Below, one piece after another: positions 1 through 64,000 of a DNA stretch of 64,000 nucleotides. The stretch is taken from positions 3,740-67,739 of the IMG/VR virus record IMGVR_UViG_3300044901_000083. One strand, written 5' to 3'. The stretch comes from a virus (lineage: Duplodnaviria > Caudoviricetes). Position numbers and translations under genes: made by a program. The notes under the pieces were generated by a model. It saw nothing but the letters and a program-made list of their open reading frames with translations. It made no database searches and was not told the origin of the DNA. Each line of letters opens with the position of its first letter. The first letter of the stretch is position 1.

Positions 1-1468
1 CCTTCTCGCCGCGCAGCACGTCCAGCGCGTTGCGCACGTTGCGCGCGATGAAGTCGAGCGCCGCACCGACCGACATCTCGACGCGGTTGTAGTTCAGGTT
101 CGTCAGCCAGGTCGTGTTCGACTTGACCACCTTGAAGCCCTGGGGAGTGTCCTCGACGCAGAGCACGCCCGCCTTGATCAGCACGTCGGTGTCGGTCGGG
201 TTGCGCAGCTTGCGCTCCAGGCCGCGCACCTTCATCGACTTGTTGGTCAGAGGCGTGCCAGGATTGACGCCAGAGGCCATGCCGGAGATCAGCGCGGCCG
301 TCATGTACGGCGGCTGCAGCACCAGGGTGCCGTTGGCGTCGTAGTCGTAGTAGCCGATGTGAACCAGCGACGTACGGTCGCTGTTGATCGCCTTGGCGGC
401 GTCGATCGCGTTCTGGTCGGTGGAGCCGGAGGCCATGCCGCAGACCGCGCGCCGCTCCATGCGGCCCTGGGTGCTCATGAACGCGCAGTGCGTGTCGGCC
501 ATCGCGTGGATGGACGGATCGGAACTCACCGGCGTGATCCACTGCACGTCAGCGGTCTGCAGCGTGGTGAAGGCGCTCGACCATTCGTTGTTCGTCACCG
601 TGCCGTCGCTGCCGCCGGTCAGGTAGGTGAACCCGATGTTCGCCGGCAGAGTGCCGACGTTGGCGACCCGCGTCGCGGTGACGAAGCCCTCGGAGGTGCT
701 GTTGAACCAGTCGACGATCGCCTGGAGGTGCGCGGTGGCGATGTAGTCGGCGGTCTTCACGTCCTGGTTCGACACGAAGTCCAGCCCCTGCAGCGCCGGC
801 TTGGTGCCGTTTCCGTCCTGCACGGACGCGGTGAAGCCGCTCACCACGTTGATGCGATCGACCACCTCCTGGATCGTGTCGTACACCGACAGGTCGATCG
901 TGGCGACCACGCTGCTGTTCGGCGCCTCCAGCGTGATCTGCGTGCCGGTGATCGACATGCGCGCGCTCGCCTGGCCGCCGGTGTAGCGGATCTTGAACGC
1001 GTTCCGCGACACGTTGTCCTGGGTGTAGTAGCTGTTCCCGAACTGGGTGGTCAGCTTCTTGCCTGCAGTGCTGGCAGCCTCGATCTTCACCTTGATCTGG
1101 TTGGTGTAGAGGCCGTAGTCGGTGGACACCAGGTTGATCACGGTCACCGGCGTGGCATCCAGAAGCGCCAGCGAGGCCTGCTGCGCCGGGTTGACACGAA
1201 CCGCCACCACTTCCTGGGGGCTGCCGGTTTGCGAGCTGGGGTCGAACGCCTTCAGGATGGCCGTCAGGAGCTCACCATCCACCAGCGCAGCCTGGGCTTC
1301 TGACGGATTGCCAAAGCGCAACACCGAGTTCGGCTTGCCGCCCACCGAGCGGCCGACCAGCGCTGCGACGTTGCTGACCGTCAGGTTCTTGTTGTAGAGG
1401 GCGCTGTCGTTGACCACCGACCGCGTGGTCGGCGAGATCAGCAGCTGGCCGTCGAAGAAAACAGGCAT
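1..1468 (-). CDS. Contractile tail sheath protein (runs off left edge)
   Basis: Translated by hand from ATG 1468: MPVFFDGQLLISPTTRSVVNDSALY...VGRSVGGKPNSVLRF...GELLTAI...LTGGSDGT...NRVEMSVGAALDFIARNVR; resembles K/A511-type sheath; missing from ORF track because open at edge. Confidence 0.85.
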   Translation of the reverse strand, partial: MPVFFDGQLLISPTTRSVVNDSALYNKNLTVSNVAALVGRSVGGKPNSVLRFGNPSEAQAALVDGELLTAILKAFDPSSQTGSPQEVVAVRVNPAQQASLALLDATPVTVINLVSTDYGLYTNQIKVKIEAASTAGKKLTTQFGNSYYTQDNVSRNAFKIRYTGGQASARMSITGTQITLEAPNSSVVATIDLSVYDTIQEVVDRINVVSGFTASVQDGNGTKPALQGLDFVSNQDVKTADYIATAHLQAIVDWFNSTSEGFVTATRVANVGTLPANIGFTYLTGGSDGTVTNNEWSSAFTTLQTADVQWITPVSSDPSIHAMADTHCAFMSTQGRMERRAVCGMASGSTDQNAIDAAKAINSDRTSLVHIGYYDYDANGTLVLQPPYMTAALISGMASGVNPGTPLTNKSMKVRGLERKLRNPTDTDVLIKAGVLCVEDTPQGFKVVKSNTTWLTNLNYNRVEMSVGAALDFIARNVRNALDVLRGEK

Positions 1469-1479
1469 GATCTACCCCT

Positions 1480-1692
1480 TCAGGCAGGCTTGTTGGCAAA
1501 GGCCTCGAACCGCGAGCGGTAGGCCGACTCGGTGTCCTTGAAGCGCTCGGCGCGCCTCTCGTCGAAATGGAAGCCGCCGATCAGCTCCACGCGCCGATCG
1601 GTCTTCGACAGGCGCGTGCAGAACTCGTCGAGCGTCAGCGCCTCCTCGGTGGGTGCTTCCTTCTCGATCGGCGCGTCAGCTTTCTCTTTCAT
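1480..1692 (-). CDS. Small virion-associated hypothetical protein
   Basis: Likely start MKEK at 1692; lies directly upstream of sheath. Confidence 0.6.
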   Translation of the reverse strand: MKEKADAPIEKEAPTEEALTLDEFCTRLSKTDRRVELIGGFHFDERRAERFKDTESAYRSRFEAFANKPA

Positions 1693-1696
1693 GGGT

Positions 1697-2557
1697 TCAG
1701 CCCTCGACAATGGTTGTGGTGACATCCGCGATCGCAGCGTCGCGGGCGGTGATGACGCGCACCGGCGCCAGGCAGGTGAGGGTGCACATCACCTGGTAGA
1801 CGGGCGCCGGATACTCGGTCAGCGGATCCATGTCCTGCTGCTGGAACTCGATCTGCACCATGCCGGCGGCGTCGAACACCGACAGGTTCGCCACGATCAG
1901 GCGGCGCAGCGACTTGCGCAGCGCGATGCGCTCGTCCGGGTTCTGGGTCCAGCCGACGATCGTCAACTGCACCTTGGCGAGCCAGCCTTCGGTTCCATTC
2001 CACTCGGTGCCGGTCTCGTCGAGCTCGTCGGGCTCGACCATCTCACCAAGGCCGCGCGCGGAGGGCGCCTCGGACTGGAGATGCACGGTGACCATCGGCC
2101 AGCGCGCGTCTTCCCACATCGGAGGCGCGATCAGCACTGGAATGCCGCCGGAGTCCGGGAAAAGCACGCCGGCGGCCACTTCGGTCTGCAGACCGCAGTC
2201 CAGGCGGTCGCGCACCACCGTCAGCACGTCGGTGCTGGCGTCGGCGTAGGCTGCCGCCGGCGCGGCGCCAACAGTCGAGCTGGAGATCCAGGCCGAGCCG
2301 TCCCAGTAGTAGGCGCGGTAGTAGTAGGTGTTGCCATTCAGGAGCGGGTAGACCGCCTGGCCCAGCTGCTGATTGCCAGCGTCTAGCACCACGGACTGGG
2401 TGCCCTGATACACCCTCACGGCGTCAGGATCCGACTCGCCGGTGAAGGTGTCCGCCCCCTTGCGCAGCACGCGCCAATACAGCGCGCCGGCAGGCGGCTG
2501 CAAAAACAGGCGCAGCGCGTTGCCGACCGCGAGGGGGACGACCATGGAAATCGACAT
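1697..2557 (-). CDS. Probable tail terminator/neck protein
   Basis: 286 aa; WPMVTVHLQSE..GLGE, LTIVGWTQNPDERIALRK; position before sheath; own promoter. Confidence 0.55.
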   Translation of the reverse strand: MSISMVVPLAVGNALRLFLQPPAGALYWRVLRKGADTFTGESDPDAVRVYQGTQSVVLDAGNQQLGQAVYPLLNGNTYYYRAYYWDGSAWISSSTVGAAPAAAYADASTDVLTVVRDRLDCGLQTEVAAGVLFPDSGGIPVLIAPPMWEDARWPMVTVHLQSEAPSARGLGEMVEPDELDETGTEWNGTEGWLAKVQLTIVGWTQNPDERIALRKSLRRLIVANLSVFDAAGMVQIEFQQQDMDPLTEYPAPVYQVMCTLTCLAPVRVITARDAAIADVTTTIVEG

Positions 2558-2564
2558 GCTGGCG

Positions 2565-2580
2565 AGTGTGGCGTCACGAC
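2565..2580 (-). promoter_or_regulatory. Late-type promoter motif
   Basis: GTCGTGA-CGC-CACACT, 7 nt before ATG 2557, no SD. Confidence 0.7.
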
Positions 2581-2584
2581 CCGC

Positions 2585-2600
2585 GACGTGACGCTAGGCT
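2585..2600 (+). promoter_or_regulatory. Late-type promoter motif (divergent)
   Basis: GACGTGA-CGC-TAGGCT, 6 nt before ATG 2607, no SD. Confidence 0.7.
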
Positions 2601-2606
2601 CTCGGC

Positions 2607-3461
2607 ATGGCCGAATTCCGCATCTCGATCGACTTGGACGTTGTGCTCGACGCCGCGCACCAGGTGATCAACGAGACGGTGCTGCCGCGCCTGGCGCAGG
2701 CCGCGCGCGCGGTCGCCCAGCAGACGCAGGTGCGCTGGATGGAGTCGGTGGCTCACGCCAAGCTCTGGAGCGGCGAGAAGACCGCCTACATGGAGTCGAT
2801 TCAGCTCCAGCAGACGGGCCCATTCTCCTGGCTGGTCTGGAGCGACTACAAGCACGCCGAGGAGATCGAGACCGGCCGGCCGGCGCGCGACCTGAAGCGC
2901 ATGCTCGACACGAGCCTGAAAGTGCGCACCACCAAGGATGGGCGCCGCTTCCTGGTGATTCCGTTCCGCCACAACACCCCAGGCAACGAGGCTCACGCAC
3001 CGGCGATGCCGGAGCAGATCTACCAGGCGGCCTCGCGGCTCACCGCCAGCAAGGTGTTGAGCACCAGCACCAGGCCAAGCGGCGAGGTGACGGCGCTGAG
3101 CCCGATGGGCATGCGCCCGCTGAAGCAGCAGCGCCCGTTCGCATCGAACCCGAAGACGCGCGGCCCGTACCTGGTGGCGAAGCGAAACTACGAGTGGGGC
3201 GGACGGCTGCCGGCCGCCATATTGGGGCCAAACCCGCAGGGCAAGACGGATCGCTATGCCGGCATGGTGCGCTTCGACGCCAGTGCCGGCGGCAAGCGCT
3301 ACTCCACGTTCATGACTTTCCGCACGATGATGGAGGGCTCCAGCGGCTGGATCGTGCCGGCTCAGCCCGGGCAGCACATCGCCGAGAAGGTGGCGAACGA
3401 GATGCGTCCGCTGGCCGAGCAGGCCTTCACCGAAGCGGTGAAGCGCGACACGTCGCGCTAG
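2607..3461 (+). CDS. Probable neck/tail-completion protein, inverted relative to neighbours
   Basis: 284 aa; basic, YAEEIETG-like segment (KHAEEIETGRPARDLK), RFLVIPFRH, FMTFRTM; within neck genes. Confidence 0.5.
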   Translation: MAEFRISIDLDVVLDAAHQVINETVLPRLAQAARAVAQQTQVRWMESVAHAKLWSGEKTAYMESIQLQQTGPFSWLVWSDYKHAEEIETGRPARDLKRMLDTSLKVRTTKDGRRFLVIPFRHNTPGNEAHAPAMPEQIYQAASRLTASKVLSTSTRPSGEVTALSPMGMRPLKQQRPFASNPKTRGPYLVAKRNYEWGGRLPAAILGPNPQGKTDRYAGMVRFDASAGGKRYSTFMTFRTMMEGSSGWIVPAQPGQHIAEKVANEMRPLAEQAFTEAVKRDTSR

Positions 3462-4099
3462 ACCTTGCCCTGCCGGCCGTACAGGTCGAATTTGCGCAGC
3501 ACCACGCGGCGCGGCAACTGCGCTCCGGAGTGCATGTTCCGGTCGCTGGGGTATTGGCCCCAGCAGAAGTATTCGGCCATGCGCGTGCCGGTGATGGTGT
3601 AGGTGGCGCCAGCAGGCGGGTCATTGTCCGACCAGGTGAGCGTACCGTCGGCCGCGACATCTGGTATTCCACCATCCACGATCGCGCCGACGTCGTTCAG
3701 CCAGAAGACGCGCTCGACGCTCAGCACGGGCCCGTACAGCTTGTCGCCCTGACCGCGCACCAGCGTGTTCGAGAAAACGTCGGTGTTGTCGAGCGCGGTG
3801 ACACGATCGAACTGACCCATGCCATACAGCGGCGTGTCGCTGCCGATGGTGACCACCACGTCGCCGTTTTCCCAGAGGCCGAACTGCGCCCACTCGCGCT
3901 GCGTCTTGCTGCCGGCCATCCCTGCGACGCCGGCGACCGCCCCCACCCAGATGCGCCCGCGGCCGCCGCACTGCGGGCAACCCGGCTTGGAGGCGCCGCT
4001 GTGCGGCGAGATGCACGGACAGGCGTAGGACTTGCGCCACTCGTAGCGCTGCCCGATGTTCGAGAGCCAGCTGTTGAAGGCCGCCGGATTCAAGCGCAT
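3458..4099 (-). CDS. Probable head-closure/neck protein
   Basis: Real start MRLNPAAF at 4099 overlapping upstream stop; CPC...CPQCGGRG motif typical of SPO1-like neck proteins. Confidence 0.6.
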   Translation of the reverse strand: MRLNPAAFNSWLSNIGQRYEWRKSYACPCISPHSGASKPGCPQCGGRGRIWVGAVAGVAGMAGSKTQREWAQFGLWENGDVVVTIGSDTPLYGMGQFDRVTALDNTDVFSNTLVRGQGDKLYGPVLSVERVFWLNDVGAIVDGGIPDVAADGTLTWSDNDPPAGATYTITGTRMAEYFCWGQYPSDRNMHSGAQLPRRVVLRKFDLYGRQGKV

Positions 4100-5208
4100 C
4101 ACAGCACCCCGACGCGAATGCCATGGATGGCCGTCATCAGGCCGCCGTTGGCGCCCTTGGGCCCGTCGATGGTGCGGTCGATCGAGTCGTAATACTTCTC
4201 CATGTCGACCGACAGCGTTTGCGACAGGCCGTCGGCGCTGATCGAGCCGGACGACGGCAGGAACGCGTCGCCGAGGATGTCGAGCACCGCCTGCTTCATC
4301 ACCAGGTTCACCAGGTCGGGCCATTCCGTGGCGGCGTTCTGCAGGCCAGCCACATAGGTCGCCTGCATCATGAACGGGATCGTTCGGCCGCCGGCGATCG
4401 CCTGCGCGATGAGCGAGGCCAGCGGCACCGAGACGGTGACGGCCGACGGCACCAGCTGCACCGTACCGGCCTTCGCGTCGACGCGGATCCAGTCAGCCGG
4501 CACATCGAACAGGCCGGCGGCCGGCGCCGGGTAGGTGAAGCGCAGGCGGTCGACAGAGATCACCGGCTTGTTGCGCAGCTTGAACATGCCCCACGCGTCG
4601 CCCCAGAAGCCGTCGGCGCTGTAGTCGTAGCCTGGATCGAGCTCCCACGGCATGCCGTTGAGCGCGTCGATCTCCTCCTGCGACGGCTGCAGCGGGAAAT
4701 ACTTCGTCGGCTGGAACTTCACGCGCAGCCGGCGCTGCATCGCGGCCTCGGCCGCGATCAGCTTGTCCCAGATGTAGTCGTCGGAAATCTCGACCTTCGG
4801 CATGACGCCGACGGCGGTCAGCAGGAGCCGGTCGCGACGCATCTTCTGGGTGGCGGTGAAGCGGTTCGGGAACAGCGCCGAGCCGAGCGGGGATTGGTTC
4901 TCGTCGTCTTGCTTGACGAAGATCCGCACCGTGAACTGGTCCACGACACCTGCAAAGGATGTCCAGGACGCAACCACGGCGTACCACTGTCCTGGCGTGC
5001 CGCCGTCGATCGCCACGATGGCCTTCGTGCCGTCCACCGAGTGCGATGGCGTGATGACCGATCCGGACGGATACACCGACCACGAGCAATCGACGAGCGT
5101 GTCGCCATCAGCGAGCAGCGGCTTCAGGTCGAAGGAGTAGTTCAGCCGCGCGTCCTTGTCCTTCTCGCGCCAGACCACTTCCTCGTCCACGTTGATCAGC
5201 TCGTCCAA
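4099..5208 (-). CDS. Probable head-tail adaptor protein
   Basis: TTG start after AGGAG; C-terminal LPSSGSISADGLSQTLS and FMMQATYVAG resemble adaptor proteins. Confidence 0.55.
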   Translation of the reverse strand: MDELINVDEEVVWREKDKDARLNYSFDLKPLLADGDTLVDCSWSVYPSGSVITPSHSVDGTKAIVAIDGGTPGQWYAVVASWTSFAGVVDQFTVRIFVKQDDENQSPLGSALFPNRFTATQKMRRDRLLLTAVGVMPKVEISDDYIWDKLIAAEAAMQRRLRVKFQPTKYFPLQPSQEEIDALNGMPWELDPGYDYSADGFWGDAWGMFKLRNKPVISVDRLRFTYPAPAAGLFDVPADWIRVDAKAGTVQLVPSAVTVSVPLASLIAQAIAGGRTIPFMMQATYVAGLQNAATEWPDLVNLVMKQAVLDILGDAFLPSSGSISADGLSQTLSVDMEKYYDSIDRTIDGPKGANGGLMTAIHGIRVGVL

Positions 5209-5239
5209 GATGCTCTCCTGATGATGGTCGATTCTTCCG

Positions 5240-7675
5240 TCACCGGCGGTACAAAACAAACCTGCGGTGCGGCGGCACGTTGTTCGGATTCACGATCCTC
5301 GCGGCCGACTTGACCAGGCGGGCCGGCTTCGGCGTGATGATCACGTTCAGGTGGCCGCACGGCAGATGGTAGGAGCGCCAGAAGTTGATGTTTTGCGGCG
5401 CCACCACGAAGCCGCCGGCATCCAGCGTCAGGCGCGGTCCGACGTTCTCCTCGAATGCGACACCCTGCCCCGCAACCGTGAAAGTGCCGCGCCCGACGAC
5501 CAGGCCGTATGTGCGCTGCCAATCGACGGCGAAGCCGTTGATCGAAACGGCTCCCGGGTTGGCGGCAAGCGTCAGCCGCGACGGAATGAACAGGTTCGCA
5601 TCCCGAAGCGTCAGCGTCAGGAGACCGGCGTCTAGCGCCAAGCGCGCACCGCGCTGCAGGCCGACGGAAGATCCTGTGATCGCAAAGGCGACCCCGGCGG
5701 CTCCCATGTGCAGGCCGATCTCCAGCGTTGCCGGATGCAGGCTGGTGGAGAACGATCCAAGACCAGACGGCAGAGCAAGACCGCGCGCCAGGCCGGTCGC
5801 GGGCCCGGAAACGTTGAAGCTGCCCGCGCTCGCGGCAAAACGCGATGATGTCGAGACCCCGAGCGACGCTGCGATGCCGTTGACGTTGATCGTCGCGGCA
5901 GACGCGGTGACCACGCGGGACATCTTCAGGGCCGCGGCGCCACCGTTCACAACGATGTCGCCGCGCGCCAGGATCTCCAGGAATCCGCGGCGCAGTCCCG
6001 CCGGCTGCCCGTTGCAGGTGAAGGAACCCGTGTTCTCTGGAGCAATGTAGGCGCGTCGCAGCGCGGTCGCGGGGGCGGTGATGCTGAAATTCGCGACCGT
6101 CACCACGGCGATCCGGCCGAGGCGCAACGAAGCGCTTTGCGGAGTGGCGGCGAGGCTTGCGACCGCAGCCACGAGCTTGCGCGTGACGACCAGGGCGGCG
6201 GGATAGCTCGCGACGGCAATGCTTCCGAGGCCGGCCGACACCGCCAGATCCGCGGTGGATTGGGCGCCCGTGATCGTGAACAGGGCGCCGTCTGCCGGCA
6301 TCACTCGGCCGCTTCCGGCCAGGCCGACATTCTGGCCTGCGACGACAAACGCTCCCACGCTGGCGGTCATCGCCAGATCGGACGACGACGGCGCTCCGGC
6401 GATCGCGAAGGAGCCCATCCCAGCGATCACCTGGTAGCCCCGCCGCAAGACGGCGGCAATGCCGCTGACGCTCAGGGCGCCGTAAGCCGCCTGCAGGATG
6501 AAGCCGCGCCGCAGCGGGGTATTGATGCCGGTGGTAGAGAAGTCCCCTCGACCGGCGCTCAGCTTCAGACCGCGCGCCAGGCCCGCGGGGCGCATCGAGA
6601 TCGCGAACTGGCCCAGGTCGGCCGTCATGCTCACCGCGCCGGTGAACTGCATGATCAGGCCGAGGTGCGGCAGTGGCGCAGGGTTGCCTGAAGACGGGCG
6701 TGGCGCGTAGACCAGTGCGGCCGGCTGCCCACCGATGGAGAACGATCCGCTCGCGGCCGTCAGCGTGAACGCGCGGGCAAGGCGCGCCGCCTGCCCCGCA
6801 ACTGAGAACGAGGCGCCGGAGGCCGCAGTTCCGGTCGCCCGACGCAGCGCGGCCGCCTGCCCCGCAATCGCAAACGATGCCTGCCCAGCAAGCAGAGGGT
6901 AGCCACGCCGCAGGCCGGCCGCCTCGCCGGTGATGGCAAACGCCGCCTGGTCGGCCACCAGGGTTCGTGCGGCGCTGGCGGCCGCCAGCAGCATGCCGAT
7001 ATGCGGCAGCGGAGCCGGGTTTGCGCCGCGCGCCAACTTGCCGAGATCGATGTCCTGGCCGGTGACCGTGAAGGATCCAGGACCAGCGCTCAGCGACAGG
7101 TCGCGCCGCGGCAGGATTTCGACCGTTGCGCTGCGCCAGCCCGAGCTGGTGCCGCCCACCGCCACCGTGGCGCCAGCCCACGACGCCACGCCGCCGTTGG
7201 TGTCGTGCCCAGCCACCTCGGCCGTTGCGTCCACCAGCGTGGAGCGGTTGAACATGCCGACGGGCGGCGTCTCCAGCGTCGTGTTGGTGCTGCGGTGCCC
7301 CGCGAAGCCGACCACCCAGGAGGTGCCGTCGGGCCGCTGCAGCGTCAGCGCCGGGTAGTTGACCGTCGTGCTGGCCGCGCCGTCGACGTTGCTGACGCCG
7401 ACGCCGATGGCACCACGGTAGACATGGAACACCACCTCGGTGGCATTGGTCCACGTTCCGCTGGATGTTCCAGGCGCGGTGGCGACCAGGTACGCCAGGC
7501 GCGCGCTGTTGGTGTTCGCGCCGCCGTTCTGCAGGTTGGTCCAGCCGGCCGGCAGCGACGGCGCGGTGTTGTTGCCGTCGCGATAGGCCCAGGCGACGAT
7601 GATGTCGCCGGCCTGGTGCGTTGGCAGGGTGGCACTGGTGGTGCCAGTTGCCTGGCCGACGAAGGTCAGTGCCAT
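5240..7675 (-). CDS. Gly/Ala-rich repetitive virion fibre/appendage protein
   Basis: 811 aa; many GxFxxxGQxAxLxR-like repeats. Confidence 0.6.
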   Translation of the reverse strand: MALTFVGQATGTTSATLPTHQAGDIIVAWAYRDGNNTAPSLPAGWTNLQNGGANTNSARLAYLVATAPGTSSGTWTNATEVVFHVYRGAIGVGVSNVDGAASTTVNYPALTLQRPDGTSWVVGFAGHRSTNTTLETPPVGMFNRSTLVDATAEVAGHDTNGGVASWAGATVAVGGTSSGWRSATVEILPRRDLSLSAGPGSFTVTGQDIDLGKLARGANPAPLPHIGMLLAAASAARTLVADQAAFAITGEAAGLRRGYPLLAGQASFAIAGQAAALRRATGTAASGASFSVAGQAARLARAFTLTAASGSFSIGGQPAALVYAPRPSSGNPAPLPHLGLIMQFTGAVSMTADLGQFAISMRPAGLARGLKLSAGRGDFSTTGINTPLRRGFILQAAYGALSVSGIAAVLRRGYQVIAGMGSFAIAGAPSSSDLAMTASVGAFVVAGQNVGLAGSGRVMPADGALFTITGAQSTADLAVSAGLGSIAVASYPAALVVTRKLVAAVASLAATPQSASLRLGRIAVVTVANFSITAPATALRRAYIAPENTGSFTCNGQPAGLRRGFLEILARGDIVVNGGAAALKMSRVVTASAATINVNGIAASLGVSTSSRFAASAGSFNVSGPATGLARGLALPSGLGSFSTSLHPATLEIGLHMGAAGVAFAITGSSVGLQRGARLALDAGLLTLTLRDANLFIPSRLTLAANPGAVSINGFAVDWQRTYGLVVGRGTFTVAGQGVAFEENVGPRLTLDAGGFVVAPQNINFWRSYHLPCGHLNVIITPKPARLVKSAARIVNPNNVPPHRRFVLYRR

Positions 7676-7702
7676 TTCAGTCCGCGTTCGTCAGCGGCTG
7701 CG

Positions 7703-8167
7703 TCACACGTAGCCCAGGTTCACCACGATCTCGTTGGCCGCCACGGCACCGGTGTCGGTGTCGGCCGCGCCGGTCGTCAAGCCAATCCCGATGCCGAGGG
7801 AGAAATCCAGCGCTGGGTCGAGCGCGATCACGGCGCCGCCGCCGGCGGTGCTGCCAGGGATGCAGATTGTCCAGGCTGGAGCGTCTGTGCCAACGGTAGG
7901 TGCAGTCGCCTTGTTGTAGAGCTTCAGGTAACGCGGCGCGGCGTTGGTGTTGGTCACCACGATGGCGGTGATGCAGCCGGGCGCGTTCTTCACCAAGGTC
8001 GCATTCGTGCTGGCGCCAGAGATAAGCTTGAACGGCGTCGCCACATCGGCCGCCTGGCTGTCGCGACCGACCGATCGCTTGATGCGCGGAAACTGGATGC
8101 CGCCGACATCATCGGATGCAAACGTGGCGCCGCCAACGCCGGGGTTGGTGACGAAGTTGTCGGACAT
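7703..8167 (-). CDS. Virion appendage protein (hypothetical)
   Basis: Start MSDNFVTNPG at 8167; beta-rich C-terminal domain. Confidence 0.55.
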   Translation of the reverse strand: MSDNFVTNPGVGGATFASDDVGGIQFPRIKRSVGRDSQAADVATPFKLISGASTNATLVKNAPGCITAIVVTNTNAAPRYLKLYNKATAPTVGTDAPAWTICIPGSTAGGGAVIALDPALDFSLGIGIGLTTGAADTDTGAVAANEIVVNLGYV

Positions 8168-8193
8168 GATGAACCTTTCTGTGCTGGTGGATG

Positions 8194-8940
8194 TCAGCCA
8201 ATGCCGAGCATCATGAGACGCGGCGGAACGACGACGCCGCCGCCGCCCGACACGACGAACGATGCCGCGTACATCGCCAGGTAGGGGTGAGCTCCCGGGC
8301 CGGCGGTGTAGCCCATCTGCGCCGTCGTTCCCGACTGGCCCGCGGACTGGTTGATGCGCTCGCCAAGGCACAACGTGACCGAGGTCGCCGACTTCTCAAT
8401 GAAGGTGTCGCTTCCGAAGTCGATCGACGACGCAACGTCCGCCGGGTAGCGCTCGCCACCCATCAGCACGATCACACCAGGGCCAGCCGTGTTGAACGAT
8501 GGAGTGACGATCGGCGACACGTCGTAGTCGCCCGTCACCGGATTGGTTCCGGATGCGTCGTAAGACCAGGTGCCCGTGCTCGTGTTGTACTGGACGACCT
8601 TGAGGTTCAAGTACGCCGAGTTGCCGGCATTGACCGATGCCGTGAACTGGTTCGCGGCCTGGGCTGGCGCGCTCAGGCAATAGAACAGCGACAGCTTGTC
8701 GTTGACACCGGTGCCGAAGAAGGTCACATCGGCAAGTGGCGTCATCGGCGTTCCGCCGCTCGCCAGGTCGGTCAGGTTGATCGCGCTCGCGCCGTCGCCG
8801 GCCTCCCACCGCACGCCTGCGATGAGGAGATTGCCTGCCGCCTGGTCAAAGGCGGCAGACTGCACGCTCGTTGGGAACGAGCCGCCGCTGATGTCGTACT
8901 CGTAGTTGCCCTGCGCGACTGAAACACGGGTGATCGTCAT
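8194..8940 (-). CDS. Virion appendage protein (beta-rich)
   Basis: 248 aa; ends GGGGVVVPPRLMMLGIG. Confidence 0.6.
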   Translation of the reverse strand: MTITRVSVAQGNYEYDISGGSFPTSVQSAAFDQAAGNLLIAGVRWEAGDGASAINLTDLASGGTPMTPLADVTFFGTGVNDKLSLFYCLSAPAQAANQFTASVNAGNSAYLNLKVVQYNTSTGTWSYDASGTNPVTGDYDVSPIVTPSFNTAGPGVIVLMGGERYPADVASSIDFGSDTFIEKSATSVTLCLGERINQSAGQSGTTAQMGYTAGPGAHPYLAMYAASFVVSGGGGVVVPPRLMMLGIG

Positions 8941-11078
8941 GCGAAGGGCCCCTTCTTCCAGGAAGACCGCGTGTTGCCAGCGAAGTCGGTGGTGAAGTAG
9001 GCCGACAGGTCGACGCCAGTGTCAGGGGAACTCAGCAGCGCGTCGGCATAGTTGTAGGGCGCCGTAGTGGCGCGCAGGCCGGCGGCATTCGCGATGCCAG
9101 GGTTGTTCGCGGTTGATGTGCCGTCTGATCCCGTGGTGGATGCCCACGCCGCCAGCGTGCGCGCGACCGTCGAGCCGAATCCCGTGTTGAACCACGTGTT
9201 CGCCGACGTGCCCAGCATGTAGAACTGGTTCGCGTCGAGCGTTGCGAGCAGCTGAGTGCCGGAGGCGCCGATACCGGCCGCGAATTCCGATCGAGCCAGC
9301 GAGTACGAACCTCCGACGTCGTTGGCATTGCTGGTCGCCGGATCCGTGCCGTAGCCAATGATGACGTTGTTCTTGACGATCGAGCCGGTGTTGGTCGTGC
9401 CCTGCGCCTGGAAGAACAGGCCACGCGCCTCGGTGTTGCCGCCGGTCTGCGGCAGCACGATCAGGTTGTTGGCGACGATCCAGCTGCGCCAGCCAACGGT
9501 GCCCGTCACCGACTCGACGTAGTTGCGGATACCGAAGCGACCGTTGATCGAGATGTTGTTGTAGACCCTTGCGCCGGTGTTGTTGGCCGCGTGGTTGTCG
9601 CTCGACCCGTACTCGTCGGCGATCATGATGTTGGTCGTGTACTTCTGCATGTCATCCCAGGGATAGCCTCCGGTCCCTGGGGTGCTCTTGAGGCAGTCGG
9701 CCTCGCGCACGCTCCACGGCGTGCGGAACACGAAGCACTGACGGATGATGTCGTTCGGCTGGTTGTCGATGTACATATTCACCGACCAGTTGTCGAACGA
9801 GATGCACTGCTCGAAGATCGTGTTGCCGGTGCTGTATCCGGCCTCCGATCCGTAGCTGATGATCCCCTCGCCGCCGTTCATGTAGGCGACGGTTCCCACC
9901 ACGCGGTGGTTCAGCGTGTTCGCGGCGTTGCAGGCACCAGGCCAGCCGCCGCCGGCCTCGGCGTTGCCGTTGTTGCCGCGCGGCCAGTTGTTGAGGACGT
10001 TGTGGTAGATCCGGCAGCGGTCGACCAGCGAGTTCGTCTCGTAGCCGAAGGCGGTACCGGCCTTGCCGTTGAACTTGATGTCGCAGCGGCGCAGCGTGAT
10101 GTGGTCGCTCGCGCCAGTGCGGCCTGAGCCGGTGCGGTAGCTCCAGTACCCAGCGTTCGAGCTGCCGCGGATCGTCAGCCCGTCGAAGGTGATGTACGCG
10201 CAGTTCTCGGTGTAGACGTGGTGCTGGTCACCAGTGTTGGCGACGATGAACCAGTCGCTCGTGCTCGGGGTCTTGCTGCCAAAGTCGGCCCAGATGAAGT
10301 ACGTGTTGGGCGTGCCGCTGACGATCTCCCAGCCCCACTTGCCGGAACCGGACGTGATCGTGCTGGTGCTCGGCGTCTGCGCCGTGATGTTGGCGTTGCC
10401 GTTGTAGGTCTGCGGGATCTGCCGCAGCGGCACTTCATCGATGACGATGCCGGTTGGCACCCACCCGGCAGTGACCTGGGCGCGGTAGACCGAGGTCGTG
10501 CCTTGCTTGACCCAACTGGAATCCGTGACGTTGAACGCGCCACCATCCTGCGAGCCATCGATGATGACCTCGCCGTCGCCGTAGCTGCCGATCGTCGCCG
10601 GCTTTGCAGCCGTTCCTTTGGCGCCGGCCAGGTCGATCTTCTCGTGGTAGTAGCCCTTGCGGATGAGGATCGTGTCGCCGTTCGCCGGCGTCCACACCGA
10701 CAGCGCCTTCGCGATGGTGAGGAACGGCGTGCTCGCGCTTGTGCCGTTGTTGGTGTTCGAGCCGACCGGCGCGCCGTTGAGCGTGCCGCGCGCGTCGCTC
10801 TTGCCGCTGGAGACGTAGTAGGTGGTCCCGGTGCTCGATGGCGGCACGGCGGGAATGGCGCCATCCCACACCGGCCATGGCACGTAGGCGGAGAACGGGC
10901 CTCCGCTCTTGTTGAGCGTCGCCGCCTGCCCGAACAACGACAGCACACCATTGGCAATGGGGAGCCGTCGGCCGCCGAAGCTCAATGCGGCAGCCTGCCC
11001 CGCAATGAGCAGCGACACCGCCGAGGCCAGGATGGTCTTGGCGGTGCTTGGAAACGTGAGGCGCAGGCGGCGAGGCAT
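8937..11078 (-). CDS. Right-handed beta-helix (pectate-lyase-like) protein, putative depolymerase/adhesin
   Basis: TYYVSSG...NTNNGTSASTPFLTIAKA...GDTILIRKGYYHE; YITFDGLTIR; Asn-ladder repeats. Confidence 0.75.
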   Translation of the reverse strand: MPRRLRLTFPSTAKTILASAVSLLIAGQAAALSFGGRRLPIANGVLSLFGQAATLNKSGGPFSAYVPWPVWDGAIPAVPPSSTGTTYYVSSGKSDARGTLNGAPVGSNTNNGTSASTPFLTIAKALSVWTPANGDTILIRKGYYHEKIDLAGAKGTAAKPATIGSYGDGEVIIDGSQDGGAFNVTDSSWVKQGTTSVYRAQVTAGWVPTGIVIDEVPLRQIPQTYNGNANITAQTPSTSTITSGSGKWGWEIVSGTPNTYFIWADFGSKTPSTSDWFIVANTGDQHHVYTENCAYITFDGLTIRGSSNAGYWSYRTGSGRTGASDHITLRRCDIKFNGKAGTAFGYETNSLVDRCRIYHNVLNNWPRGNNGNAEAGGGWPGACNAANTLNHRVVGTVAYMNGGEGIISYGSEAGYSTGNTIFEQCISFDNWSVNMYIDNQPNDIIRQCFVFRTPWSVREADCLKSTPGTGGYPWDDMQKYTTNIMIADEYGSSDNHAANNTGARVYNNISINGRFGIRNYVESVTGTVGWRSWIVANNLIVLPQTGGNTEARGLFFQAQGTTNTGSIVKNNVIIGYGTDPATSNANDVGGSYSLARSEFAAGIGASGTQLLATLDANQFYMLGTSANTWFNTGFGSTVARTLAAWASTTGSDGTSTANNPGIANAAGLRATTAPYNYADALLSSPDTGVDLSAYFTTDFAGNTRSSWKKGPFA

Positions 11079-11503
11079 TACGCGACTTGGATCACGCCGT
11101 TGGTCTGGTCGAAGTCGACGGTGAACGTTTCGGTGTCGTTCAGCGTGACCGACGAGCCGTAGTCCCAGAAGCCAACCAGCGGCTTCGCGGGCGAGGCCTG
11201 CGTGTCGTTGTAGAGCACCGCGTAACGGAACGGACCGATCGAGCCACCAGCGGCAGTGAAGGTGATGTCCGAGCTCACGACGATCTTCTCGGTGCCGGAG
11301 CTGTTCGACTTCGTGATGGTGACCGCGGTGCCGCCGGCCGTGTAGCCATTGCCAGCGGCGATCTCGGTCAGGTTGCCCTTGATCGAGTTCGTCGCCACCG
11401 GCGCGACGTTGGTCAGCATCACCTTGTAGGTGTGAGACGAAAAGTCGTGCTTGCCGTTCGTCAGGTCGGTGGTGAACGCATTGAACTTGTTGAAGCCTGC
11501 CAT
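11078..11503 (-). CDS. Fibre-associated structural protein
   Basis: 141 aa; FRYAVLYNDT...LVGFWDYG...TFTVDF motif common before fibre genes. Confidence 0.6.
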   Translation of the reverse strand: MAGFNKFNAFTTDLTNGKHDFSSHTYKVMLTNVAPVATNSIKGNLTEIAAGNGYTAGGTAVTITKSNSSGTEKIVVSSDITFTAAGGSIGPFRYAVLYNDTQASPAKPLVGFWDYGSSVTLNDTETFTVDFDQTNGVIQVA

Positions 11504-11575
11504 GGCAGAACCCTTTCCTGGTTGAATAGAGAAGACCGGCAGGCGCTCAACAGTTGGTCCAGCGGTCCCATGGCG

Positions 11576-11591
11576 ACTATGGCGTCACGAC
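11576..11591 (-). promoter_or_regulatory. Late-type promoter motif
   Basis: GTCGTGA-CGC-CATAGT directly after a terminator; leadered transcript to 11503. Confidence 0.65.
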
Positions 11592-11620
11592 AAAACAAAA
11601 CCGCCGCACGAGGCGGCGGT
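11591..11620 (-). terminator. Intrinsic terminator after capsid operon
   Basis: ACCGCCGC-CTCGT-GCGGCGGT followed by TTTGTTTTG on minus strand. Confidence 0.7.
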
Positions 11621-11646
11621 CTGATTCGCGAACACTGGAGTGCAGT

Positions 11647-11883
11647 TCAGTACCGGCTTTCCAGATCCTTGAGCGTGACGTTCAGGCCCGGCGTGGTCAC
11701 CCACAGCGAGGTGTAGTTCGTGTCGGTGACGCCGGCGTCCGCATCGAGTTTGGCCGCGATGCCGACCACCGAGGCAGTCAGGAGGTTGACCTGCTTGATC
11801 AGCTCGGCCAGCACGTCGCCCATCTTCGCCCTGGCGGCGGCCGGCATGCTCTTGTTCAGCGCGTTTTGCCTGGTGGTTGGCAT
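11647..11883 (-). CDS. Small head-associated protein
   Basis: 78 aa; in capsid operon. Confidence 0.55.
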   Translation of the reverse strand: MPTTRQNALNKSMPAAARAKMGDVLAELIKQVNLLTASVVGIAAKLDADAGVTDTNYTSLWVTTPGLNVTLKDLESRY

Positions 11884-11914
11884 GATCGATCTCTTTCAGG
11901 AGTTGCGGGGTGGA

Positions 11915-12283
11915 TTACTGCTGGCCGGCGTTGTCCTGCTGACCAGAATCGCTCTGCTTGGCGGCGGCTTCCTGCGCAGCCTTCTCGTCCTCGGCGGCCT
12001 TGATCTCGGACTTCAGGCGATCGGCCTTCCAGTTGCCCTTGACCTTGATCCCCAGGGTCTCGGCCTTCGCGCGCAGCTCGTCGAGCTCGGTGTCATCGGC
12101 CGGCGCCTTCTGGGCGCTGCCGCCCACAAGCTCGTAGCCGGGGATGCTGACGAAGAAGTCGGCCTGTTCCTGGCTGATGTCCTCCGACACCATGCCGTGT
12201 TCGGCGCCATCGGGATGGGGGGCGAACCGCACGCCGCTGATTTCCTCGGAGGCGTTCGGGAGCTTGCAGATGACTTTGGGCAC
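11915..12283 (-). CDS. Head-associated protein with Rho-N/HeH-like tail
   Basis: 122 aa, AGGAG + GTG; LDELRAKAETLGIKVKGNWKADRLKSEI. Confidence 0.6.
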   Translation of the reverse strand: MPKVICKLPNASEEISGVRFAPHPDGAEHGMVSEDISQEQADFFVSIPGYELVGGSAQKAPADDTELDELRAKAETLGIKVKGNWKADRLKSEIKAAEDEKAAQEAAAKQSDSGQQDNAGQQ

Positions 12284-12357
12284 GTGAATCTCCTTTGAGA
12301 AGGCCCGACCCCTGCAGGAGGGATCGGGCCTGGTGAATTGCCGTCAGGCGTGGTTGA

Positions 12358-13857
12358 TCACTCGGCAGTGAAGGGGCGCCACACGGCCTTGGACGGCAGC
12401 ACGTTCTTGATGTAGCCGTGGTGCTTCGGCTTGGTGATCCGCAGGTAGCCGAACAGGAACTGGAACCAGCTGATCACCGGCACGCCGCCGATGCCGAACG
12501 GCAGCGGGATCTTGGTCATCGGCTGGAACTGGCGCCAGCCGATGGCGTCGGCACCCGGCGACAGGTTCAGCAGCGGCACCTTCACCGTGCCGGGGATGTC
12601 GCGGTTGCGGTCCACGTAGGTCGTGGTCGCGCCGGTCTTCTTCACCACCGCCATCAGGCGGAAGTTCGCCGTGGTGTTGTCGCCGTTCTGCTTCGAGCGG
12701 AAGATGCGGTAGCCGGTCTCGGTGGTGGCCGCCGACTGGGTGATCGTCAGCGTCACGGCCTGGCCCGCCGTCACCGCGATCTGCGCGCTCTTGGTGACCT
12801 GGGTCATGCCCTCGCCGTTGGCGCCGATCGCCTCGACCGCGTAGTAGTAGTTGCCGGCGCGGCTGGCGGTGAACATCGACTGCGAGTCGGAGCCGGCGCT
12901 GCCGGTCAGGCTGGCCGGCTTGAACGCGACGTTGGCGGTTGCGGTAGAGGAGAACGTCACCTCGAACGGCGACACCATCGGGTGGCCCTCGTCGTGGATG
13001 AACGTGTCCTCGTTCGTCTTCAGCACGCCGCCTTGCAGGCGGATGCCTTCGACGTGGCCGCCGATCATCGGCGTGTTGTTGCCGCCAGGCATCCAGCGGA
13101 ACGCCGGATCCAGGTTCTGGTTCAGGTCGTTCTGCACGCTCAGCGGCAGGAACACGTCGGTCGAACGACCCCACGAGCCGTAGCGGCTGACCGCCACGTT
13201 CACCTGGGAGAACGGCTCGACGGTGTTCAGCGGCTTGCCGTCCATGTCGATCACGCTGTCGCCGGCCATGTCGCCAGCGGCGATCGCGGCGTCGATCTCG
13301 GCGAAGATGCCGTTGAACTGCGTCGGGCTGGCCGCGGCGTTGCCGTGGAACAGCAGGTACTCGGCGTCGGTGAGCAGCTGCAGAGCGCCGTTGCGCTCCT
13401 CGACCGCGGTGGCGTCGGCGATGTTCTTGCCGATGTTCAGGACGTAGCCGACCTGACGCAGCGACATCAGGAACTTCACCAGACCGACTTCACGGCTGTA
13501 GTCGCCCTGCGCCGCGCGCACGACGCCCATCTGGGTGTTCGTGCTGCCGCCGAGGAAGCCGCCGATGTTGTTCTGGCGGGTGTACTCGTCGACGATGTTG
13601 GTCGCGTTGGTCTTCTGCAGGCGGTTGAACAGCACGAAGTGCTGGTTCTCCTGGATCGTGGTCTTCATCGCCGTGTCCAGCGACTGCACGCCCAGCGCAC
13701 CACCACCGGTCAGGGTGGCGACGTCGGTCTGGTAGTCGCTGGCCTGCAGGGCTTTCTGCAGCTCCTCGAATGCCGCAAGGGCGCCGCCTTGCGAGCCGCC
13801 CAGGGTCGGGATCGCGCCACCAGGAGCGACACCGGAGAATTGGTTCAGGATGTTCAT
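12358..13857 (-). CDS. Major capsid protein (SPO1/K/A511-like)
   Basis: 499 aa; GGALGVQSLDTAMKT, EYLLFHGNAAASPTQFNGI, WRQFQPMTKIPL; follows protease and scaffold. Confidence 0.85.
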   Translation of the reverse strand: MNILNQFSGVAPGGAIPTLGGSQGGALAAFEELQKALQASDYQTDVATLTGGGALGVQSLDTAMKTTIQENQHFVLFNRLQKTNATNIVDEYTRQNNIGGFLGGSTNTQMGVVRAAQGDYSREVGLVKFLMSLRQVGYVLNIGKNIADATAVEERNGALQLLTDAEYLLFHGNAAASPTQFNGIFAEIDAAIAAGDMAGDSVIDMDGKPLNTVEPFSQVNVAVSRYGSWGRSTDVFLPLSVQNDLNQNLDPAFRWMPGGNNTPMIGGHVEGIRLQGGVLKTNEDTFIHDEGHPMVSPFEVTFSSTATANVAFKPASLTGSAGSDSQSMFTASRAGNYYYAVEAIGANGEGMTQVTKSAQIAVTAGQAVTLTITQSAATTETGYRIFRSKQNGDNTTANFRLMAVVKKTGATTTYVDRNRDIPGTVKVPLLNLSPGADAIGWRQFQPMTKIPLPFGIGGVPVISWFQFLFGYLRITKPKHHGYIKNVLPSKAVWRPFTAE

Positions 13858-13900
13858 GTAGTCCTCTCGTGAGTCCTCGTTGCGGTGTTGCTCGTGACCG

Positions 13901-14554
13901 TCAGGCGGCGGGCACGATCTTCTGGATCAGCGCCGGTTCGATCGCCCAGCCGTTGCGCAGGCACACGTCGACCGTGTTCAGTTCGCGGCCGGTGAGCTTG
14001 CCGGCCTCGAATGCGGAGTTGGCTTTCAGCATGAACTCCTGCGGAGTGATGCCGTCCTGCTGGCCGCCCTTGGCGAGCGTGGTGTCGGTCTGCTTCTCGG
14101 TGACGACCACCGTGGCCTTGCGACCGCGGCCTTCGCCGCCGAGCTTCTTGACCTGCTCGGTGAGCGACTTCAGCAGGTCGCCCTGCTGCTTCAGGATGGC
14201 CGACTGGCTCTTGATCAGCGCCACCGCGCCGCCCAGCGCCTTCGCCATCGTGCCTTCGGTGGCGTCCAGGCGATCGGTCAGGGCCTTCACCAGGGCGGTG
14301 CCGTCCTCGGCTTCCACCTCGGTGCCGTCGGCGAGCTTCACCTTGAAGGACTTCGCCATCGGCTCGTCCTTGTCTTCGCCGCCCTTGTCGTCGGCGTCCG
14401 CGTTTTCCTGGCTCTTGTCGTCGCCGTCCGCAGCAGCGGCTTGGATCTTTTCGTCATCCTCGCCATCCGCCGTCGGGAGCGCTTTCGCCAGGGCCTCGTT
14501 GTCCGCCGTCAGACCTTCGATGTCCTTCAGCAGATTGTCGAATTGACCACTCAT
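13901..14554 (-). CDS. Scaffold protein
   Basis: Acidic/helical 217 aa between protease and capsid; seven K-A/K-S sites. Confidence 0.7.
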   Translation of the reverse strand: MSGQFDNLLKDIEGLTADNEALAKALPTADGEDDEKIQAAAADGDDKSQENADADDKGGEDKDEPMAKSFKVKLADGTEVEAEDGTALVKALTDRLDATEGTMAKALGGAVALIKSQSAILKQQGDLLKSLTEQVKKLGGEGRGRKATVVVTEKQTDTTLAKGGQQDGITPQEFMLKANSAFEAGKLTGRELNTVDVCLRNGWAIEPALIQKIVPAA

Positions 14555-15435
14555 GGATTGCTCCGTTTGTTGAGACCGTTTTTCAAATCGCGCAGAAAGC
14601 GCTCCACGTACTCGGCGGCCTCGTCATGAGACATGCCGAACCGCTCCACGGCGTGGGCGACCAGATCGCCCGCGCGAGGATTCTTCACAGCGCCAGACCG
14701 AACTTCGCCGGCCAGCTTTTCGCGGAAGTCCCAGTAGCTGGAGACGCCGCGATCCAGGGACTGCATGCCGAGCGCCGCGCCGCCGGTTTTGGCGCCGGCG
14801 TCGGTGGCATAGCTGGCTTCGAGGGCCTTCACGATCACGAAGCCGCCCAGGGCCTTCGTGAACGTGCCCACCGGCGCGGTGCTGACCGTACCGACGGACT
14901 TGTTGACCGGCGTGCGCGACAGCGCCGTGTTGTTCCAGCGCACGCGCTCGATCACCGCAACCTTCTCGCCGGTGACCGGATCGAGCTTCACGCTCTTGGC
15001 GAGCACCGCACCGCCGACGCTCGGGTACCAGCTCGCCGGCGGCTGCTGCTTGGTGATGCTGTCCCACACCATGTCGGCGTTGCGCGCCATCGCGCTGGAG
15101 CCCGAGTAGAGCTCTGCCTTCACAAAGGTGCGCTTGCCGTTGACCTGCACCTCGCACGGCTTGCCGACCTCGTACTCGTGGTAGTTCGGAATGCCGGCCT
15201 TGGCGCCGATGACCGTGAAGTGCTCCAGGTCGATGTTGCCGTGGCGCAGGTAGTAGTCCGACGAGGCCTGCAGCGCCTTCTGCAGCACCACCTCGTTTTG
15301 GTGGTCGCGGTCCTCGTTGCTGGCCTCGAAGTAGAGAATGCGCCGCCCGCCGTCCTCTGACGGTGTGGCTTTCAGCAGGCCGCCGACCGAGATGAACTCG
15401 GGCACGGCAGCCAGCAGGTCGGCGTCTTGCAACAT
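14551..15435 (-). CDS. Prohead protease
   Basis: ASNEDRDHQNEVVLQKAL, GNIDLEH, SVGG; position typical of herpes-fold prohead proteases. Confidence 0.75.
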   Translation of the reverse strand: MLQDADLLAAVPEFISVGGLLKATPSEDGGRRILYFEASNEDRDHQNEVVLQKALQASSDYYLRHGNIDLEHFTVIGAKAGIPNYHEYEVGKPCEVQVNGKRTFVKAELYSGSSAMARNADMVWDSITKQQPPASWYPSVGGAVLAKSVKLDPVTGEKVAVIERVRWNNTALSRTPVNKSVGTVSTAPVGTFTKALGGFVIVKALEASYATDAGAKTGGAALGMQSLDRGVSSYWDFREKLAGEVRSGAVKNPRAGDLVAHAVERFGMSHDEAAEYVERFLRDLKNGLNKRSNP

Positions 15436-15441
15436 GCGCGC

Positions 15442-15457
15442 AGCATGTCGTCACGAC
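15442..15457 (-). promoter_or_regulatory. Late-type promoter motif
   Basis: GTCGTGA-CGA-CATGCT, 6 nt before ATG 15435. Confidence 0.7.
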
Positions 15458-15482
15458 TCATGCGACGTGTGCGCGCACGCAC

Positions 15483-15506
15483 AAAAAAGGCCGCTCGAAA
15501 GCGGCC
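15483..15506 (-). terminator. Intrinsic terminator
   Basis: GGCCGC-TTTCGA-GCGGCC followed by TTTTTT on minus strand. Confidence 0.75.
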
Positions 15507-15528
15507 AAGGGTCCACCGGTAGCGTGGT

Positions 15529-15783
15529 TCAGTTCAGATGCTGGCGCGCCTGCGCGATCACCTGGTGGAGCTTGCCGCGCTCCAGCACGAGCTCCTGATA
15601 GCGCGTCGGCGCATCGTCGTCGTGCGCCAGGGCGGCGGTGCGCAGCTTCTGCAGCTCGACCTCCACCTCCTGCAGGCGCTTCTCCGCGCGCTCCAGGATC
15701 TGCCGCTCGGCCTGCTCAACCTGCGCGGACATCGCGCCGAGCTCGCCCAGCTGGCGACGGGTGTCGTTGATTGCGGGCTTCAT
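15529..15783 (-). CDS. Hypothetical coiled-coil protein
   Basis: 84 aa helical ORF. Confidence 0.55.
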   Translation of the reverse strand: MKPAINDTRRQLGELGAMSAQVEQAERQILERAEKRLQEVEVELQKLRTAALAHDDDAPTRYQELVLERGKLHQVIAQARQHLN

Positions 15784-15907
15784 TCGACCGCCTTGCGCGC
15801 AGCGTAGCTGGCGTGGAAGTGGGCGGCGCCACGGACCGTCGCGAAGCCGACCAGCTGAGGGCCCGCCGACATTGCGGCCAGCGCCGCCATGTAGATCGGG
15901 CGCAGCT

Positions 15908-16165
15908 TCACTTGCGCACCTCGGCCAGGCACTGGGCCCTCAGATCGGCGCGCGTGATCGCATAGCATGTGCCGGCGTCGCGCCGCGCTTTCGCCAGGCA
16001 GTAGGTGCGCGCGTCTGGGTCGTTGATGACCTGGCAGCCGCTGGCGTCCGCCGCGCGCGCCGGCGCCACGAGCAGCGCGGCCACAGACAACACCGCCGGC
16101 GCGAGGATCGACAGCAGCGCCAGCCAGAGCGTTGCACGGACGGCGGGAGCGGTGGGCGTGTTCAT
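15908..16165 (-). CDS. Small secreted Cys-repeat protein
   Basis: Signal peptide then two CxxIxxxDxRxxCLA repeats. Confidence 0.6.
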   Translation of the reverse strand: MNTPTAPAVRATLWLALLSILAPAVLSVAALLVAPARAADASGCQVINDPDARTYCLAKARRDAGTCYAITRADLRAQCLAEVRK

Positions 16166-16177
16166 GGTGGAAGTGTC

Positions 16178-19100
16178 TCAAAAAAGATCAGCGTTCGCAA
16201 CCTGCCGTTGCTTCAGGTAGTACGCCACACCGGTGTCGTCCAGGCCTTCCATCGGGCTCGTCATCAGGTCGCGCAGGCCGTACTTCTTCTGCAGCCGGTC
16301 GCGCGCCTTGTGGATCTCCGGGTGATCCGGCACCGCGTCGATCAGCTCGACGTCGTTCTTCTGGCCGGTGCGGAAGATGCGCCCGCGGCGCTGCGCATGC
16401 GTCATGGCCGTGTCCGGCGTGTCGGCCTGGTACAGCCACTGCCCGCGCTGCAGGTTCATGCCGGTGGCGCCGGCGTCCGAGGCCACCAGGATGTCGGCCT
16501 CGGCCTCGCCCTTCTCCGGCCGGAACATCAGCCGCTTGCGCTCCTTCTCCTTCGCGCTGTCGGCTCCGGTGATCACCACGACGCGATGGCCTTCCTTCTT
16601 CAGCCGCTCGGCGATCGTCTGCACCTGGCGCAGCGAATGCGCGAACACCACGCCGGGCTTGCCCTTGCGCTCGGCGGCGTGCTTGGCGATGTCGTCGAGC
16701 ACCGGGTTGTCGGGGTGTTCGTTGATCACGCGGCGCACCGCGGCGGACTTCAGGATGCCGAGGTTCTTCTGCAGGTCTTTGGCGACGGCCTCGTGCTGGT
16801 CAGCTGGAACGCCGTCGAATGAGCCGGGCGAGATCGCTTTCATCGCGTCGACCGCCACCTTCCCCTGCATGCGCGCCATACGCGCCGCCGCGAAGTTCCT
16901 GTCGAGCTCGCCGAGCGCCTGGCGCTGGCCGGCGGACAGCGGCAGCTTCGATTCCTTGCGGTCGGCGCGCACGTCGGGGTCGATCTTGCTCGGGTAGACG
17001 TGGCGCGCCATCTCGCGCTTCAGAGCGTCCTTGGCCGCCAAGGTGTCGGCGCCGTAGCGGCGCATGAACGCCGCGCGGTCGTTGTAGCGCGCCGGGTCCA
17101 TCTTGCGCAGCAGGTCGAACACCTCGCTGGCGTCGTTTTTCACCGGGTCGCCGGAGGCGAGCAGGTAGTTCGGCGTGTGGTGCGACAGCGCGTCCACCAC
17201 GTTCGCCAGGCCGCTGTTCTCCTTCCCGGCGCGGTTCAGCACGTTCTGGCTCTCGTCGACCGTCAGGTAGTCGAAGCTGATGCCCTCGCGCTGCAGCTGC
17301 TCGCCCATCCAGGCCTTGCGCTCGTCGTCACGCATCGCGCTGACACGATCGGCCATTTCCTGCTCGCTGATGCCGGCATGCTTGGCGCCCAGGTGCATCA
17401 TGTCGTCGCGGAACGACTGGTGCGTCATCACGGCGAAGTGCTTGGCGGGATCCTTGTAGGCGGCGATGCGCTCCTCGCGGCTGGCGCCCGGCTCGCAGTG
17501 CCAGCTGAATTTGCCCGGCTCCAGGTAGCGCAGCGCCTCGCCACCGAACTGCCCCTGCACCACGCTCGGCACCAGGAACAGGCCGCGCTTGGCCTTGCCC
17601 TGCTCGTGCAGGTGCGTGAACGCCGCCATCTGCAGCAGCGTCTTGCCGCTGCCGGTGCCGAAGGCGGCCACCACGCGCTTGTTGGCGTCGACCAGCTTCA
17701 CCAGTCGCTGACGCGCGGCGTTCTTGCCGCCGCTCATCGTCGGCTCCCAGAGGCGCAGCGGCTTTCCGGGTTTGAAGTTTGCGCCCACCTTTCCCATCAT
17801 CCCGGCGATCTGCCGCTCGGCGATGTGGCCGATGGTGTGTCGCTCGTCGCCGGAGAGCTCGATCGGCTTGTCGGCGCCGACGGCCTGCGGCGCCTCCTCG
17901 GCCGAGAAGAATCCCATCTGCGCCTGCTCGAAGGCCTCACGCTGCTCGCGCGCCGCGTCCAGCTTCTCGCTGACGCTGCCGGAGGCATAGCGGCCGTCCG
18001 CGCGCTCGCGCAGGCTGTCCACCAGGGCGCGGTGCTGCTGCTCGCGCCGCTCGCGCGCCGCCGGATCGGTGGCGTCGAGGTGGCGCAGGTTGTTGCGGAT
18101 CACCGTCTTGCCCACCTTCAGCGGCGCATCCGGCTTCAGCCGGTTGTGGTGCTCCACGAAGGCCTTGCCGACCTTCGACTTGATCAGATCCTGCACCGCC
18201 TCGTAGGCGCGCTCGTGGCCGCCCATGGCCGCGGTGTACTTGGACCAGTCGAGCGACGCCGCGTTGACCTGGCCGGCCAGCTCGTCGCGTCGCGCGCGCC
18301 ACTCGCCATGCTCCGGGTTCGGCACCGTATCGCCGAACATATCCGTGGTCTCGGCGGCCGGCTCGGCCGCCTGGTGCTGCTCCAGCTCGCGCCGCAGCGC
18401 GCCGGCCTCTGGCGATTCATTGGCGATGTGCTGGTAGAAGTGCTCGCGCAGCGCGCGCTGGTCCTCGTGCGTCAGCTCGCCGATCTGCTTGTAGGCGGCC
18501 ACGCCGTCCGGGTGCTCGGCCAGGGCCCGGTGCAGCGCGTCCACCGCCTTGTCGTTCACCTCGAACTGCTGGCGGTGCAGTGGCGCTCGCGCGCCGCCAT
18601 GCCGGCGCTGCACGAACTCGTCGGCCAGCTGGTTGAAGTGCTCGGCCAGCGCCTCGGCGCGCTGCATCTTGCCGTCCTCACCCTTCAGCGGCGCCACAGC
18701 GTCCAGCGCCTGACGGTAGGACTCGGCACGGTCGAAGCCGACGCGCTGGAAGAAGTCGGCCGACTGGATGTCGGCCACGATGTCGCCCGGCGCGTCGCCG
18801 TCGGCCGCCCGGCCGCCGATGTAGTCGCGCAGGGCCTGCTCCAGGTTGTCGCCGGGCTGGAACGGCTCGGCCAGGCGCGGAGCCACGCCGGGCTTGACGT
18901 CCATCACCAGGTCCGGCCGGCGCGCGACGCCCTGCGGCAGCCAGCCGTCCTCGTCGTGGTCGCCGCGGATGATCGCCAGGTTGCGCTGCACCTGCTCGAT
19001 GTCCGCGCGCGCGATCGGCTTCGCCAGGCGGTCCAGGCCCTCGGCGTTGACGGTCAGGAACGTGTCGCCGGCGACTTGCTCGATGGTGTAGTCGCCGCGC

Positions 19101-20755
19101 TGCAGTCCGATCGCGCGCACCTGGGTGATGGCCGATTCCATGCTGGCCTTGCCCAGGCTGACCTGGAAAGACTCTTTACGCCCCTGCTTTAGCGCCACCA
19201 CCAACGCGGCATTGGCCTCCATCTCGCCCAGCGCCTGGCCGAGGATCTTCTGTGCGTCGCCGACGGCGCGGCGCCGGCGCGCGTTGAGCTCCTGCGCCAC
19301 CTGCAAGTCGGCGCCGGTGGCCGCCTCGCCGAGCTCTATTTCCTTCGCAGCGTCCATCAGCTCGCGCGCCTGGCCCAGCGCCTCGGCGCTGGTGTCCATG
19401 TAGTGGTGCAGGTGGAACTCCTGCACTCCCTCTGCGATGCGCTCCACCTGATCGGGCAGGTCGCCGTGGATGCGCCGCGCCAGCACCTGCGCCGCGCCGG
19501 CGATGCCCAGCACGTCCACCACCGAGCGGTCGACCAGGGCGTCGCCGCCGACGGCCAGCGCCAAGGAGTTGATGGAGTTGTAGGCGCCGACCCCCACGTG
19601 CTTCCCCAAGGTCTCGCTCGGGTCGCCGCCGGCGATGCGCTGCAGCTCGGACAAGAACGCGCGGGTCTGCACCGTGCGCAGGTCGTTGTTCAGTTCCTCG
19701 GCGATCTTGGCGTCCAGCTTCTCGTCCGGCTCGGCGGTGTACTCCAGCACGTAGGCCTTCGGCTCCGCGGTGGATTTCTCGATCTCCGCGGCCGCGGCGC
19801 GCGCCTTCTGCTGGATCTGCTGCAGCTGCTTATGCGCCTTCAGCAGCTCGACCGCCTTCTTGGCGTCGGCCAGGTCGGCGGCCGCCGCCGGCGCGGCCGG
19901 CTCGCGCACGCCCTGCAGCTCCTGCTTCACAAGCTTCGCGGTCTCGCCGCGCTCGACGGCCGCCTTGCGCTGGCCGGGCGTCATCTGCTCGCGCTGCGCA
20001 GCCTTCGCCTGCTCGGCCTCGGCCTTGATCTCGTCGGCTGTCGCGCCGGCGGCTTCGGCTCGCTTCTTGTAGTCGGCCGCGAAGCCCAGGCCGCCCGGGT
20101 TGTCCTGGATCGGCGCCAGATCCTGCACCGACAGCGTGGCGTCGTCCTTGGCATCCAGCGGCACCTCTCCGATGCCGGCTTCCATGCGCGCGGCGTGATC
20201 GGTCACCAGGCGCTGGCGTTGCAGCTCGACCGCCTCGTGCGCGCGCTGCAGCAGCGTGCGGTGGTGCTTCTGGCGCAGCTTTGCGACGGCCGCCTCCGAC
20301 AGGTGCTCGTAGTCGGCCTCCGGAAACTCCAGCGCGCTCGGATCCCAGCCCATGGTTCGCGCCACCGTCTCGACGAACTGGCGCTCATGTGCGCGCTGCT
20401 GCTGGCGCAGGCTCTCCCGGGCCTTGTTCTTCGACTCCAGGATGCCCGCCTCTTTGTCGCGCTGGCGCTGCTCCTTCGCGGCCTCGGCCTTGGCCTTCTT
20501 GCGCACCTCGGCCTCGCGCTTGTACTCGCTCTCTTTGCGGACGCCGCGCAGCTTCAGGTAGTTGAGCTTGCCGCCGGCGCCGCCGATCACGTGCGCCGTG
20601 CCGTCAGGGTTCGGCTGTATCAGCACCGGCTGCCCCTCGGTGCCGGGTCCGTTCGGGTGCACGGTGATCCAACGCGCGCCCTCGGGGATCTTCGAGGCCT
20701 TGAGGAGATCCGACGGCTTGAGGAACAGGACGGGGCGGTCTGCCGGCAGCTTCAT
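16178..20755 (-). CDS. Large SNF2-family helicase/ATPase, probable internal head protein
   Basis: AFGTGSGKT, TVDESQ, ILVASDAGATGMNLQ, QRRGRIFR. Confidence 0.85.
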   Translation of the reverse strand: MKLPADRPVLFLKPSDLLKASKIPEGARWITVHPNGPGTEGQPVLIQPNPDGTAHVIGGAGGKLNYLKLRGVRKESEYKREAEVRKKAKAEAAKEQRQRDKEAGILESKNKARESLRQQQRAHERQFVETVARTMGWDPSALEFPEADYEHLSEAAVAKLRQKHHRTLLQRAHEAVELQRQRLVTDHAARMEAGIGEVPLDAKDDATLSVQDLAPIQDNPGGLGFAADYKKRAEAAGATADEIKAEAEQAKAAQREQMTPGQRKAAVERGETAKLVKQELQGVREPAAPAAAADLADAKKAVELLKAHKQLQQIQQKARAAAAEIEKSTAEPKAYVLEYTAEPDEKLDAKIAEELNNDLRTVQTRAFLSELQRIAGGDPSETLGKHVGVGAYNSINSLALAVGGDALVDRSVVDVLGIAGAAQVLARRIHGDLPDQVERIAEGVQEFHLHHYMDTSAEALGQARELMDAAKEIELGEAATGADLQVAQELNARRRRAVGDAQKILGQALGEMEANAALVVALKQGRKESFQVSLGKASMESAITQVRAIGLQRGDYTIEQVAGDTFLTVNAEGLDRLAKPIARADIEQVQRNLAIIRGDHDEDGWLPQGVARRPDLVMDVKPGVAPRLAEPFQPGDNLEQALRDYIGGRAADGDAPGDIVADIQSADFFQRVGFDRAESYRQALDAVAPLKGEDGKMQRAEALAEHFNQLADEFVQRRHGGARAPLHRQQFEVNDKAVDALHRALAEHPDGVAAYKQIGELTHEDQRALREHFYQHIANESPEAGALRRELEQHQAAEPAAETTDMFGDTVPNPEHGEWRARRDELAGQVNAASLDWSKYTAAMGGHERAYEAVQDLIKSKVGKAFVEHHNRLKPDAPLKVGKTVIRNNLRHLDATDPAARERREQQHRALVDSLRERADGRYASGSVSEKLDAAREQREAFEQAQMGFFSAEEAPQAVGADKPIELSGDERHTIGHIAERQIAGMMGKVGANFKPGKPLRLWEPTMSGGKNAARQRLVKLVDANKRVVAAFGTGSGKTLLQMAAFTHLHEQGKAKRGLFLVPSVVQGQFGGEALRYLEPGKFSWHCEPGASREERIAAYKDPAKHFAVMTHQSFRDDMMHLGAKHAGISEQEMADRVSAMRDDERKAWMGEQLQREGISFDYLTVDESQNVLNRAGKENSGLANVVDALSHHTPNYLLASGDPVKNDASEVFDLLRKMDPARYNDRAAFMRRYGADTLAAKDALKREMARHVYPSKIDPDVRADRKESKLPLSAGQRQALGELDRNFAAARMARMQGKVAVDAMKAISPGSFDGVPADQHEAVAKDLQKNLGILKSAAVRRVINEHPDNPVLDDIAKHAAERKGKPGVVFAHSLRQVQTIAERLKKEGHRVVVITGADSAKEKERKRLMFRPEKGEAEADILVASDAGATGMNLQRGQWLYQADTPDTAMTHAQRRGRIFRTGQKNDVELIDAVPDHPEIHKARDRLQKKYGLRDLMTSPMEGLDDTGVAYYLKQRQVANADLF

Positions 20756-20761
20756 GCCGGC

Positions 20762-20777
20762 AGTGTCGGGTCACGAC
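20762..20777 (-). promoter_or_regulatory. Late-type promoter motif
   Basis: GTCGTGA-CCC-GACACT, 6 nt before ATG 20755. Confidence 0.7.
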
Positions 20778-20780
20778 GGG

Positions 20781-21161
20781 TCAGCGATCAGCCCACGTTG
20801 GTGGTCGGGCGCTCGGTCGGCTTATCCTTGTTTGCGGCCGCCACAGGCGCACGTACTCGCCGGCCTTGCGGGTTGCTTCCGCGTCGGCTGGCTTCGGCAC
20901 GCCGCGCGCAGGGGTCACCTCGTGGTGATCGAACTCCATCTCACCGTGCTCGTCGTGGCGCACCACGGACTTGCCGTTGCGCTCGCCGACGAACTTGCCT
21001 AGCGCCTTTTTGCCCGGCTTCTTCGGGTGCGGGAAGAACACATGAGCGCCCGCCTTGTGCTTGGCGCCTGGCCGTCGGTCGTCGTGCGGCTTGACCGTCG
21101 TCCCGTCCTTGCGGGTGTAGCCCTCGACGTGCGCCTTCAGGAACAGGACGATCTTGCTCAT
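20781..21161 (-). CDS. Small basic probable head protein
   Basis: Start MSKIVLFLKAHVEGYTRKDGTTVKPH at 21161. Confidence 0.65.
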   Translation of the reverse strand: MSKIVLFLKAHVEGYTRKDGTTVKPHDDRRPGAKHKAGAHVFFPHPKKPGKKALGKFVGERNGKSVVRHDEHGEMEFDHHEVTPARGVPKPADAEATRKAGEYVRLWRPQTRISRPSARPPTWADR

Positions 21162-21167
21162 GCTGCC

Positions 21168-21182
21168 ATTGTCCATCACGAC
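21168..21182 (-). promoter_or_regulatory. Late-type promoter motif (2-nt spacer)
   Basis: GTCGTGA-TG-GACAAT, 6 nt before ATG 21161. Confidence 0.6.
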
Positions 21183-21508
21183 GCCGGCCCCGCATCCGGG
21201 TCCACCAGCAGGAAGGTGCCGCCGCCGGCAGGATCCGGCACCTCGGCCGAGCCGAGCCCGAAGCTGGCGTTGCGACGATACTCCTCGATCGCCGCGGCCA
21301 GAGCCTCCTGCAGGTCGGTGTGCGGCGGCATGCGCGCGCCTGCGTCGGCCGGCATGTAGTCGCCCAGCAGGTGCAGGTTGTCGCGGGTGTAGAACTGCTT
21401 CAGCAGCGCCTTGATCAGCCACCAGTAGGCGCCAAAGAATCGATACCGCCTCGGATCCTGCTGCAGCAGCTGCAGCGTGTTGGCCGCCAGGGTCTTGGGG
21501 TCGATCAT
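21176..21508 (-). CDS. Hypothetical protein coupled to DarB-like gene
   Basis: 110 aa; ATGA overlap with upstream stop. Confidence 0.6.
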   Translation of the reverse strand: MIDPKTLAANTLQLLQQDPRRYRFFGAYWWLIKALLKQFYTRDNLHLLGDYMPADAGARMPPHTDLQEALAAAIEEYRRNASFGLGSAEVPDPAGGGTFLLVDPDAGPAS

Positions 21509-24500
21509 GCGGCCTCCTTCTGCGGCTCGGCATCCTGGTGCGCCTCGGCGATCAGCTGCCGAAGCGTCTTGCCGGTGTCGTTGTTCCAGGAGAGCACGCC
21601 ATAGCCGCCGGCCGGTATCCGCGCATCGAGCAGCTTCTCGTCGGCGATGCCGGCCTGCTCTGCCATCTGCAGCATCGTGCGCAGCACCGCGGGATCGTAG
21701 ATGTGCGAGTGCCCAGGCCCCGGCTTTCCGGTCCTGCTCAGGGACGCCAGCGCCACCTTCGGATCGGCAACGCCTGCCTTGGCGCCTGCCACGTCGATCG
21801 CGGCAGCCAATTCCTTGTGCTCAGAACCGTGAGCCAGCAGCGACAGACGATGATGCACCGACAGCGGCGTACTCGACGAGTATTCGTTCCCATGGTGCGC
21901 GTACCGCGCATGCACTGGCACCATGCGGTCGCCGTAGCTCTTTTCCTGCGGCACATGGCTATCGAACGGGCTGTGCAAAATCCCCTCGTGCTTCGCCCGG
22001 GCCCACAGCGTCGCCAGGGCGCGGCGGTTCCACTTCGGCTTCTCGGTGACGCCGTAGCCGCCGCCGATCGTGCCCACCAGGGTATAGGCCTCGCGCAGCG
22101 CATCGGCGAACGTTGGCGCGCGGCGGATTCGCTCGACCTGCTCGCGCTCGAAGCGCTGATGCGCCTGGCGCTCCAGACTGGCGACTCCGATGCCGGTCTG
22201 CTTCTCCGGGCTCAGGTCCCGCAGCACGCTGTTCCATGGGTTGTGGCCCTGGCTGTTGTACGGCGCCTCTGGGTACTTGACCCGAGGCACCTGCTCGCTG
22301 CGGCTGTTCTTGCGCTTCTGGATGTATTCGTGGCCGAACTTCTTGCCGCGCTCGGCCGACATCCAGGCCTGCAGCACCTTCTCCTTCGCCGCCTCTGTTG
22401 GCAGCAGGTAGTCGTGCGTGTCGTGCAGCTTGGTGTGCTCGTAGCTCTCGGCCATCTTGAGCTCGCCGGTCGCGCGATCGACCATCGGCACCGAGCCGTA
22501 GGGCATGTTGAACTTGTAGGCCTTGGTGCCGTCCTTGATCTGCTGCTGGATGAGCTCGTGGTTTTGCTCCAGCACCGAAGATGGCAGGTTCTTCACGTCC
22601 TCCCACTTCGTGAGGCCGTTCAGTTTCTCAGAGGCCGCACGCTCCATCTGCACGCGCACCTCGGCCGCCTCGGCGTCGGCATCGTGCTTGAACGGCTTGA
22701 TGTCGGCCGCGAGCTCCTTCAGCGGCACCGTCACCGGCCGCCGGCCGGTGGTGTCGGCGTAGGGACGCATCGTCACCGTGCCGGCGCGCGCGTTGACGCC
22801 CGACACCACGAACTTGCCCTCGGCGCCGTAGTCCAGGCCCACACCGGCGTGCAGCGCGGTGCCGCTGCTCGGCTCGATCAGCACGTCCGTGGCGCTGTCG
22901 AGCGCCGACTTGGCCGGGAAGTAGCGGTTGTTGAACAGCGCCGTCTTCGCGGCCTCCAGGCGCTGGCGCAGCCGGGTCGCGCTGGCGGTGCCCTTGTTCT
23001 TCAGCGCGCTGTAGCTGCGCGTCATCTCCTGGAAGCGCACGAACTGCTCGTTCGCGGCCACGCGCTGGCCGGCGTCGTAGCGCTGCTGCGCCGCGGCCTT
23101 GTCGGCCTCGTAGGCGGCGCGCGCCGCCTCGGGGTCGGCCGCCAGCATGATGCGCAGGTCTTCGCGGCTGAATTGGCCCTCGCGCGCCAGATTCTCGACT
23201 CGATCGCCGCCGTTCCACAACAGATCCTGCCAGTCCTTCTTCGCGCGCACCGACTGGTAGCGGTAGCCGTCGAACGACCCCTTGGACAGGTAGGTGTGGA
23301 TGCGCACCGCCTCGTTCAGGTTGCCCTGGCGCAGGCCGCGGCCATTGCGCTGCTGCAGCGTCGCCGGCTCCCACGGCACGTCAGCGTGGTGGACGTCGGT
23401 GGTGCGCTTCTGCATGTTCAAGCCTTCGGCCATCGTCGCGTTGCCGATCACCACGTCCAGCTTGCCGCTGTTCAGTGCGTCGGCGATGTTCTGGCGCTTG
23501 ACGGCGCTGCCCGCCACCTGCGCATTGATGATGCCGATGCGCTTTCGGGGGATGCCGGCGTCCACCAGCGCGGCCGCCAGGCGTTCGTGGCTGTCGATGT
23601 ACTCGCTGAAAATGATCTGCGCACCGTCCTTCAGGCCCGCCTTCGCCTGCTCGGCGATGGCGTGGTACTTGGGGCTGTGCGCGCCGGCGTGCTCGGCGTC
23701 GAGGAGCTGCAGGTCGAGCGCCGCCTTGTTCATCTTGTCCATCACGGAGAAGATGTGGGCGTCACCGGTGGCGTCCTTCTCTGACGCCTTCTCGGCGAGC
23801 TCGCGCAGGCCGACGTACACCTCCTGCTGCTTCGGCGTCATGTCGACCAGGTGCATCTGGTCGTTGCGCTCGGGCAGCGTCAGCCCCACCTGCTCGGCCG
23901 TGCGCCGATCGATGAACCGCGCCATGATCTCGCGCAGCTCGTTCAGGTTCTTGAAGCCGGACACCACCAGGGCGTCCTCGATGTCGCCCTTGGTGGACAG
24001 CACCTTGTCGTTCGTGAACTCGCAGAAGCGGTCCAGGAACTCCTCGCTGTTGCGCACGCCTATCTTCTCGAAGGCCTCCGGCGCGATGTGCGACAGCATC
24101 GAGTAGATTTCGAGCGGGCTGTTCTTGGTCGGCGTGGCCGTCAGACCGTAGACCCCACGGCCCTCGTTCTGCTCGCGCACCCAGCGGGTCTTCAGGTTGA
24201 AGTCCAGCGCGCGGTTGCTCAGGCCCTGGCCGCCGAGGAATTTCGGCTGCTCGCCGAAGCGCGCCTTGGCGGCGTAGAGGTTCTTCTGGTGGTGCATCTC
24301 ATCCGCGATGAGCATGTCCACCCCGAGCTGGTCGAACCAGATCGCGTCGGTGCGGTCCTGGAACTCGCGCGAGGCCACCGCCTGCTCGTACTGTTCCTTG
24401 ATCCGCTTGCGGCGCTTGTCGCCGGCGTTGCCGAGCGCGTCGCCGCGCTGCACCCAGAAGTCGTCGCTGTAGTAGCGCTCCTTCAGCTCCGGGTTCAGGT

Positions 24501-27450
24501 CGACTTCCTCGAACGCCGGCTCGCTGATCAGAACGAAATCGTAGTCGTTCTGCGTCAGGTCGTGGTACTTGCGCTTGCGCTCGCCGGCGTCGTCGTCGCG
24601 GCCGACCAGCTCGCCGTCATCGTCGTAGTGGAAGTTGGCGCCGATGGTGAGCACGCGCGAGCCGGGGAACCAGGACTGCGACTCGGCGAACCAGTTGGCG
24701 AGCACAGACTTCGGCACCACGATGATCGGCTTCTGTGCGCGGCCGTCCATCTTCGCCATGCGCGCCAGCAGCAGGCCGCCCAGCGTCTTCCCAAGGCCCA
24801 CGTCGTCGGCTATGATGCCTTTGCCCATCGCCAGGGAGCGGCGCAGGCTCGACCAGCGCCAGCTGCGCACGTCGCGGTCAGTGGTGAGGCCTGGCACCTC
24901 GATCGGTGCGTCGCTGAACTCGCGCGCCACGAAACCGCGGAATTTGCGGTTGTAGAGCTCCTCAACCGCCTCACGGTACGGGCTGCCGCACAGCCATTCC
25001 TTGAATGACGCGTTCCACTCGTCGATCGTCGGCTTGTCGTCTTTCTTGACGCCGGTGCGGTTCAGGTACTTGTCGAGCAGCTTGGTGTCGCCCCAGGTGC
25101 TGCCGCCAGCCACCTCGTAGACGCCATCGGCGAACTTGATCGAGACGGGCGGCTGCTTCTTGGTCCACTCGTTGGCGGCCGGGCCATCCTGGTTGCGCCA
25201 GGTGAAGTAGGCCTCCAGCACGTGCAGCGGGATGAACGCGCTGTTGACCTGGAAGTCCACGTCGTCGAGCGACTTCGGATCGATCACCTCCTCCAGGCGC
25301 TTGGCCTGCAGCTCCAGCTTGTCCTTCAGCGCGCCGCCGGCGGCCAGCGCCGCGCGCGCGGCGTCCAGCTTCGGCCACAGCTCGCCGGTGAGGTAGACGT
25401 CCATCGTCGTCCAGCGGTCGCCGCCGAGATAGGCATAGCGCGCGTCGGCGGCCAGCTGGTCGGCCACCTCGTCCACCGGACGGCCCAGGCGCTCGGCCAG
25501 CTCGGTCGCGGTGAACTCGCCGCGCTCGTCCAGCGCCAGCGCCTGCGCGTGGCTGTCGAAGGTGCCCTCCACCTTGCGCGGCGCCTTGCCGAGCACCGCG
25601 TCGGACAGCTCGCCCTTGCGGTTGACGGCGCCGATCAGCCGGAACAGCGTCTTGTCGACGCTGGCCGCGGTCATCAGCTCGGGGTTGGCAGCCGGGATGC
25701 CGTGCTTGGCGACGTAGGCGCGCACCGCGTCGGCCAGGCCCTCGCGGTCGCCGCCGGCCATGGCCGCTTCGATGCGCTCGGCCAGCGGCGCGGCGTCGGC
25801 CACGGCGGCGGTCGCCATGAACTCGTCGACGCGGTGCCAACGCGGCGGGTTGCCCTGCAGCACGTAGGTGATGCCGTCGACGGTCTTGGTGTCGCCCACC
25901 TTTGCCGTGTTGGCGTAGGGCCGGCGCATCGCGCCGGACAGCGCAGCGTCGCGCGCGGAGCCCTCTGGCAGCACCTCCAGGATCTGCGGCACCGTCAGAT
26001 CGCTGACGCCGACGCTCTCCGGGTGCGGCGCGAACTCGGCGATCGCCTCCGGCACGCCGAACATCGAGCCGGTCACAGTGATGTCGTTGCCGATGCCGGC
26101 CTTCGCGCGCCAGCCGGCCTCCAGCGTGCCGAGCACGTTGCCGGCGCCGCGCCCGTCGGTGAAGTAGGTGCCGGCCAGGAAGTCCTCGTCCCAGACGCCC
26201 AGCTGCTTCAGCACCGGCTGCGGCAACGTCGCCAGCGCGCCGGCCACGTCGTCGGGCCGCTTGCGCAGGTAGATGACGTCGGTGGTCACCTCGGTGTGCG
26301 AGTGCTCGAACGCGGTGTTCGGCATGCGCTGCGCGCCGAGGAACTGCGCCTTGGTCAGGATCTGCTCGCGCAGCGCGCGGTGGCGGCTGCTGTCCATGAT
26401 GCCGGTGGGCACCACCAAGGCCACCAGGCCGCCGGCCTTGCACTTGTCGAGCGCGGTGTCGACGAAATAGGCCTCCGCGGTGGTGATGCCCACCTTGTCG
26501 TCCTTCGCGAGGAAGCCGCGCGGGCCGTAGGGCGGGTTGCCGATCACCACGTCGAACTGGCGATCGTCGGTGGTGGCGAAGCGCTCCAGGCTGGCGGTCT
26601 GGATCTCGTGTCGGTCGCCGTGCAGCGCCAGCGCGACGGCGGCGCTGGTGGTGTCGAGCTCGACGCCGGTGCCGCGGAAACCGTCCGGCGCCGCGTGCAG
26701 GAACACGCCGGTTCCGCAGCTCGGCTCCAGGAAGGTGCCGCTCTCGGCGCCCAGGCGCTGCAGCGTGTTCCACATCGCGCGGGCCACCGCCGGGTCGGTG
26801 TAATACTCGTTCAGCGAGTCGCCGCATCCGCCGTTTCCGCTGTACTGGCGGAACAGCGTCAGGTCGGTCTGGCCCTCGGCCACCAGCTGCGCGACCTTCG
26901 CGTTGATCTCGCGGCGCTGTGCCTTGCTGATGCCGGCCGGCACGCCGAACGGCGCGGCGCGGTCGTGCGATGTTGGTGCCGCAGGCGCTGGCGGCGTGAT
27001 GGGCGCCGGCAGCGGCTCTGGAGCCGGCGCCTCGGCGACAGGATTCGGCGCTGCCTTCTTGCGCGGTGCGCGCTTCGGCTTCGGAGCCGGCGCCTCCTGC
27101 TTGTACTCGGCGAGCTCCTTCGCCTGCTTCTTCGCCTCGGCCTTGTCGTCGGCATGGCTGGGCGTCTCCAGTACGTGCACCAGGCGCTCGTGCTCAGCGA
27201 TCGCCTGCTGCCGCGGCATGGTCACGGTATCAGCCGCTGGCGCCGGTGAGTGCTCGAACAGGTCGAGCGTTTCGCCCTTCTTCGGCTCAGGCTTCGTCGC
27301 GGCGCGTGCCGGCGCGGCCGGTTGATGCGCGCGCACCTTCTGCATGCGCACGTGCGGCGCCACCACAACGCCATCCTTGCGGACGTGCGGCGCGACGTGC
27401 ACCGGCGCGTCGAACAGAGCGGCCTGCGATTTTTTGAGGAAGATGATCAT
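21505..27450 (-). CDS. DarB-like N6-adenine methyltransferase + SNF2 helicase
   Basis: FLEPSCGTGVF, VIGNPPYG, DDVGLGKT, ADEMHH, EGLNMQ, QRNGRGLRQGN; 1981 aa; same architecture as P1 DarB. Confidence 0.85.
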   Translation of the reverse strand: MIIFLKKSQAALFDAPVHVAPHVRKDGVVVAPHVRMQKVRAHQPAAPARAATKPEPKKGETLDLFEHSPAPAADTVTMPRQQAIAEHERLVHVLETPSHADDKAEAKKQAKELAEYKQEAPAPKPKRAPRKKAAPNPVAEAPAPEPLPAPITPPAPAAPTSHDRAAPFGVPAGISKAQRREINAKVAQLVAEGQTDLTLFRQYSGNGGCGDSLNEYYTDPAVARAMWNTLQRLGAESGTFLEPSCGTGVFLHAAPDGFRGTGVELDTTSAAVALALHGDRHEIQTASLERFATTDDRQFDVVIGNPPYGPRGFLAKDDKVGITTAEAYFVDTALDKCKAGGLVALVVPTGIMDSSRHRALREQILTKAQFLGAQRMPNTAFEHSHTEVTTDVIYLRKRPDDVAGALATLPQPVLKQLGVWDEDFLAGTYFTDGRGAGNVLGTLEAGWRAKAGIGNDITVTGSMFGVPEAIAEFAPHPESVGVSDLTVPQILEVLPEGSARDAALSGAMRRPYANTAKVGDTKTVDGITYVLQGNPPRWHRVDEFMATAAVADAAPLAERIEAAMAGGDREGLADAVRAYVAKHGIPAANPELMTAASVDKTLFRLIGAVNRKGELSDAVLGKAPRKVEGTFDSHAQALALDERGEFTATELAERLGRPVDEVADQLAADARYAYLGGDRWTTMDVYLTGELWPKLDAARAALAAGGALKDKLELQAKRLEEVIDPKSLDDVDFQVNSAFIPLHVLEAYFTWRNQDGPAANEWTKKQPPVSIKFADGVYEVAGGSTWGDTKLLDKYLNRTGVKKDDKPTIDEWNASFKEWLCGSPYREAVEELYNRKFRGFVAREFSDAPIEVPGLTTDRDVRSWRWSSLRRSLAMGKGIIADDVGLGKTLGGLLLARMAKMDGRAQKPIIVVPKSVLANWFAESQSWFPGSRVLTIGANFHYDDDGELVGRDDDAGERKRKYHDLTQNDYDFVLISEPAFEEVDLNPELKERYYSDDFWVQRGDALGNAGDKRRKRIKEQYEQAVASREFQDRTDAIWFDQLGVDMLIADEMHHQKNLYAAKARFGEQPKFLGGQGLSNRALDFNLKTRWVREQNEGRGVYGLTATPTKNSPLEIYSMLSHIAPEAFEKIGVRNSEEFLDRFCEFTNDKVLSTKGDIEDALVVSGFKNLNELREIMARFIDRRTAEQVGLTLPERNDQMHLVDMTPKQQEVYVGLRELAEKASEKDATGDAHIFSVMDKMNKAALDLQLLDAEHAGAHSPKYHAIAEQAKAGLKDGAQIIFSEYIDSHERLAAALVDAGIPRKRIGIINAQVAGSAVKRQNIADALNSGKLDVVIGNATMAEGLNMQKRTTDVHHADVPWEPATLQQRNGRGLRQGNLNEAVRIHTYLSKGSFDGYRYQSVRAKKDWQDLLWNGGDRVENLAREGQFSREDLRIMLAADPEAARAAYEADKAAAQQRYDAGQRVAANEQFVRFQEMTRSYSALKNKGTASATRLRQRLEAAKTALFNNRYFPAKSALDSATDVLIEPSSGTALHAGVGLDYGAEGKFVVSGVNARAGTVTMRPYADTTGRRPVTVPLKELAADIKPFKHDADAEAAEVRVQMERAASEKLNGLTKWEDVKNLPSSVLEQNHELIQQQIKDGTKAYKFNMPYGSVPMVDRATGELKMAESYEHTKLHDTHDYLLPTEAAKEKVLQAWMSAERGKKFGHEYIQKRKNSRSEQVPRVKYPEAPYNSQGHNPWNSVLRDLSPEKQTGIGVASLERQAHQRFEREQVERIRRAPTFADALREAYTLVGTIGGGYGVTEKPKWNRRALATLWARAKHEGILHSPFDSHVPQEKSYGDRMVPVHARYAHHGNEYSSSTPLSVHHRLSLLAHGSEHKELAAAIDVAGAKAGVADPKVALASLSRTGKPGPGHSHIYDPAVLRTMLQMAEQAGIADEKLLDARIPAGGYGVLSWNNDTGKTLRQLIAEAHQDAEPQKEAA

Positions 27451-27479
27451 CCGGGACGGCCTTCGAGGTGTCCCGGTCG

Positions 27480-27495
27480 ATCATTGCGTCACGAT
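27480..27495 (-). promoter_or_regulatory. Late-type promoter motif
   Basis: ATCGTGA-CGC-AATGAT then ~29 nt hairpin leader to ATG 27450. Confidence 0.5.
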
Positions 27496-27559
27496 CTGCA
27501 GCGAGGCAGGTGCCAGGCTAACTGCCGAGTAAACGAATCATTTACGAGTCGACAGAAAA

Positions 27560-28435
27560 ATGGCGCACACCATGTCGCTCTCAGATTCCACGTACAGGCA
27601 CAAGGCCAGCGAAACAGAAGTTTCGCTAGTCAATGACGTCAATATATTCTCGATCAAATCCCTGAAGGGTGAGGTGGAGCACGAACTAAAAGGCGTTCAC
27701 AGCTTCGCTATTTCTCCGAATCTCCAGACGACAACTCCGGCGTCAGAAAACGGCGGTCGATTCAATGATATTGAGTGGGGTCCAAACCGATTCACGTATC
27801 TACCGCCCGGCGTCAAATTGAAGGCCGTTAGCCTTGTGGAAGCCGACACAGTTTATTTTGTTCTGCCTGACCGGATATTTGGGCCGGCCGCATTCGAGAC
27901 CGTGAACGTGGAGAAGCTGGAAAGAAAATGGGTCTATAACGTAGATGACCCGGTGGCATTAGATTTGATGAATGCCGCCTCGAAAGTCGCCAAAGACGAC
28001 GGCGCCAAGAACTGGCCTCTGCTGGTGGAGTCGATCGGAACCGCTTTGTCCGTGCGCGCCATGCAAGCCATGGGCGCGCAGCCGCTGCGGGGTGACGTCC
28101 CGTATCCGAGCGGCCTGTCCAGCGAGCGACTGCGCCGCGTTGTTGACTACGTAGAGGCCAACCTGCATCGCGCGATCCTGCTCACCGAGCTCGCGGAAAT
28201 CGCGGCCCTGAGCCCGTTCCACTTCTCCCGCGCGTTCCGCAAGGCCATAGGCCGGACGCCGGTGCGCTACGTGTGGTCGCGCCGTGTCGAGCGATCGAAG
28301 CGCCTGCTGCGTGATCGCGTCCTGCCGTTGGCCGCGATCGCGTATGACTGCGGCTTCTCCAGCCAGAGCCACTTCACGACGGTGTTCAAGCGGGAGACCG
28401 GTGTCACGCCGCTGCGGTATCGGGCCGGGCTTTGA
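27560..28435 (+). CDS. AraC-family transcriptional regulator
   Basis: RLRRVVDYVEANL..LAEIAALSPFHFSRAFRKAIG..IAYDCGFSSQSHFTTVFKRETGVTP. Confidence 0.9.
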   Translation: MAHTMSLSDSTYRHKASETEVSLVNDVNIFSIKSLKGEVEHELKGVHSFAISPNLQTTTPASENGGRFNDIEWGPNRFTYLPPGVKLKAVSLVEADTVYFVLPDRIFGPAAFETVNVEKLERKWVYNVDDPVALDLMNAASKVAKDDGAKNWPLLVESIGTALSVRAMQAMGAQPLRGDVPYPSGLSSERLRRVVDYVEANLHRAILLTELAEIAALSPFHFSRAFRKAIGRTPVRYVWSRRVERSKRLLRDRVLPLAAIAYDCGFSSQSHFTTVFKRETGVTPLRYRAGL

Positions 28436-36577: not shown

Positions 36578-36814
36578 ATGAACCGAACCGACGCCATTCA
36601 CCTCGCGCTCGCCGTCGCGATTGCCTCCGGCGCCGCGGCAGTCTTCCCGCAACTGGGGAGCCTTGCGGCTTGGTGTGGTGCTGGCCTCGCTTTCGTCGGC
36701 GCTGCATCCGCGGTCTGGTCTTCGTGGATGATCATGCGGTCGCCGGTGCACCCCGACGAGGACGGCTGCCGCCAGGTCCGCGCGCCGGATCGCTGCGGCC
36801 GAACGGCGACCTGA
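36578..36814 (+). CDS. Small membrane protein
   Basis: Two hydrophobic segments; GGAG SD. Confidence 0.55.
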   Translation: MNRTDAIHLALAVAIASGAAAVFPQLGSLAAWCGAGLAFVGAASAVWSSWMIMRSPVHPDEDGCRQVRAPDRCGRTAT

Positions 36815-36831
36815 CCATGGGAGGAATCAGC

Positions 36832-37083
36832 ATGCTCGACGTGACGGCGGCCGAGATGTTGGTTGCCGACGATGTGCCGCTGGCGCTGCAGCGCATCGCG
36901 CGCCGGCTGGGCATGCTGGAGGAGCTGCGGCGCGAGCGAGTGCTGCAGGACTTCCTGGTGTCCGGTGCCATGGTTAACGAGATCGCGTGCTGCGAGTCGA
37001 AAGACGGTCGCGTGACATGCAGCCAGCGGTTGCAAAACGGCGACGTCCGGCTTACCTTGGTGACGGATTGGAGGGTCACATGA
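36832..37083 (+). CDS. Hypothetical protein
   Basis: GGAGG SD then MLDVTAAEML. Confidence 0.55.
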   Translation: MLDVTAAEMLVADDVPLALQRIARRLGMLEELRRERVLQDFLVSGAMVNEIACCESKDGRVTCSQRLQNGDVRLTLVTDWRVT

Positions 37084-37412
37084 AGCGCTACCTGCCCATC
37101 ATCCCCGTGCTGGCCGTCATGATCGGCTTCGGTGCCGGTAACGCGCCGGAAGCCGCCTCGCAGTCGGCGCCGCTGGTGCGCCAGGCCGTGGCCGAGCCGC
37201 ATATGTCCGGCATCTACGGCGGCTGGTCCGTGGTGCTCTACAAGAACCGGCGCTGCACGATGCCCGAGGTGGTGGAGGTTGTGCCGAACGCCCGCGAAGG
37301 CGTGTACGGCGCCAACATCCACCTCTGCGGCTGGGTCGACGGCGAGCACGTGTTCGCCGTCACCGAGGGCGGGACCAAGATGGTGATCCCGCGCGCCGAG
37401 TTCATCGAGTAG
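37080..37412 (+). CDS. Secreted hypothetical protein
   Basis: MKRYLPIIPVLAVMIG signal peptide; ATGA overlap. Confidence 0.6.
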   Translation: MKRYLPIIPVLAVMIGFGAGNAPEAASQSAPLVRQAVAEPHMSGIYGGWSVVLYKNRRCTMPEVVEVVPNAREGVYGANIHLCGWVDGEHVFAVTEGGTKMVIPRAEFIE

Positions 37413-37415
37413 CGA

Positions 37416-38801
37416 TCAGGCCTTCACCAGCAGCAGGCCGGTGCGCGGGGCCAGCGCCTCGACGCCGGCCGCCTGGCCGTTGTTGACGCCAGGATCCTGC
37501 GCGCCGGCAAGGCGACGATAGCCGGTGCAATCGTAGCTGCCAGAGGCGGTCTTGCTCGTGTTCACCAGCACGAGGCCGTTGGTGAACCTGCGCACGCTCA
37601 GCACGCCGGACAGCACGGCCGGTCCCATCGAGTCGCCGAGCGGCGCGTCGTACTCGTCGAACCACAGCGGCTCCTTCATCGTCGGCTCGCTGTAGCCGTA
37701 GTAGCCGTCCTCCTGCAGCGCCGAGCACAAGCCGAAGCGCATCGCCGCGTAGTCGGTGGCCGCGCCGTAGGCCTGGAACGTCACCAGGCCATGCGTGGCG
37801 GCCGCGGCGAGCGCGCCGCGGTAGCGCGTCATCATCGCGGACCACCCGCCCCAGGTCTCGGGAGACCAGCTCTTGCCCAGCTGGCCCTCCAGGAAGCACC
37901 CGTTGAGCACGCCTGGGTAAAGCTCCGGCGCGTCCACATTGCCCATCACCAGCCTGCCCGGCAGGCGCGCGCGCAGCTCGGCGAAGTAGGCGGCGTAGCC
38001 AGCGCGCATCGCCTCGCTGGCTGCCTTGTCCTTGGCCGCCACGTCGATTCCGTTCTGGTACCAGTCCGCCGGCGTGCGCGTCAGGCCGTACACGTTGTCG
38101 ATCCAGGCGATGTCGAACGGCACCGATGCCGGGAAGCACCTGGCGGCGTCGAACTCGGCTCGCACCTGCGGGTAGCGCCGGCCCTGCGCGTCTGGCCGCG
38201 TGGCCGCGGTGCAGTTCACGTCGAAGTGGTTGAAGCCGGGTTGCTGGGTGATGATCACGCCGGCGGCCGTGCGCAGCCACCAGTTGTTCGCGTTGACGGC
38301 ATCGAGCAGCGGCCCGCGCGCATCGCCTGCGGCCAACGTGGTTGGCAGGTCCACCAAGCTGGCGTAGTTGGAGACCAGCATCTTCGGGTTGGCCTTCTTC
38401 AGGCCTTCGACGAGGGTGCGCATGCGCGCCTCGCCATAGCTGGGCCAGAGGCCGAGGTGCACGAGCCCATACTTCGACAGCGCCGCGATGCGATCGGCTT
38501 TGTCGTTGCCGGAGTAGTCGACGATGGCGACCTTCGGCTTCGCGTAGACGGGAGGTGGCGGCGGCGGCACGGGCACCGGCGCAGGAGCGGGCGGCTCCGG
38601 CGCGGGTTCAGGCGCTGGTGGTGCGGGCGGTGGTGCCGGCGGCGCAGGCTCGGGCTCAGGAGGCGGTGGGGGTGGAGTGGGGTCCGGCTCGGGTGCCGGG
38701 ACCGGTGCCGGCGGCGCGGGCGGGGTCTGCTGCTGCTCCAGCTGCTCGACCTGCTTCTGCAGCCAAGCGATGGCCGCCTTGATCAGCGCGATGAGTTCCA
38801 C
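37416..38801 (-). CDS. Putative glycoside hydrolase (TIM barrel) with Pro-rich stalk
   Basis: AMRFGLCSALQEDGYYGY, WFDEYDAPLG, RRFTNGLVLVN, FDIAWIDN; N-terminal helix and PAP/PEP linker. Confidence 0.65.
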   Translation of the reverse strand: MELIALIKAAIAWLQKQVEQLEQQQTPPAPPAPVPAPEPDPTPPPPPPEPEPAPPAPPPAPPAPEPAPEPPAPAPVPVPPPPPPVYAKPKVAIVDYSGNDKADRIAALSKYGLVHLGLWPSYGEARMRTLVEGLKKANPKMLVSNYASLVDLPTTLAAGDARGPLLDAVNANNWWLRTAAGVIITQQPGFNHFDVNCTAATRPDAQGRRYPQVRAEFDAARCFPASVPFDIAWIDNVYGLTRTPADWYQNGIDVAAKDKAASEAMRAGYAAYFAELRARLPGRLVMGNVDAPELYPGVLNGCFLEGQLGKSWSPETWGGWSAMMTRYRGALAAAATHGLVTFQAYGAATDYAAMRFGLCSALQEDGYYGYSEPTMKEPLWFDEYDAPLGDSMGPAVLSGVLSVRRFTNGLVLVNTSKTASGSYDCTGYRRLAGAQDPGVNNGQAAGVEALAPRTGLLLVKA

Positions 38802-38950
38802 TACTGCTCCTGGTACTGCCTACAACGCCTCCGATTCTTCGATCACGACGGATGTCCACCCCCAACGCTTGGGGTGCGGAAATACCGGCTGTTACTCTTT
38901 TTTGATGCAGACTTGCCGCACTACACCGCATCAGCGGGAAGGAGCGGGCA

Positions 38951-39199
38951 ATGCAACCCAGACCGATGTACGTGCTGCACCCGGGCGTCGTGCGCGACTC
39001 CGAGAGCGGCCAGTGCCACTACGTCAGCGCCTCGCGCCTGGCCGACCTCTACCGGATCCCGATCGACCGCTGGCAGGTGTACGACTCGCGCGAGCACCAT
39101 TGCGCGCCGCCGACGGGCTGGGTCTACGTGCACCTGCACCCGCGCGAGGACGCCATCTACCGGCTGCCAGCTGATCCTGAATCTGTCGCGCGGGCCTGA
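38951..39199 (+). CDS. Hypothetical protein
   Basis: 82 aa; YVLHPG.V.S..DG..HYV..L..LY pattern seen in phage proteins. Confidence 0.55.
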   Translation: MQPRPMYVLHPGVVRDSESGQCHYVSASRLADLYRIPIDRWQVYDSREHHCAPPTGWVYVHLHPREDAIYRLPADPESVARA

Positions 39200-39342
39200 A
39201 AAGCGAAGCCCCGGCGCGCACTTGGCGGACCGGGGCTCGTCGGCGGGCGCTCGTCGGGCGCACGGGGTGCCGATCAGGTACGTTTCATCGCATCTCCATC
39301 GGTGGGTTGCTCGGGCGTCTTGCGTGCACTGCAGAGGCCTTC

Positions 39343-39358
39343 ATCGTGCGATCACGAC
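39343..39358 (-). promoter_or_regulatory. Late-type promoter motif without clear ORF
   Basis: GTCGTGA-TCG-CACGAT overlapping terminase stop. Confidence 0.5.
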
Positions 39359-41442
39359 GCCACGAACAGCACGCAGCCAGGTGAGTCCGCCCGCACCTTG
39401 ATGTCGCCGCGCTCGCCGCAGGTGCCTGTCTCGGGATCGAACGCGGTGCAGCGGCCGCACACGTCGCCCTCAGGGATCTCCGAGCGCATCAGCTGCTTCA
39501 GCGGCTCGGGGATCACTGGGTTCTTCAGCACGGCGTCCTTCTCCATGTCCTTGGCCTCCGGCAGGATGAACGTGCTCGTGCCGTGCGCGCGGCTCCAGGC
39601 CACGTCGCACAGCATGTTCGCGTAGCTGAAGTGCGGGTCGATGCCGACCTTCTTGACGCTGCGCTTGTACTGGTTGGTTTCCTCGTCCTTCTCGGCAACG
39701 AGGGCTGTCTTGGTGAAGTGGTGGAACGCGATCGGCAGCACCGCCTTGAGCTCGCGCACGCCCTTCTCCAGCACCTCCTGCACCAGGCCCTGCGGGTCTG
39801 GGAACAAGCACACCGGCTTGTCGGCCGTGAAGCGCGCCATCGAGACCTGCATGCACTTGTACTGGTCCATGCGCAGCGTCCAGCGGTCGCGCTCCTCCTC
39901 GCTGGTGCGGCGCTCGCTCACGTCGAGCTTCGGCGCGTCGCCCCAGTGGACCATCCCCTCTTTGATCGCGCCGAAGCTGTCGCAGATGAACACGCGGCCA
40001 GGATGCCGGCCTGAGAAGCGCTTGGCGTCGTTGTAGTTGGGGTTGATCTCGACAACGCAGCACTGCACGCCGTACTGCTCCATGAGCTCGCTCGATCGCA
40101 TGAACGGGTCTTCGGAGAAGGTCATCTCGACGTGGATCACGGCCTGGCGGCCGTCAGCCAGCCGCTCCTTGATCACGTGGACGTTGAAGTTGCCCATCTG
40201 GTCGATGCCCATGAACGTGCCCTTGGCGCGCGTCTTCCAGACGACGCCGGCGGCGCGGCCGGCCTCGACGCAGCGGTTCAGGTGCTCCATCGTGACGGGC
40301 ACCTGCGACGGGTCGAGGTAAGGCTTGCCGAGCTTCCGGTTGAAGAAGTTCTTCATGTCCGTCGCCATGCGGTACGCGTCGAGGATTTCCCCGGGCGCGA
40401 TCGTGGGCGACAGGAACTGTGGGAAGTGCAGCGAGCGGATGCGTAGCGGCCGCTCCTTCTTGGGGATGCTCAGGTCGATCGGCGGGTCGGCCGCCGGGTT
40501 CTCGGCGCGCCAGTCGCCGTGCTGCGAGTCATCGATCACGTGCCCGTTGGGGCACACGTAGCGGTACTGGCCGCTCACCAGGCTGATGCAGTCGGGGAAG
40601 TAGTCGTCCAGCGGCTTCTCGCTGCCGCAGGTCTTGCAGCGCGTGAAGAACCGGTATTGCGCGCCGCGCTTGTACCAGTGGTGGATGTCGGAGTCGGGCC
40701 AGTTGGCCGTGCTGCCCATCTGCATGAAGCGGATCGCCGAAGCGCTCAGGCGCTCGTAGGTCTTCTCGATCTGCTCCAGCGTCATCTCCTGCACCTCGTC
40801 GAAGGACAGCACGTCCATCGGGATCGACTCGGTGGTGGCCCGGCCGCTGGTCCAGCTGAAGATGAACAGCGCCTGGTCGATGCGCCGTCGGTTGACGTTG
40901 CCCTCGCCGGCGACGCGGCCCTTGCCATCAGCCGACTCCTGCGTCATCAGCGCGTGCACCTTAGGCACGCTGCGCACCATCGGCATGAAGCGCTCGCTCG
41001 ACTTGATGCCGGCCAGCAGCATGTCGGGTAGGAACATGCCGATCGTCGCGGGCCCGAAGCGCAGGCCGAGGTAGATCGCGGCCAGCATCTCGAACACGGT
41101 GAAGCCGACCTGCGCGCACTTCATCATCACCAGCACCAGGCGGAAGGCCTCGTCCTCGGTGCTGGGGATCTGGTCGTAGACCCAGGCCATGGCCGGTCTG
41201 TCGTCGAGGGTGAATGGCTTGCCGTCGACCTTCAGGCCGTCGACCGCCAGCTGCTCGACCCACTGGCGGAACGTGGTGCCGGGCTCAATCACGCGGCGCT
41301 TCTCGCTGACCACGAACCCGGTCTTGGCCTCCAGGGCGGCGATCGCCATGCCGAGGCCAGCCTGCCAGTCCACCTTCGGCTTCGGGTTTCCGTGGCCGCC
41401 TCCGTGCGGCCGGTAGCCGCTGCCGTTCTTCGCGAACGCCAC
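39352..41442 (-). CDS. Terminase large subunit (lambda gpA-like)
   Basis: MMKCAQVGFT, VLSFDEVQ, MGSTANW, CKTCG/CPNGH Zn motif, MGIDQ. Confidence 0.85.
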   Translation of the reverse strand: MAFAKNGSGYRPHGGGHGNPKPKVDWQAGLGMAIAALEAKTGFVVSEKRRVIEPGTTFRQWVEQLAVDGLKVDGKPFTLDDRPAMAWVYDQIPSTEDEAFRLVLVMMKCAQVGFTVFEMLAAIYLGLRFGPATIGMFLPDMLLAGIKSSERFMPMVRSVPKVHALMTQESADGKGRVAGEGNVNRRRIDQALFIFSWTSGRATTESIPMDVLSFDEVQEMTLEQIEKTYERLSASAIRFMQMGSTANWPDSDIHHWYKRGAQYRFFTRCKTCGSEKPLDDYFPDCISLVSGQYRYVCPNGHVIDDSQHGDWRAENPAADPPIDLSIPKKERPLRIRSLHFPQFLSPTIAPGEILDAYRMATDMKNFFNRKLGKPYLDPSQVPVTMEHLNRCVEAGRAAGVVWKTRAKGTFMGIDQMGNFNVHVIKERLADGRQAVIHVEMTFSEDPFMRSSELMEQYGVQCCVVEINPNYNDAKRFSGRHPGRVFICDSFGAIKEGMVHWGDAPKLDVSERRTSEEERDRWTLRMDQYKCMQVSMARFTADKPVCLFPDPQGLVQEVLEKGVRELKAVLPIAFHHFTKTALVAEKDEETNQYKRSVKKVGIDPHFSYANMLCDVAWSRAHGTSTFILPEAKDMEKDAVLKNPVIPEPLKQLMRSEIPEGDVCGRCTAFDPETGTCGERGDIKVRADSPGCVLFVAS

Positions 41443-41443
41443 G

Positions 41444-42097
41444 CTACACCCGCATGTCCATCGTCATGCCGGTGCGCGCGTTTAGCTCGGCCAGGCGCAC
41501 CATGATCCGGCGCGCGGTCTCCGGCGACTCGCGCGCGATCTCCTGCACAACCACCTCGTAGAAGTCCTGCATCGTGCGCAGGTTCCACACCTCGCCCATG
41601 GCGCGCAGCGAGGTGTCGATCACGTTCAGCCGGCGCTGCATCTGCTTCTCGAACAGCAGCGGGTTCTTGATCCGCTCGCCGGTCACCTCGCCGGTCTCGG
41701 GATCCAGCACTTCGGCCACCGAGTGCTTGCGCAGCATGTGCGCGTCGGCCTGGATGGCGTGCAGCTCGGCGAGGATGTCGAGGTTGCGGAGGCCGCGCTC
41801 GCCGCTCTTGGCGACGTAGGCTGGCGATGGTGCCACCGGCAGGTGCTGGCCGACATCGGACTCCAGCACCTCCTCGATGCGCGCCTTCGCGGCCACCAGC
41901 GTCGGCTTCGGCGGCGCGGCCTTCTTCACCGCGCGGATCCAGGTCCAAACGGTGTGCTCGCCGACGCCGCGCTCCATGTACTTCTGGATGATCGGCTTCC
42001 AGTTCTTGGCGCCGTACAGTGACAGGTGCTCGGAGATGTCTTTCTCGGCTTGCGGTCGAAGCGGGTGCTCGCGTCCGTGGCGTGGCTTATCGTCCAT
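41444..42097 (-). CDS. Probable terminase small subunit
   Basis: 217 aa, N-terminal HTH-like, directly upstream of large subunit. Confidence 0.55.
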   Translation of the reverse strand: MDDKPRHGREHPLRPQAEKDISEHLSLYGAKNWKPIIQKYMERGVGEHTVWTWIRAVKKAAPPKPTLVAAKARIEEVLESDVGQHLPVAPSPAYVAKSGERGLRNLDILAELHAIQADAHMLRKHSVAEVLDPETGEVTGERIKNPLLFEKQMQRRLNVIDTSLRAMGEVWNLRTMQDFYEVVVQEIARESPETARRIMVRLAELNARTGMTMDMRV

Positions 42098-42103
42098 GCC
42101 GCG

Positions 42104-42119
42104 AGGCTACTGTCACGAT
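42104..42119 (-). promoter_or_regulatory. Late-type promoter motif
   Basis: ATCGTGA-CAG-TAGCCT, 6 nt before ATG 42097. Confidence 0.7.
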
Positions 42120-42476
42120 TTATGCAGTGTTTGCCTCTGCGCGATACTGGCGCACGCGCGCCTCGGTGATGCCGAGCTCGCGCGCGATGTGCGACGGCCG
42201 GCGGCCCGCTGCCAGCATCTTCAGCGCCTTCGCACGTCGGTCGCCGGCGGCCGCGCGCTGGCGCATGCCTCGCCGGGCCCGCGCGAGCTCGCGCTGCAAC
42301 CTCGCTGGACCCCAGTCGCTAAGAGTGGCGGCCAGCAGCTCGATGGTCTCGAACTCGACGTGCGGGTGCGCCACGGCCGTGGGGATGGTGCACAGGCGCA
42401 CGTTGCGCACAGCGCCGACTTCCAGCGCCTCGGAGCGCAGCAGGCGCGTGGGGCGGCCGCAGTGGGGGCAGAGCAT
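42120..42476 (-). CDS. Zn-ribbon (Ogr/NrdR-like) + HTH protein
   Basis: MLCPHCGRPTRLLRS...RNVRLC...FETIE; C-terminal PSHIARELGITEARVRQY. Confidence 0.6.
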   Translation of the reverse strand: MLCPHCGRPTRLLRSEALEVGAVRNVRLCTIPTAVAHPHVEFETIELLAATLSDWGPARLQRELARARRGMRQRAAAGDRRAKALKMLAAGRRPSHIARELGITEARVRQYRAEANTA

Positions 42477-42895
42477 CAGTTCCCCTGCAGGCCGGACTGC
42501 AGCAGCGCGTCCTGCAGCCACTGCTCGCCGGCCGGCGTGATGGTGAAGGCAGCGCCTCCGACATCCACGCGGTAGACGCGCTTGGAGACCAGGCCGGCGC
42601 TCACGAGCGGCGCCATGTAGCCGCACCCCCAGCGCGTGTCACCTTGCGGCCACGATGGAATCGGCCTGCCGTCGTTGTAGCGGCCGCGGTATTCCAGCTT
42701 GCGCGCGATGGCGCCTCCGGTGATGCCTGGGTGTTCCAGCACCAGCTCCAGCGCGCGGATGCGCAGCGGCGTGATCTTCAGCCGCTTGCGGTTCTCCTCC
42801 TGCCAGGCGGCGACGGCGCGCGCGGTCTCCTCGGGTGTGGCGAGCCGCGGCGGCCGCTTGTGCGGCGCCGGCGGCGGTGTCACGCGGTCAGGCAT
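42476..42895 (-). CDS. Winged-helix-like hypothetical protein
   Basis: LELVLEHPGITGGAIARKL...FTITPAGEQWL. Confidence 0.5.
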   Translation of the reverse strand: MPDRVTPPPAPHKRPPRLATPEETARAVAAWQEENRKRLKITPLRIRALELVLEHPGITGGAIARKLEYRGRYNDGRPIPSWPQGDTRWGCGYMAPLVSAGLVSKRVYRVDVGGAAFTITPAGEQWLQDALLQSGLQGN

Positions 42896-43337
42896 CGGGC
42901 AGCTCCACGAACTCGCCGAAGTGGCTGGCGACCTTGGCGCGGCAGATGGCGATCAGCGGGTCCGGGCCCTCGCCGCGGCCAACGATGCGCGGCAGCTCGG
43001 GGTCGTGAGGGTTCGGGATGGTGCGCGTGCGCGCGCTGACGGTGGCCTGCCAGTTCTCGTAGCTGCGCCAGATGCCGCCCTTCGGCGTGCCATCGGCCTT
43101 GACCATCGACGCGTGCACGCTGCGCGGCGGGTCGAGGAAGATCTGGTCTTCCCAGAGGATGCTCATCGCGAGCGCCCGGTCGGTGCTCGGTCTGTACGGC
43201 CACGGGTTGCAGCCGCCGTCATCGACCCAGCATCCCTGCGGATCGCACGGGGCCGGCACCACCCTGTATCCCTCAGCGAGTGCCACCGCCGCGTCCAGCA
43301 GCGCGCCGGTGAGCTCGGCGACGCGGTGGCGGGTCAT
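42888..43337 (-). CDS. NinX/DUF2591-like phage protein
   Basis: [35 protein letters not shown]. Confidence 0.65.
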
Positions 43338-43582
43338 GATGCCCTCAGCGCCCGCATGCGCTCCACCAGGTCGACCGCCTGCTGCACGGTCTTCACCTTC
43401 TCCCACTCCTCGTCGGGGATCTCGATGCCGAACTCGTCTTCGAGCTCGATGCAGATCTCCACGGTATCGAGCGAGTCGGCGCCCAGGCTCTCGAACGTCG
43501 CGGCCGGGTCGATCTCATCGGTCTGCTTGCCGAGCATGTCGGCGATGATGTGCTTCACGTTGTCGGCGATGGTCTTGCTCAT
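43334..43582 (-). CDS. acpP: Acyl carrier protein
   Basis: [10 protein letters not shown] phosphopantetheine motif; [25 protein letters not shown]. Confidence 0.9.
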
Positions 43583-43827
43583 GCTGCCCTCGCCTTCAGC
43601 ATGGCGTCGGCCATCAGGTAGGCCTTCTCGGCGATGTAGTCGGCGACAAGGCCGTCGGGATTTCGGCTCGCGAACTTCTTCAGCCCTTCGTCGCTAGGCT
43701 GAAGCAGTAGCAAGGTGCCCATCGCACGCTCCGCGAACTTGTCGCGCAGGGTCATGCCACCGGCGCCGGTGTGCACGTCGCCCCAGGGGAACGCTGGGCC
43801 GCTGGTGTCTATTTTGGTGTCTTCCAT
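43579..43827 (-). CDS. Conserved small phage protein
   Basis: GPAFP...GMTLRDKFA...[12 protein letters not shown]. Confidence 0.7.
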
Positions 43828-43885
43828 TCCTTCTCCAAAGCGCCCGGCGCGGTGCCGGGCGCGGGTTGCGATCGACGCGGCTGCG

Positions 43886-44251
43886 TCAGGCTTCGAGGCG
43901 GCCGGTCAGGTCGCTGATGCGGTTGCGCAGCGCCAGCACGCGGCTGGTCTGCTCGCGGATGTCGCCGCCCAGGCGAGTCGCGCTATCGGAGCCTGTCGAT
44001 TCCTTGTCACCGCCGAGGCCCGAGGGTGCCAGCACGCCAGCGGTGTCCAGCCGATCGGCCAGCTGCTGCACGCCGATGGCGAGCATTTCGATTTCGTGCG
44101 TCAGGTCGCCCATGGCGGCCGGGATGTCCATGACCCGCGCGGTCGGCACTTGCGTCATGGAATCGTCGTGGTAGTTCTTCGCCAGCTCGCGCACGGCCGC
44201 CTGGCCGACGCTACGCGGCACCGGCCGCTTGATGGTGTTGCTCTTGCTCAA
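43886..44251 (-). CDS. Hypothetical coiled-coil protein
   Basis: 121 aa, GGAG + TTG. Confidence 0.5.
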   Translation of the reverse strand: MSKSNTIKRPVPRSVGQAAVRELAKNYHDDSMTQVPTARVMDIPAAMGDLTHEIEMLAIGVQQLADRLDTAGVLAPSGLGGDKESTGSDSATRLGGDIREQTSRVLALRNRISDLTGRLEA

Positions 44252-44358
44252 ATTTGCTCCTGATGCGCCCTACCGGCGCCCGAAACGCGGGCCACGTCCT
44301 GCACAGCAAGCATTGGCGCGGCCCGCGCCGCCAACGCAGCAGACTTAGGGTAAGTTGG

Positions 44359-45165
44359 TCAGTCGTGCGGGCCGAGCGGGCCAGCGGTACCGCGGTCGCC
44401 CATCCAGCCGCGCGGCGCCGGCACGGGCGCGTCCTGTAGCTGGCCGTGGTCGCGCAGGATCCTGCGCTCCGGCGATTCATCGTCCGCCGGCTTCAGGCTG
44501 CTGCCCTGCAGCTGCATGCCGGGGGTCTTCTGCGCTTCGCCCATCTGCTTGTAGACCAGCCGCACGTCGTACCCGCGGCGCGAGACGGCAGCCGTCAGCA
44601 CATCGATCGGCAGCAGGTCCAGCACGTCGACGGGCCCGTGGCCCTCGCTGGTGCACCAGCCGAAGGCCGCCGCAGCAATGGCTCGCGCATCGGCGATGCG
44701 GTCCGGCGGCGTCGGCTTGGTCACCAAGCGCTCGCGCGCGGCCGCCCACAGCCGGATCAGGCTCGCAGCCACCGGGTCGCGGCCCAGCAGCGTGAACATC
44801 GGCTCGCCGGGCCTGCGCTTGGCGAGGCAGGGGTCGGCATCCTGACCACGTTCCTCGACGCGCTTCTCGTGGCTCATGTCGCCCATGCGCACGGTCTCGG
44901 TGGTGACGCGCTCCTTCGCGGCCTGGCCCAGCTGGTACGGCATCCACGTGGCGATGCCGCGGCGCGTGGGCTCGTCCTGCAGCTCGACCCGATGCTGGAT
45001 GAGGTAGTGGCCGTCGTGATCGAAGACCGCCAGATTCACGGTGCCATCATCGTGGACGAACACGATCGTCGCGTCGAAGGCCTGTCTGTCGTCATTGACG
45101 CGCATGGTCGGTTGTTCCGGCCAGTACCAGACCTTGCGGCCGATGGTGGGTTTGATGGTGCTCAC
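44359..45165 (-). CDS. Two-domain phage protein
   Basis: KPTIGRKVWY..ATIVFVHDDGTVNLAVFD fused to DPCLAK..EPMFTLLGRDPVA. Confidence 0.6.
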   Translation of the reverse strand: MSTIKPTIGRKVWYWPEQPTMRVNDDRQAFDATIVFVHDDGTVNLAVFDHDGHYLIQHRVELQDEPTRRGIATWMPYQLGQAAKERVTTETVRMGDMSHEKRVEERGQDADPCLAKRRPGEPMFTLLGRDPVAASLIRLWAAARERLVTKPTPPDRIADARAIAAAAFGWCTSEGHGPVDVLDLLPIDVLTAAVSRRGYDVRLVYKQMGEAQKTPGMQLQGSSLKPADDESPERRILRDHGQLQDAPVPAPRGWMGDRGTAGPLGPHD

Positions 45166-45215
45166 GGGGTCTCCAGTTGATCGGCGCAGCCGGCGCCGGC
45201 GGTTGATCAAATTTG

Positions 45216-45235
45216 ATTATACGTGCTGGCGAACA
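45216..45235 (-). promoter_or_regulatory. TGTTCG-N5-ACG-[-10] promoter with overlapping TGATCA operator
   Basis: TGTTCG-CCAGC-ACG-TATAAT; operator 45204-45219. Confidence 0.6.
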
Positions 45236-45236
45236 G

Positions 45237-45563
45237 TCAGAACGGCAGCAGCCGGCCGCGGTAGTGGAAGGGGTACTGGTGGCCGGCGCGCGCCAGCGCG
45301 ATGCGGATGCGCCATGGCGCGCTGCTCGTGCGCTCGCGCTCATGCCGACGCATGACCAGCTTGGTGCGCGCGCGGCGGATCGCGTACGCGTTCGACATGC
45401 TGCAGTCGCGCTTCGGTGTCTTCGCGCGCCAGATGGCGAGGAAGATCTTGCGCGGCAGCTTTCCGATGCGTGCGGTGCGCGCATCGGTGCGCTTCAGCTT
45501 CAGCTCGCGGCCGGCGTTGCTGCTGGGGTAGGACGGGGTGAGGTGGCGGTAGAAGTTCGCCAT
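45237..45563 (-). CDS. Basic hypothetical protein
   Basis: Start MANFY; Arg-rich. Confidence 0.45.
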   Translation of the reverse strand: MANFYRHLTPSYPSSNAGRELKLKRTDARTARIGKLPRKIFLAIWRAKTPKRDCSMSNAYAIRRARTKLVMRRHERERTSSAPWRIRIALARAGHQYPFHYRGRLLPF

Positions 45564-45585
45564 GGTCAGGCCTCGGCCTTGCGGG

Positions 45586-45927
45586 TCATTTGACACCTCG
45601 GCACTTGTCGGCCTGATCGCGCACGCTGGTGATCAGCGCCCATGCCGCATCAGCAGTGCTGACCCCGGTAATCCGTCTCTGCGTGCTGCCGCGCAGGCTC
45701 TCGAAGTAGATCGTGCAGAGTCTGCCGCGCTCGTTGCACTCGGCCGCAACCTCGATCATCAGGTTGAGGTTCAGCAGCGCCTGCGAGCCCGGTACCTGCC
45801 ACCAGCACGGCGCGGATCCGGCGGCTTGCAGCACGGGCGGAGGAGGTGTGCCTGCGCGCGCCGGCGCCAGGAACGCGGCCTCCAGCACCAGCAGCAGGGC
45901 GATGATGAGGAATGTGCGGAGGGTCAT
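45586..45927 (-). CDS. Secreted hypothetical protein
   Basis: MTLRTFLIIALLLVLEAAFLAPARA signal peptide. Confidence 0.55.
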   Translation of the reverse strand: MTLRTFLIIALLLVLEAAFLAPARAGTPPPPVLQAAGSAPCWWQVPGSQALLNLNLMIEVAAECNERGRLCTIYFESLRGSTQRRITGVSTADAAWALITSVRDQADKCRGVK

Positions 45928-46139
45928 GACCGATTCTCCTCGGCCGGCTTCCAGTCGCCGTCCGCGTCGAGGTGCGCCGGCGGCCAGCCGCGAGCGAGAA
46001 CCTTGATCGCGCGCAGCGTGCGGATGACCAGGCCCAGGGCCCTCATGGCAAGCAGGTACACGCCCCACAGCAGCCACAGCGCGCACCACGTCAGGAACGG
46101 GTGCGCGTCGGCGAACGCGTTGATGTCGAGGTGGATCAT
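45924..46139 (-). CDS. Small membrane protein
   Basis: One TM then RGWPPAHLDADGD. Confidence 0.55.
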   Translation of the reverse strand: MIHLDINAFADAHPFLTWCALWLLWGVYLLAMRALGLVIRTLRAIKVLARGWPPAHLDADGDWKPAEENRS

Positions 46140-46372
46140 TGCTGCGCCTCCGCAGCGGCCGCTTCACGCTCCTGCGCGATCAGCGCCTTGCGCGCCTTCC
46201 ACACGTCCCAGGCCTGCCACAGCCACATCAGAAAGAGCGCGCCGTTGGACACAGCCATCAGCAGCGAAGGCTCTTTAGCGGGCCGGCCCGTGATGGCGAG
46301 CAGCGTCTCTCCGAGAAGGATGAGCGCCAGCAGCAAGCTGTCCACCACCAAGATCGAGAGGTACTTGCGCAT
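46136..46372 (-). CDS. Small membrane protein
   Basis: Two TM segments. Confidence 0.5.
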   Translation of the reverse strand: MRKYLSILVVDSLLLALILLGETLLAITGRPAKEPSLLMAVSNGALFLMWLWQAWDVWKARKALIAQEREAAAAEAQQ

Positions 46373-46374
46373 GG

Positions 46375-46881
46375 TCACACCCGCTCCGCGGCCCGATACA
46401 GATCTCCGCACGGCGCGCGGCACTCGCGGCTGTCGGCGCAGTGGTCGGTGGAGCCGACGGCGGCCTGCGGGCAGGGGCGCGGCATTGCACCGTAGTCGTC
46501 GGCGATCATCGTGCTGGAGAAGATCTTGTCGCCAGCCTTCGGATCGATTCCGTAACCCATCGGCTTCGCCTCGCCAGTGACGTACGGCCGCAGCTCACCC
46601 CACGGATACGGCACGCTGGCAGGCTGCAGCTCGCCATCCTTCACCGCCAGCTTCGGCCAGGCCTCGCGCCGGTCCTCGTCGTTCATGGTCTCCAACTGGT
46701 CCCAGTAGTCCGAGTTGGTGTCGCCGTCGGTGTCGCAGTACGGCGGCGGGTAGCCGCGCGCGCGGATGGTGAGGTGGCGTTCGCGGATGGTGAGCCAGTC
46801 CGAGAGCTTGCTGAAGCCGAACCAGGCGATGGCGACGGCGGCCACGCAGATGCTGAAAACGATGCTGTCGAGCTCGTACAC
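46375..46881 (-). CDS. Membrane protein
   Basis: N-terminal TM then RGYPPPYCDTDGD, like 45924-46139. Confidence 0.5.
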   Translation of the reverse strand: MYELDSIVFSICVAAVAIAWFGFSKLSDWLTIRERHLTIRARGYPPPYCDTDGDTNSDYWDQLETMNDEDRREAWPKLAVKDGELQPASVPYPWGELRPYVTGEAKPMGYGIDPKAGDKIFSSTMIADDYGAMPRPCPQAAVGSTDHCADSRECRAPCGDLYRAAERV

Positions 46882-47073
46882 GATGTCTCCAGGTGCTGCC
46901 GGGAAGCGCCCGGCGCGCGTTACTCGAATTTGATCACGATTTGCGCGGCTGCGGCGCAATCGGCTGATCTTTTTTCGGCAATGGCAACAGCGGAAGGCGC
47001 TTGCAGCTGTCGGCCAGGTGCCCACGGCCGCCGCAGCGGCAGCACCAGTCGGCCGAGTGGTCGCGGCTCATGG

Positions 47074-47436
47074 CTACCTGCCGCCGATGCGCTCCAGCTC
47101 CTGGCGCGCCATCAGCATGGCCTTGCGCTCGGCCAGCGTGGGCCTGCGCTCCTTCGCCGGCGGCGGCACGTCGGGGTTCTGCCACGGCACCGGGTTCCAG
47201 CCGTAGATCGCGGTCGGCTTGCCGCGGCCAATGCGCCAATCGCACACGTAGACCAGGCCATGGTCGTGCATGCGATCCATGTAGCGATAGGCCACGTTGT
47301 CGTTCGTCATATCCATGACTTCCGCCAGCTCAGGCACGGAGCGCCGCTGCTTCATCATGAACGCCACCGCCTCCAGTAGGCGATCGATGTTCTTCCCGTT
47401 GTGCTTGGCCTGGTTGGCCCCGTGGTAGCTAGGCAT
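47074..47436 (-). CDS. HTH DNA-binding protein
   Basis: RSVPELAEVMDMTNDNVAYRYMDRM. Confidence 0.5.
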   Translation of the reverse strand: MPSYHGANQAKHNGKNIDRLLEAVAFMMKQRRSVPELAEVMDMTNDNVAYRYMDRMHDHGLVYVCDWRIGRGKPTAIYGWNPVPWQNPDVPPPAKERRPTLAERKAMLMARQELERIGGR

Positions 47437-47989
47437 GCCCCTTCTCCTCTGCGTCGCGGCAAGTCCGCGCGAATTGCTCAACGTCGCCCTTCCAGAGGCC
47501 GAAGCGCTCGACGGTCTTGTTGAACTCCTCGATGTCGTGCGCGACCAGCATGTAGATCGGCTCGCCGGTCAGCCGGTTGATGCGCGGCTCGCCATGGCGA
47601 TCGAGCGCCTGGCGCACGTGCATCAGCTCGTGGTGCACCAGCGCCTCGCGCTGCAGGTCGGTGGCGTCGGCCCACCACTGCGCGTCGACCGTGACCACGT
47701 AGTCCGGCAGAAAGCCGTACTGCTTGATCAGCAGGTGCTCGAACAGCTCGCGCAGGCGGCCCTGCACCTGCGGCTCGTGGACCATCGCGAGCACCTGGCG
47801 CCCGGCCTGCAGGTGTTCGGTGTGCCGCATCAGCCAGAGGAACTTGATGTCGTTCTCGACCAGGTGCTTGAGCTCGTCGAGCTGGCCCATCAGGCGCGCT
47901 GCCACCACAGCAGGGCTCCACGTGCCGCCGTCGGCCGCCTCGTAGGCGTCCAGCGCGTGCTCTTCGGCTTCCTCTTGCGCGGCGCTCAT
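47429..47989 (-). CDS. Putative phage metallopeptidase
   Basis: REALVHHELMH (HExxH) and downstream HDIEEF. Confidence 0.7.
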   Translation of the reverse strand: MSAAQEEAEEHALDAYEAADGGTWSPAVVAARLMGQLDELKHLVENDIKFLWLMRHTEHLQAGRQVLAMVHEPQVQGRLRELFEHLLIKQYGFLPDYVVTVDAQWWADATDLQREALVHHELMHVRQALDRHGEPRINRLTGEPIYMLVAHDIEEFNKTVERFGLWKGDVEQFARTCRDAEEKGHA

Positions 47990-48357
47990 CAGCGCGCACG
48001 GGCCGGCAGGCCCATGTCCTCGATCAGGTCGTCGGCGCGACGGCGCGGCACAGGCCCGGGCGCGGCGGCCGCCGGCGGCGGATTGCAACCGAGCTCGGCC
48101 AGGCTGCTCACCAGGTCGGCGTGGCTGGTGGTGTCGAGTTGCGGCGCGCGGTCGACCATCTCGACGACTGGCACGCCATTCACGATGGAGCGACTTGGGT
48201 ACCAGCGCTCCACCACCGGCTGCACCGGCCGATCCGCGCAGAACCCCGCGGCGCGCAGCTGCTCGTCCAGGCGCAGCTGGCGGCGCAGGCGCTGCAGCTC
48301 GTCGAGCTCGGCGCCGGCCACGCGCCGCTTGATCCAGGCCTTCAGGCGCGTGAGCAT
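47989..48357 (-). CDS. Hypothetical protein
   Basis: Start MLTRLK after AAGGAGG. Confidence 0.5.
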   Translation of the reverse strand: MLTRLKAWIKRRVAGAELDELQRLRRQLRLDEQLRAAGFCADRPVQPVVERWYPSRSIVNGVPVVEMVDRAPQLDTTSHADLVSSLAELGCNPPPAAAAPGPVPRRRADDLIEDMGLPARAR

Positions 48358-48451
48358 GGCGCCTCCTTCCGTTGGTTGGCGGCCGACGCCAGCAGCGCCG
48401 CCGCGGTCTCGAATCGTCCGGTCCACGCGCACCAGCAGGCGAGCCACCAGG

Positions 48452-48796
48452 TCACGGGGTGCATGGCGCGGGCTCCGGTTGCGTGATGCGGATGCCGCGC
48501 GGCAGCGAAGCGAGCCAGGTTGCGACGAAGCGCATGCGACGGCCGTGGATGCCTGGCGTACGCGGCGCTGGCACCTCGCGCACGCGCCCTTCGCACCAGT
48601 CGATGCCCAGCTGCGTGAGCGTGTAAGTCGCCGGCTGGTTGCCGCCTATGCGGCCGTTGCTGGTCGCGAGACCGTACAGGCGCAGGCTGCAGAGGCGGCC
48701 GGAGTCCAGGTCCGGCTCCTCGTCCATGATGCGCTCCACCGTCGCTGTGCCGCCCATCCGGTACAGCACTCGGGCCGCGAGTTTCCAACTGCTCAT
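48452..48796 (-). CDS. Winged-helix-like protein
   Basis: 114 aa; YTLTQLG; leaderless-type promoter. Confidence 0.55.
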   Translation of the reverse strand: MSSWKLAARVLYRMGGTATVERIMDEEPDLDSGRLCSLRLYGLATSNGRIGGNQPATYTLTQLGIDWCEGRVREVPAPRTPGIHGRRMRFVATWLASLPRGIRITQPEPAPCTP

Positions 48797-48802
48797 GACC
48801 CG

Positions 48803-48818
48803 ATCGTGGTTTCACGAC
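48803..48818 (-). promoter_or_regulatory. Late-type promoter motif
   Basis: GTCGTGA-AAC-CACGAT, 6 nt before ATG 48796. Confidence 0.7.
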
Positions 48819-48833
48819 TGCGCGCGCGGCTGG

Positions 48834-49535
48834 TCAGGCGAACAGGCTTTTCCCGTAGACCGCCTCGCACACGGCGCGGCAGCGCTCCAGGTCGAAGCGG
48901 TCGTTCTCGTCACGCACGCCGCTCTCCATGTCGATCCAGTAGCGCGTGGCGTGCTGGCCGATGGCATCGACCACGGAGCGCGCGTTGTGCTGGTTGATGC
49001 CGCCGGCGTAGCCGTACAGCCAGTCATCGCTGCCGGCGTGCGGCCACTGCTCTGGCGGCACCGGCTGCAGGCCGCGGCCGCCGCTCATGTCGAACAACAG
49101 CTGCTCGTCGAGCCCGGAGCACACGAAGCCGTCGGTGTAGCCGTGCTGCAGCACCACCTGCACGCCGACGCGCTTAGCCCAGGCGCGAGCCACCCCACGG
49201 TCCACCTGGTTGCCCTTGAGGTTGATCTGCGCACGGTGGAAGTAGCGCCCGAGCACAGGATCAAGCCCGCGGATCTGACCGGTCTCCATGATCTCGCGTG
49301 AGTAGGCGCCGCAGATGTGCACCGCCAAGGTGAGGTGGCCCTTCATCAGTCGGTTGCGCATCAGCAGCGCCTGGATCGCGCGCCAATCCGGATAGCGCGG
49401 CTCCACGCCTTGTCGCTTCGGTGAGACCAGAACGGCCCACTCAATCGGGTAGAGGCCAGACAGCTCTGCCATCTCCTCGATGTTGGTGTCAGCGTCGTAG
49501 CCGGTGAAGGTGATGAACTCCGGAAGTTGCCTCAT
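48834..49535 (-). CDS. TrpF-like TIM-barrel phage protein
   Basis: ITFTG.D, LLFDMSGGRG, GYAGGI, WIDMESGVR. Confidence 0.65.
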   Translation of the reverse strand: MRQLPEFITFTGYDADTNIEEMAELSGLYPIEWAVLVSPKRQGVEPRYPDWRAIQALLMRNRLMKGHLTLAVHICGAYSREIMETGQIRGLDPVLGRYFHRAQINLKGNQVDRGVARAWAKRVGVQVVLQHGYTDGFVCSGLDEQLLFDMSGGRGLQPVPPEQWPHAGSDDWLYGYAGGINQHNARSVVDAIGQHATRYWIDMESGVRDENDRFDLERCRAVCEAVYGKSLFA

Positions 49536-49641
49536 TTTTGATGATCCTGCGCCCTGTTAGCGCCCGAACTGCAGCGGCTTCAGCCGCAAACCCGCGCCAT
49601 TGCTTGCTGCGCGGACCAAACACAACAGACTAACAATCAGC

Positions 49642-49926
49642 TCACGGCCTTTTCGGCGGCCCAGCCACCTCCTCGACGATGATCTCGGCCGGGCACTCCG
49701 GCGTCGGCGAGGTGTTCACCAGGCAGCGCAGGCCAGCGTTCTTGCCGGTGCGCAGCGTGGTGCCGCAAGCGCAGATGCTCTCGGGCCTGGTGCTGGTGAG
49801 CTGCAGGCCGCAGTTGCTGCAGCGGTAGACCGTGGCATCCGCCGTGGCCCGCGATAGCACGCGGCCGAAGCACTGCCGGCACGCGTGGTCGGTGATGCGC
49901 CAGGTGGCGCCAGGATCGGCTACCAC
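49642..49926 (-). CDS. Zn-finger protein
   Basis: CRQCFG, CSNCG, CACG. Confidence 0.55.
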   Translation of the reverse strand: MVADPGATWRITDHACRQCFGRVLSRATADATVYRCSNCGLQLTSTRPESICACGTTLRTGKNAGLRCLVNTSPTPECPAEIIVEEVAGPPKRP

Positions 49927-50435
49927 AGCGCCAGCTGCCGGGCCCGCGGGGCCGGCGCCTTGAACGCGAACCGCACGCGGTCCTGGCTGTCGCGCAGCGC
50001 CGCGACGATCAGCTCGGTGGTGTCCAGCGTGCGCGGCATCGCCAGGCTGGTCAGCACGCGGCCAGCCAGGAACCAGATCCTGCGCGGCTGCAGCGGCGGC
50101 AGCTTGGTCGGCGCCGTGCCCTTCGCGTTGCGGCCCTTGATGGCCTCGCGCTCACGGTTGTAGCAGCTCACGCACGCGTGCCCGTGGATCAGCCGCTCGG
50201 CGCCGCGGTGGCACCTGGCGCAGATCAGCATGCCCTTGAGCGCGCTCATGCTCGCGTGGAGCTCGCCGGCGTGCTGCGCCCCGATGGGGCAACACCGGCA
50301 GGTCATGCGGCTCTCCAGGTTGTCGTGGTTGGCCTCGCGCCACATGCTGGCGCAGGCTTCGGTGCTCAGCGACGCGCGCTGGCGGTCGCACCGGAAATGC
50401 AGCTTTCCAGGCACGAGTTGGATGTACGTGACCAT
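49920..50435 (-). CDS. Cys-rich Zn-binding protein
   Basis: CRCC, CARC, CVSCYN. Confidence 0.55.
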   Translation of the reverse strand: MVTYIQLVPGKLHFRCDRQRASLSTEACASMWREANHDNLESRMTCRCCPIGAQHAGELHASMSALKGMLICARCHRGAERLIHGHACVSCYNREREAIKGRNAKGTAPTKLPPLQPRRIWFLAGRVLTSLAMPRTLDTTELIVAALRDSQDRVRFAFKAPAPRARQLALW

Positions 50436-50459
50436 TGCGACTGGCCCTTCCCGACGAGG

Positions 50460-50950
50460 TGCTGAAATTCTGCATCATTTTTGAGTAAGTGTGTAAGAGG
50501 TTCAGGAAGTATTTGCGAGTATTCGCAAAGTGAATACTGACTTTCAGTGAAGTCCGATGCCGGTAACCTCAATAACCACCAGAAACCAGAGCCAGGTTAC
50601 GCAAAAAGTTGTTTTCTGACGAGAACTTAGAAGTGCCAAGAAGAAGAAGTAACCAAGTAACCAAGAAAATATATATATACGTGCACATGCATGCGCACGT
50701 GCGCACGCACACGCACACACGCATGCGCACACACGCACATGATGTCTATTGCTTCCGGCCGTCGAAGTTACGGTTACCGGTTACTTCGTTTTAAATCAAC
50801 AACTTAGGTGAAAACCGACCAGTTACGGGTAACCGGGCCTGGTTTCCTTCGCTCTGGCGCACGATCAAGACCACGGTAACCAGCTATCGGTTACCGCTAA
50901 GTTGTTGTCACGCAATACAATTTTGCGCTGTAACCGGTTTGACCTGAATA
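50460..50950. other. Probable replication origin
   Basis: AT-enriched, ORF-free; ~11 GTAAC(C)/GGTTAC repeats in both orientations. Confidence 0.6.
50669..50741. repeat. 73 bp perfect alternating purine-pyrimidine tract
   Basis: ATATATATATACGTGCACATGCATGCGCACGTGCGCACGCACACGCACACACGCATGCGCACACACGCACATG. Confidence 0.9.
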
Positions 50951-50984
50951 GCGCAAAGCGAGCTAATCGACTGTCGGAACCAAG

Positions 50985-51006
50985 AAAAAGGGCCCCGCAG
51001 GACCCT
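50985..51006 (-). terminator. Intrinsic terminator shielding origin
   Basis: AGGGTCC-TGCG-GGGCCCT then TTTT. Confidence 0.6.
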
Positions 51007-51035
51007 GGAAACCGGCCTGGTGGCCGGAGGGAGGA

Positions 51036-51209
51036 TCAGATCCCCAGCAGCCGGCGCCACCACGGCCGGCGAGGGGGTGGGGGTGGTGGTTCCCGGCGCT
51101 TGCAGGCCCGGCACAGGCGGCCTTTGACGTTCCAGCGCTTGCCGCAGGCGGCGCAGCCGACAGGGTGGTAGGCAGGGTGTCGGGCCCAGGCCGGCGGCCA
51201 GCGCCTCAC
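51036..51209 (-). CDS. Small Zn-finger protein
   Basis: GTGA-coupled start; CAAC..CRAC; PWWRRLLG end. Confidence 0.4.
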   Translation of the reverse strand: MRRWPPAWARHPAYHPVGCAACGKRWNVKGRLCRACKRREPPPPPPRRPWWRRLLGI

Positions 51210-51433
51210 GCCTGGTCTCCCATGTAGTCCCGCTTCCAGCCCTTCTCGAACTCGTTGATCGAGGCCTGCAGGTGAGCGCGCGATCGCTCGAACCACTCGC
51301 GGCGGTCGGAGGTTGGTGTGTCGGCGATGACGCCATCCAGCACCTTCAGCTGCTGCTTCAGATCCTCCAGCACGCGACGGTCGCGCCAGTAGCGCCGGCG
51401 ACCAGGATGCTTCAGTGGTATGCGCGCGCTCAC
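51206..51433 (-). CDS. Hypothetical early protein
   Basis: 75 aa; coupled to neighbours. Confidence 0.5.
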   Translation of the reverse strand: MSARIPLKHPGRRRYWRDRRVLEDLKQQLKVLDGVIADTPTSDRREWFERSRAHLQASINEFEKGWKRDYMGDQA

Positions 51434-51657
51434 ACGAAGTCCCTCCCCAGCCCCGGATCCAGCTTCTCGCGCGCATGCCCCATCAGCACGTCCCAGCGCC
51501 GCTCGGCCTCAACCACCGCGGCCGCCTCACGCCGGCCATGGCCGCCGGACAGCGCCAGCTGCCGCAGCGCGTAGACCATGCGATCGTGCGCCTTCTCCAG
51601 GTGGAACAGGTCGGCGGTGGTGATCGGCTGCGGACGCCTCGGGAATGAATTGCTCAT
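51430..51657 (-). CDS. Hypothetical early protein
   Basis: 75 aa. Confidence 0.5.
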   Translation of the reverse strand: MSNSFPRRPQPITTADLFHLEKAHDRMVYALRQLALSGGHGRREAAAVVEAERRWDVLMGHAREKLDPGLGRDFV

Positions 51658-51670
51658 TTTCGATACATCC

Positions 51671-52210
51671 TCAGTTGCTCACCGTCACACCCATCGCGCC
51701 CTCGATTCCGTTCAGCGAAACGATGTCGCCAGGGCTAACAGGCTGCATCGAAATGGTGCCCACCACGCTGGCGCCAAGTCTGAACTCCACGCGCGCGACG
51801 TTGCCGTCGATGCGCATGTCGATGGCGTTGAACCTCAGCTTGCGAGCCGGATCCGCCATGACGGCCCGCATGCCGGCCTCGGTGATACGGTGCTCGTCCA
51901 GCGGCGGATCCAGCCTGAGCCTCGACCTGGGCCTGCACACCCAGCTCGCATACTCCGCCTCGGCCGCGTCGCGCTGCGCCAGCCACTCGGCACCAACATG
52001 GTCGGGGACGATCTGCTGCACCAAGAATTCGCGATCGAGGAACACGTCGTAGCCTTCCTTCATCGCATCGTACCGTAGCCGGTGCACGCTCAGCACCTCG
52101 AACGGCTCAGGCCTGATTAGCGCCCACCAGCCACGCGGATGCTTCTCCAGCAGCTCCGGCAGCACGCGCAGCCAGGCGGCCACCACTTCGTCGAGCTCGT
52201 GCTGCGTCAT
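51671..52210 (-). CDS. Hypothetical early protein
   Basis: 179 aa; GGAGG SD. Confidence 0.55.
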   Translation of the reverse strand: MTQHELDEVVAAWLRVLPELLEKHPRGWWALIRPEPFEVLSVHRLRYDAMKEGYDVFLDREFLVQQIVPDHVGAEWLAQRDAAEAEYASWVCRPRSRLRLDPPLDEHRITEAGMRAVMADPARKLRFNAIDMRIDGNVARVEFRLGASVVGTISMQPVSPGDIVSLNGIEGAMGVTVSN

Positions 52211-52488
52211 CGCGCACCTCCAAATGCCTTACGCAGCAGCTTCCTGATCCCGTATCCGAGCTCGTGATACACCACGCCCTTGCCCTGCCACTCAAAGGTC
52301 ACGGAGACGGCGCCTTCGACATAGAAGCACGAGCCCCAGAGGCCGATTGCGTGGTACTCGCCGCTGCGGCTCACGATGAACCCGAAGCCACCATGGTGAA
52401 ATCGCCGAAGGCGGCTGCTTTGGTTGTCGAAGCTGACTTTTACCAGCCACGTCGGCACGGCCTTGCCAGGCCAGTAGATCGAGATCAT
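52207..52488 (-). CDS. Hypothetical early protein
   Basis: Coupled starts/stops. Confidence 0.45.
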   Translation of the reverse strand: MISIYWPGKAVPTWLVKVSFDNQSSRLRRFHHGGFGFIVSRSGEYHAIGLWGSCFYVEGAVSVTFEWQGKGVVYHELGYGIRKLLRKAFGGAR

Positions 52489-52796
52489 GCGGAACCCCGC
52501 TGGAGGGAGACGAGGGCGCGTCGAATTCGCTCGCACGCGATGTGCCCAAGCGATCCAGGCTCAAACGGCACCTGCAGAGCATGCAGAGCTTGCAGGGCCT
52601 CATCCACCAACGCTTTGCTCTCGGGCGCTGCTGGTGAGGGAGAGGCGGATAGGGCGGCGCGTGCGGCCTTCTTTGCATCGGCCAGCCGTTCTGAAGCGGC
52701 CGCCAGTTCATCGTCTTCGCCCGATGCCTTCTCAAGGGCAGCAAGAGCATCCAACAGCTCCGCCAGCGCCATCCGGTCGGTCGGTTTTCCGCTCAT
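52485..52796 (-). CDS. Hypothetical early protein
   Basis: Start MSGKPT. Confidence 0.5.
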   Translation of the reverse strand: MSGKPTDRMALAELLDALAALEKASGEDDELAAASERLADAKKAARAALSASPSPAAPESKALVDEALQALHALQVPFEPGSLGHIACERIRRALVSLQRGSA

Positions 52797-53113
52797 CTCC
52801 AGCTCCCTTCGCTCCACTCGCCCATTGCCCGCACGTACGCCTCGCGCAGCGTCTCACCGCGCCAGGGCCCAGCGATCTGGTGGTCATCGTGCGTGATGGT
52901 GACCTGGTAACCGTCGACCACGTACAGCGCCTCGACAGCGCGGTGCAGCGTGTGGTTGCGCTCCAGCCATTCGATGATGTCGGCATCGGTGCGCTGGCTC
53001 TGCACGATCGCCAGCACCGCCTGGTACTGCGCCGGCGTCAGCGCCGCGGTGGTGGTGATCGGCAAGCGGCCGCCATCCTGCTCGATCGTCATGGTGAACT
53101 TCTGCTTGGTCAC
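52793..53113 (-). CDS. Hypothetical early protein
   Basis: GTG start; RGETLREAYVRAM end. Confidence 0.5.
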   Translation of the reverse strand: MTKQKFTMTIEQDGGRLPITTTAALTPAQYQAVLAIVQSQRTDADIIEWLERNHTLHRAVEALYVVDGYQVTITHDDHQIAGPWRGETLREAYVRAMGEWSEGSWR

Positions 53114-53868
53114 GATGAGCTCCCAGGAGCCGCCAGCAACCCCTGACCGCCGCCCAGCGCCATGATCGCGGCCGCCATGTCGCCGCCCTTCTTCGCCTGG
53201 TTCAGTCCGTGCAGCACCTGCGCGGCCTGGTCGAGTGCGGCAACGATCGCGTCGAGGCGCTGGTGCAGCTCGGGCGTGTAGTCCAGCACAGTTCCCTGAG
53301 GGTGAGGAATGCGGTGCCCGACCTTCTCGACGGTGTGCTCCTGCTCGTCGCCCCAGGGCCATTGTTTGTCGGCCGGCACCTCGCGATGAAATCCGCCGTG
53401 ATGGAAGTTCCACTGATCTCGCGTCCAGGTGCTCACATCGCGCTGATGGATGTGGCCGTTGACTCGGAACGCGAGCCGGTAGCTCAAGCCCACCATGCGC
53501 TCGATGTCCATGCTGTTTCGGCCAATGAACCCGTTGTCGTGCGCAATGCCTCGACCATCGGTGTCAACCGCGTAGTAGCTGAGCTTCACCAGGATCACCG
53601 GCTCGGCCTTCGCGGTCTTCATGTGCACGTGGTAGCGCTGCATCAGGGCCTTGAAGTCGATGTCGGCCTGGTCCGCTGTCTTCGCGTGGCAGACATCCGG
53701 CACGCCCAGCGCCTGCACCACGTAGTCGGGCACCTCGAAGCAGAACGTCGGCGTTTCGCGCGGATCGAGGTACAGCGTGACATCTTTGATCACCTGCTCG
53801 CCGTCCTCGTTGGTCCACGGCCGCTTGCGCGTGTTGACCTTAGTCCAGGGCTTGCGCTTGGTCGCCAT
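53110..53868 (-). CDS. Hypothetical early protein
   Basis: Start MATKRKPW. Confidence 0.55.
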   Translation of the reverse strand: MATKRKPWTKVNTRKRPWTNEDGEQVIKDVTLYLDPRETPTFCFEVPDYVVQALGVPDVCHAKTADQADIDFKALMQRYHVHMKTAKAEPVILVKLSYYAVDTDGRGIAHDNGFIGRNSMDIERMVGLSYRLAFRVNGHIHQRDVSTWTRDQWNFHHGGFHREVPADKQWPWGDEQEHTVEKVGHRIPHPQGTVLDYTPELHQRLDAIVAALDQAAQVLHGLNQAKKGGDMAAAIMALGGGQGLLAAPGSSS

Positions 53869-54140
53869 TACAGCAACCTCCCCTGCGCAGTCGCCACCGC
53901 ATCCCGCTTGGCCTTCTCGGCCAGCTGCAGGAACTTGGTCTGCTCGGTGAGCATCGCGAGCGCCGCATCCTGCAGCGCCATGCGCACCAGGCCGCCGACC
54001 ACCAGGCCATTCGGATCCGGCGCGGTGTACTTGGCCGCCAGCAGCTGCAGCTGCTCGGCCGCCCGCTCGCGCGCCGCGGCGCGCTCGTGCAGCGCGCGCA
54101 CGGCAGCCTGCGCGGGGGTCTCTTTGGTCTTCGATGCCAT
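53868..54140 (-). CDS. Hypothetical early protein
   Basis: 90 aa; preceded by repeat leader. Confidence 0.55.
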   Translation of the reverse strand: MASKTKETPAQAAVRALHERAAARERAAEQLQLLAAKYTAPDPNGLVVGGLVRMALQDAALAMLTEQTKFLQLAEKAKRDAVATAQGRLL

Positions 54141-54148
54141 CAGGATCT

Positions 54149-54204
54149 CTCCTCGGGTTGCACTCGCCAGGGCCCAGCAGGCCCTGCGCGGCTGCAGCCG
54201 TCAG
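54149..54204 (-). repeat. Intergenic leader repeat copy 1
   Basis: CTGACGGCTGCAGC-hairpin-GTGCAACCCGAGGAG. Confidence 0.7.
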
Positions 54205-54485
54205 CGCTTGGCGCGTCCCACCTGCTGCTGCCAGAAGGCCCTGCGCGGCACCCACCCATCGCGCTGCGTGAACGTCTGGAACTCGGCGGCCTCAATCAGG
54301 CCGTGCGGCGCCTGCTGCGCGCCGACGTGCACCATGCGGCCGGTGTTGATCTCGGCTGGTGCATCCAGGCAGCCCATCACGTCGATTTGGGTGACGGCCA
54401 GGTGCCTCTTGTCCAACTGGACCAACGCCATGCACTGCGCGAGCGCGTCGCCGGTGACGTTGCCGTGGTGGTTCTTCAGATTCAT
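54201..54485 (-). CDS. Hypothetical early protein
   Basis: 94 aa. Confidence 0.55.
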   Translation of the reverse strand: MNLKNHHGNVTGDALAQCMALVQLDKRHLAVTQIDVMGCLDAPAEINTGRMVHVGAQQAPHGLIEAAEFQTFTQRDGWVPRRAFWQQQVGRAKR

Positions 54486-54491
54486 CGTTCA

Positions 54492-54541
54492 CTCCTCGGG
54501 TTGCACTGGCCTGCCCCCAGGCAAGCCGCTGCAGCCGTCAG
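54492..54541 (-). repeat. Intergenic leader repeat copy 2
   Basis: Same flanks as 54149-54204, different internal hairpin. Confidence 0.7.
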
Positions 54542-54780
54542 TCGCGCGCCACCACCGCACCAACCACCACCGGCCGGCCGTCCCAGCTGCGCACCGAGGT
54601 GTTCTCCACCGCGCCTGCCGGCATGTACTCGGGCGCGTCGATCGGCCCGCCGCCGAGCATCGCCGCGCGGTTCGCCGAGTAGCCGGGCCGGAGCATCTGC
54701 ACCGCCGCGCAGTCGTCGCTGTGGACGCCACCGGTGACGTAGTAGCCACCGAAGTTTTTGCAGAAGTCCTTGTTCGCCAT
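54538..54780 (-). CDS. Hypothetical early protein
   Basis: Start MANKDF after AAAGGAG. Confidence 0.55.
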   Translation of the reverse strand: MANKDFCKNFGGYYVTGGVHSDDCAAVQMLRPGYSANRAAMLGGGPIDAPEYMPAGAVENTSVRSWDGRPVVVGAVVARD

Positions 54781-54799
54781 CACGCTCTCCTTTCGACAC

Positions 54800-54925
54800 C
54801 TCAAGTATAGGTCTAGTTGTTCGCTTGAACGCACAATCAACAGACACACTCGTTATTTAAAAATGATCAATCATGCTCAAAAAAGATCAAGTCAAACGCG
54901 CACAGCTATTCGCCGTGACGCATAA
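54800..54925. promoter_or_regulatory. Divergent early promoter/operator region
   Basis: Leftward TATACT 54809-54804; rightward TGTTCG-CTTGA-ACG-CACAAT 54818-54837; TGATCA-like half-sites at 54864, 54874, 54884. Confidence 0.65.
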
Positions 54926-54950
54926 TTGAACCGTCGAAAGGAGGTGCGAG

Positions 54951-55109
54951 ATGGCTGCTGTGATGGAGATGCCCCGGGAGGTGGTGGTCGCCGAGTCGGC
55001 CCTGCGGATCCTGGTCCCCCTGGCCGCCGCGGCGGTGGGCGCGAAGAAGATCGCGGTGCTGGCGCTGATCGAGAAGTGGCGCGCGGTGCTGGCTGGAGGT
55101 GCGGCATGA
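54951..55109 (+). CDS. 52 aa hypothetical protein
   Basis: AAGGAGG SD; MAAVMEMPREVVVAE...; below track cutoff. Confidence 0.55.
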   Translation: MAAVMEMPREVVVAESALRILVPLAAAAVGAKKIAVLALIEKWRAVLAGGAA

Positions 55110-55750
55110 GCGCCGCCCGCATGCAGCTCCGCGGCAACTGCCAGTGCTGCGGCCGCGACCAGGCGGTGGTGGAAGACGGCCGCATGGCGAAGCACGGCTA
55201 CGAGGTGGTCGGCCGCGGGCACAGCGGCTACTTCAAGGGCGTGTGCCAGGGCAACCGCTACAAGCCGCTGCAGCAGGACCGCGACATCGCCAACGAGATC
55301 ATCAAGAGCTGCCGCCAGGACGCGCTGCGGCTCGACCAGCGGGCGGCCGACTACCGCGCCGGCGAGATCGTGCCGGAGTTCTGCCGCGGCCCCTGGGATC
55401 CCAAGGCCCGCGAGTACACCAAGATCCCGTTCGCCGATGCGGAGCACTACCAGCGGCGGCAGTCCATCGACAGCGCGATCTACGAATGCGAGTCGCGCGC
55501 CCGCGCCGCCCGCTCGCACGCCGACGGCCTGGAACGCCTGGCCGACGCGCTGCACGGCACGCAGCTGCGCGAGGTGACGATCGGCAGCGGTCCCGAGCCG
55601 ATCGCCCACGGCGAGAAGCGCAAGAACAGCGAGGGCCGCGTGCTGATCGCGCAGAGCATCGACCGCGGCATGGTGCGCTGGAAGGACGAGCGCGGCTACG
55701 GCTCGAAGATGAGCACGCGCAGCTGGCGGCTGCTGGAGCGCGCAGCCTGA
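55106..55750 (+). CDS. Hypothetical protein with CQCC..C motif
   Basis: GNCQCCGR..AKHGY..GVCQG. Confidence 0.6.
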   Translation: MSAARMQLRGNCQCCGRDQAVVEDGRMAKHGYEVVGRGHSGYFKGVCQGNRYKPLQQDRDIANEIIKSCRQDALRLDQRAADYRAGEIVPEFCRGPWDPKAREYTKIPFADAEHYQRRQSIDSAIYECESRARAARSHADGLERLADALHGTQLREVTIGSGPEPIAHGEKRKNSEGRVLIAQSIDRGMVRWKDERGYGSKMSTRSWRLLERAA

Positions 55751-55791
55751 TCATCAACCCGCCCGGCTCGCCCGGGCTCACTGGAGAACTT

Positions 55792-56151
55792 GTGGACTTC
55801 ACCCGCGACGACAAAGCCGACATCAACGGCACCTACTTCCTGATGGAGATCACCGCATACGGCGCCAAGATCAAGGAACTGTTCGGCGACTTCCCCGGCC
55901 TGCTCCAACAGCGCGCCAAGTACAGCTCCAGCGTGACGGTGCGGCACGTGCCCACCGGTGAAATCTATACCCTCTACATGAGCTTTGGCCGCTGGCGTAT
56001 CGGCGGCCGTCGCGAGACGTGCTCCGCAATCGGCAAGCTCGCCGCACTCGTCAACCCGTGCAAGCACGGCAACTACGAGAACATGGAAGGCGCTGAGGTG
56101 CTGAAGCGAGCGGAGGATGAGCTGCACAAGAGCCTCGGCATCAAGACCTGA
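55792..56151 (+). CDS. Hypothetical early protein
   Basis: GGAG + GTG. Confidence 0.55.
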   Translation: MDFTRDDKADINGTYFLMEITAYGAKIKELFGDFPGLLQQRAKYSSSVTVRHVPTGEIYTLYMSFGRWRIGGRRETCSAIGKLAALVNPCKHGNYENMEGAEVLKRAEDELHKSLGIKT

Positions 56152-56219
56152 TCCCCAGCCGCTTGCCGGGCGTGCCCGGCTTGCGAGTGGCGATCCTGCC
56201 CGAACAACCTGGAGACCAC

Positions 56220-56597
56220 ATGACCACCAAGCCCATGATCCCCACCCTCACGCCCGACACCATGACGCACGACGAGCGCTCCTGCCTGCTGTACCTGGAG
56301 ACCGTCGCTGTCGACTACGACGGCCTGGCCGAAGCCATCCGCATGAACCAGGCCGACATGGAGGCCTGCAAGAAGTTCGTCGAGCTCGAACTGATCGAGT
56401 TCGGCCGCATCCCCATGAAGCTGCTCGGGCAGTTCCGGAGTGGTGTGCGCAACGTGACGCACTGGGTCACGTTCAAGCCGGCCGGCTGGGCACTGGCGCA
56501 CCAGCTGCGGATCGAGCGCGCTGCGCGCGGCCTGCAGCGGCCGAAGCGCCAGGCGATCGAGGCCTGGCGCGCTGAACGCGCAGAGCTCTTGGCCTGA
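56220..56597 (+). CDS. Conserved small phage protein
   Basis: ERSCLLYLETVAVDYDG. Confidence 0.6.
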   Translation: MTTKPMIPTLTPDTMTHDERSCLLYLETVAVDYDGLAEAIRMNQADMEACKKFVELELIEFGRIPMKLLGQFRSGVRNVTHWVTFKPAGWALAHQLRIERAARGLQRPKRQAIEAWRAERAELLA

Positions 56598-56669
56598 CCA
56601 CCACCGCTCAGGGCCTGCATGCGGGCCCTGACCAGTGGCGATCCGTCCACGCAACCCGAGACCACGATC

Positions 56670-57044
56670 ATGTTCAAGAAATCCCTCGCGGCCCTGGCCG
56701 GCCTGGCTGCCATGGCGGGCGCCGGCGGCGCAGCCGACCTGACAGCGCTGGCCGCCGCCGCGAAGCTGCAGGAGGCGCATCGGCACCCGAAGCCCGGCAA
56801 GGGCGGCAGCAAGAGCAAGTCTGGCCGCAGCTACGGTCAGCAGATCGTGTTCGCCAACGGCCGCGAAGTCTTCAAGGTGATCAGCACCGGCAAGCGCTAC
56901 CCCGAGCAGTCGACGCGCCAGGCGATGCGCCGGCACCGCCGCGCGCAGGGTGGGCCCGGCCTGATGTTCGACCCGGGCACCCGCAGCTGGGAGCTCCGGC
57001 CCGACGGCATCGTCATCGAGCGGCCGCTGACCATTCCGTTCTGA
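56670..57044 (+). CDS. Hypothetical protein
   Basis: Hydrophobic N-terminus; YPEQSTRQAMRR. Confidence 0.5.
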   Translation: MFKKSLAALAGLAAMAGAGGAADLTALAAAAKLQEAHRHPKPGKGGSKSKSGRSYGQQIVFANGREVFKVISTGKRYPEQSTRQAMRRHRRAQGGPGLMFDPGTRSWELRPDGIVIERPLTIPF

Positions 57045-57095
57045 CCCCGCCGCCCGGCCGGTTGCCGGGCACCCCGTCAACTACCTGGAGACCTT

Positions 57096-59195
57096 GTGAG
57101 CACCCTCACTGCCGACTACGACACCGCGCTGCACGACGCGGAATATGAAGCCTTCAGCACCAAGCTGCGCGCCACCTTCGCCGCCAACGTCGGCGCCGGC
57201 AAGCCGGTGTTCACCACGAACGCCGAAGGCCTGTTCGCTACCTATCTCGACAACCTGCCGCCCGAGCTGCGCCAGGTCCACAACTGCAACACCTGCAAGC
57301 GCTTCTTCGAGACCTACGGCGCCCTGGTGGCGATCGACGAGGCCGGCCACACCATGCCTGTGATGTGGGACGAGAACGACGTGCCCGAGACCTACCGCAA
57401 GGCCGTAGCCGCGCTCTGGGCCAGCGTGCGCCGCGCGCAGGTGACCGGCGTCTTCTACAGCGCCGAGCGCGCCTGGGGTACGCCCGTCACCGGCGACTGG
57501 AATCACCTGCACGTCGTGCCGCCGGCCTCCATGGTGCACACCGATCGCCTGCTGACCGCCGGCCAGGCCATGGCCGCCAAGCGCCACGAATTCGAGACGC
57601 TGCAGCGCGCGCTGGCCGAGTTCTCGACGTCGCTGCTGGAGTCCGCGGTCAACCTGCTGAAGGCCGATGCGCTGTACCGCAGCGAACGGGTGCTGGGCGT
57701 CGCCGAGTTCTTGCTGAACCTGCAGAAGGCGCGCGCCAGCGCCGGCTCGCAGCCGCAGCGCAACGCCGGAACCTGGTTGTCGGTCGCCGCCGCCCCGGCT
57801 GGCTTCTGCCACCCGCGCAGCAGCATGATCGGCACGCTGCTGGAGGACATCGAAGCCGGCATGTCGTTCGACCAGGTGGCCGCTCGCTTCCGCGCCAAGA
57901 TGGCGCCATCGCAGTACCAGCGCGCGCAGGCCGCGCCATCGGCGGGCGCGATCCGGCAGGCCGAGAAGATGTTCTCCGAGCTCGGCCTGGCGCCCGCGCT
58001 GAAGCGCCGCTACGCATCGCTCGACGAGCTGCCGCGCGGCGCCATGCTCTGGAGGACGCCGGAAGTCAAGGCCGAGCCGAAAGCCGCTGCCGGCATCTTC
58101 GGACACCTGCAGGCGAAGGACGCTGCACCGGCCGTCGAGCATGCCATGCCAGCTGTGACGATGACCTGGGAGAAGTTCAGCAAGACGGTGCTTCCAACGG
58201 CAGGCTCGATCGAGGTGCTGGTGCCGTCGACTGCGGACCGCTTCATGGCGCTGGTGACGGCCGCCGACGACAGCGCACCGCCGATCCTGCAGTGGGACAC
58301 GCCCGAGGCACGCAACGCCTTCTCTTGGTACTACGCCAGCGGCATCGACGCCGAGATGCGCCGGCGCCTGACGCAGGCCGGCGGCCGCTTCGAGGACATC
58401 GACATCCGCTGCTCGCTGATGTGGAACAACCACAACGACCTCGATCTGCAGTGCCTTACCCCACTCGGCGATCACATCTACTTCGGCAACAAGCGCGCTT
58501 GCCGCCGGGGCGGGTGGCTCGACGTGGACATGAACATCAGCGGCGAAACCGACAAGCCTGTCGAGAACATCCGCTGGGAGCGCGGATCCGCACCGGAGGG
58601 GCGTTACCAGTTCTTCGTGAACCTGTACCGCCAGCACCGCGGCCACGGTCCGCGCACTCCGTTTACGGTGGAGATCGAAGTGGGCGGCCAGGTCTTCTCC
58701 GTGGTCGGTGAATCGCTCGGCAGCAATTCTACGAACCGCATCACCGCGATGGTGAAAGTGGCCGACTTCGAGTATGTGCGGGGAGGCCGGCCGACGCTGA
58801 GCGCCAGCGCCATGGTGCGTCCCGCCGCCACCTCCCCCAACGCCTGGGGCTTGACGCCAGGCTCCTACGTTCCGGTTACCGCCGTCGTGCGGTCGCCGAA
58901 CCTCTGGGGGGATCGGCCACTGGAACAGCACGGGCAGCATGTCTTCTTCCTGATGCGCGGCTGCCGCGACACGCAAGAGGGCGTCGGCCGCGGCTTCTTC
59001 ACCGAGATGCTGCGCAGCGACCTGCGACCCGTGCGCTCGGTGCTTGAGGCCTACGCCGCGTCCGCCGCGATCGACGGCACGCAGGAGGCCAGCGCCTGCG
59101 GTGTCGGCATCAGCAATTCCTCGACCGGTGGCATCACGCTGCGCGTCACCGGGCCCAATGGCCGCGCGATCTACAAACTCGACCGCTGGGACTGA
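57096..59195 (+). CDS. 699 aa protein with YfaP/DUF2135-like domain
   Basis: LMWNNHNDLDL..IYFGNK..GGWLDVDMN..PVENIRW..GRYQFFVNLY. Confidence 0.65.
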   Translation: MSTLTADYDTALHDAEYEAFSTKLRATFAANVGAGKPVFTTNAEGLFATYLDNLPPELRQVHNCNTCKRFFETYGALVAIDEAGHTMPVMWDENDVPETYRKAVAALWASVRRAQVTGVFYSAERAWGTPVTGDWNHLHVVPPASMVHTDRLLTAGQAMAAKRHEFETLQRALAEFSTSLLESAVNLLKADALYRSERVLGVAEFLLNLQKARASAGSQPQRNAGTWLSVAAAPAGFCHPRSSMIGTLLEDIEAGMSFDQVAARFRAKMAPSQYQRAQAAPSAGAIRQAEKMFSELGLAPALKRRYASLDELPRGAMLWRTPEVKAEPKAAAGIFGHLQAKDAAPAVEHAMPAVTMTWEKFSKTVLPTAGSIEVLVPSTADRFMALVTAADDSAPPILQWDTPEARNAFSWYYASGIDAEMRRRLTQAGGRFEDIDIRCSLMWNNHNDLDLQCLTPLGDHIYFGNKRACRRGGWLDVDMNISGETDKPVENIRWERGSAPEGRYQFFVNLYRQHRGHGPRTPFTVEIEVGGQVFSVVGESLGSNSTNRITAMVKVADFEYVRGGRPTLSASAMVRPAATSPNAWGLTPGSYVPVTAVVRSPNLWGDRPLEQHGQHVFFLMRGCRDTQEGVGRGFFTEMLRSDLRPVRSVLEAYAASAAIDGTQEASACGVGISNSSTGGITLRVTGPNGRAIYKLDRWD

Positions 59196-59243
59196 GCACC
59201 ATCACCATCGCAACTACGGGCCCGGTCGCAACGGGCCAACACC

Positions 59244-59525
59244 ATGACCAAAGCAATCACCAAGGATCTCGCGGCCCTCGGTGCGCTCGCTGAGCGCATT
59301 CGGAAGGACATCAACAAGGCCTACCCTCCCGGCACCCGCGTTGGCGTGATGCTCAGCGGAACGCAGAAGCACCCGACGCCGGCAACGGTGCGCGGCAGCC
59401 AGGTCGAGCTCTCGAACTGGAGCGAACATGCGTGGGGGTACTTGCGCGTGGAGATCGACACCGCGAAGGAGTTCAGCCGCCAGACCATTCGCACGGTCTC
59501 GCTCGACATGGTGAGGCCGCTGTGA
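59244..59525 (+). CDS. Hypothetical early protein
   Basis: 93 aa. Confidence 0.5.
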   Translation: MTKAITKDLAALGALAERIRKDINKAYPPGTRVGVMLSGTQKHPTPATVRGSQVELSNWSEHAWGYLRVEIDTAKEFSRQTIRTVSLDMVRPL

Positions 59526-59773
59526 CCACCGACATCAACACCAAGCTACTGGAAGCCGTGATCAGCAGCCTTCCGTACTCGAACCAGATCAAGGATCTGG
59601 ACCTGTCGAGCGAGGCGAGCGCCATTCGCTTCACCTGGCGCGGCGCGCGTTACCGCGTGTCGAACGGTCTGTACGTCGAGGAGGTGCGGAACAGCTCGCT
59701 GGCCGGCAGCGACATCGCGATCCTCATGCAAGACCTGCTGCGCGTGAAGAACGCGATGGAGGCCGCATCGTGA
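59522..59773 (+). CDS. Hypothetical early protein
   Basis: GTGA-coupled. Confidence 0.5.
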   Translation: MTTDINTKLLEAVISSLPYSNQIKDLDLSSEASAIRFTWRGARYRVSNGLYVEEVRNSSLAGSDIAILMQDLLRVKNAMEAAS

Positions 59774-60558
59774 CCACCTGCACCATCCGCGCCGCCTACG
59801 CGCGCCTGGCGGCCACCTGCAGAGCCACGCGCGACATCCGCTACTACCTGCAAGGCATCCTGGTGGAGCCGCGCGCCGAGGGTGGAGCCTACATCGTTGG
59901 CACCAACGGCCACAGCATGATCGTGATCATCGACGAGAAGGCGCAGTGCGATGCGCCAGTGATCCTCGCGCCGGACCGCACGATGCTGTCTCTGCTGCCG
60001 AAGGTTGGCATCCTCGACGACAACGACGACTCGAAGCTGGAACTCACAGAGTTCCGCGGCAAGCCGGCGCTTCTGCTGTCGCTGTTCGGGATGAAGAATG
60101 GGCACCGGCAGCACCTGCAGCTGAGCAACCCGATCATCGAAGGCAACTTCCCGTCCTGGCGCAAGGTGATGCCGAACTTCGGCGCGCTGAAACCAGGCCA
60201 CCATAGCGCCTACAACATCAGCTACGTCAGTCGCGCGTTGGATGGATTCACCAAGGTGCGTGGCGCAGCTCCGGCAGTCGAGATTTTCCAAGAGCCGTCG
60301 GACATGGAGAAGGAAGCTCGACACCGGGACACGGTGATCGCTTGCCGGTTCGTGCGGCACGAGAACGTTGTGCTGCTGGTGATGCCACTGCGTGCCGACA
60401 CGAGCGACAGCTTGCTGCGCACGGAATGGCTGGGAAAAGCCGAGCAGGCACGCACATCGAAGCCGTGGGCGCCCCCCGCGCCTCCTGCGCCGCCGGCCGA
60501 GCCCTCCGTCCTCGCCGGCACCGACTGCACCACCAGCGGCGCCATCGGCCAGCCCTGA
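59770..60558 (+). CDS. Truncated beta-sliding-clamp (DnaN)-like protein
   Basis: DIRYYLQGILVE..IVGTNGHSM, IIEGNFPSWRKVMP, LLVMPLR. Confidence 0.7.
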   Translation: MTTCTIRAAYARLAATCRATRDIRYYLQGILVEPRAEGGAYIVGTNGHSMIVIIDEKAQCDAPVILAPDRTMLSLLPKVGILDDNDDSKLELTEFRGKPALLLSLFGMKNGHRQHLQLSNPIIEGNFPSWRKVMPNFGALKPGHHSAYNISYVSRALDGFTKVRGAAPAVEIFQEPSDMEKEARHRDTVIACRFVRHENVVLLVMPLRADTSDSLLRTEWLGKAEQARTSKPWAPPAPPAPPAEPSVLAGTDCTTSGAIGQP

Positions 60559-60560
60559 CC

Positions 60561-60809
60561 ATGCGCAACCGCCTGCCGCTCGAAGCCTGGGCCGCCACCG
60601 CGCGCCATCGCCAGATGCGCGCGTTGCTGTCGAACAGCCACGACTCGCTCGCGCTGGTGCTGGAGCGCCGGGCCGACGGCACGCGGCACAGCATGGTGCA
60701 CCACCTGCAGCGTGAGGTGATCGAGCGCAGCGCGATCGGCTGGCGCAATGCGGTCGCCAACGAGCTGCGGATCATGCGCAGCTTGATGCAGCGGGCGCAC
60801 CACACGTGA
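60561..60809 (+). CDS. Hypothetical protein
   Basis: Start MRNRLP. Confidence 0.45.
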   Translation: MRNRLPLEAWAATARHRQMRALLSNSHDSLALVLERRADGTRHSMVHHLQREVIERSAIGWRNAVANELRIMRSLMQRAHHT

Positions 60810-60817
60810 CGCTACGC

Positions 60818-60837
60818 TGTTCGTTTGAACGTACAAT
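60818..60837 (+). promoter_or_regulatory. TGTTCG-N5-ACG-[-10] promoter
   Basis: TGTTCG-TTTGA-ACG-TACAAT. Confidence 0.6.
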
Positions 60838-60859
60838 TGGCTCATACCAACAGGAGAAC

Positions 60860-61075
60860 GTGATGCCCCAATACTTCCAGCTCTACGGCCGCGTGTTCGA
60901 GGTGCACTCGGAGCCGGACCAGGCCGCCGCCAACGCGTTCATGGAGGCCAACGAGGGCTATGCCCTGCTCGCGCAGCTCGAAGGCGGCGAGTGCCTGCTG
61001 GCGCCGGCCGACCACCAGGGCGTGCCGGTGGCCGAGGTGCCGGCCAAGATCATGAACCAGGTGCGCACGAGCTGA
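60860..61075 (+). CDS. Hypothetical protein
   Basis: AGGAG SD. Confidence 0.55.
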   Translation: MMPQYFQLYGRVFEVHSEPDQAAANAFMEANEGYALLAQLEGGECLLAPADHQGVPVAEVPAKIMNQVRTS

Positions 61076-61077
61076 TC

Positions 61078-61464
61078 ATGGCGACCATGAGCGCCAGCAC
61101 CACGCTGTTCGATTCTGTCGCGCGCAACTACCTCGCCGGCAAGATCATCATGGCATACGACCTCTACCGCTGCGACGCGCGCAGCTGGAAGGTTCCGTTT
61201 GCCGAGTTCGAGCGCTTCTTCGCGCGCGAGCTGTTCGAGTACGACCCGCAACGGTTCGCCCTGGGGATGCTCAAGCGCGCACACAGCGCCGAGCCGTACC
61301 CGTCGATGAAGGCCGAGATGGCCCGCGGCATCGAGGCCCTGGAGTCCTTCAACGGCTTCCAGGTCCGCAAGCTGAAGTCCGAGCTGCAGTCGCGCCAGAA
61401 CCTGCATTGCATCGCCGGCTTCGAGCTCACCGAGCTGGCGCTGCGGATTGCGAGGAGAGCGTGA
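61078..61464 (+). CDS. Hypothetical protein
   Basis: 128 aa. Confidence 0.5.
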   Translation: MATMSASTTLFDSVARNYLAGKIIMAYDLYRCDARSWKVPFAEFERFFARELFEYDPQRFALGMLKRAHSAEPYPSMKAEMARGIEALESFNGFQVRKLKSELQSRQNLHCIAGFELTELALRIARRA

Positions 61465-61652
61465 TGGCCTCCCTCAACACCATGGTGAAGCGCATCGCTG
61501 GCTTGGCTGGCACGAACCACGTGACGGAATGGGAGAGCCAGTTCATCGAGAGCGTGCTCGCTCGCACCAAGCAGGGAGACGACACGCGGCCGCTCACCGA
61601 GAAGCAGATCGACGTGATCGAGCGGATCTTCAGCAAGCACTTCGGGGACTGA
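61464..61652 (+). CDS. Small conserved phage protein
   Basis: TEWESQFIESV..LTEKQIDVIERIF. Confidence 0.55.
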   Translation: MASLNTMVKRIAGLAGTNHVTEWESQFIESVLARTKQGDDTRPLTEKQIDVIERIFSKHFGD

Positions 61653-61654
61653 CA

Positions 61655-62314
61655 ATGCCCAGCGTGACCAAAGACGATGGCTTCAGCGTCTACCGCGTGC
61701 GCGGCGGCCGCGGCGACTACGAGTGGGCCACGATCGCGGTGCGCGAGTGGTGCACGCAACCGGACCCGATGTGCGGCAACGAGCGGCGCCAGTGCGGCGA
61801 GATCCTGATCTACAGCTCGTTCGGCAGCTGGGCCTACCAGTGGGGCCACCTCGGCCGGCCGTTCCGCAGCTGGCTGCTCGGCTGCGAATTCGGCTACGTG
61901 TTCGGCAAGTTCATGGGCGACAAGCTAATGGTGTTCGACGGCGAGGCGTCGGTGCAGTACATGCGCCAGAGGCTGATCGAGAAACGCTGGCACCGCGACA
62001 TGGACAAGAAGATCGCACGCGTGGTGTGGGACGAGCTGAATGCGCACGAGAGCCAGGCCGAGGCCTCAGACCGCGATTTCGTCGAGGCCATGGGCGACAT
62101 CGCCGATCGCATCCGCGAAGGCTGGAGCATCGACACCGAGATACCGGATCTGTTCGACTCGGAGAAGCAGCAGGCCTACGAGTTCCTGCAGGAGCCGTGG
62201 GAGCGCATCATGCACAAGAACGCGCCCCAGGCCGTCGGCTTCTGGCGCGACCTCTGGCCCGTGTTCATCAACCACCTGCGTGCCGAGCTGCAGCCGGCCG
62301 CCGCAGCAGCCTGA
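61655..62314 (+). CDS. Conserved phage protein
   Basis: ILIYSSFGSWAYQW..FGYVFGKF. Confidence 0.6.
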   Translation: MPSVTKDDGFSVYRVRGGRGDYEWATIAVREWCTQPDPMCGNERRQCGEILIYSSFGSWAYQWGHLGRPFRSWLLGCEFGYVFGKFMGDKLMVFDGEASVQYMRQRLIEKRWHRDMDKKIARVVWDELNAHESQAEASDRDFVEAMGDIADRIREGWSIDTEIPDLFDSEKQQAYEFLQEPWERIMHKNAPQAVGFWRDLWPVFINHLRAELQPAAAAA

Positions 62315-62316
62315 CC

Positions 62317-62517
62317 ATGCCCAAGACCACCACCCCAGAACCCATCACCGCCCACGAGGCCGCCAGCCGGCGCCTCGTGACCGCGCGCCGCATCCAGGTG
62401 CTCGCGCAGCAGGGCCGCATCCCCGGCGCCAAGAAGCACGGCCGCGAGTGGATGATCCCGGCCAACTTCAAGATCCTGCCGCCGGTGAAGCGCCCGAAGA
62501 AGATGCTCAAGCTGTGA
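62317..62517 (+). CDS. Excisionase-like HTH protein
   Basis: ITAHEAASRRLVTARRIQVLAQQGRIPGAKKHGREWMIP. Confidence 0.7.
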   Translation: MPKTTTPEPITAHEAASRRLVTARRIQVLAQQGRIPGAKKHGREWMIPANFKILPPVKRPKKMLKL

Positions 62518-62524
62518 GGCCACC

Positions 62525-62710
62525 ATGTTTGACCCCAACACCATGGAGAAATGGATCACCGTCGAGCGACTGATGGCGCTGCTGCCATCCATACCGGAGG
62601 GCAGCGAGCTAATGGTCAACCGCATCGGCAACATCAACGTCTATGAACCCGGCAAAGGTGGAGCGTTTCTGGGTTGGATCGATGTCGCGAAAGAGACGTT
62701 CGAGAAGTAG
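62525..62710 (+). CDS. Hypothetical protein
   Basis: 61 aa. Confidence 0.5.
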   Translation: MFDPNTMEKWITVERLMALLPSIPEGSELMVNRIGNINVYEPGKGGAFLGWIDVAKETFEK

Positions 62711-62714
62711 TTCC

Positions 62715-62894
62715 ATGACAGGCACACGCCAGCTGACCAGCCCCTGGCCGTTCCCGGTGAGCGTGCTCGCCAACGGCCAGGTGGTGCGCAACATCCCGCC
62801 GCCGAAGCCGCCGCTGCGCGAGCTCGCGCCGGTGCGGCCGTCGAACGAGTGGCAGCAGGTCGACTGGTGCCCGCCGGCCAAGCCGCAGGCGTAG
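62715..62894 (+). CDS. Hypothetical protein
   Basis: Start MTGTRQ. Confidence 0.35.
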   Translation: MTGTRQLTSPWPFPVSVLANGQVVRNIPPPKPPLRELAPVRPSNEWQQVDWCPPAKPQA

Positions 62895-62931
62895 ACTCCT
62901 CCCTGCGGTTGCCAAAACCGCAGTCTCCTTC

Positions 62932-62956
62932 GCCCGGCCTCGCGCCGGGCTTTTTT
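62932..62956 (+). terminator. Intrinsic terminator
   Basis: GCCCGGC-CTCGC-GCCGGGC-TTTTTT. Confidence 0.8.
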
Positions 62957-62972
62957 GTGCCCAACGCGAGGG

Positions 62973-64000
62973 TCAGAACGGCGCCGCCGGCGGCAGGTCA
63001 CCCACCAGGGGCTTCAGCGGCAGCGCGATCACCTTGGTGGGCACGCCGCTGAACTTCTCGGCCTTGTTGTTCCACTTCGAGGCACCAGCGGTGCGCAGCA
63101 GCACGCCGCGCAGGTCGGCCTCGAAGCCGGTGCCGGCCATCATGCGCTTGAGCTCGGTGCTGGTGTTCGACAGCAGCAGGTGCCCATCCTTCACCTTCAG
63201 GCCGTGGCGCATCAGGTGGTCGGCGGCCGCCTCCGGCTTCAGGTCGAGCGTGCCAGTGGGGTTGCCCACGGCGCAGCGCACGAGCTCGTAGACCGTGACC
63301 TCGATGCCGCGCTCGATGCGGATGTGCGCCTCCATCAGCGCCGACAGGGCCTTCTGCGACTCGTCGCTGTCCGCCATGTCGCGGTGCTCGGACCAGTCGT
63401 AGCGGTCGATCAGCTCAAGTGCCTGCTCGCGCGTGGCGACCTCGGTGCTGATCAGCGACCAGGCGCCGGCCAGCAGCGTGCCGTACTGGTCGCCGTCGCG
63501 CTGCGAGCCGAAGCGGTCGGCGGCAGCGTCGGAGAACACCGTGATGTTCTGCAGCGTCACCGGCAGCATGTCGATCGCGCGGCGCAGCAGGCGCGCCGGC
63601 AGTTCCTGCTTCTTGTGCAGGCCGTGCAGGATCTCGCGCAGCGCGCGCCACTCCTCGCCGGCGCTGGCCTTCTCGGCGTCGCTGGTGGAGCGCAGGCCAA
63701 GCACGGTCAGGCGGTCGATGTCGGCCTTCTGCTTCAGCGCGACCTGGATGGACGCGAGGCAGAACATCGAGCGCACGTCGAAGCTGAGCGCCTGGCCGCT
63801 GGCGGTGCCCTTGTAGGTCTTCGCGCCGGTCTCGCTCGACGCCTGGCGGATCAGGCCCAGGATGTTCTGGATCCGCCGGATGTCGTCCTCCTCGTTCGAC
63901 TCGCTCTCGTCCATCGTCACCGGCCGCGCGTCGGTCTTCAGCTCCTGGCGGATGCCTGGCTCTGTCGACTTGCCGAGCGCGTAGACGTCCATGCCGCCGA
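62973..64000 (-). CDS. C-terminal part of primase-associated SF3/DUF927-like helicase (open at right edge)
   Basis: GKSTEPGIRQ, PVTMDESE, VRSMFCLASI, RDGDQYGTLLAG; frame open past 63992. Confidence 0.7.
   Translation of the reverse strand, partial: GGMDVYALGKSTEPGIRQELKTDARPVTMDESESNEEDDIRRIQNILGLIRQASSETGAKTYKGTASGQALSFDVRSMFCLASIQVALKQKADIDRLTVLGLRSTSDAEKASAGEEWRALREILHGLHKKQELPARLLRRAIDMLPVTLQNITVFSDAAADRFGSQRDGDQYGTLLAGAWSLISTEVATREQALELIDRYDWSEHRDMADSDESQKALSALMEAHIRIERGIEVTVYELVRCAVGNPTGTLDLKPEAAADHLMRHGLKVKDGHLLLSNTSTELKRMMAGTGFEADLRGVLLRTAGASKWNNKAEKFSGVPTKVIALPLKPLVGDLPPAAPF

Follow-up and report, generated by a model that had tools for sequence, protein, structure and literature searches.

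Late promoters of phage P1 are activated by Lpa together with host SspA, and late activation in phage T4, which involves the gp55 sigma factor, gp33 and gp45, is coupled to the sliding clamp. The P2 Ogr and P4 delta proteins are small zinc-binding activators that switch on late operons, the P4 activator gene itself being under the control of an activator-dependent promoter; Ogr acts at TGT-N12-ACA dyads near -55 in promoters that keep a sigma70 core. By analogy, the closest experimental precedent for the putative promoters treated here is provided by the leaderless late promoters of Thermus phage Lalka27a. These have been mapped by sRNA-seq and feature a special -10 element and no -35 box, with most transcripts starting at the initiator codon (bioRxiv 10.64898/2026.04.20.719267). 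Lalka27a has neither a phage sigma factor nor a phage RNA polymerase, and its authors infer a phage factor that alters the specificity of the host polymerase (bioRxiv 10.64898/2026.04.20.719267). In one account, leaderless mRNAs are described as the norm in Thermus hosts (PMC12340547).

Here, we analyzed 64,000 nucleotides of DNA (the window; positions 3,740 to 67,739 of IMG/VR record IMGVR_UViG_3300044901_000083) from an uncultured phage with a GC content of 67%. The window contains 15 good copies of (G)TCGTGA(Y)-N2-3-nAnnnT, rather than the 14 counted in a preliminary description of this DNA. The signal is 16 bases long and consists of a strictly conserved box, GTCGTGAY (-22 to -15), followed after 2-3 bases by a -10-like hexamer with the consensus CAnaAT, in which A at -11 and T at -7 are nearly invariant. 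In nine copies the hexamer ends exactly 6 nt before an ATG and in one copy 7 nt before it, while five further copies (11589, 27493, 31002, 38847, 39356) are followed by a leader or have no obvious gene. The preliminary description had specified the nine ATGs, the 7-nt gap at ATG 2557, a 2-nt spacer in the copy before ATG 21161 and a CCCAAT hexamer before ATG 31717, and all of these starts and spacings were recovered on the sequence. Weaker variants lacking the T at -21 occur at 50912(-), 54914(+) and 60805(+). The 15 copies are as follows:

2565..2580, minus strand: GTCGTGAC-GC-CACACT, 7 nt before ATG 2557(-) of a 286-aa tail-region protein, a homologue of PHB04 gp014
2585..2600, plus strand: (GA)CGTGAC-GC-TAGGCT, 6 nt before ATG 2607(+) of a 284-aa protein (phrog_16819)
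11576..11591, minus strand: GTCGTGAC-GC-CATAGT, with a leader of about 70 nt with Shine-Dalgarno sequence to ATG 11503
15442..15457, minus strand: GTCGTGAC-GA-CATGCT, 6 nt before ATG 15435 of the head maturation protease
20762..20777, minus strand: GTCGTGAC-CC-GACACT, 6 nt before ATG 20755(-) of a 1525-aa SNF2/SF2 helicase, comparable to the large virion helicase of Lalka27a
21168..21182, minus strand: GTCGTGA-TG-GACAAT, spacer one base shorter, 6 nt before ATG 21161(-) of a 126-aa protein, the N-terminus of which (MSKIVLFL) matches PHB04 gp049
27480..27495, minus strand: ATCGTGAC-GC-AATGAT, with a leader of about 23 nt to ATG 27450(-) of a 1981-aa methyltransferase/SNF2 protein
30779..30794, minus strand: GTCGTGAC-CG-CACCAT, 6 nt before ATG 30772(-) of a 385-aa conserved head-region protein (29615-30772) without family match
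30989..31004, minus strand: GTCGTGAT-CG-CACACT, orphan at the 3' end of the phosphatase gene
31724..31739, minus strand: GTCGTGAC-GC-CCCAAT, C replacing A at -11, 6 nt before ATG 31717(-) of a NinI-like Ser/Thr phosphatase
36481..36496, minus strand: GTCGTGAC-GC-CACCAT, 6 nt before ATG 36474 of the portal protein
38834..38849, minus strand: GTCGTGAT-CG-AAGAAT, with a leader of about 26 nt with Shine-Dalgarno sequence to GTG 38801(-) of a 461-aa GHL15-like protein
39343..39358, minus strand: GTCGTGAT-CG-CACGAT, orphan at the 3' end of the large terminase gene
42104..42119, minus strand: ATCGTGAC-AG-TAGCCT, 6 nt before ATG 42097(-) of a 217-aa protein encoded just upstream of the large terminase gene (39352-41442)
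48803..48818, minus strand: GTCGTGAA-AC-CACGAT, 6 nt before ATG 48796 of a 114-aa protein

The copies at 2565..2580 and 2585..2600 form a back-to-back divergent pair, one per strand, in an intergenic region of 49 bp (2558-2606) that holds nothing else, and orthologous divergent pairs are present in PHB04, Dolphis, ECML-606-1 and ST4. Intrinsic terminators are located directly upstream of the copy at 11576..11591 (11598-11622) and just upstream of the protease copy at 15442..15457 (15489-15506). PHB04 gp049 has the same promoter at another genome location, and PHB04 also shares the arrangement at the gene for the 1981-aa protein, the Lalka27a counterpart of which has been called DarB-like (bioRxiv 10.64898/2026.04.20.719267). 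The orphan at 30989..31004 is followed by about 190 nt without a convincing ORF and then by the next promoter. The orphan at 39343..39358, which may give rise to a short RNA or be a spurious site, is followed after about 150 nt by a hairpin with a T-run. With regard to the targets named earlier, the portal (Pfam), the SNF2 helicase and the protease (phrog_1028) stand, while the proteins called terminase small subunit (41444-42097) and MuF (29615-30772) gave no family match; by position only, the former, i.e., the 217-aa protein, is a candidate small terminase.

Enrichment was assessed against 200 dinucleotide-preserving shuffles of the 67.7-kb contig. The strict pattern TCGTGA-N4-A-N3-T occurs 13 times in the contig vs. 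1.03 times in shuffles (maximum 5). Enrichment before start codons, proposed earlier as a check, is pronounced: the same pattern followed by N6-ATG was found six times vs. 0.01 times in shuffled sequence, and the looser CGTGA-N3-5-A-N3-T-N6-7-ATG ten times vs. 0.42 times (maximum 3), while the loosest pattern yielded 16 vs. 5.4 matches in a separate shuffle test. Comparable excesses were obtained for PHB04, Dolphis and ECML-606-1. When bare GTCGTGA heptamers were collected from four genomes with the hexamer left unconstrained, 43 of 72 had A at -11 together with T at -7, vs. 3-5% predicted from base composition, so that the link to the hexamer is no product of the search pattern. Among 63 sites, 53 carry G at -22 and 58 carry Y at -15; at -1 and +1, the pair C and A is seen most often. 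The predicted start positions conform to the sigma70-family -10 signature with a purine start about 7 nt past the T. Between -82 and -23 there is no conserved information (maximum 0.16 bit), i.e., neither a -35 box nor any other upstream element, in full agreement with the earlier designation as -35-less. A search for canonical -35/-10 promoters (TTGACA-like, 16-18 nt) over 60 kb of the window returned two vs. about four expected, neither of them at a motif copy.

The signal is kept in Bordetella phage PHB04, Pseudomonas phage Dolphis, Aeromonas ST4, E. coli ECML-606-1, Yersinia fHe-Yen8-01 and about 40 IMG/VR relatives, which belong to a family of phages of about 90 kb, and it is carried by the same genes across relatives, namely those for portal, protease and the divergent tail-gene pair. 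The portal gene is preceded by the motif in 34 of 37 IMG/VR relatives, at exactly 6 nt in 27 of them, and the sequences of hexamer and discriminator differ among these promoters. The N-terminus of the portal protein is unchanged, the gene being leaderless in most relatives and equipped with a 28-29 nt leader with Shine-Dalgarno sequence in three. For the protease, the orthologs of PHB04, Dolphis and ST4 are leaderless and those of ECML-606-1 and the Yersinia phage leadered. About 45 related records contain 166 strict sites, 57% of which have an ATG at N6 or N7; leaderless use shows a weak trend with GC content (62% at GC of at least 0.60, 44% below 0.575). The motif is restricted to phage DNA. 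In the genome of Microvirga lupini, 11 of 30 matches reside inside one 63-kb prophage, all on one strand and adjoining a homologue of the 171-aa gene described below, and motif density is about 45-fold above that of the rest of the chromosome (19 matches in 4.8 Mb). In the literature on PHB04, Dolphis, related names and the motif itself, we found no description of these promoters.

With 6 nt (in one case 7 nt) between hexamer and ATG, the usual initiation distance would place +1 on the A of the start codon, as had been proposed earlier, and the ten promoters concerned should give rise to leaderless mRNAs, with 5' ends predicted from this geometry. Fixed spacing supports this reading, as do exclusive use of ATG and absence of Shine-Dalgarno sequences. 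ATG is the start codon in ten out of ten cases, with a Shine-Dalgarno 4-mer match in at most one, while the other 73 genes start with ATG (44), GTG (23) or TTG (5), one running off the window end. The preference for ATG is significant (Fisher p=0.013); the Shine-Dalgarno contrast (59 of the 73 other genes have a match) is inflated because starts of leadered genes were picked partly by such a match. According to our best reading, about half of the promoters give leaderless mRNAs. Several public annotations miss the leaderless ATG.

Enrichment, fixed distance to the hexamer, orientation, conservation, terminator-promoter junctions and the 49-bp divergent region all point to a promoter. The signal is almost certainly a phage-specific promoter lacking a -35 box, and we consider it likely that this phage family has a promoter class of its own, with the motif as core, that is served by host sigma70 plus a phage factor and is in part leaderless. 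The -10-like hexamer would be read by the host sigma70-type holoenzyme, and GTCGTGAY, in place of a -35 box, by a phage-encoded specificity factor; candidates for its nature are an activator, a protein that remodels sigma and a highly diverged sigma factor. Some of these promoters directly follow an intrinsic terminator, and where +1 coincides with the A of the start codon, the resulting leaderless mRNA would be translated via its 5'-terminal AUG. As the promoters appear to head virion, packaging and virion-cargo operons, they would constitute a middle/late class; activator dependence and late timing are suggested by the very weak hexamers, by gene content and by the TSS-mapped late promoters of Lalka27a.

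The likeness to Lalka27a comprises a related portal (35% identity), a large virion helicase and a DarB-like protein in both phages as well as many late promoters, including a divergent pair, with a class-specific sequence and no -35 box. On the other hand, Lalka27a has a TAGGGT -10 element and a conserved C at -25, whereas CAnaAT and GTCGTGAY at -22 to -15 are present here and -25 is unconserved in the motif family (A11 C20 G17 T15). Furthermore, Thermus hosts contrast with proteobacterial hosts, and start sites were mapped there and are predicted here. A homologue of the 171-aa zinc protein described below was not found in Thermus phages. The architecture resembles that of P1 Lpa promoters, yet the class is not a member of the Lpa class. 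In line with the analogy drawn in the preliminary description, a -10 element is combined with a short box (the '-22 region') replacing the -35 box, morphogenesis/packaging operons are headed by such promoters, and DarB-like virion proteins occur in both phage types. However, the P1 boxes, ATGTGACTT and AAGTTACTT, are located 4-9 nt from the hexamer, as compared with 2-3 nt for GTCGTGAY, and the two P1 promoters examined, LPpac and LPhot, have leaders. T4 late promoters are likewise -35-less and read through a small set of phage proteins, but feature only TATAAATA at -10, and Pfam, PHROGs, PDB sequence and fold searches revealed no similarity to gp55 or gp33. The analogy to P2 Ogr, also put forward earlier, proved poor, as there is no dyad near -55 (TGT-N12-ACA in 0 of 53 sites) and no Ogr/Delta homologue.

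Searches for a factor of known type gave the following picture. Sigma70 regions 2 and 4 (PF04542, PF08281) are absent, this search being blind to a very divergent sigma like T4 gp55. Neither Ogr_Delta (PF04606) nor the Mor/C family (PF08765) is represented in the contig, PHB04 or Dolphis, and tblastn with P1 Lpa against the contig (about 73% complete) and the three complete genomes of PHB04, Dolphis and ECML-606-1 returned a best E value of 1.9. An AraC-type regulator (27560-28435(+)) is shared with PHB04, Dolphis and ST4 and is absent from ECML-606-1, which carries the motif, so that this protein is not the general factor. A hidden phage RNA polymerase is unlikely, as PHB04, Dolphis and ECML-606-1 share no unexplained large protein. 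The core non-structural genes common to these three phages are limited to replication/recombination genes and those for two zinc proteins, which are encoded in the window as follows:

49920..50435, minus strand: 171-aa cysteine-rich (zinc) protein, candidate trans-acting factor, homologue of PHB04 gp072
49642..49926, minus strand: 94-aa double zinc-ribbon-like protein, homologue of PHB04 gp071

This conserved pair is our best guess for the factor, a tentative assignment based on circumstantial evidence. The GTG start of the 94-aa gene overlaps the stop codon of the 171-aa gene, the two are kept together in four out of four complete genomes, and the cultured phages that encode the 171-aa protein are precisely the nine whose portal is close. 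The 171-aa gene itself lacks a GTCGTGA promoter and is preceded by a leader with Shine-Dalgarno sequence. Divergent 171-aa homologues, in a manner resembling P4, lie behind GTCGTGA-type promoters, which are found sense-upstream at 16 of 30 loci vs. 2 and 1 downstream. The 171-aa protein could not be assigned to a Pfam, PHROG or NCBIfam family, and a search of PDB sequences gave no match; its AlphaFold model is good (pLDDT 87), with no match in Foldseek and a best Z of 2.6 in a wide VIA-align search, and the ESM Atlas returned unnamed viral clusters only. For the 94-aa partner, there are only weak zinc-ribbon hints. The 171-aa gene adjoins an origin-like iteron region, and the C-terminal tail of its product, QLxL(W/F), resembles a beta-clamp-binding motif. 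Such a tail would be just as fitting for a replication protein, and the clamp link suggested here by the T4 system is speculative. For binding to E. coli DnaN, the prediction gave a score of 0.60 vs. 0.01 for the best control, rated by the tool as weak support and possibly reflecting memory of solved clamp-peptide complexes. Morganella phage Mecenats66 (41 kb) counts against the candidate: it encodes a 171-aa homologue (36.6% identity) and contains only two TCGTGA copies, with hexamers off-consensus or spacing off. A divergent homologue also occurs in a region of Pseudomonas sp. GV085 that is devoid of virion genes and contains CRISPR-Cas and transporter genes; a search of this region for a variant motif yielded none that is recurrent, only single GTCGTGA copies being present upstream of the homologue and upstream of the primase gene. 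Rather unlikely in its full extent is the notion that the zinc pair represents a new kind of promoter-specificity factor for GTCGTGAY-plus-10 that would be clamp-tethered via QLxL(W/F) and couple leaderless late transcription to replication, as gp55, gp33 and gp45 do in T4; diverged copies would be autoregulated or transactivated in small elements other than phages that occur in alpha-, beta- and gammaproteobacteria.

That searches for a factor turned up no known type could also mean that host sigma70 holoenzyme alone reads the whole element, in which case GTCGTGAY would serve as an atypical spacer or extended -10 element. The A at -11 and the T at -7 are typical of sigma70, the family's hosts among the alpha-, beta- and gammaproteobacteria have a conserved sigma70, and TG at -15/-14, a true extended -10, is present in 14 of 34 sites of Dolphis, ECML-606-1, ST4 and the Yersinia phage, i.e., in relatives infecting gammaproteobacteria. 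We nevertheless regard this explanation as quite unlikely: TG is absent from all 30 sites of the contig (0/13) and PHB04 (0/17), the hexamers are very weak (CACCAT, GACACT, CCCAAT) and lack a -35 box, and we know of no base-specific RNA polymerase contact that reads -22 to -16. Moreover, the only 19 matches in 4.8 Mb of Microvirga chromosome outside the prophage indicate that the class is not widely used by the host. Very improbable, in our opinion, is a negative or timing role of GTCGTGAY as an operator for a phage repressor or another DNA-binding function over -10-only promoters. Inverted repeats are indeed present, both in the divergent pair (GCGTCACG...CGTGACGC) and flanking the motif upstream of divergent 171-aa homologues (CGTGACCACG), but the majority of copies stand alone and lack symmetry, their spacing from the hexamer differs by no more than one base, fifteen operators all in sense orientation would be unusual, and without the box no usable promoter remains (no -35 and, in the contig, no TG). 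That the motif is no promoter and instead functions in RNA, as a translation signal or site of processing within long polycistronic transcripts, is hardly credible even though some copies lie 20-30 nt from the stop of the upstream gene with no terminator in between and Dolphis encodes a MazEF pair, MazF having been proposed as a creator of leaderless mRNAs, because the distance of motif and hexamer is fixed while the start codon lies 6 to about 70 nt away among copies and orthologues, each of the two divergent genes needs a promoter within the 49 bp that separate them, terminators directly precede two copies and the hexamer bears a sigma-type A/T signature.

With the signal, operons can be mapped and start codons corrected throughout a widespread and barely studied family of phages and prophages of about 90 kb with hosts among the alpha-, beta- and gammaproteobacteria. 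A further prediction is that abundant virion proteins are systematically translated from leaderless mRNAs in proteobacteria, where such mRNAs are thought to be rare and inefficient; in E. coli, they are generally translated poorly. The switch between leaderless and leadered forms of the same gene among relatives represents a natural experiment on that trade-off. Finally, the promoters point to an undiscovered protein, with a concrete candidate at hand, by which RNA polymerase would be redirected to the element spanning -22 to -15, and the cultured members PHB04, Dolphis, ECML-606-1 and ST4 render these predictions directly testable.

The motif under study, GTCGTGAY at positions -22 to -15 (hereafter the box) followed after 2-3 nt by a -10-like hexamer, is genuine, departs strongly from randomness and is conserved in a large phage family. 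All occurrences of CGTGA in the window were inventoried with their context on a gene map built from codon usage:

ATG at 2607, 15435, 20755, 21161, 30772, 31717, 36474, 42097 and 48796: CGTGA-N3-nAnnnT ending exactly 6 nt before the start codon (spacer of 2 nt in the copy at 21180; hexamer CCCAAT in the copy at 31737)
ATG at 2557: gap of 7 nt between hexamer and start codon
11589, 27493, 31002, 38847 and 39356: five additional copies, leadered or without a clear gene
50912, 54914 and 60805: three weaker variants lacking the T at -21

The spacing given in the preliminary description was found on the sequence at all ten start codons named there, while its total of 14 copies needs correction, since these ten and the five additional copies make 15. 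With 200 dinucleotide-preserving shuffles of the contig as baseline, TCGTGA-N4-A-N3-T was observed 13 times vs. 1.03 in the shuffles. Far above the shuffles as well was the motif in front of ATG, the enrichment of which had been proposed as a check (six vs. 0.01 for the same pattern plus N6-ATG; ten vs. 0.42 for a loose ATG-ending pattern). Coupling of box and hexamer is not an artefact of the search pattern, because 43 of 72 unconstrained GTCGTGA heptamers from four genomes carry both A at -11 and T at -7 (expectation 3-5%). A position matrix from 63 sites in six genomes features TCGTGA at -21 to -16, preceded by G in 53 sites without this base being demanded by the search and followed by a pyrimidine at -15 in 58. 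Position -12 prefers C, -8 is A or C, and the commonest bases are C at -1 and A, T and G at +1 to +3. The stretch from -41 to -23 is flat, and in a longer matrix covering -82 to -23 information nowhere exceeded 0.16 bit and the TGT-N12-ACA dyad was absent. The element therefore consists of GTCGTGAY, 2-3 nt and CAnaAT with nothing at -35 or farther upstream, in full agreement with the original claim of a -35-less promoter. Strict sites number 166 over about 45 records, with ATG at N6 or N7 in 57% of them.

The source contig (67.7 kb, linear, IMG/VR viral, estimated completeness about 73%, 67% GC), of which the window covers positions 3740-67739, has its nearest cultured relatives in Bordetella phage vB_BbrM_PHB04 (94 kb), with which it shares the gene order of the virion region, the Pseudomonas putida phages Dolphis and Jeremy, P. 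syringae phage Touem01, Aeromonas phage ST4, Enterobacter phage phiT5282EW, Escherichia coli phage ECML-606-1 and Yersinia phage fHe-Yen8-01; Morganella phage Mecenats66 is more distant. With regard to the portal protein, Thermus Lalka-type phages and SPO1-like phages come next. Conservation of the motif extends over phages of Bordetella, Pseudomonas, Aeromonas, Escherichia and Yersinia, with GC contents from 47 to 67%. Microvirga lupini harbours a prophage of the family, and of the 30 matches in its 4.9-Mb genome 11 fall within 63 kb, all 11 on one strand and adjoining a homologue of the 171-aa protein gene treated below. The motif is thus phage-specific and not host-wide.

Several features argue for promoter function. 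Every good copy is directed at the gene downstream of it. A 49-bp space separates the start codons of the divergent genes at 2557 (-) and 2607 (+) and holds two copies, one per strand, and nothing else; the same pair is found in PHB04, Dolphis, ECML-606-1 and ST4. Convincing intrinsic terminators immediately precede the copies at 11589 and 15455, T-runs occur ahead of copies in relatives, and canonical -35/-10 promoters show no enrichment in any part of the window. A signal for translation or RNA processing is disfavoured because the box keeps a fixed distance from the hexamer, whereas the distance to the start codon differs between copies and between orthologues, from 6 up to about 70 nt. Two GC-rich, strongly folding, ORF-free stretches (30795-30985 and 39185-39335, both -) follow the copies at 31002 and 39356, the second with a hairpin and terminal T-run, and may give rise to small phage RNAs transcribed from promoters of this class. 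Another 1.2 kb or so without a convincing ORF (31740-32980, -) lies between a kinase-like gene and the phosphatase promoter; a tRNA at 32847-32920 was its only Rfam match at gathering thresholds.

Since the hexamer occupies -12 to -7 and transcription usually starts 7 nt past its T, the predicted +1 coincides with the A of the ATG, and the mRNAs at the ten motif-proximal start codons are probably leaderless. All ten are ATG, with practically no Shine-Dalgarno sequence ahead of them, as noted in the preliminary description, whereas 28 of the 72 other genes start with GTG or TTG (Fisher p=0.013 for ATG use) and most of the 72 have a Shine-Dalgarno match, a contrast inflated by the partial use of that match in picking leadered starts. 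Exclusive use of AUG agrees with the requirement for a 5'-terminal AUG (Brock et al., 2008, as cited in PMC5312081). The motif-defined ATGs coincide with conserved N-termini of orthologues. For the portal gene, the motif is present in 34 of 37 IMG/VR relatives, with a gap that measures 6 nt in 27 of them, 7 nt in three, 5 nt in one and 9 nt in another; hexamer and discriminator vary freely. Three relatives of lower GC content have the same portal N-terminus but a leader of 28-29 nt with a Shine-Dalgarno sequence. The small gene at 21161 has promoter and N-terminus in common with PHB04 gp049, which is sited elsewhere in that genome. Starts in public annotations lie downstream of the motif-defined ATG for the ST4 portal (19850 vs. 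19940) and for Dolphis gp15 (14320 vs. 14482), gp25 (23688 vs. 23748) and gp82 (66716 vs. 66941); in each case the longer reading frame is open and agrees with the conserved N-termini of orthologues. In the two enterobacterial phages, ECML-606-1 (L004:22901-22950) and fHe-Yen8-01 (L006:3726-3775), the +1 predicted for the protease promoter falls on the A of a conserved mini-ORF of two codons, ATG TTT TGA, followed by a Shine-Dalgarno sequence and the real ATG about 17 nt later. The mini-ORF could be a relic of a leaderless start or a start-stop device that loads ribosomes.

A at -11 together with T at -7 is indicative of a holoenzyme of the sigma70 type. The non-structural genes common to PHB04, Dolphis and ECML-606-1 serve replication and recombination, apart from two small neighbouring genes, which makes a phage RNA polymerase unlikely. 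Domains of sigma70 regions 2 and 4, Ogr/Delta and Mor were absent from three screened phage genomes, and a tblastn search of four genomes for P1 Lpa homologues was negative. A TG extension of the hexamer is lacking at all 13 sites of this contig. TCGTGA-TG-n-hexamer, a true extended -10, occurs in 14 of 34 promoters of the relatives with gammaproteobacterial hosts (Dolphis, ECML-606-1, ST4 and the Yersinia phage) vs. none of 30 in the contig and PHB04, a lineage difference in the reinforcement of the core promoter. As the weak, TG-less hexamers of this contig would not suffice alone, an extra factor that reads GTCGTGAY is the natural inference. A gene for an AraC/XylS-type regulator (27560-28435, +; HTH_18, E 1e-23) lies in an AT-richer island, opposite in orientation to the flanking late operons, and is kept in PHB04, Dolphis and ST4; it is ruled out as the general factor by its absence from ECML-606-1.

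A candidate, albeit a tentative one that we hold somewhat less probable than its opposite, is a pair of putative zinc proteins, the products of the two small genes common to PHB04, Dolphis and ECML-606-1:

49920-50435, -: 171-aa protein, homologue of PHB04 gp072
49642-49926, -: 94-aa protein, translationally coupled to the 171-aa gene

The 171-aa protein has eight invariant cysteines, an invariant histidine and a conserved basic helix, SCYNREREx3GRNAKG; family and fold searches gave no match. Its distribution among cultured phages coincides exactly with the nine that have a close portal. Its own gene has no GTCGTGA promoter ahead, as expected for an upstream regulator. Homologues are present in 46 bacterial genomes. 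When flanks were scanned within 800 nt, a GTCGTGA-type promoter was found upstream of divergent homologues (<45% identity, n=30) in 16 cases in sense and in seven on the opposite strand, compared with two and one downstream and none of 12 close family members. This association, seen in a second genomic setting, is the best evidence linking protein and motif. The P4 delta gene is under a delta/Ogr-dependent promoter, and the divergent homologues behind GTCGTGA-type promoters resemble this case. One of them lies in a Pseudomonas sp. GV085 region without virion genes, where an inverted repeat, CGTGACCACG ... CGTGGTCACG, brackets the upstream copy (L103:3380-3500; G002:C1:513380-513500, -). Other Pseudomonas and Methylobacterium loci (L067, L075, L079) have similar CGTGACCACG repeats, and the repeat may be an operator containing the same CGTGAC core.

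Against the candidate counts that Mecenats66 keeps the homologue and has few motif copies, and that an origin-like neighbourhood and a clamp-like tail would also suit a replication protein. The 575-bp non-coding region upstream of the 171-aa gene (50436-51010) looks like a replication origin: GGTTACC/GGTAACC iterons are numerous and face both ways, purines and pyrimidines alternate over about 60 nt (GTGCGTGTGTGCGC...ATATATAT), and a terminator-like hairpin is present at 50989-51006. Behind a disordered linker the protein ends in QLALW (QLxLW, QLxLF or QGxLF in homologues), and this QLxL(W/F) tail resembles the bacterial beta-clamp-binding pentapeptide. A predicted complex with E. coli DnaN scored 0.60, far above the best control at 0.01, a result graded weak by the tool and possibly reflecting solved clamp-peptide complexes.

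The promoters represent a known kind, i.e., phage-specific, -35-less middle/late promoters coupled with leaderless mRNAs; no published description of GTCGTGA promoters was found in the literature. The closest experimental case is Thermus phage Lalka27a (bioRxiv 10.64898/2026.04.20.719267), for which 16 late promoters were predicted and start sites of half obtained by sRNA-seq. They combine a special TAGGGT -10 with a conserved C at -25 and lack a -35, most transcripts begin with the initiator codon, and the authors infer a phage factor, as a phage sigma is lacking. Virion genes are alike (related portal, DarB-like protein, large virion helicase) and so is the strategy, while the consensus differs and the hosts of the present family are proteobacterial. 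The proposed analogy to P1 Lpa and P2 Ogr promoters stands in part: P1 late promoters have a like architecture, a box near -22 plus -10, but differ in box sequence, spacing and activator, and LPpac and LPhot, the two examined, have leaders; neither P2 Ogr-type nor Mu C-type systems match, with the dyad absent and no Ogr/Delta or Mor domain in the genomes screened. Given the enrichment, the divergent pair, the terminators and the ATG-only starts, the original reading as promoters with leaderless mRNAs holds as far as sequence analysis reaches, and we consider it, both parts together, highly probable. New are the conserved box at -22 to -15, a systematic leaderless design in proteobacterial phages and a concrete candidate for the protein that reads the box.

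What the first reader, a model, noticed from the sequence alone, without database searches (positions are those of the whole stretch)
12358..38801. Shared hydrophobic-K|A/S motif: candidate capsid-targeting and maturation signal
N-termini or domain borders of many late proteins carry the same motif: MKLPADRPVLFLKPSDLLK|A (SNF2), MSKIVLFLK|A, MIIFLKK|S (DarB-like), MILLLK|A and C-terminal MIK|ALFLK|A (InPase), YIAK|AFGRRPVLFLK|A (zeta), VVAK|AFG (portal), ELQK|A (capsid), LIK|A (hydrolase), plus seven sites in the scaffold and several in the protease. Capsid precursors of phages K and A511 are known to be cleaved at K|S, and T4 internal proteins use a cleaved targeting peptide. Inference: (V/I/L)LFLK|A is a portable tag that loads enzymes into the head.
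Basis: partly seen in the sequence, partly recalled or inferred. Interest (0 to 1): 0.8.

Follow-up and report, generated by a model that had tools for sequence, protein, structure and literature searches.

The report
Cleavable cargo tag on phage enzymes
This phage and more than a hundred uncultured relatives put the same short leader, a run of greasy residues then a lysine, on many unrelated enzymes encoded beside the head genes; the leader ends in the likely cut site of the head-maturation protease, so it probably marks the enzymes for loading into the capsid, trimming and injection with the DNA, as in phage T4, but no protein data exist yet.

Summary
Every listed site is present. In head-module proteins, hydrophobic-hydrophobic-K-[A/S] occurs 18 times against 3.9 expected. 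In the other window proteins it is at chance level.

The window is the head module of a PHB04-like myophage. Its capsid protein is of the SPO1/K/phi812 type, and its ELQK|A site aligns exactly with phi812 K24|S25, where a deposited mature chain begins. The protease model has the T4 gp21 fold.

Across 80 related viral contigs and 5 cultured phages, 64 distinct cargo N-termini share one consensus: (K/R)-P-(I/V/L)-L-(F/L)-(L/I/F)-K|(A/S), with a median leader of 9 residues. The cargo includes SNF2 helicase, DarB-like methylase-helicase, InPase, zeta kinase, NUDIX, HD, RadC and PBECR. When modules are fused into one polyvalent protein, a K|[A/S] site sits at the joint.

Two site classes exist: a minimal (D/E)-L-x-K|(A/S) on structural proteins, and the extended greasy tag on cargo.

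Most likely this is a Lys-type counterpart of the T4 capsid-targeting sequence. Cleavage, loading and injection are all inferred, not measured. It is a new variant of a known kind. Unchecked notes from this scan describe similar tags on other DNA.

The parts
12358..13857 (-). Major capsid protein. Predicted 35-residue propeptide (13753-13857) ending ELQK|A.
   Evidence: phrog_752, E 9e-99. 76% identical to the PHB04 MCP. K35|A36 aligns with phi812 K24|S25 and with SPO1 Gp6.1 LNK|A. In 62 unique relatives P1 is K in 62/62, P3 is L in 60/62, P1' is A or S, and P2' is L in 62/62.
13901..14554 (-). Scaffold-like acidic protein with seven hydrophobic-K[A/S] sites.
   Evidence: No family hit; assigned by position. 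K24, K68-S69, K129-S130 and K177 are invariant in six phages that are 26-46% identical.
14551..15435 (-). Prohead serine protease. N-terminal 22-residue leader ending LLK|A (15370-15435). Internal copy of the capsid N-arm after VK|A (14737-14907).
   Evidence: phrog_1028. AF2 model has pLDDT 74, and the top Foldseek hits are T4 gp21 5jbl, E 1e-5, followed by herpesvirus assemblins. K22, A23, H72 and S139 are invariant in 41 sequences. Residues 177-233 resemble MCP residues 4-66, E 4e-8.
16178..20755 (-). SNF2-type helicase cargo. Leader at 20696-20755 with a VLFLK-P then LLK|A.
   Evidence: Pfam Helicase_C, ResIII and SNF2-rel. All 31 unique orthologue N-termini carry the tag directly before the conserved IPxGARWITVHPNG start.
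20781..21161 (-). 126-aa cargo protein. 9-residue leader (IVLFLK|A) followed by the basic arm HVxGYTRKDGTxVxxH (21072-21131).
   Evidence: The start is supported by the GTCGTGAT motif 13 nt upstream. 124 library clusters match, mostly over residues 3-40 only.
21505..27450 (-). DarB-like methylase + SNF2 helicase cargo. Leader MIIFLKK|S (27430-27450).
   Evidence: Pfam N6_Mtase, Eco57I, SNF2-rel and Helicase_C. Orthologues keep the leader: PHB04, locus L059, Thermus Lalka27b.
28404..28949 (-). InPase cargo. N-terminal leader ILLLK|A, and a C-terminal MIK|A followed by LFLK|A.
   Evidence: Pfam InPase, E 5e-49. P(A/T)MIK|A ends the InPase domain in every relative examined, solo or fused.
29615..30772 (-). 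Minor head protein (MuF-like by position) with a conserved K|[A/S] at about residue 25 (30695-30721).
   Evidence: No family hit. The homologue in Mecenats66 is annotated as a putative minor head protein. The site is conserved in PHB04, ST4, ECML-606-1 and Touem01.
33140..34735 (-). Zeta-toxin-family kinase cargo. An N-terminal ~110-aa module is joined to the kinase part by YIAK|AFG...VLFLK|A (34370-34429).
   Evidence: Pfam Zeta_toxin, E 6e-23. The N-terminal module is a free-standing gene after the portal in Mecenats66. PHB04 has LLFFK|A at the same place.
34732..36474 (-). Portal protein. C-terminal VVAK|AFGLP tail (34735-34791).
   Evidence: Pfam Phage_portal. K|(A/S)FG(L/F)P is conserved at the C-terminus in five cultured relatives.
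37416..38801 (-). GHL15-family hydrolase with tag-like peptides at both termini. An ambiguous member.
   Evidence: Pfam GHL15, E 8e-16. LIALIK|A at residues 3-9 and LLLVK-A as the last residues. No relatives were examined.

Best explanation
The motif is the Lys-type equivalent of the phage T4 capsid-targeting sequence. It serves a clade of ~90-kb myophages (PHB04, Dolphis, ST4, ECML-606-1, Touem01, Mecenats66 and over 100 uncultured contigs).

Proposed steps:
1. Late genes of the head module are expressed.
2. Accessory enzymes carry a 5-19-residue leader with consensus (K/R)-P-(I/V/L)-L-(F/L)-(L/I/F)-K. The leader holds them in the assembling prohead core. The receptor is unknown; the scaffold or the protease are candidates.
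3. A gp21-fold serine protease (invariant H72 and S139) cuts after Lys in hydrophobic-x-K|(A/S). This would do the following:
   - remove the 35-residue capsid propeptide;
   - fragment the scaffold;
   - trim the protease itself and the portal tail;
   - clip off cargo leaders;
   - separate modules that are fused in polyvalent proteins.
4. The matured enzymes stay in the head and enter the host with the DNA. They include the DarB-like methylase-helicase, SNF2 helicase, InPase and zeta kinase; relatives add NUDIX, HD, RadC, PBECR and Acb1.

Shown: the sequence pattern, its conservation, its restriction to head-module genes, homology of the capsid site to a known K|S maturation site, and the protease fold.
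Inferred: every cut, the loading, the receptor and the injection.

My odds for the parts: the sites are protease cuts, about 0.8; these proteins are capsid cargo, about 0.8; the greasy run is itself the address, about 0.5.
For: 1. Enrichment is confined to head-module proteins, and all N-terminal hits in the 67.7-kb contig fall in cargo genes.
2. Conservation without sequence homology of the cargo.
   - 104 plus-strand against 14 minus-strand N-terminal hits in 80 loci.
   - 31 of 31 unique helicase N-termini are tagged just before a conserved mature start.
   - Logo of 64 unique tags: P4 is L in 44, P3 is F or L in 62, P6 is P in 22, P7 is K or R in 26.
3. Tag codons differ at synonymous sites, so selection acts on the peptide and this is not recent DNA copying.
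4. The capsid K35|A36 aligns with phi812 K24|S25, and PDB 9row starts at S25. P1 is K in 62 of 62 relatives.
5. Protease K22-A23 are invariant in 41 sequences. Four scaffold K[A/S] sites are invariant.
6. The protease fold matches T4 gp21.
7. Fused polyvalent proteins keep K|[A/S] exactly at the joint before the helicase N-domain and after InPase.
8. Split genes each carry their own leader. Structural sites use only (D/E)-L-x-K, so the greasy run carries information beyond what cutting the capsid protein needs.
9. Precedents:
   - The T4 CTS is 10 residues, with separable targeting and processing positions (PMC9026906).
   - The P1 DarB N-terminal 30 residues suffice for capsid loading (PMC9024508).
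   - Polyvalent proteins are predicted to be packaged (PMC5512222).
Against: - There is no virion proteome, N-terminal sequence or packaging assay for any member of the clade in the searchable literature.
- Full greasy tags also occur at internal joints of large proteins. A pure address would be needed only once per polypeptide, so the run could simply make a better protease substrate.
- Some head-module genes lack a tag: the metallophosphatase, the 181-aa protein and two small proteins.
- The GHL15 C-terminal copy would lose only one residue if cut.
- Lys specificity of this protease is inferred from site conservation and from homology to the K/phi812 capsid site. It was not measured.
Confidence: 0.6

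Rival explanations
1. The motif is a processing site only. It is the prohead protease's preferred substrate, and it serves to trim or separate modules. Loading into the head depends on something else: the following basic arm (HVxGYTRKDGTxV), the folded domains, the MuF-like or portal proteins, or DNA binding.
For: - Full tags occur internally and repeatedly in one polypeptide.
- Many tags are immediately followed by a conserved basic arm that could be the real anchor.
- In P1 the first 9 residues of DarB were not enough for targeting, while 30 were (PMC9024508).
Against: - Structural substrates are cut, by inference, at much less hydrophobic sites, so the greasy run is not required for recognition.
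- The helicase family has the tag but no basic arm.
- Every split module regains its own leader.
Confidence: 0.25
2. The peptide is an uncleaved anchor. It forms a short hydrophobic strand that docks cargo permanently to the inner capsid wall, the portal or a partner. The K-A/S is incidental.
For: - C-terminal copies (GHL15 and the InPase tail) make little sense as cut sites.
- The portal tail and the zeta linker share K-AFG plus a hydrophobic stretch.
Against: - K at P1 and A/S at P1' are invariant in 64 tags (partly by the construction of the search). The same holds in the capsid, protease and scaffold sites, where cutting is the established role in the K/phi812 lineage.
- Leader length varies from 5 to 19 residues, while the residues after K are the conserved start of the domain.
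Confidence: 0.07
3. The leader is an export or membrane signal, such as a Sec, Tat or lipoprotein signal or a membrane anchor.
For: The N-terminus is hydrophobic and is preceded by a basic residue.
Against: - The hydrophobic run is only 4-5 residues, with a median leader of 9 residues.
- There is no AxA or lipobox.
- The cargo are nucleic-acid and nucleotide enzymes of up to 2,000 residues.
- The same peptide occurs at internal joints.
Confidence: 0.02
4. The pattern comes from chance, composition or wrongly called start codons.
For: The loose forms of the motif are near expectation.
Against: - 0 of 500 shuffles reach the observed count.
- The strand asymmetry is 104 to 14.
- The tag is conserved at orthologous N-termini in phages with 40-60% protease identity.
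- The starts are supported by GTGA overlap and by a fixed upstream motif.
Confidence: 0.01

Closest known systems
Phage T4 capsid targeting sequence (CTS) on IPI, IPII, IPIII and Alt, removed by the gp21 prohead protease (Mullaney & Black 1996, as reviewed in PMC9026906 and PMC7411985)
   Same: Both are short N-terminal leaders of about 10 residues on unrelated internal or ejected proteins. Both end in the cognate protease's cut site. The protease has the same fold. Some cargo is processed at both termini: Alt in T4, InPase here.
   Different: There is no sequence similarity. T4 cuts after Glu in (L/I)-x-E; here the cut is after Lys in hydrophobic-x-K|(A/S). The cargo here are large polyvalent-protein modules, and the tag doubles as an inter-domain joint. 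The function here is untested.
Phage P1 DarB N-terminal capsid localisation signal (PMC9024508)
   Same: The cargo type is the same: a DarB-like methylase + helicase of about 2,000 residues, encoded next to head genes. An N-terminal signal is implicated.
   Different: The first 60 residues of P1 DarB show no hydrophobic-K|A leader. P1 needs more than 9 and at most 30 residues, found no consensus among the Dar proteins, and cuts its capsid protein after Glu (E120|S121).
Maturation cleavage of SPO1/K/phi812/A511-type major capsid proteins after Lys
   Same: The capsid protein is homologous and the cut position aligns exactly. PDB 9row starts at S25, directly after K24.
   Different: In the literature I could search, that lineage is described for the capsid protein only. 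I found no account of a cargo tag built on the same site. The hosts here are Proteobacteria with 67% GC DNA.
Polyvalent proteins of phages and conjugative elements (Iyer, Burroughs, Anand, de Souza, Aravind 2017, PMC5512222)
   Same: The domain repertoire matches: InPase, zeta kinase, the methylase-helicase dyad, PBECR, LPD3 and NUDIX. So does the location beside portal and MuF genes, and the prediction that these proteins are packaged.
   Different: The passages I retrieved propose autoproteolysis by MPTase domains and do not describe a prohead-protease site or leader. Here the modules are mostly split into separate genes, each with its own leader.
Propeptides of ejection proteins in giant phages SPN3US and phiKZ (PMC7411985, PMC5694885)
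   Same: Head-internal ejected proteins lose N-terminal propeptides to the prohead protease. A propeptide is also proposed to target the protease itself.
   Different: Those propeptides are long (111-130 residues) and are cut at A-x-E. The leaders here are 5-19 residues and are cut after K.

Membership tests
T4-type capsid targeting sequence (functional class) | A short N-terminal leader shared by otherwise unrelated proteins encoded with the head genes | tested here: met
   64 unique tagged N-termini on at least ten domain families.
T4-type capsid targeting sequence (functional class) | The leader ends in the cleavage consensus of the phage's own prohead protease | tested here: met
   The K|(A/S) end is shared with the capsid, protease, scaffold and portal sites. 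The capsid site is homologous to phi812 K24|S25. The specificity itself is inferred.
T4-type capsid targeting sequence (functional class) | The leader is necessary and sufficient to load a foreign protein into the head, and is removed there | not testable with these tools
   This needs virion proteomics and reporter fusions.
T4-type capsid targeting sequence (homology) | Sequence similarity to the T4 IP leaders, with a cut after Glu | tested here: not met
   The consensus here is (K/R)-P-hydrophobic-L-(F/L)-hydrophobic-K. T4 processing is after Glu (PMC9026906).
P1 Dar system | A DarB architecture: N6 adenine methylase plus SNF2-type helicase in one ~2,000-residue protein | tested here: met
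   Pfam N6_Mtase/Eco57I plus SNF2-rel/Helicase_C. tblastn finds P1 darB at 34% identity over residues 160-456.
P1 Dar system | An N-terminal signal similar to P1 DarB residues 1-30 | tested here: not met
   The P1 DarB N-terminus has no such leader.
P1 Dar system | Partner genes hdf, darA, ddrA, ddrB and ulx | not tested
   PHB04 has a gene annotated Ulx-like at the corresponding place. The window has the unrelated 126-aa tagged protein there.
Prohead serine proteases of the gp21 / HK97 gp4 / herpesvirus assemblin fold | The assemblin-like fold | tested here: met
   Foldseek: T4 gp21 5jbl, E 1e-5, probability 1.0, then HCMV, HSV, KSHV and PrV proteases. Model pLDDT is 74.
Prohead serine proteases of the gp21 / HK97 gp4 / herpesvirus assemblin fold | Conserved catalytic His and Ser | tested here: inconclusive
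   H72 and S139 are invariant in 41 sequences. Their superposition on the gp21 catalytic residues was not examined.
Polyvalent proteins (Iyer et al. 2017) | Effector domains of the polyvalent repertoire, encoded beside portal and head morphogenesis genes | tested here: met
   InPase, Zeta_toxin, methylase-helicase, PBECR2/3, LPD3, RadC and NUDIX. Fused versions occur in L040, L047, L068 and L016.
Sec/Tat/lipoprotein signal peptides | A hydrophobic core of 10 or more residues with a signal-peptidase site | tested here: not met
   The core is 4-5 residues, the median leader is 9 residues, and Lys sits at -1.

The most novel reading that the evidence does not exclude
A two-level address code operates in a large, unstudied clade of proteobacterial myophages, and possibly beyond it: Thermus Lalka phages and 95 protein clusters in metagenomes.
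- A minimal Lys site marks structural proteins for maturation.
- An extended greasy-Lys leader, often followed by a basic GYTRKDGT arm, is a self-contained cassette. It loads an enzyme into the capsid, lets fused enzymes be cut apart, and can be read directly from sequence to list a phage's injected anti-defence proteome, including DarB-like, Acb1, NUDIX and InPase modules.
- The protease itself would be addressed differently, by a co-evolving copy of the capsid protein's N-arm.
Probability: 0.45. Interest if true: 0.72.

Novelty: new variant of a known kind. Interest (0 to 1): 0.6.

Why it matters
If the tag works as proposed, three things follow.

1. Injected enzymes become predictable from sequence. 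A simple rule would identify which enzymes a whole clade of phages carries in the capsid and injects. These phages infect Bordetella, Pseudomonas, Escherichia, Yersinia, Aeromonas and Morganella. The cargo are first-minute anti-defence and host-takeover factors that are otherwise hard to recognise.

2. Split and fused polyvalent proteins become two states of one system. Every module boundary is a protease site, so fusion or fission of genes would not change the matured products.

3. Phage workers gain a second natural packaging tag. It is about 9 residues long, chemically different from the T4 tag, and could be tested in phages of easily handled hosts such as Pseudomonas putida and E. coli.

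The work also yields a practical warning. The cut is after Lys, so ordinary tryptic proteomics cannot see it. This may be why it has gone unnoticed.

Tried and rejected
- Complex prediction of the protease (residues 23-294, 41-row alignment) with the tagged N-terminus of the 126-aa protein (6-row alignment) gave no verdict: score 0.00, controls not run. It counts neither for nor against binding.
- Pfam and PHROGs gave no named family for the tag, the basic arm, the scaffold or the MuF-like protein.
- A PDB sequence search with the protease found nothing; only the fold search did.
- Literature:
  - The original A511 (Loessner & Scherer 1995) and Klumpp 2008 papers are not held.
  - The Mecenats66 paper has no proteomics.
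  - The phage 812 neck paper says nothing on head cleavage.
  - No paper contains 'LFLK' together with prohead and capsid.
One substitute locus, L090, has three modules beside a portal 62% identical to the window's. A search with the Acb1-bearing protein found no viral contig.
- Recent DNA duplication as the source of the shared RPVLFLK heptapeptide is rejected, because the codons differ at synonymous positions.
- The window's contig is only 67.7 kb. A full late-versus-early comparison for this genome is therefore limited to what the contig holds.

Full report
**What the window is.** The window has 66-70% GC. The minus strand of 12-42 kb carries a head module: small and large terminase, GHL15 hydrolase, portal, zeta-family kinase, metallophosphatase, a MuF-like minor head protein, InPase, a 1,981-residue methylase + SNF2 protein (DarB-like), a 126-residue protein, a 1,525-residue SNF2 helicase, protease, scaffold and major capsid protein. 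The capsid protein is 76% identical to that of Bordetella phage PHB04. It is 64-73% identical to those of Aeromonas ST4, Pseudomonas Jeremy and Dolphis, Yersinia fHe-Yen8-01 and E. coli ECML-606-1. More distantly it matches Thermus Lalka phages and several hundred Staphylococcus and Bacillus SPO1/K-type phages. Gene order matches PHB04. The assembly holds only a 67.7-kb contig.

**The observation.**
- In the 16 head-module proteins, hydrophobic-hydrophobic-K-[A/S] occurs 18 times against 3.9 expected from shuffles (0 of 500 reach it). The three-hydrophobic form occurs 7 times against 0.9.
- In 30 other proteins of the window the counts are 6 against 3.2 and 1 against 0.8.
- A six-frame scan of the whole contig for a start codon followed within 13 residues by three hydrophobic residues, K and A/S/G hits only the cargo genes and one internal protease site.
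- The looser forms of the motif are not enriched.

**Conservation.** PHB04, ST4, ECML-606-1, Touem01 and Mecenats66 carry the leader on their own cargo, which is often different. It includes NUDIX hydrolases, an HD hydrolase and 1,200-2,250-residue proteins; the ST4 one is annotated as an ADP-ribosyltransferase. A protease alignment retrieved 156 related stretches from IMG/VR, of which 80 loci were kept.
- In those loci the N-terminal pattern occurs 104 times on the gene strand and 14 times on the other strand.
- All 31 distinct helicase N-termini have a leader of 7-19 residues directly before the conserved IPxGARWITVHPNG start.
- The logo of 64 distinct leaders is P7 K/R, P6 P, P5 I/V/L, P4 L, P3 F/L, P2 L/I/F, P1 K, P1' A/S, with a median length of 9.
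- Codons of the four window copies differ at synonymous sites.
- Pfam on tagged proteins finds SNF2/helicase, RadC, Zeta_toxin, PBECR2, InPase, NUDIX, HD_4 and methylase.

**Link to the maturation protease.**
- *Capsid protein.* It aligns with phi812 (5lii, full length) so that window K35|A36 matches K24|S25. PDB entries 9row, 9rox and 9roz hold a 439-residue chain whose first residue, by the alignment offsets, is S25. That is the form expected after a K|S cut. SPO1 Gp6.1 has LNK|A at the same place. In 62 distinct clade capsid proteins, P1 is always K, P3 is L in 60, P1' is A or S and P2' is always L. The 28-38-residue propeptide itself varies.
- *Protease.* K22-A23 are invariant in 41 proteases.
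- *Scaffold.* Four scaffold K-[A/S] positions are invariant in six phages of 26-46% identity.
- *Portal.* The portal C-terminus keeps K|(A/S)FG(L/F)P.
- *Fold.* The AF2 model of the protease (pLDDT 74) matches T4 gp21 (E 1e-5) and, more weakly, herpesvirus assemblins. H72 and S139 are invariant.

**Fused against split cargo.** In four loci the helicase is fused behind other modules (RadC, InPase, unknown). In each, a K|[A/S] site of the minimal kind lies exactly before the helicase's conserved start. The InPase domain always ends in P(A/T)MIK|A, whether solo or fused. In the window the zeta kinase is joined to a module that is a free-standing gene in Mecenats66, and the joint is a double site.

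**Two site classes.**
- Structural proteins and some joints use (D/E)-L-x-K|(A/S).
- Cargo leaders add a run of four or five hydrophobic residues, often preceded by K/R-P.
- The capsid protein is evidently matured from the minimal site, so the extra residues probably serve something other than cutting. This is my main argument for an address function, and it is an inference.

**Reach beyond the clade.**
- phmmer of the 126-residue protein against 1.84 billion representatives gave 124 clusters. 95 carry the leader plus the arm HVxGYTRKDGTxVxxHxDK, with 70 N-terminal and 50 internal copies. The proteins range from 76 to 1,931 residues and carry InPase, PBECR3, LPD3, Acb1 or DUF6900 domains. The module sits just after these domains.
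- No Pfam family covers the module.
- The DarB-like protein of Thermus phage Lalka27b starts with a leader ending LLAK|A. P1 DarB does not.

**Comparison with what is known.**
- T4's 10-residue CTS targets IPs and Alt to the core and is removed by gp21. Targeting and processing map to different residues (PMC9026906; PMC7411985).
- In P1, the first 30 residues of DarB suffice for targeting and the first 9 do not.
- The polyvalent-protein survey predicted packaging. In the passages I read it proposed MPTase autoproteolysis, not a prohead-protease code (PMC5512222).
- I found no paper describing this leader.
- Unchecked notes from this scan describe similar tags on other DNA. I tested one of them here, the cut site plus small basic tag inside many polyvalent proteins.

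**Verdict.** The pattern is real, conserved and tied to the head-maturation site. The most likely mechanism is load, clip and inject. Cutting, loading and injection are all unmeasured. The role of the greasy run, as address or as better substrate, is the open point.

Noticed in passing
window 14737-14907 (-), protease residues 177-233; compare MCP residues 4-66 (13660-13848): The protease carries a copy of the capsid protein's mature N-arm directly after a VK|A site (blastp E 4e-8). A second near-identical LQKALQAS stretch lies at protease residues 51-58. In 42 distinct phages the two segments are more alike within a phage (0.68) than between phages (0.61; 0 of 2000 permutations). This suggests co-evolution or gene conversion, and possibly the protease's own way into the prohead. 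AF2 models the stretch as disordered.
   Followed up: partly
window 15433-15457, 20753-20777, 30770-30794, 31715-31739, 36472-36496 (all -): GTCGTGAY, then 14 nt, then ATG precedes the protease, SNF2, MuF-like, metallophosphatase and portal genes (5 matches against 0.26 expected). The 126-aa gene has the motif with a 13-nt spacing. None of these starts has a Shine-Dalgarno sequence. It may be a late promoter or a short-leader start signal.
   Followed up: partly
window 21072-21131 and 27343-27402 (-); library proteins P0007, P0028-P0031, P0040, P0043: A basic arm, HVxGYTRKDGTxVxxH(E/D)D(K/S), follows the tag in many cargo proteins and at internal joints. No Pfam family covers it and its function is unknown. 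It could be a DNA- or core-binding hairpin.
   Followed up: partly
library protein P0040 (1098 aa): An Acb1 (anti-CBASS) domain is followed 20 residues later by a tag module, and a second module lies at residue 935. So a known anti-defence enzyme occurs as tagged cargo.
   Followed up: no
window 27560-28435 (+): An AraC-family regulator gene lies on the opposite strand in the middle of the cargo block, converging on the InPase gene end. AraC/RhaS genes also lie near cargo genes in ST4 and Touem01.
   Followed up: no
window 15908-16165 (-): A small protein with a signal-peptide-like N-terminus and four cysteines sits just upstream of the protease. It is conserved in that position in PHB04, ST4 and Touem01.
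   Followed up: no
window 37416-38801 (-): The GHL15-family hydrolase has a long Pro-rich linker and tag-like peptides at both ends. The protein ends in LLLVK-A. It is unclear whether it is capsid cargo.
   Followed up: no
window 34735-34791 and 34370-34429 (-): The portal C-terminal tail (K|AFGLPVF...) and the zeta linker (K|AFGRRPVLF...) resemble each other. The cargo tag may imitate the portal tail, or the reverse.
   Followed up: no
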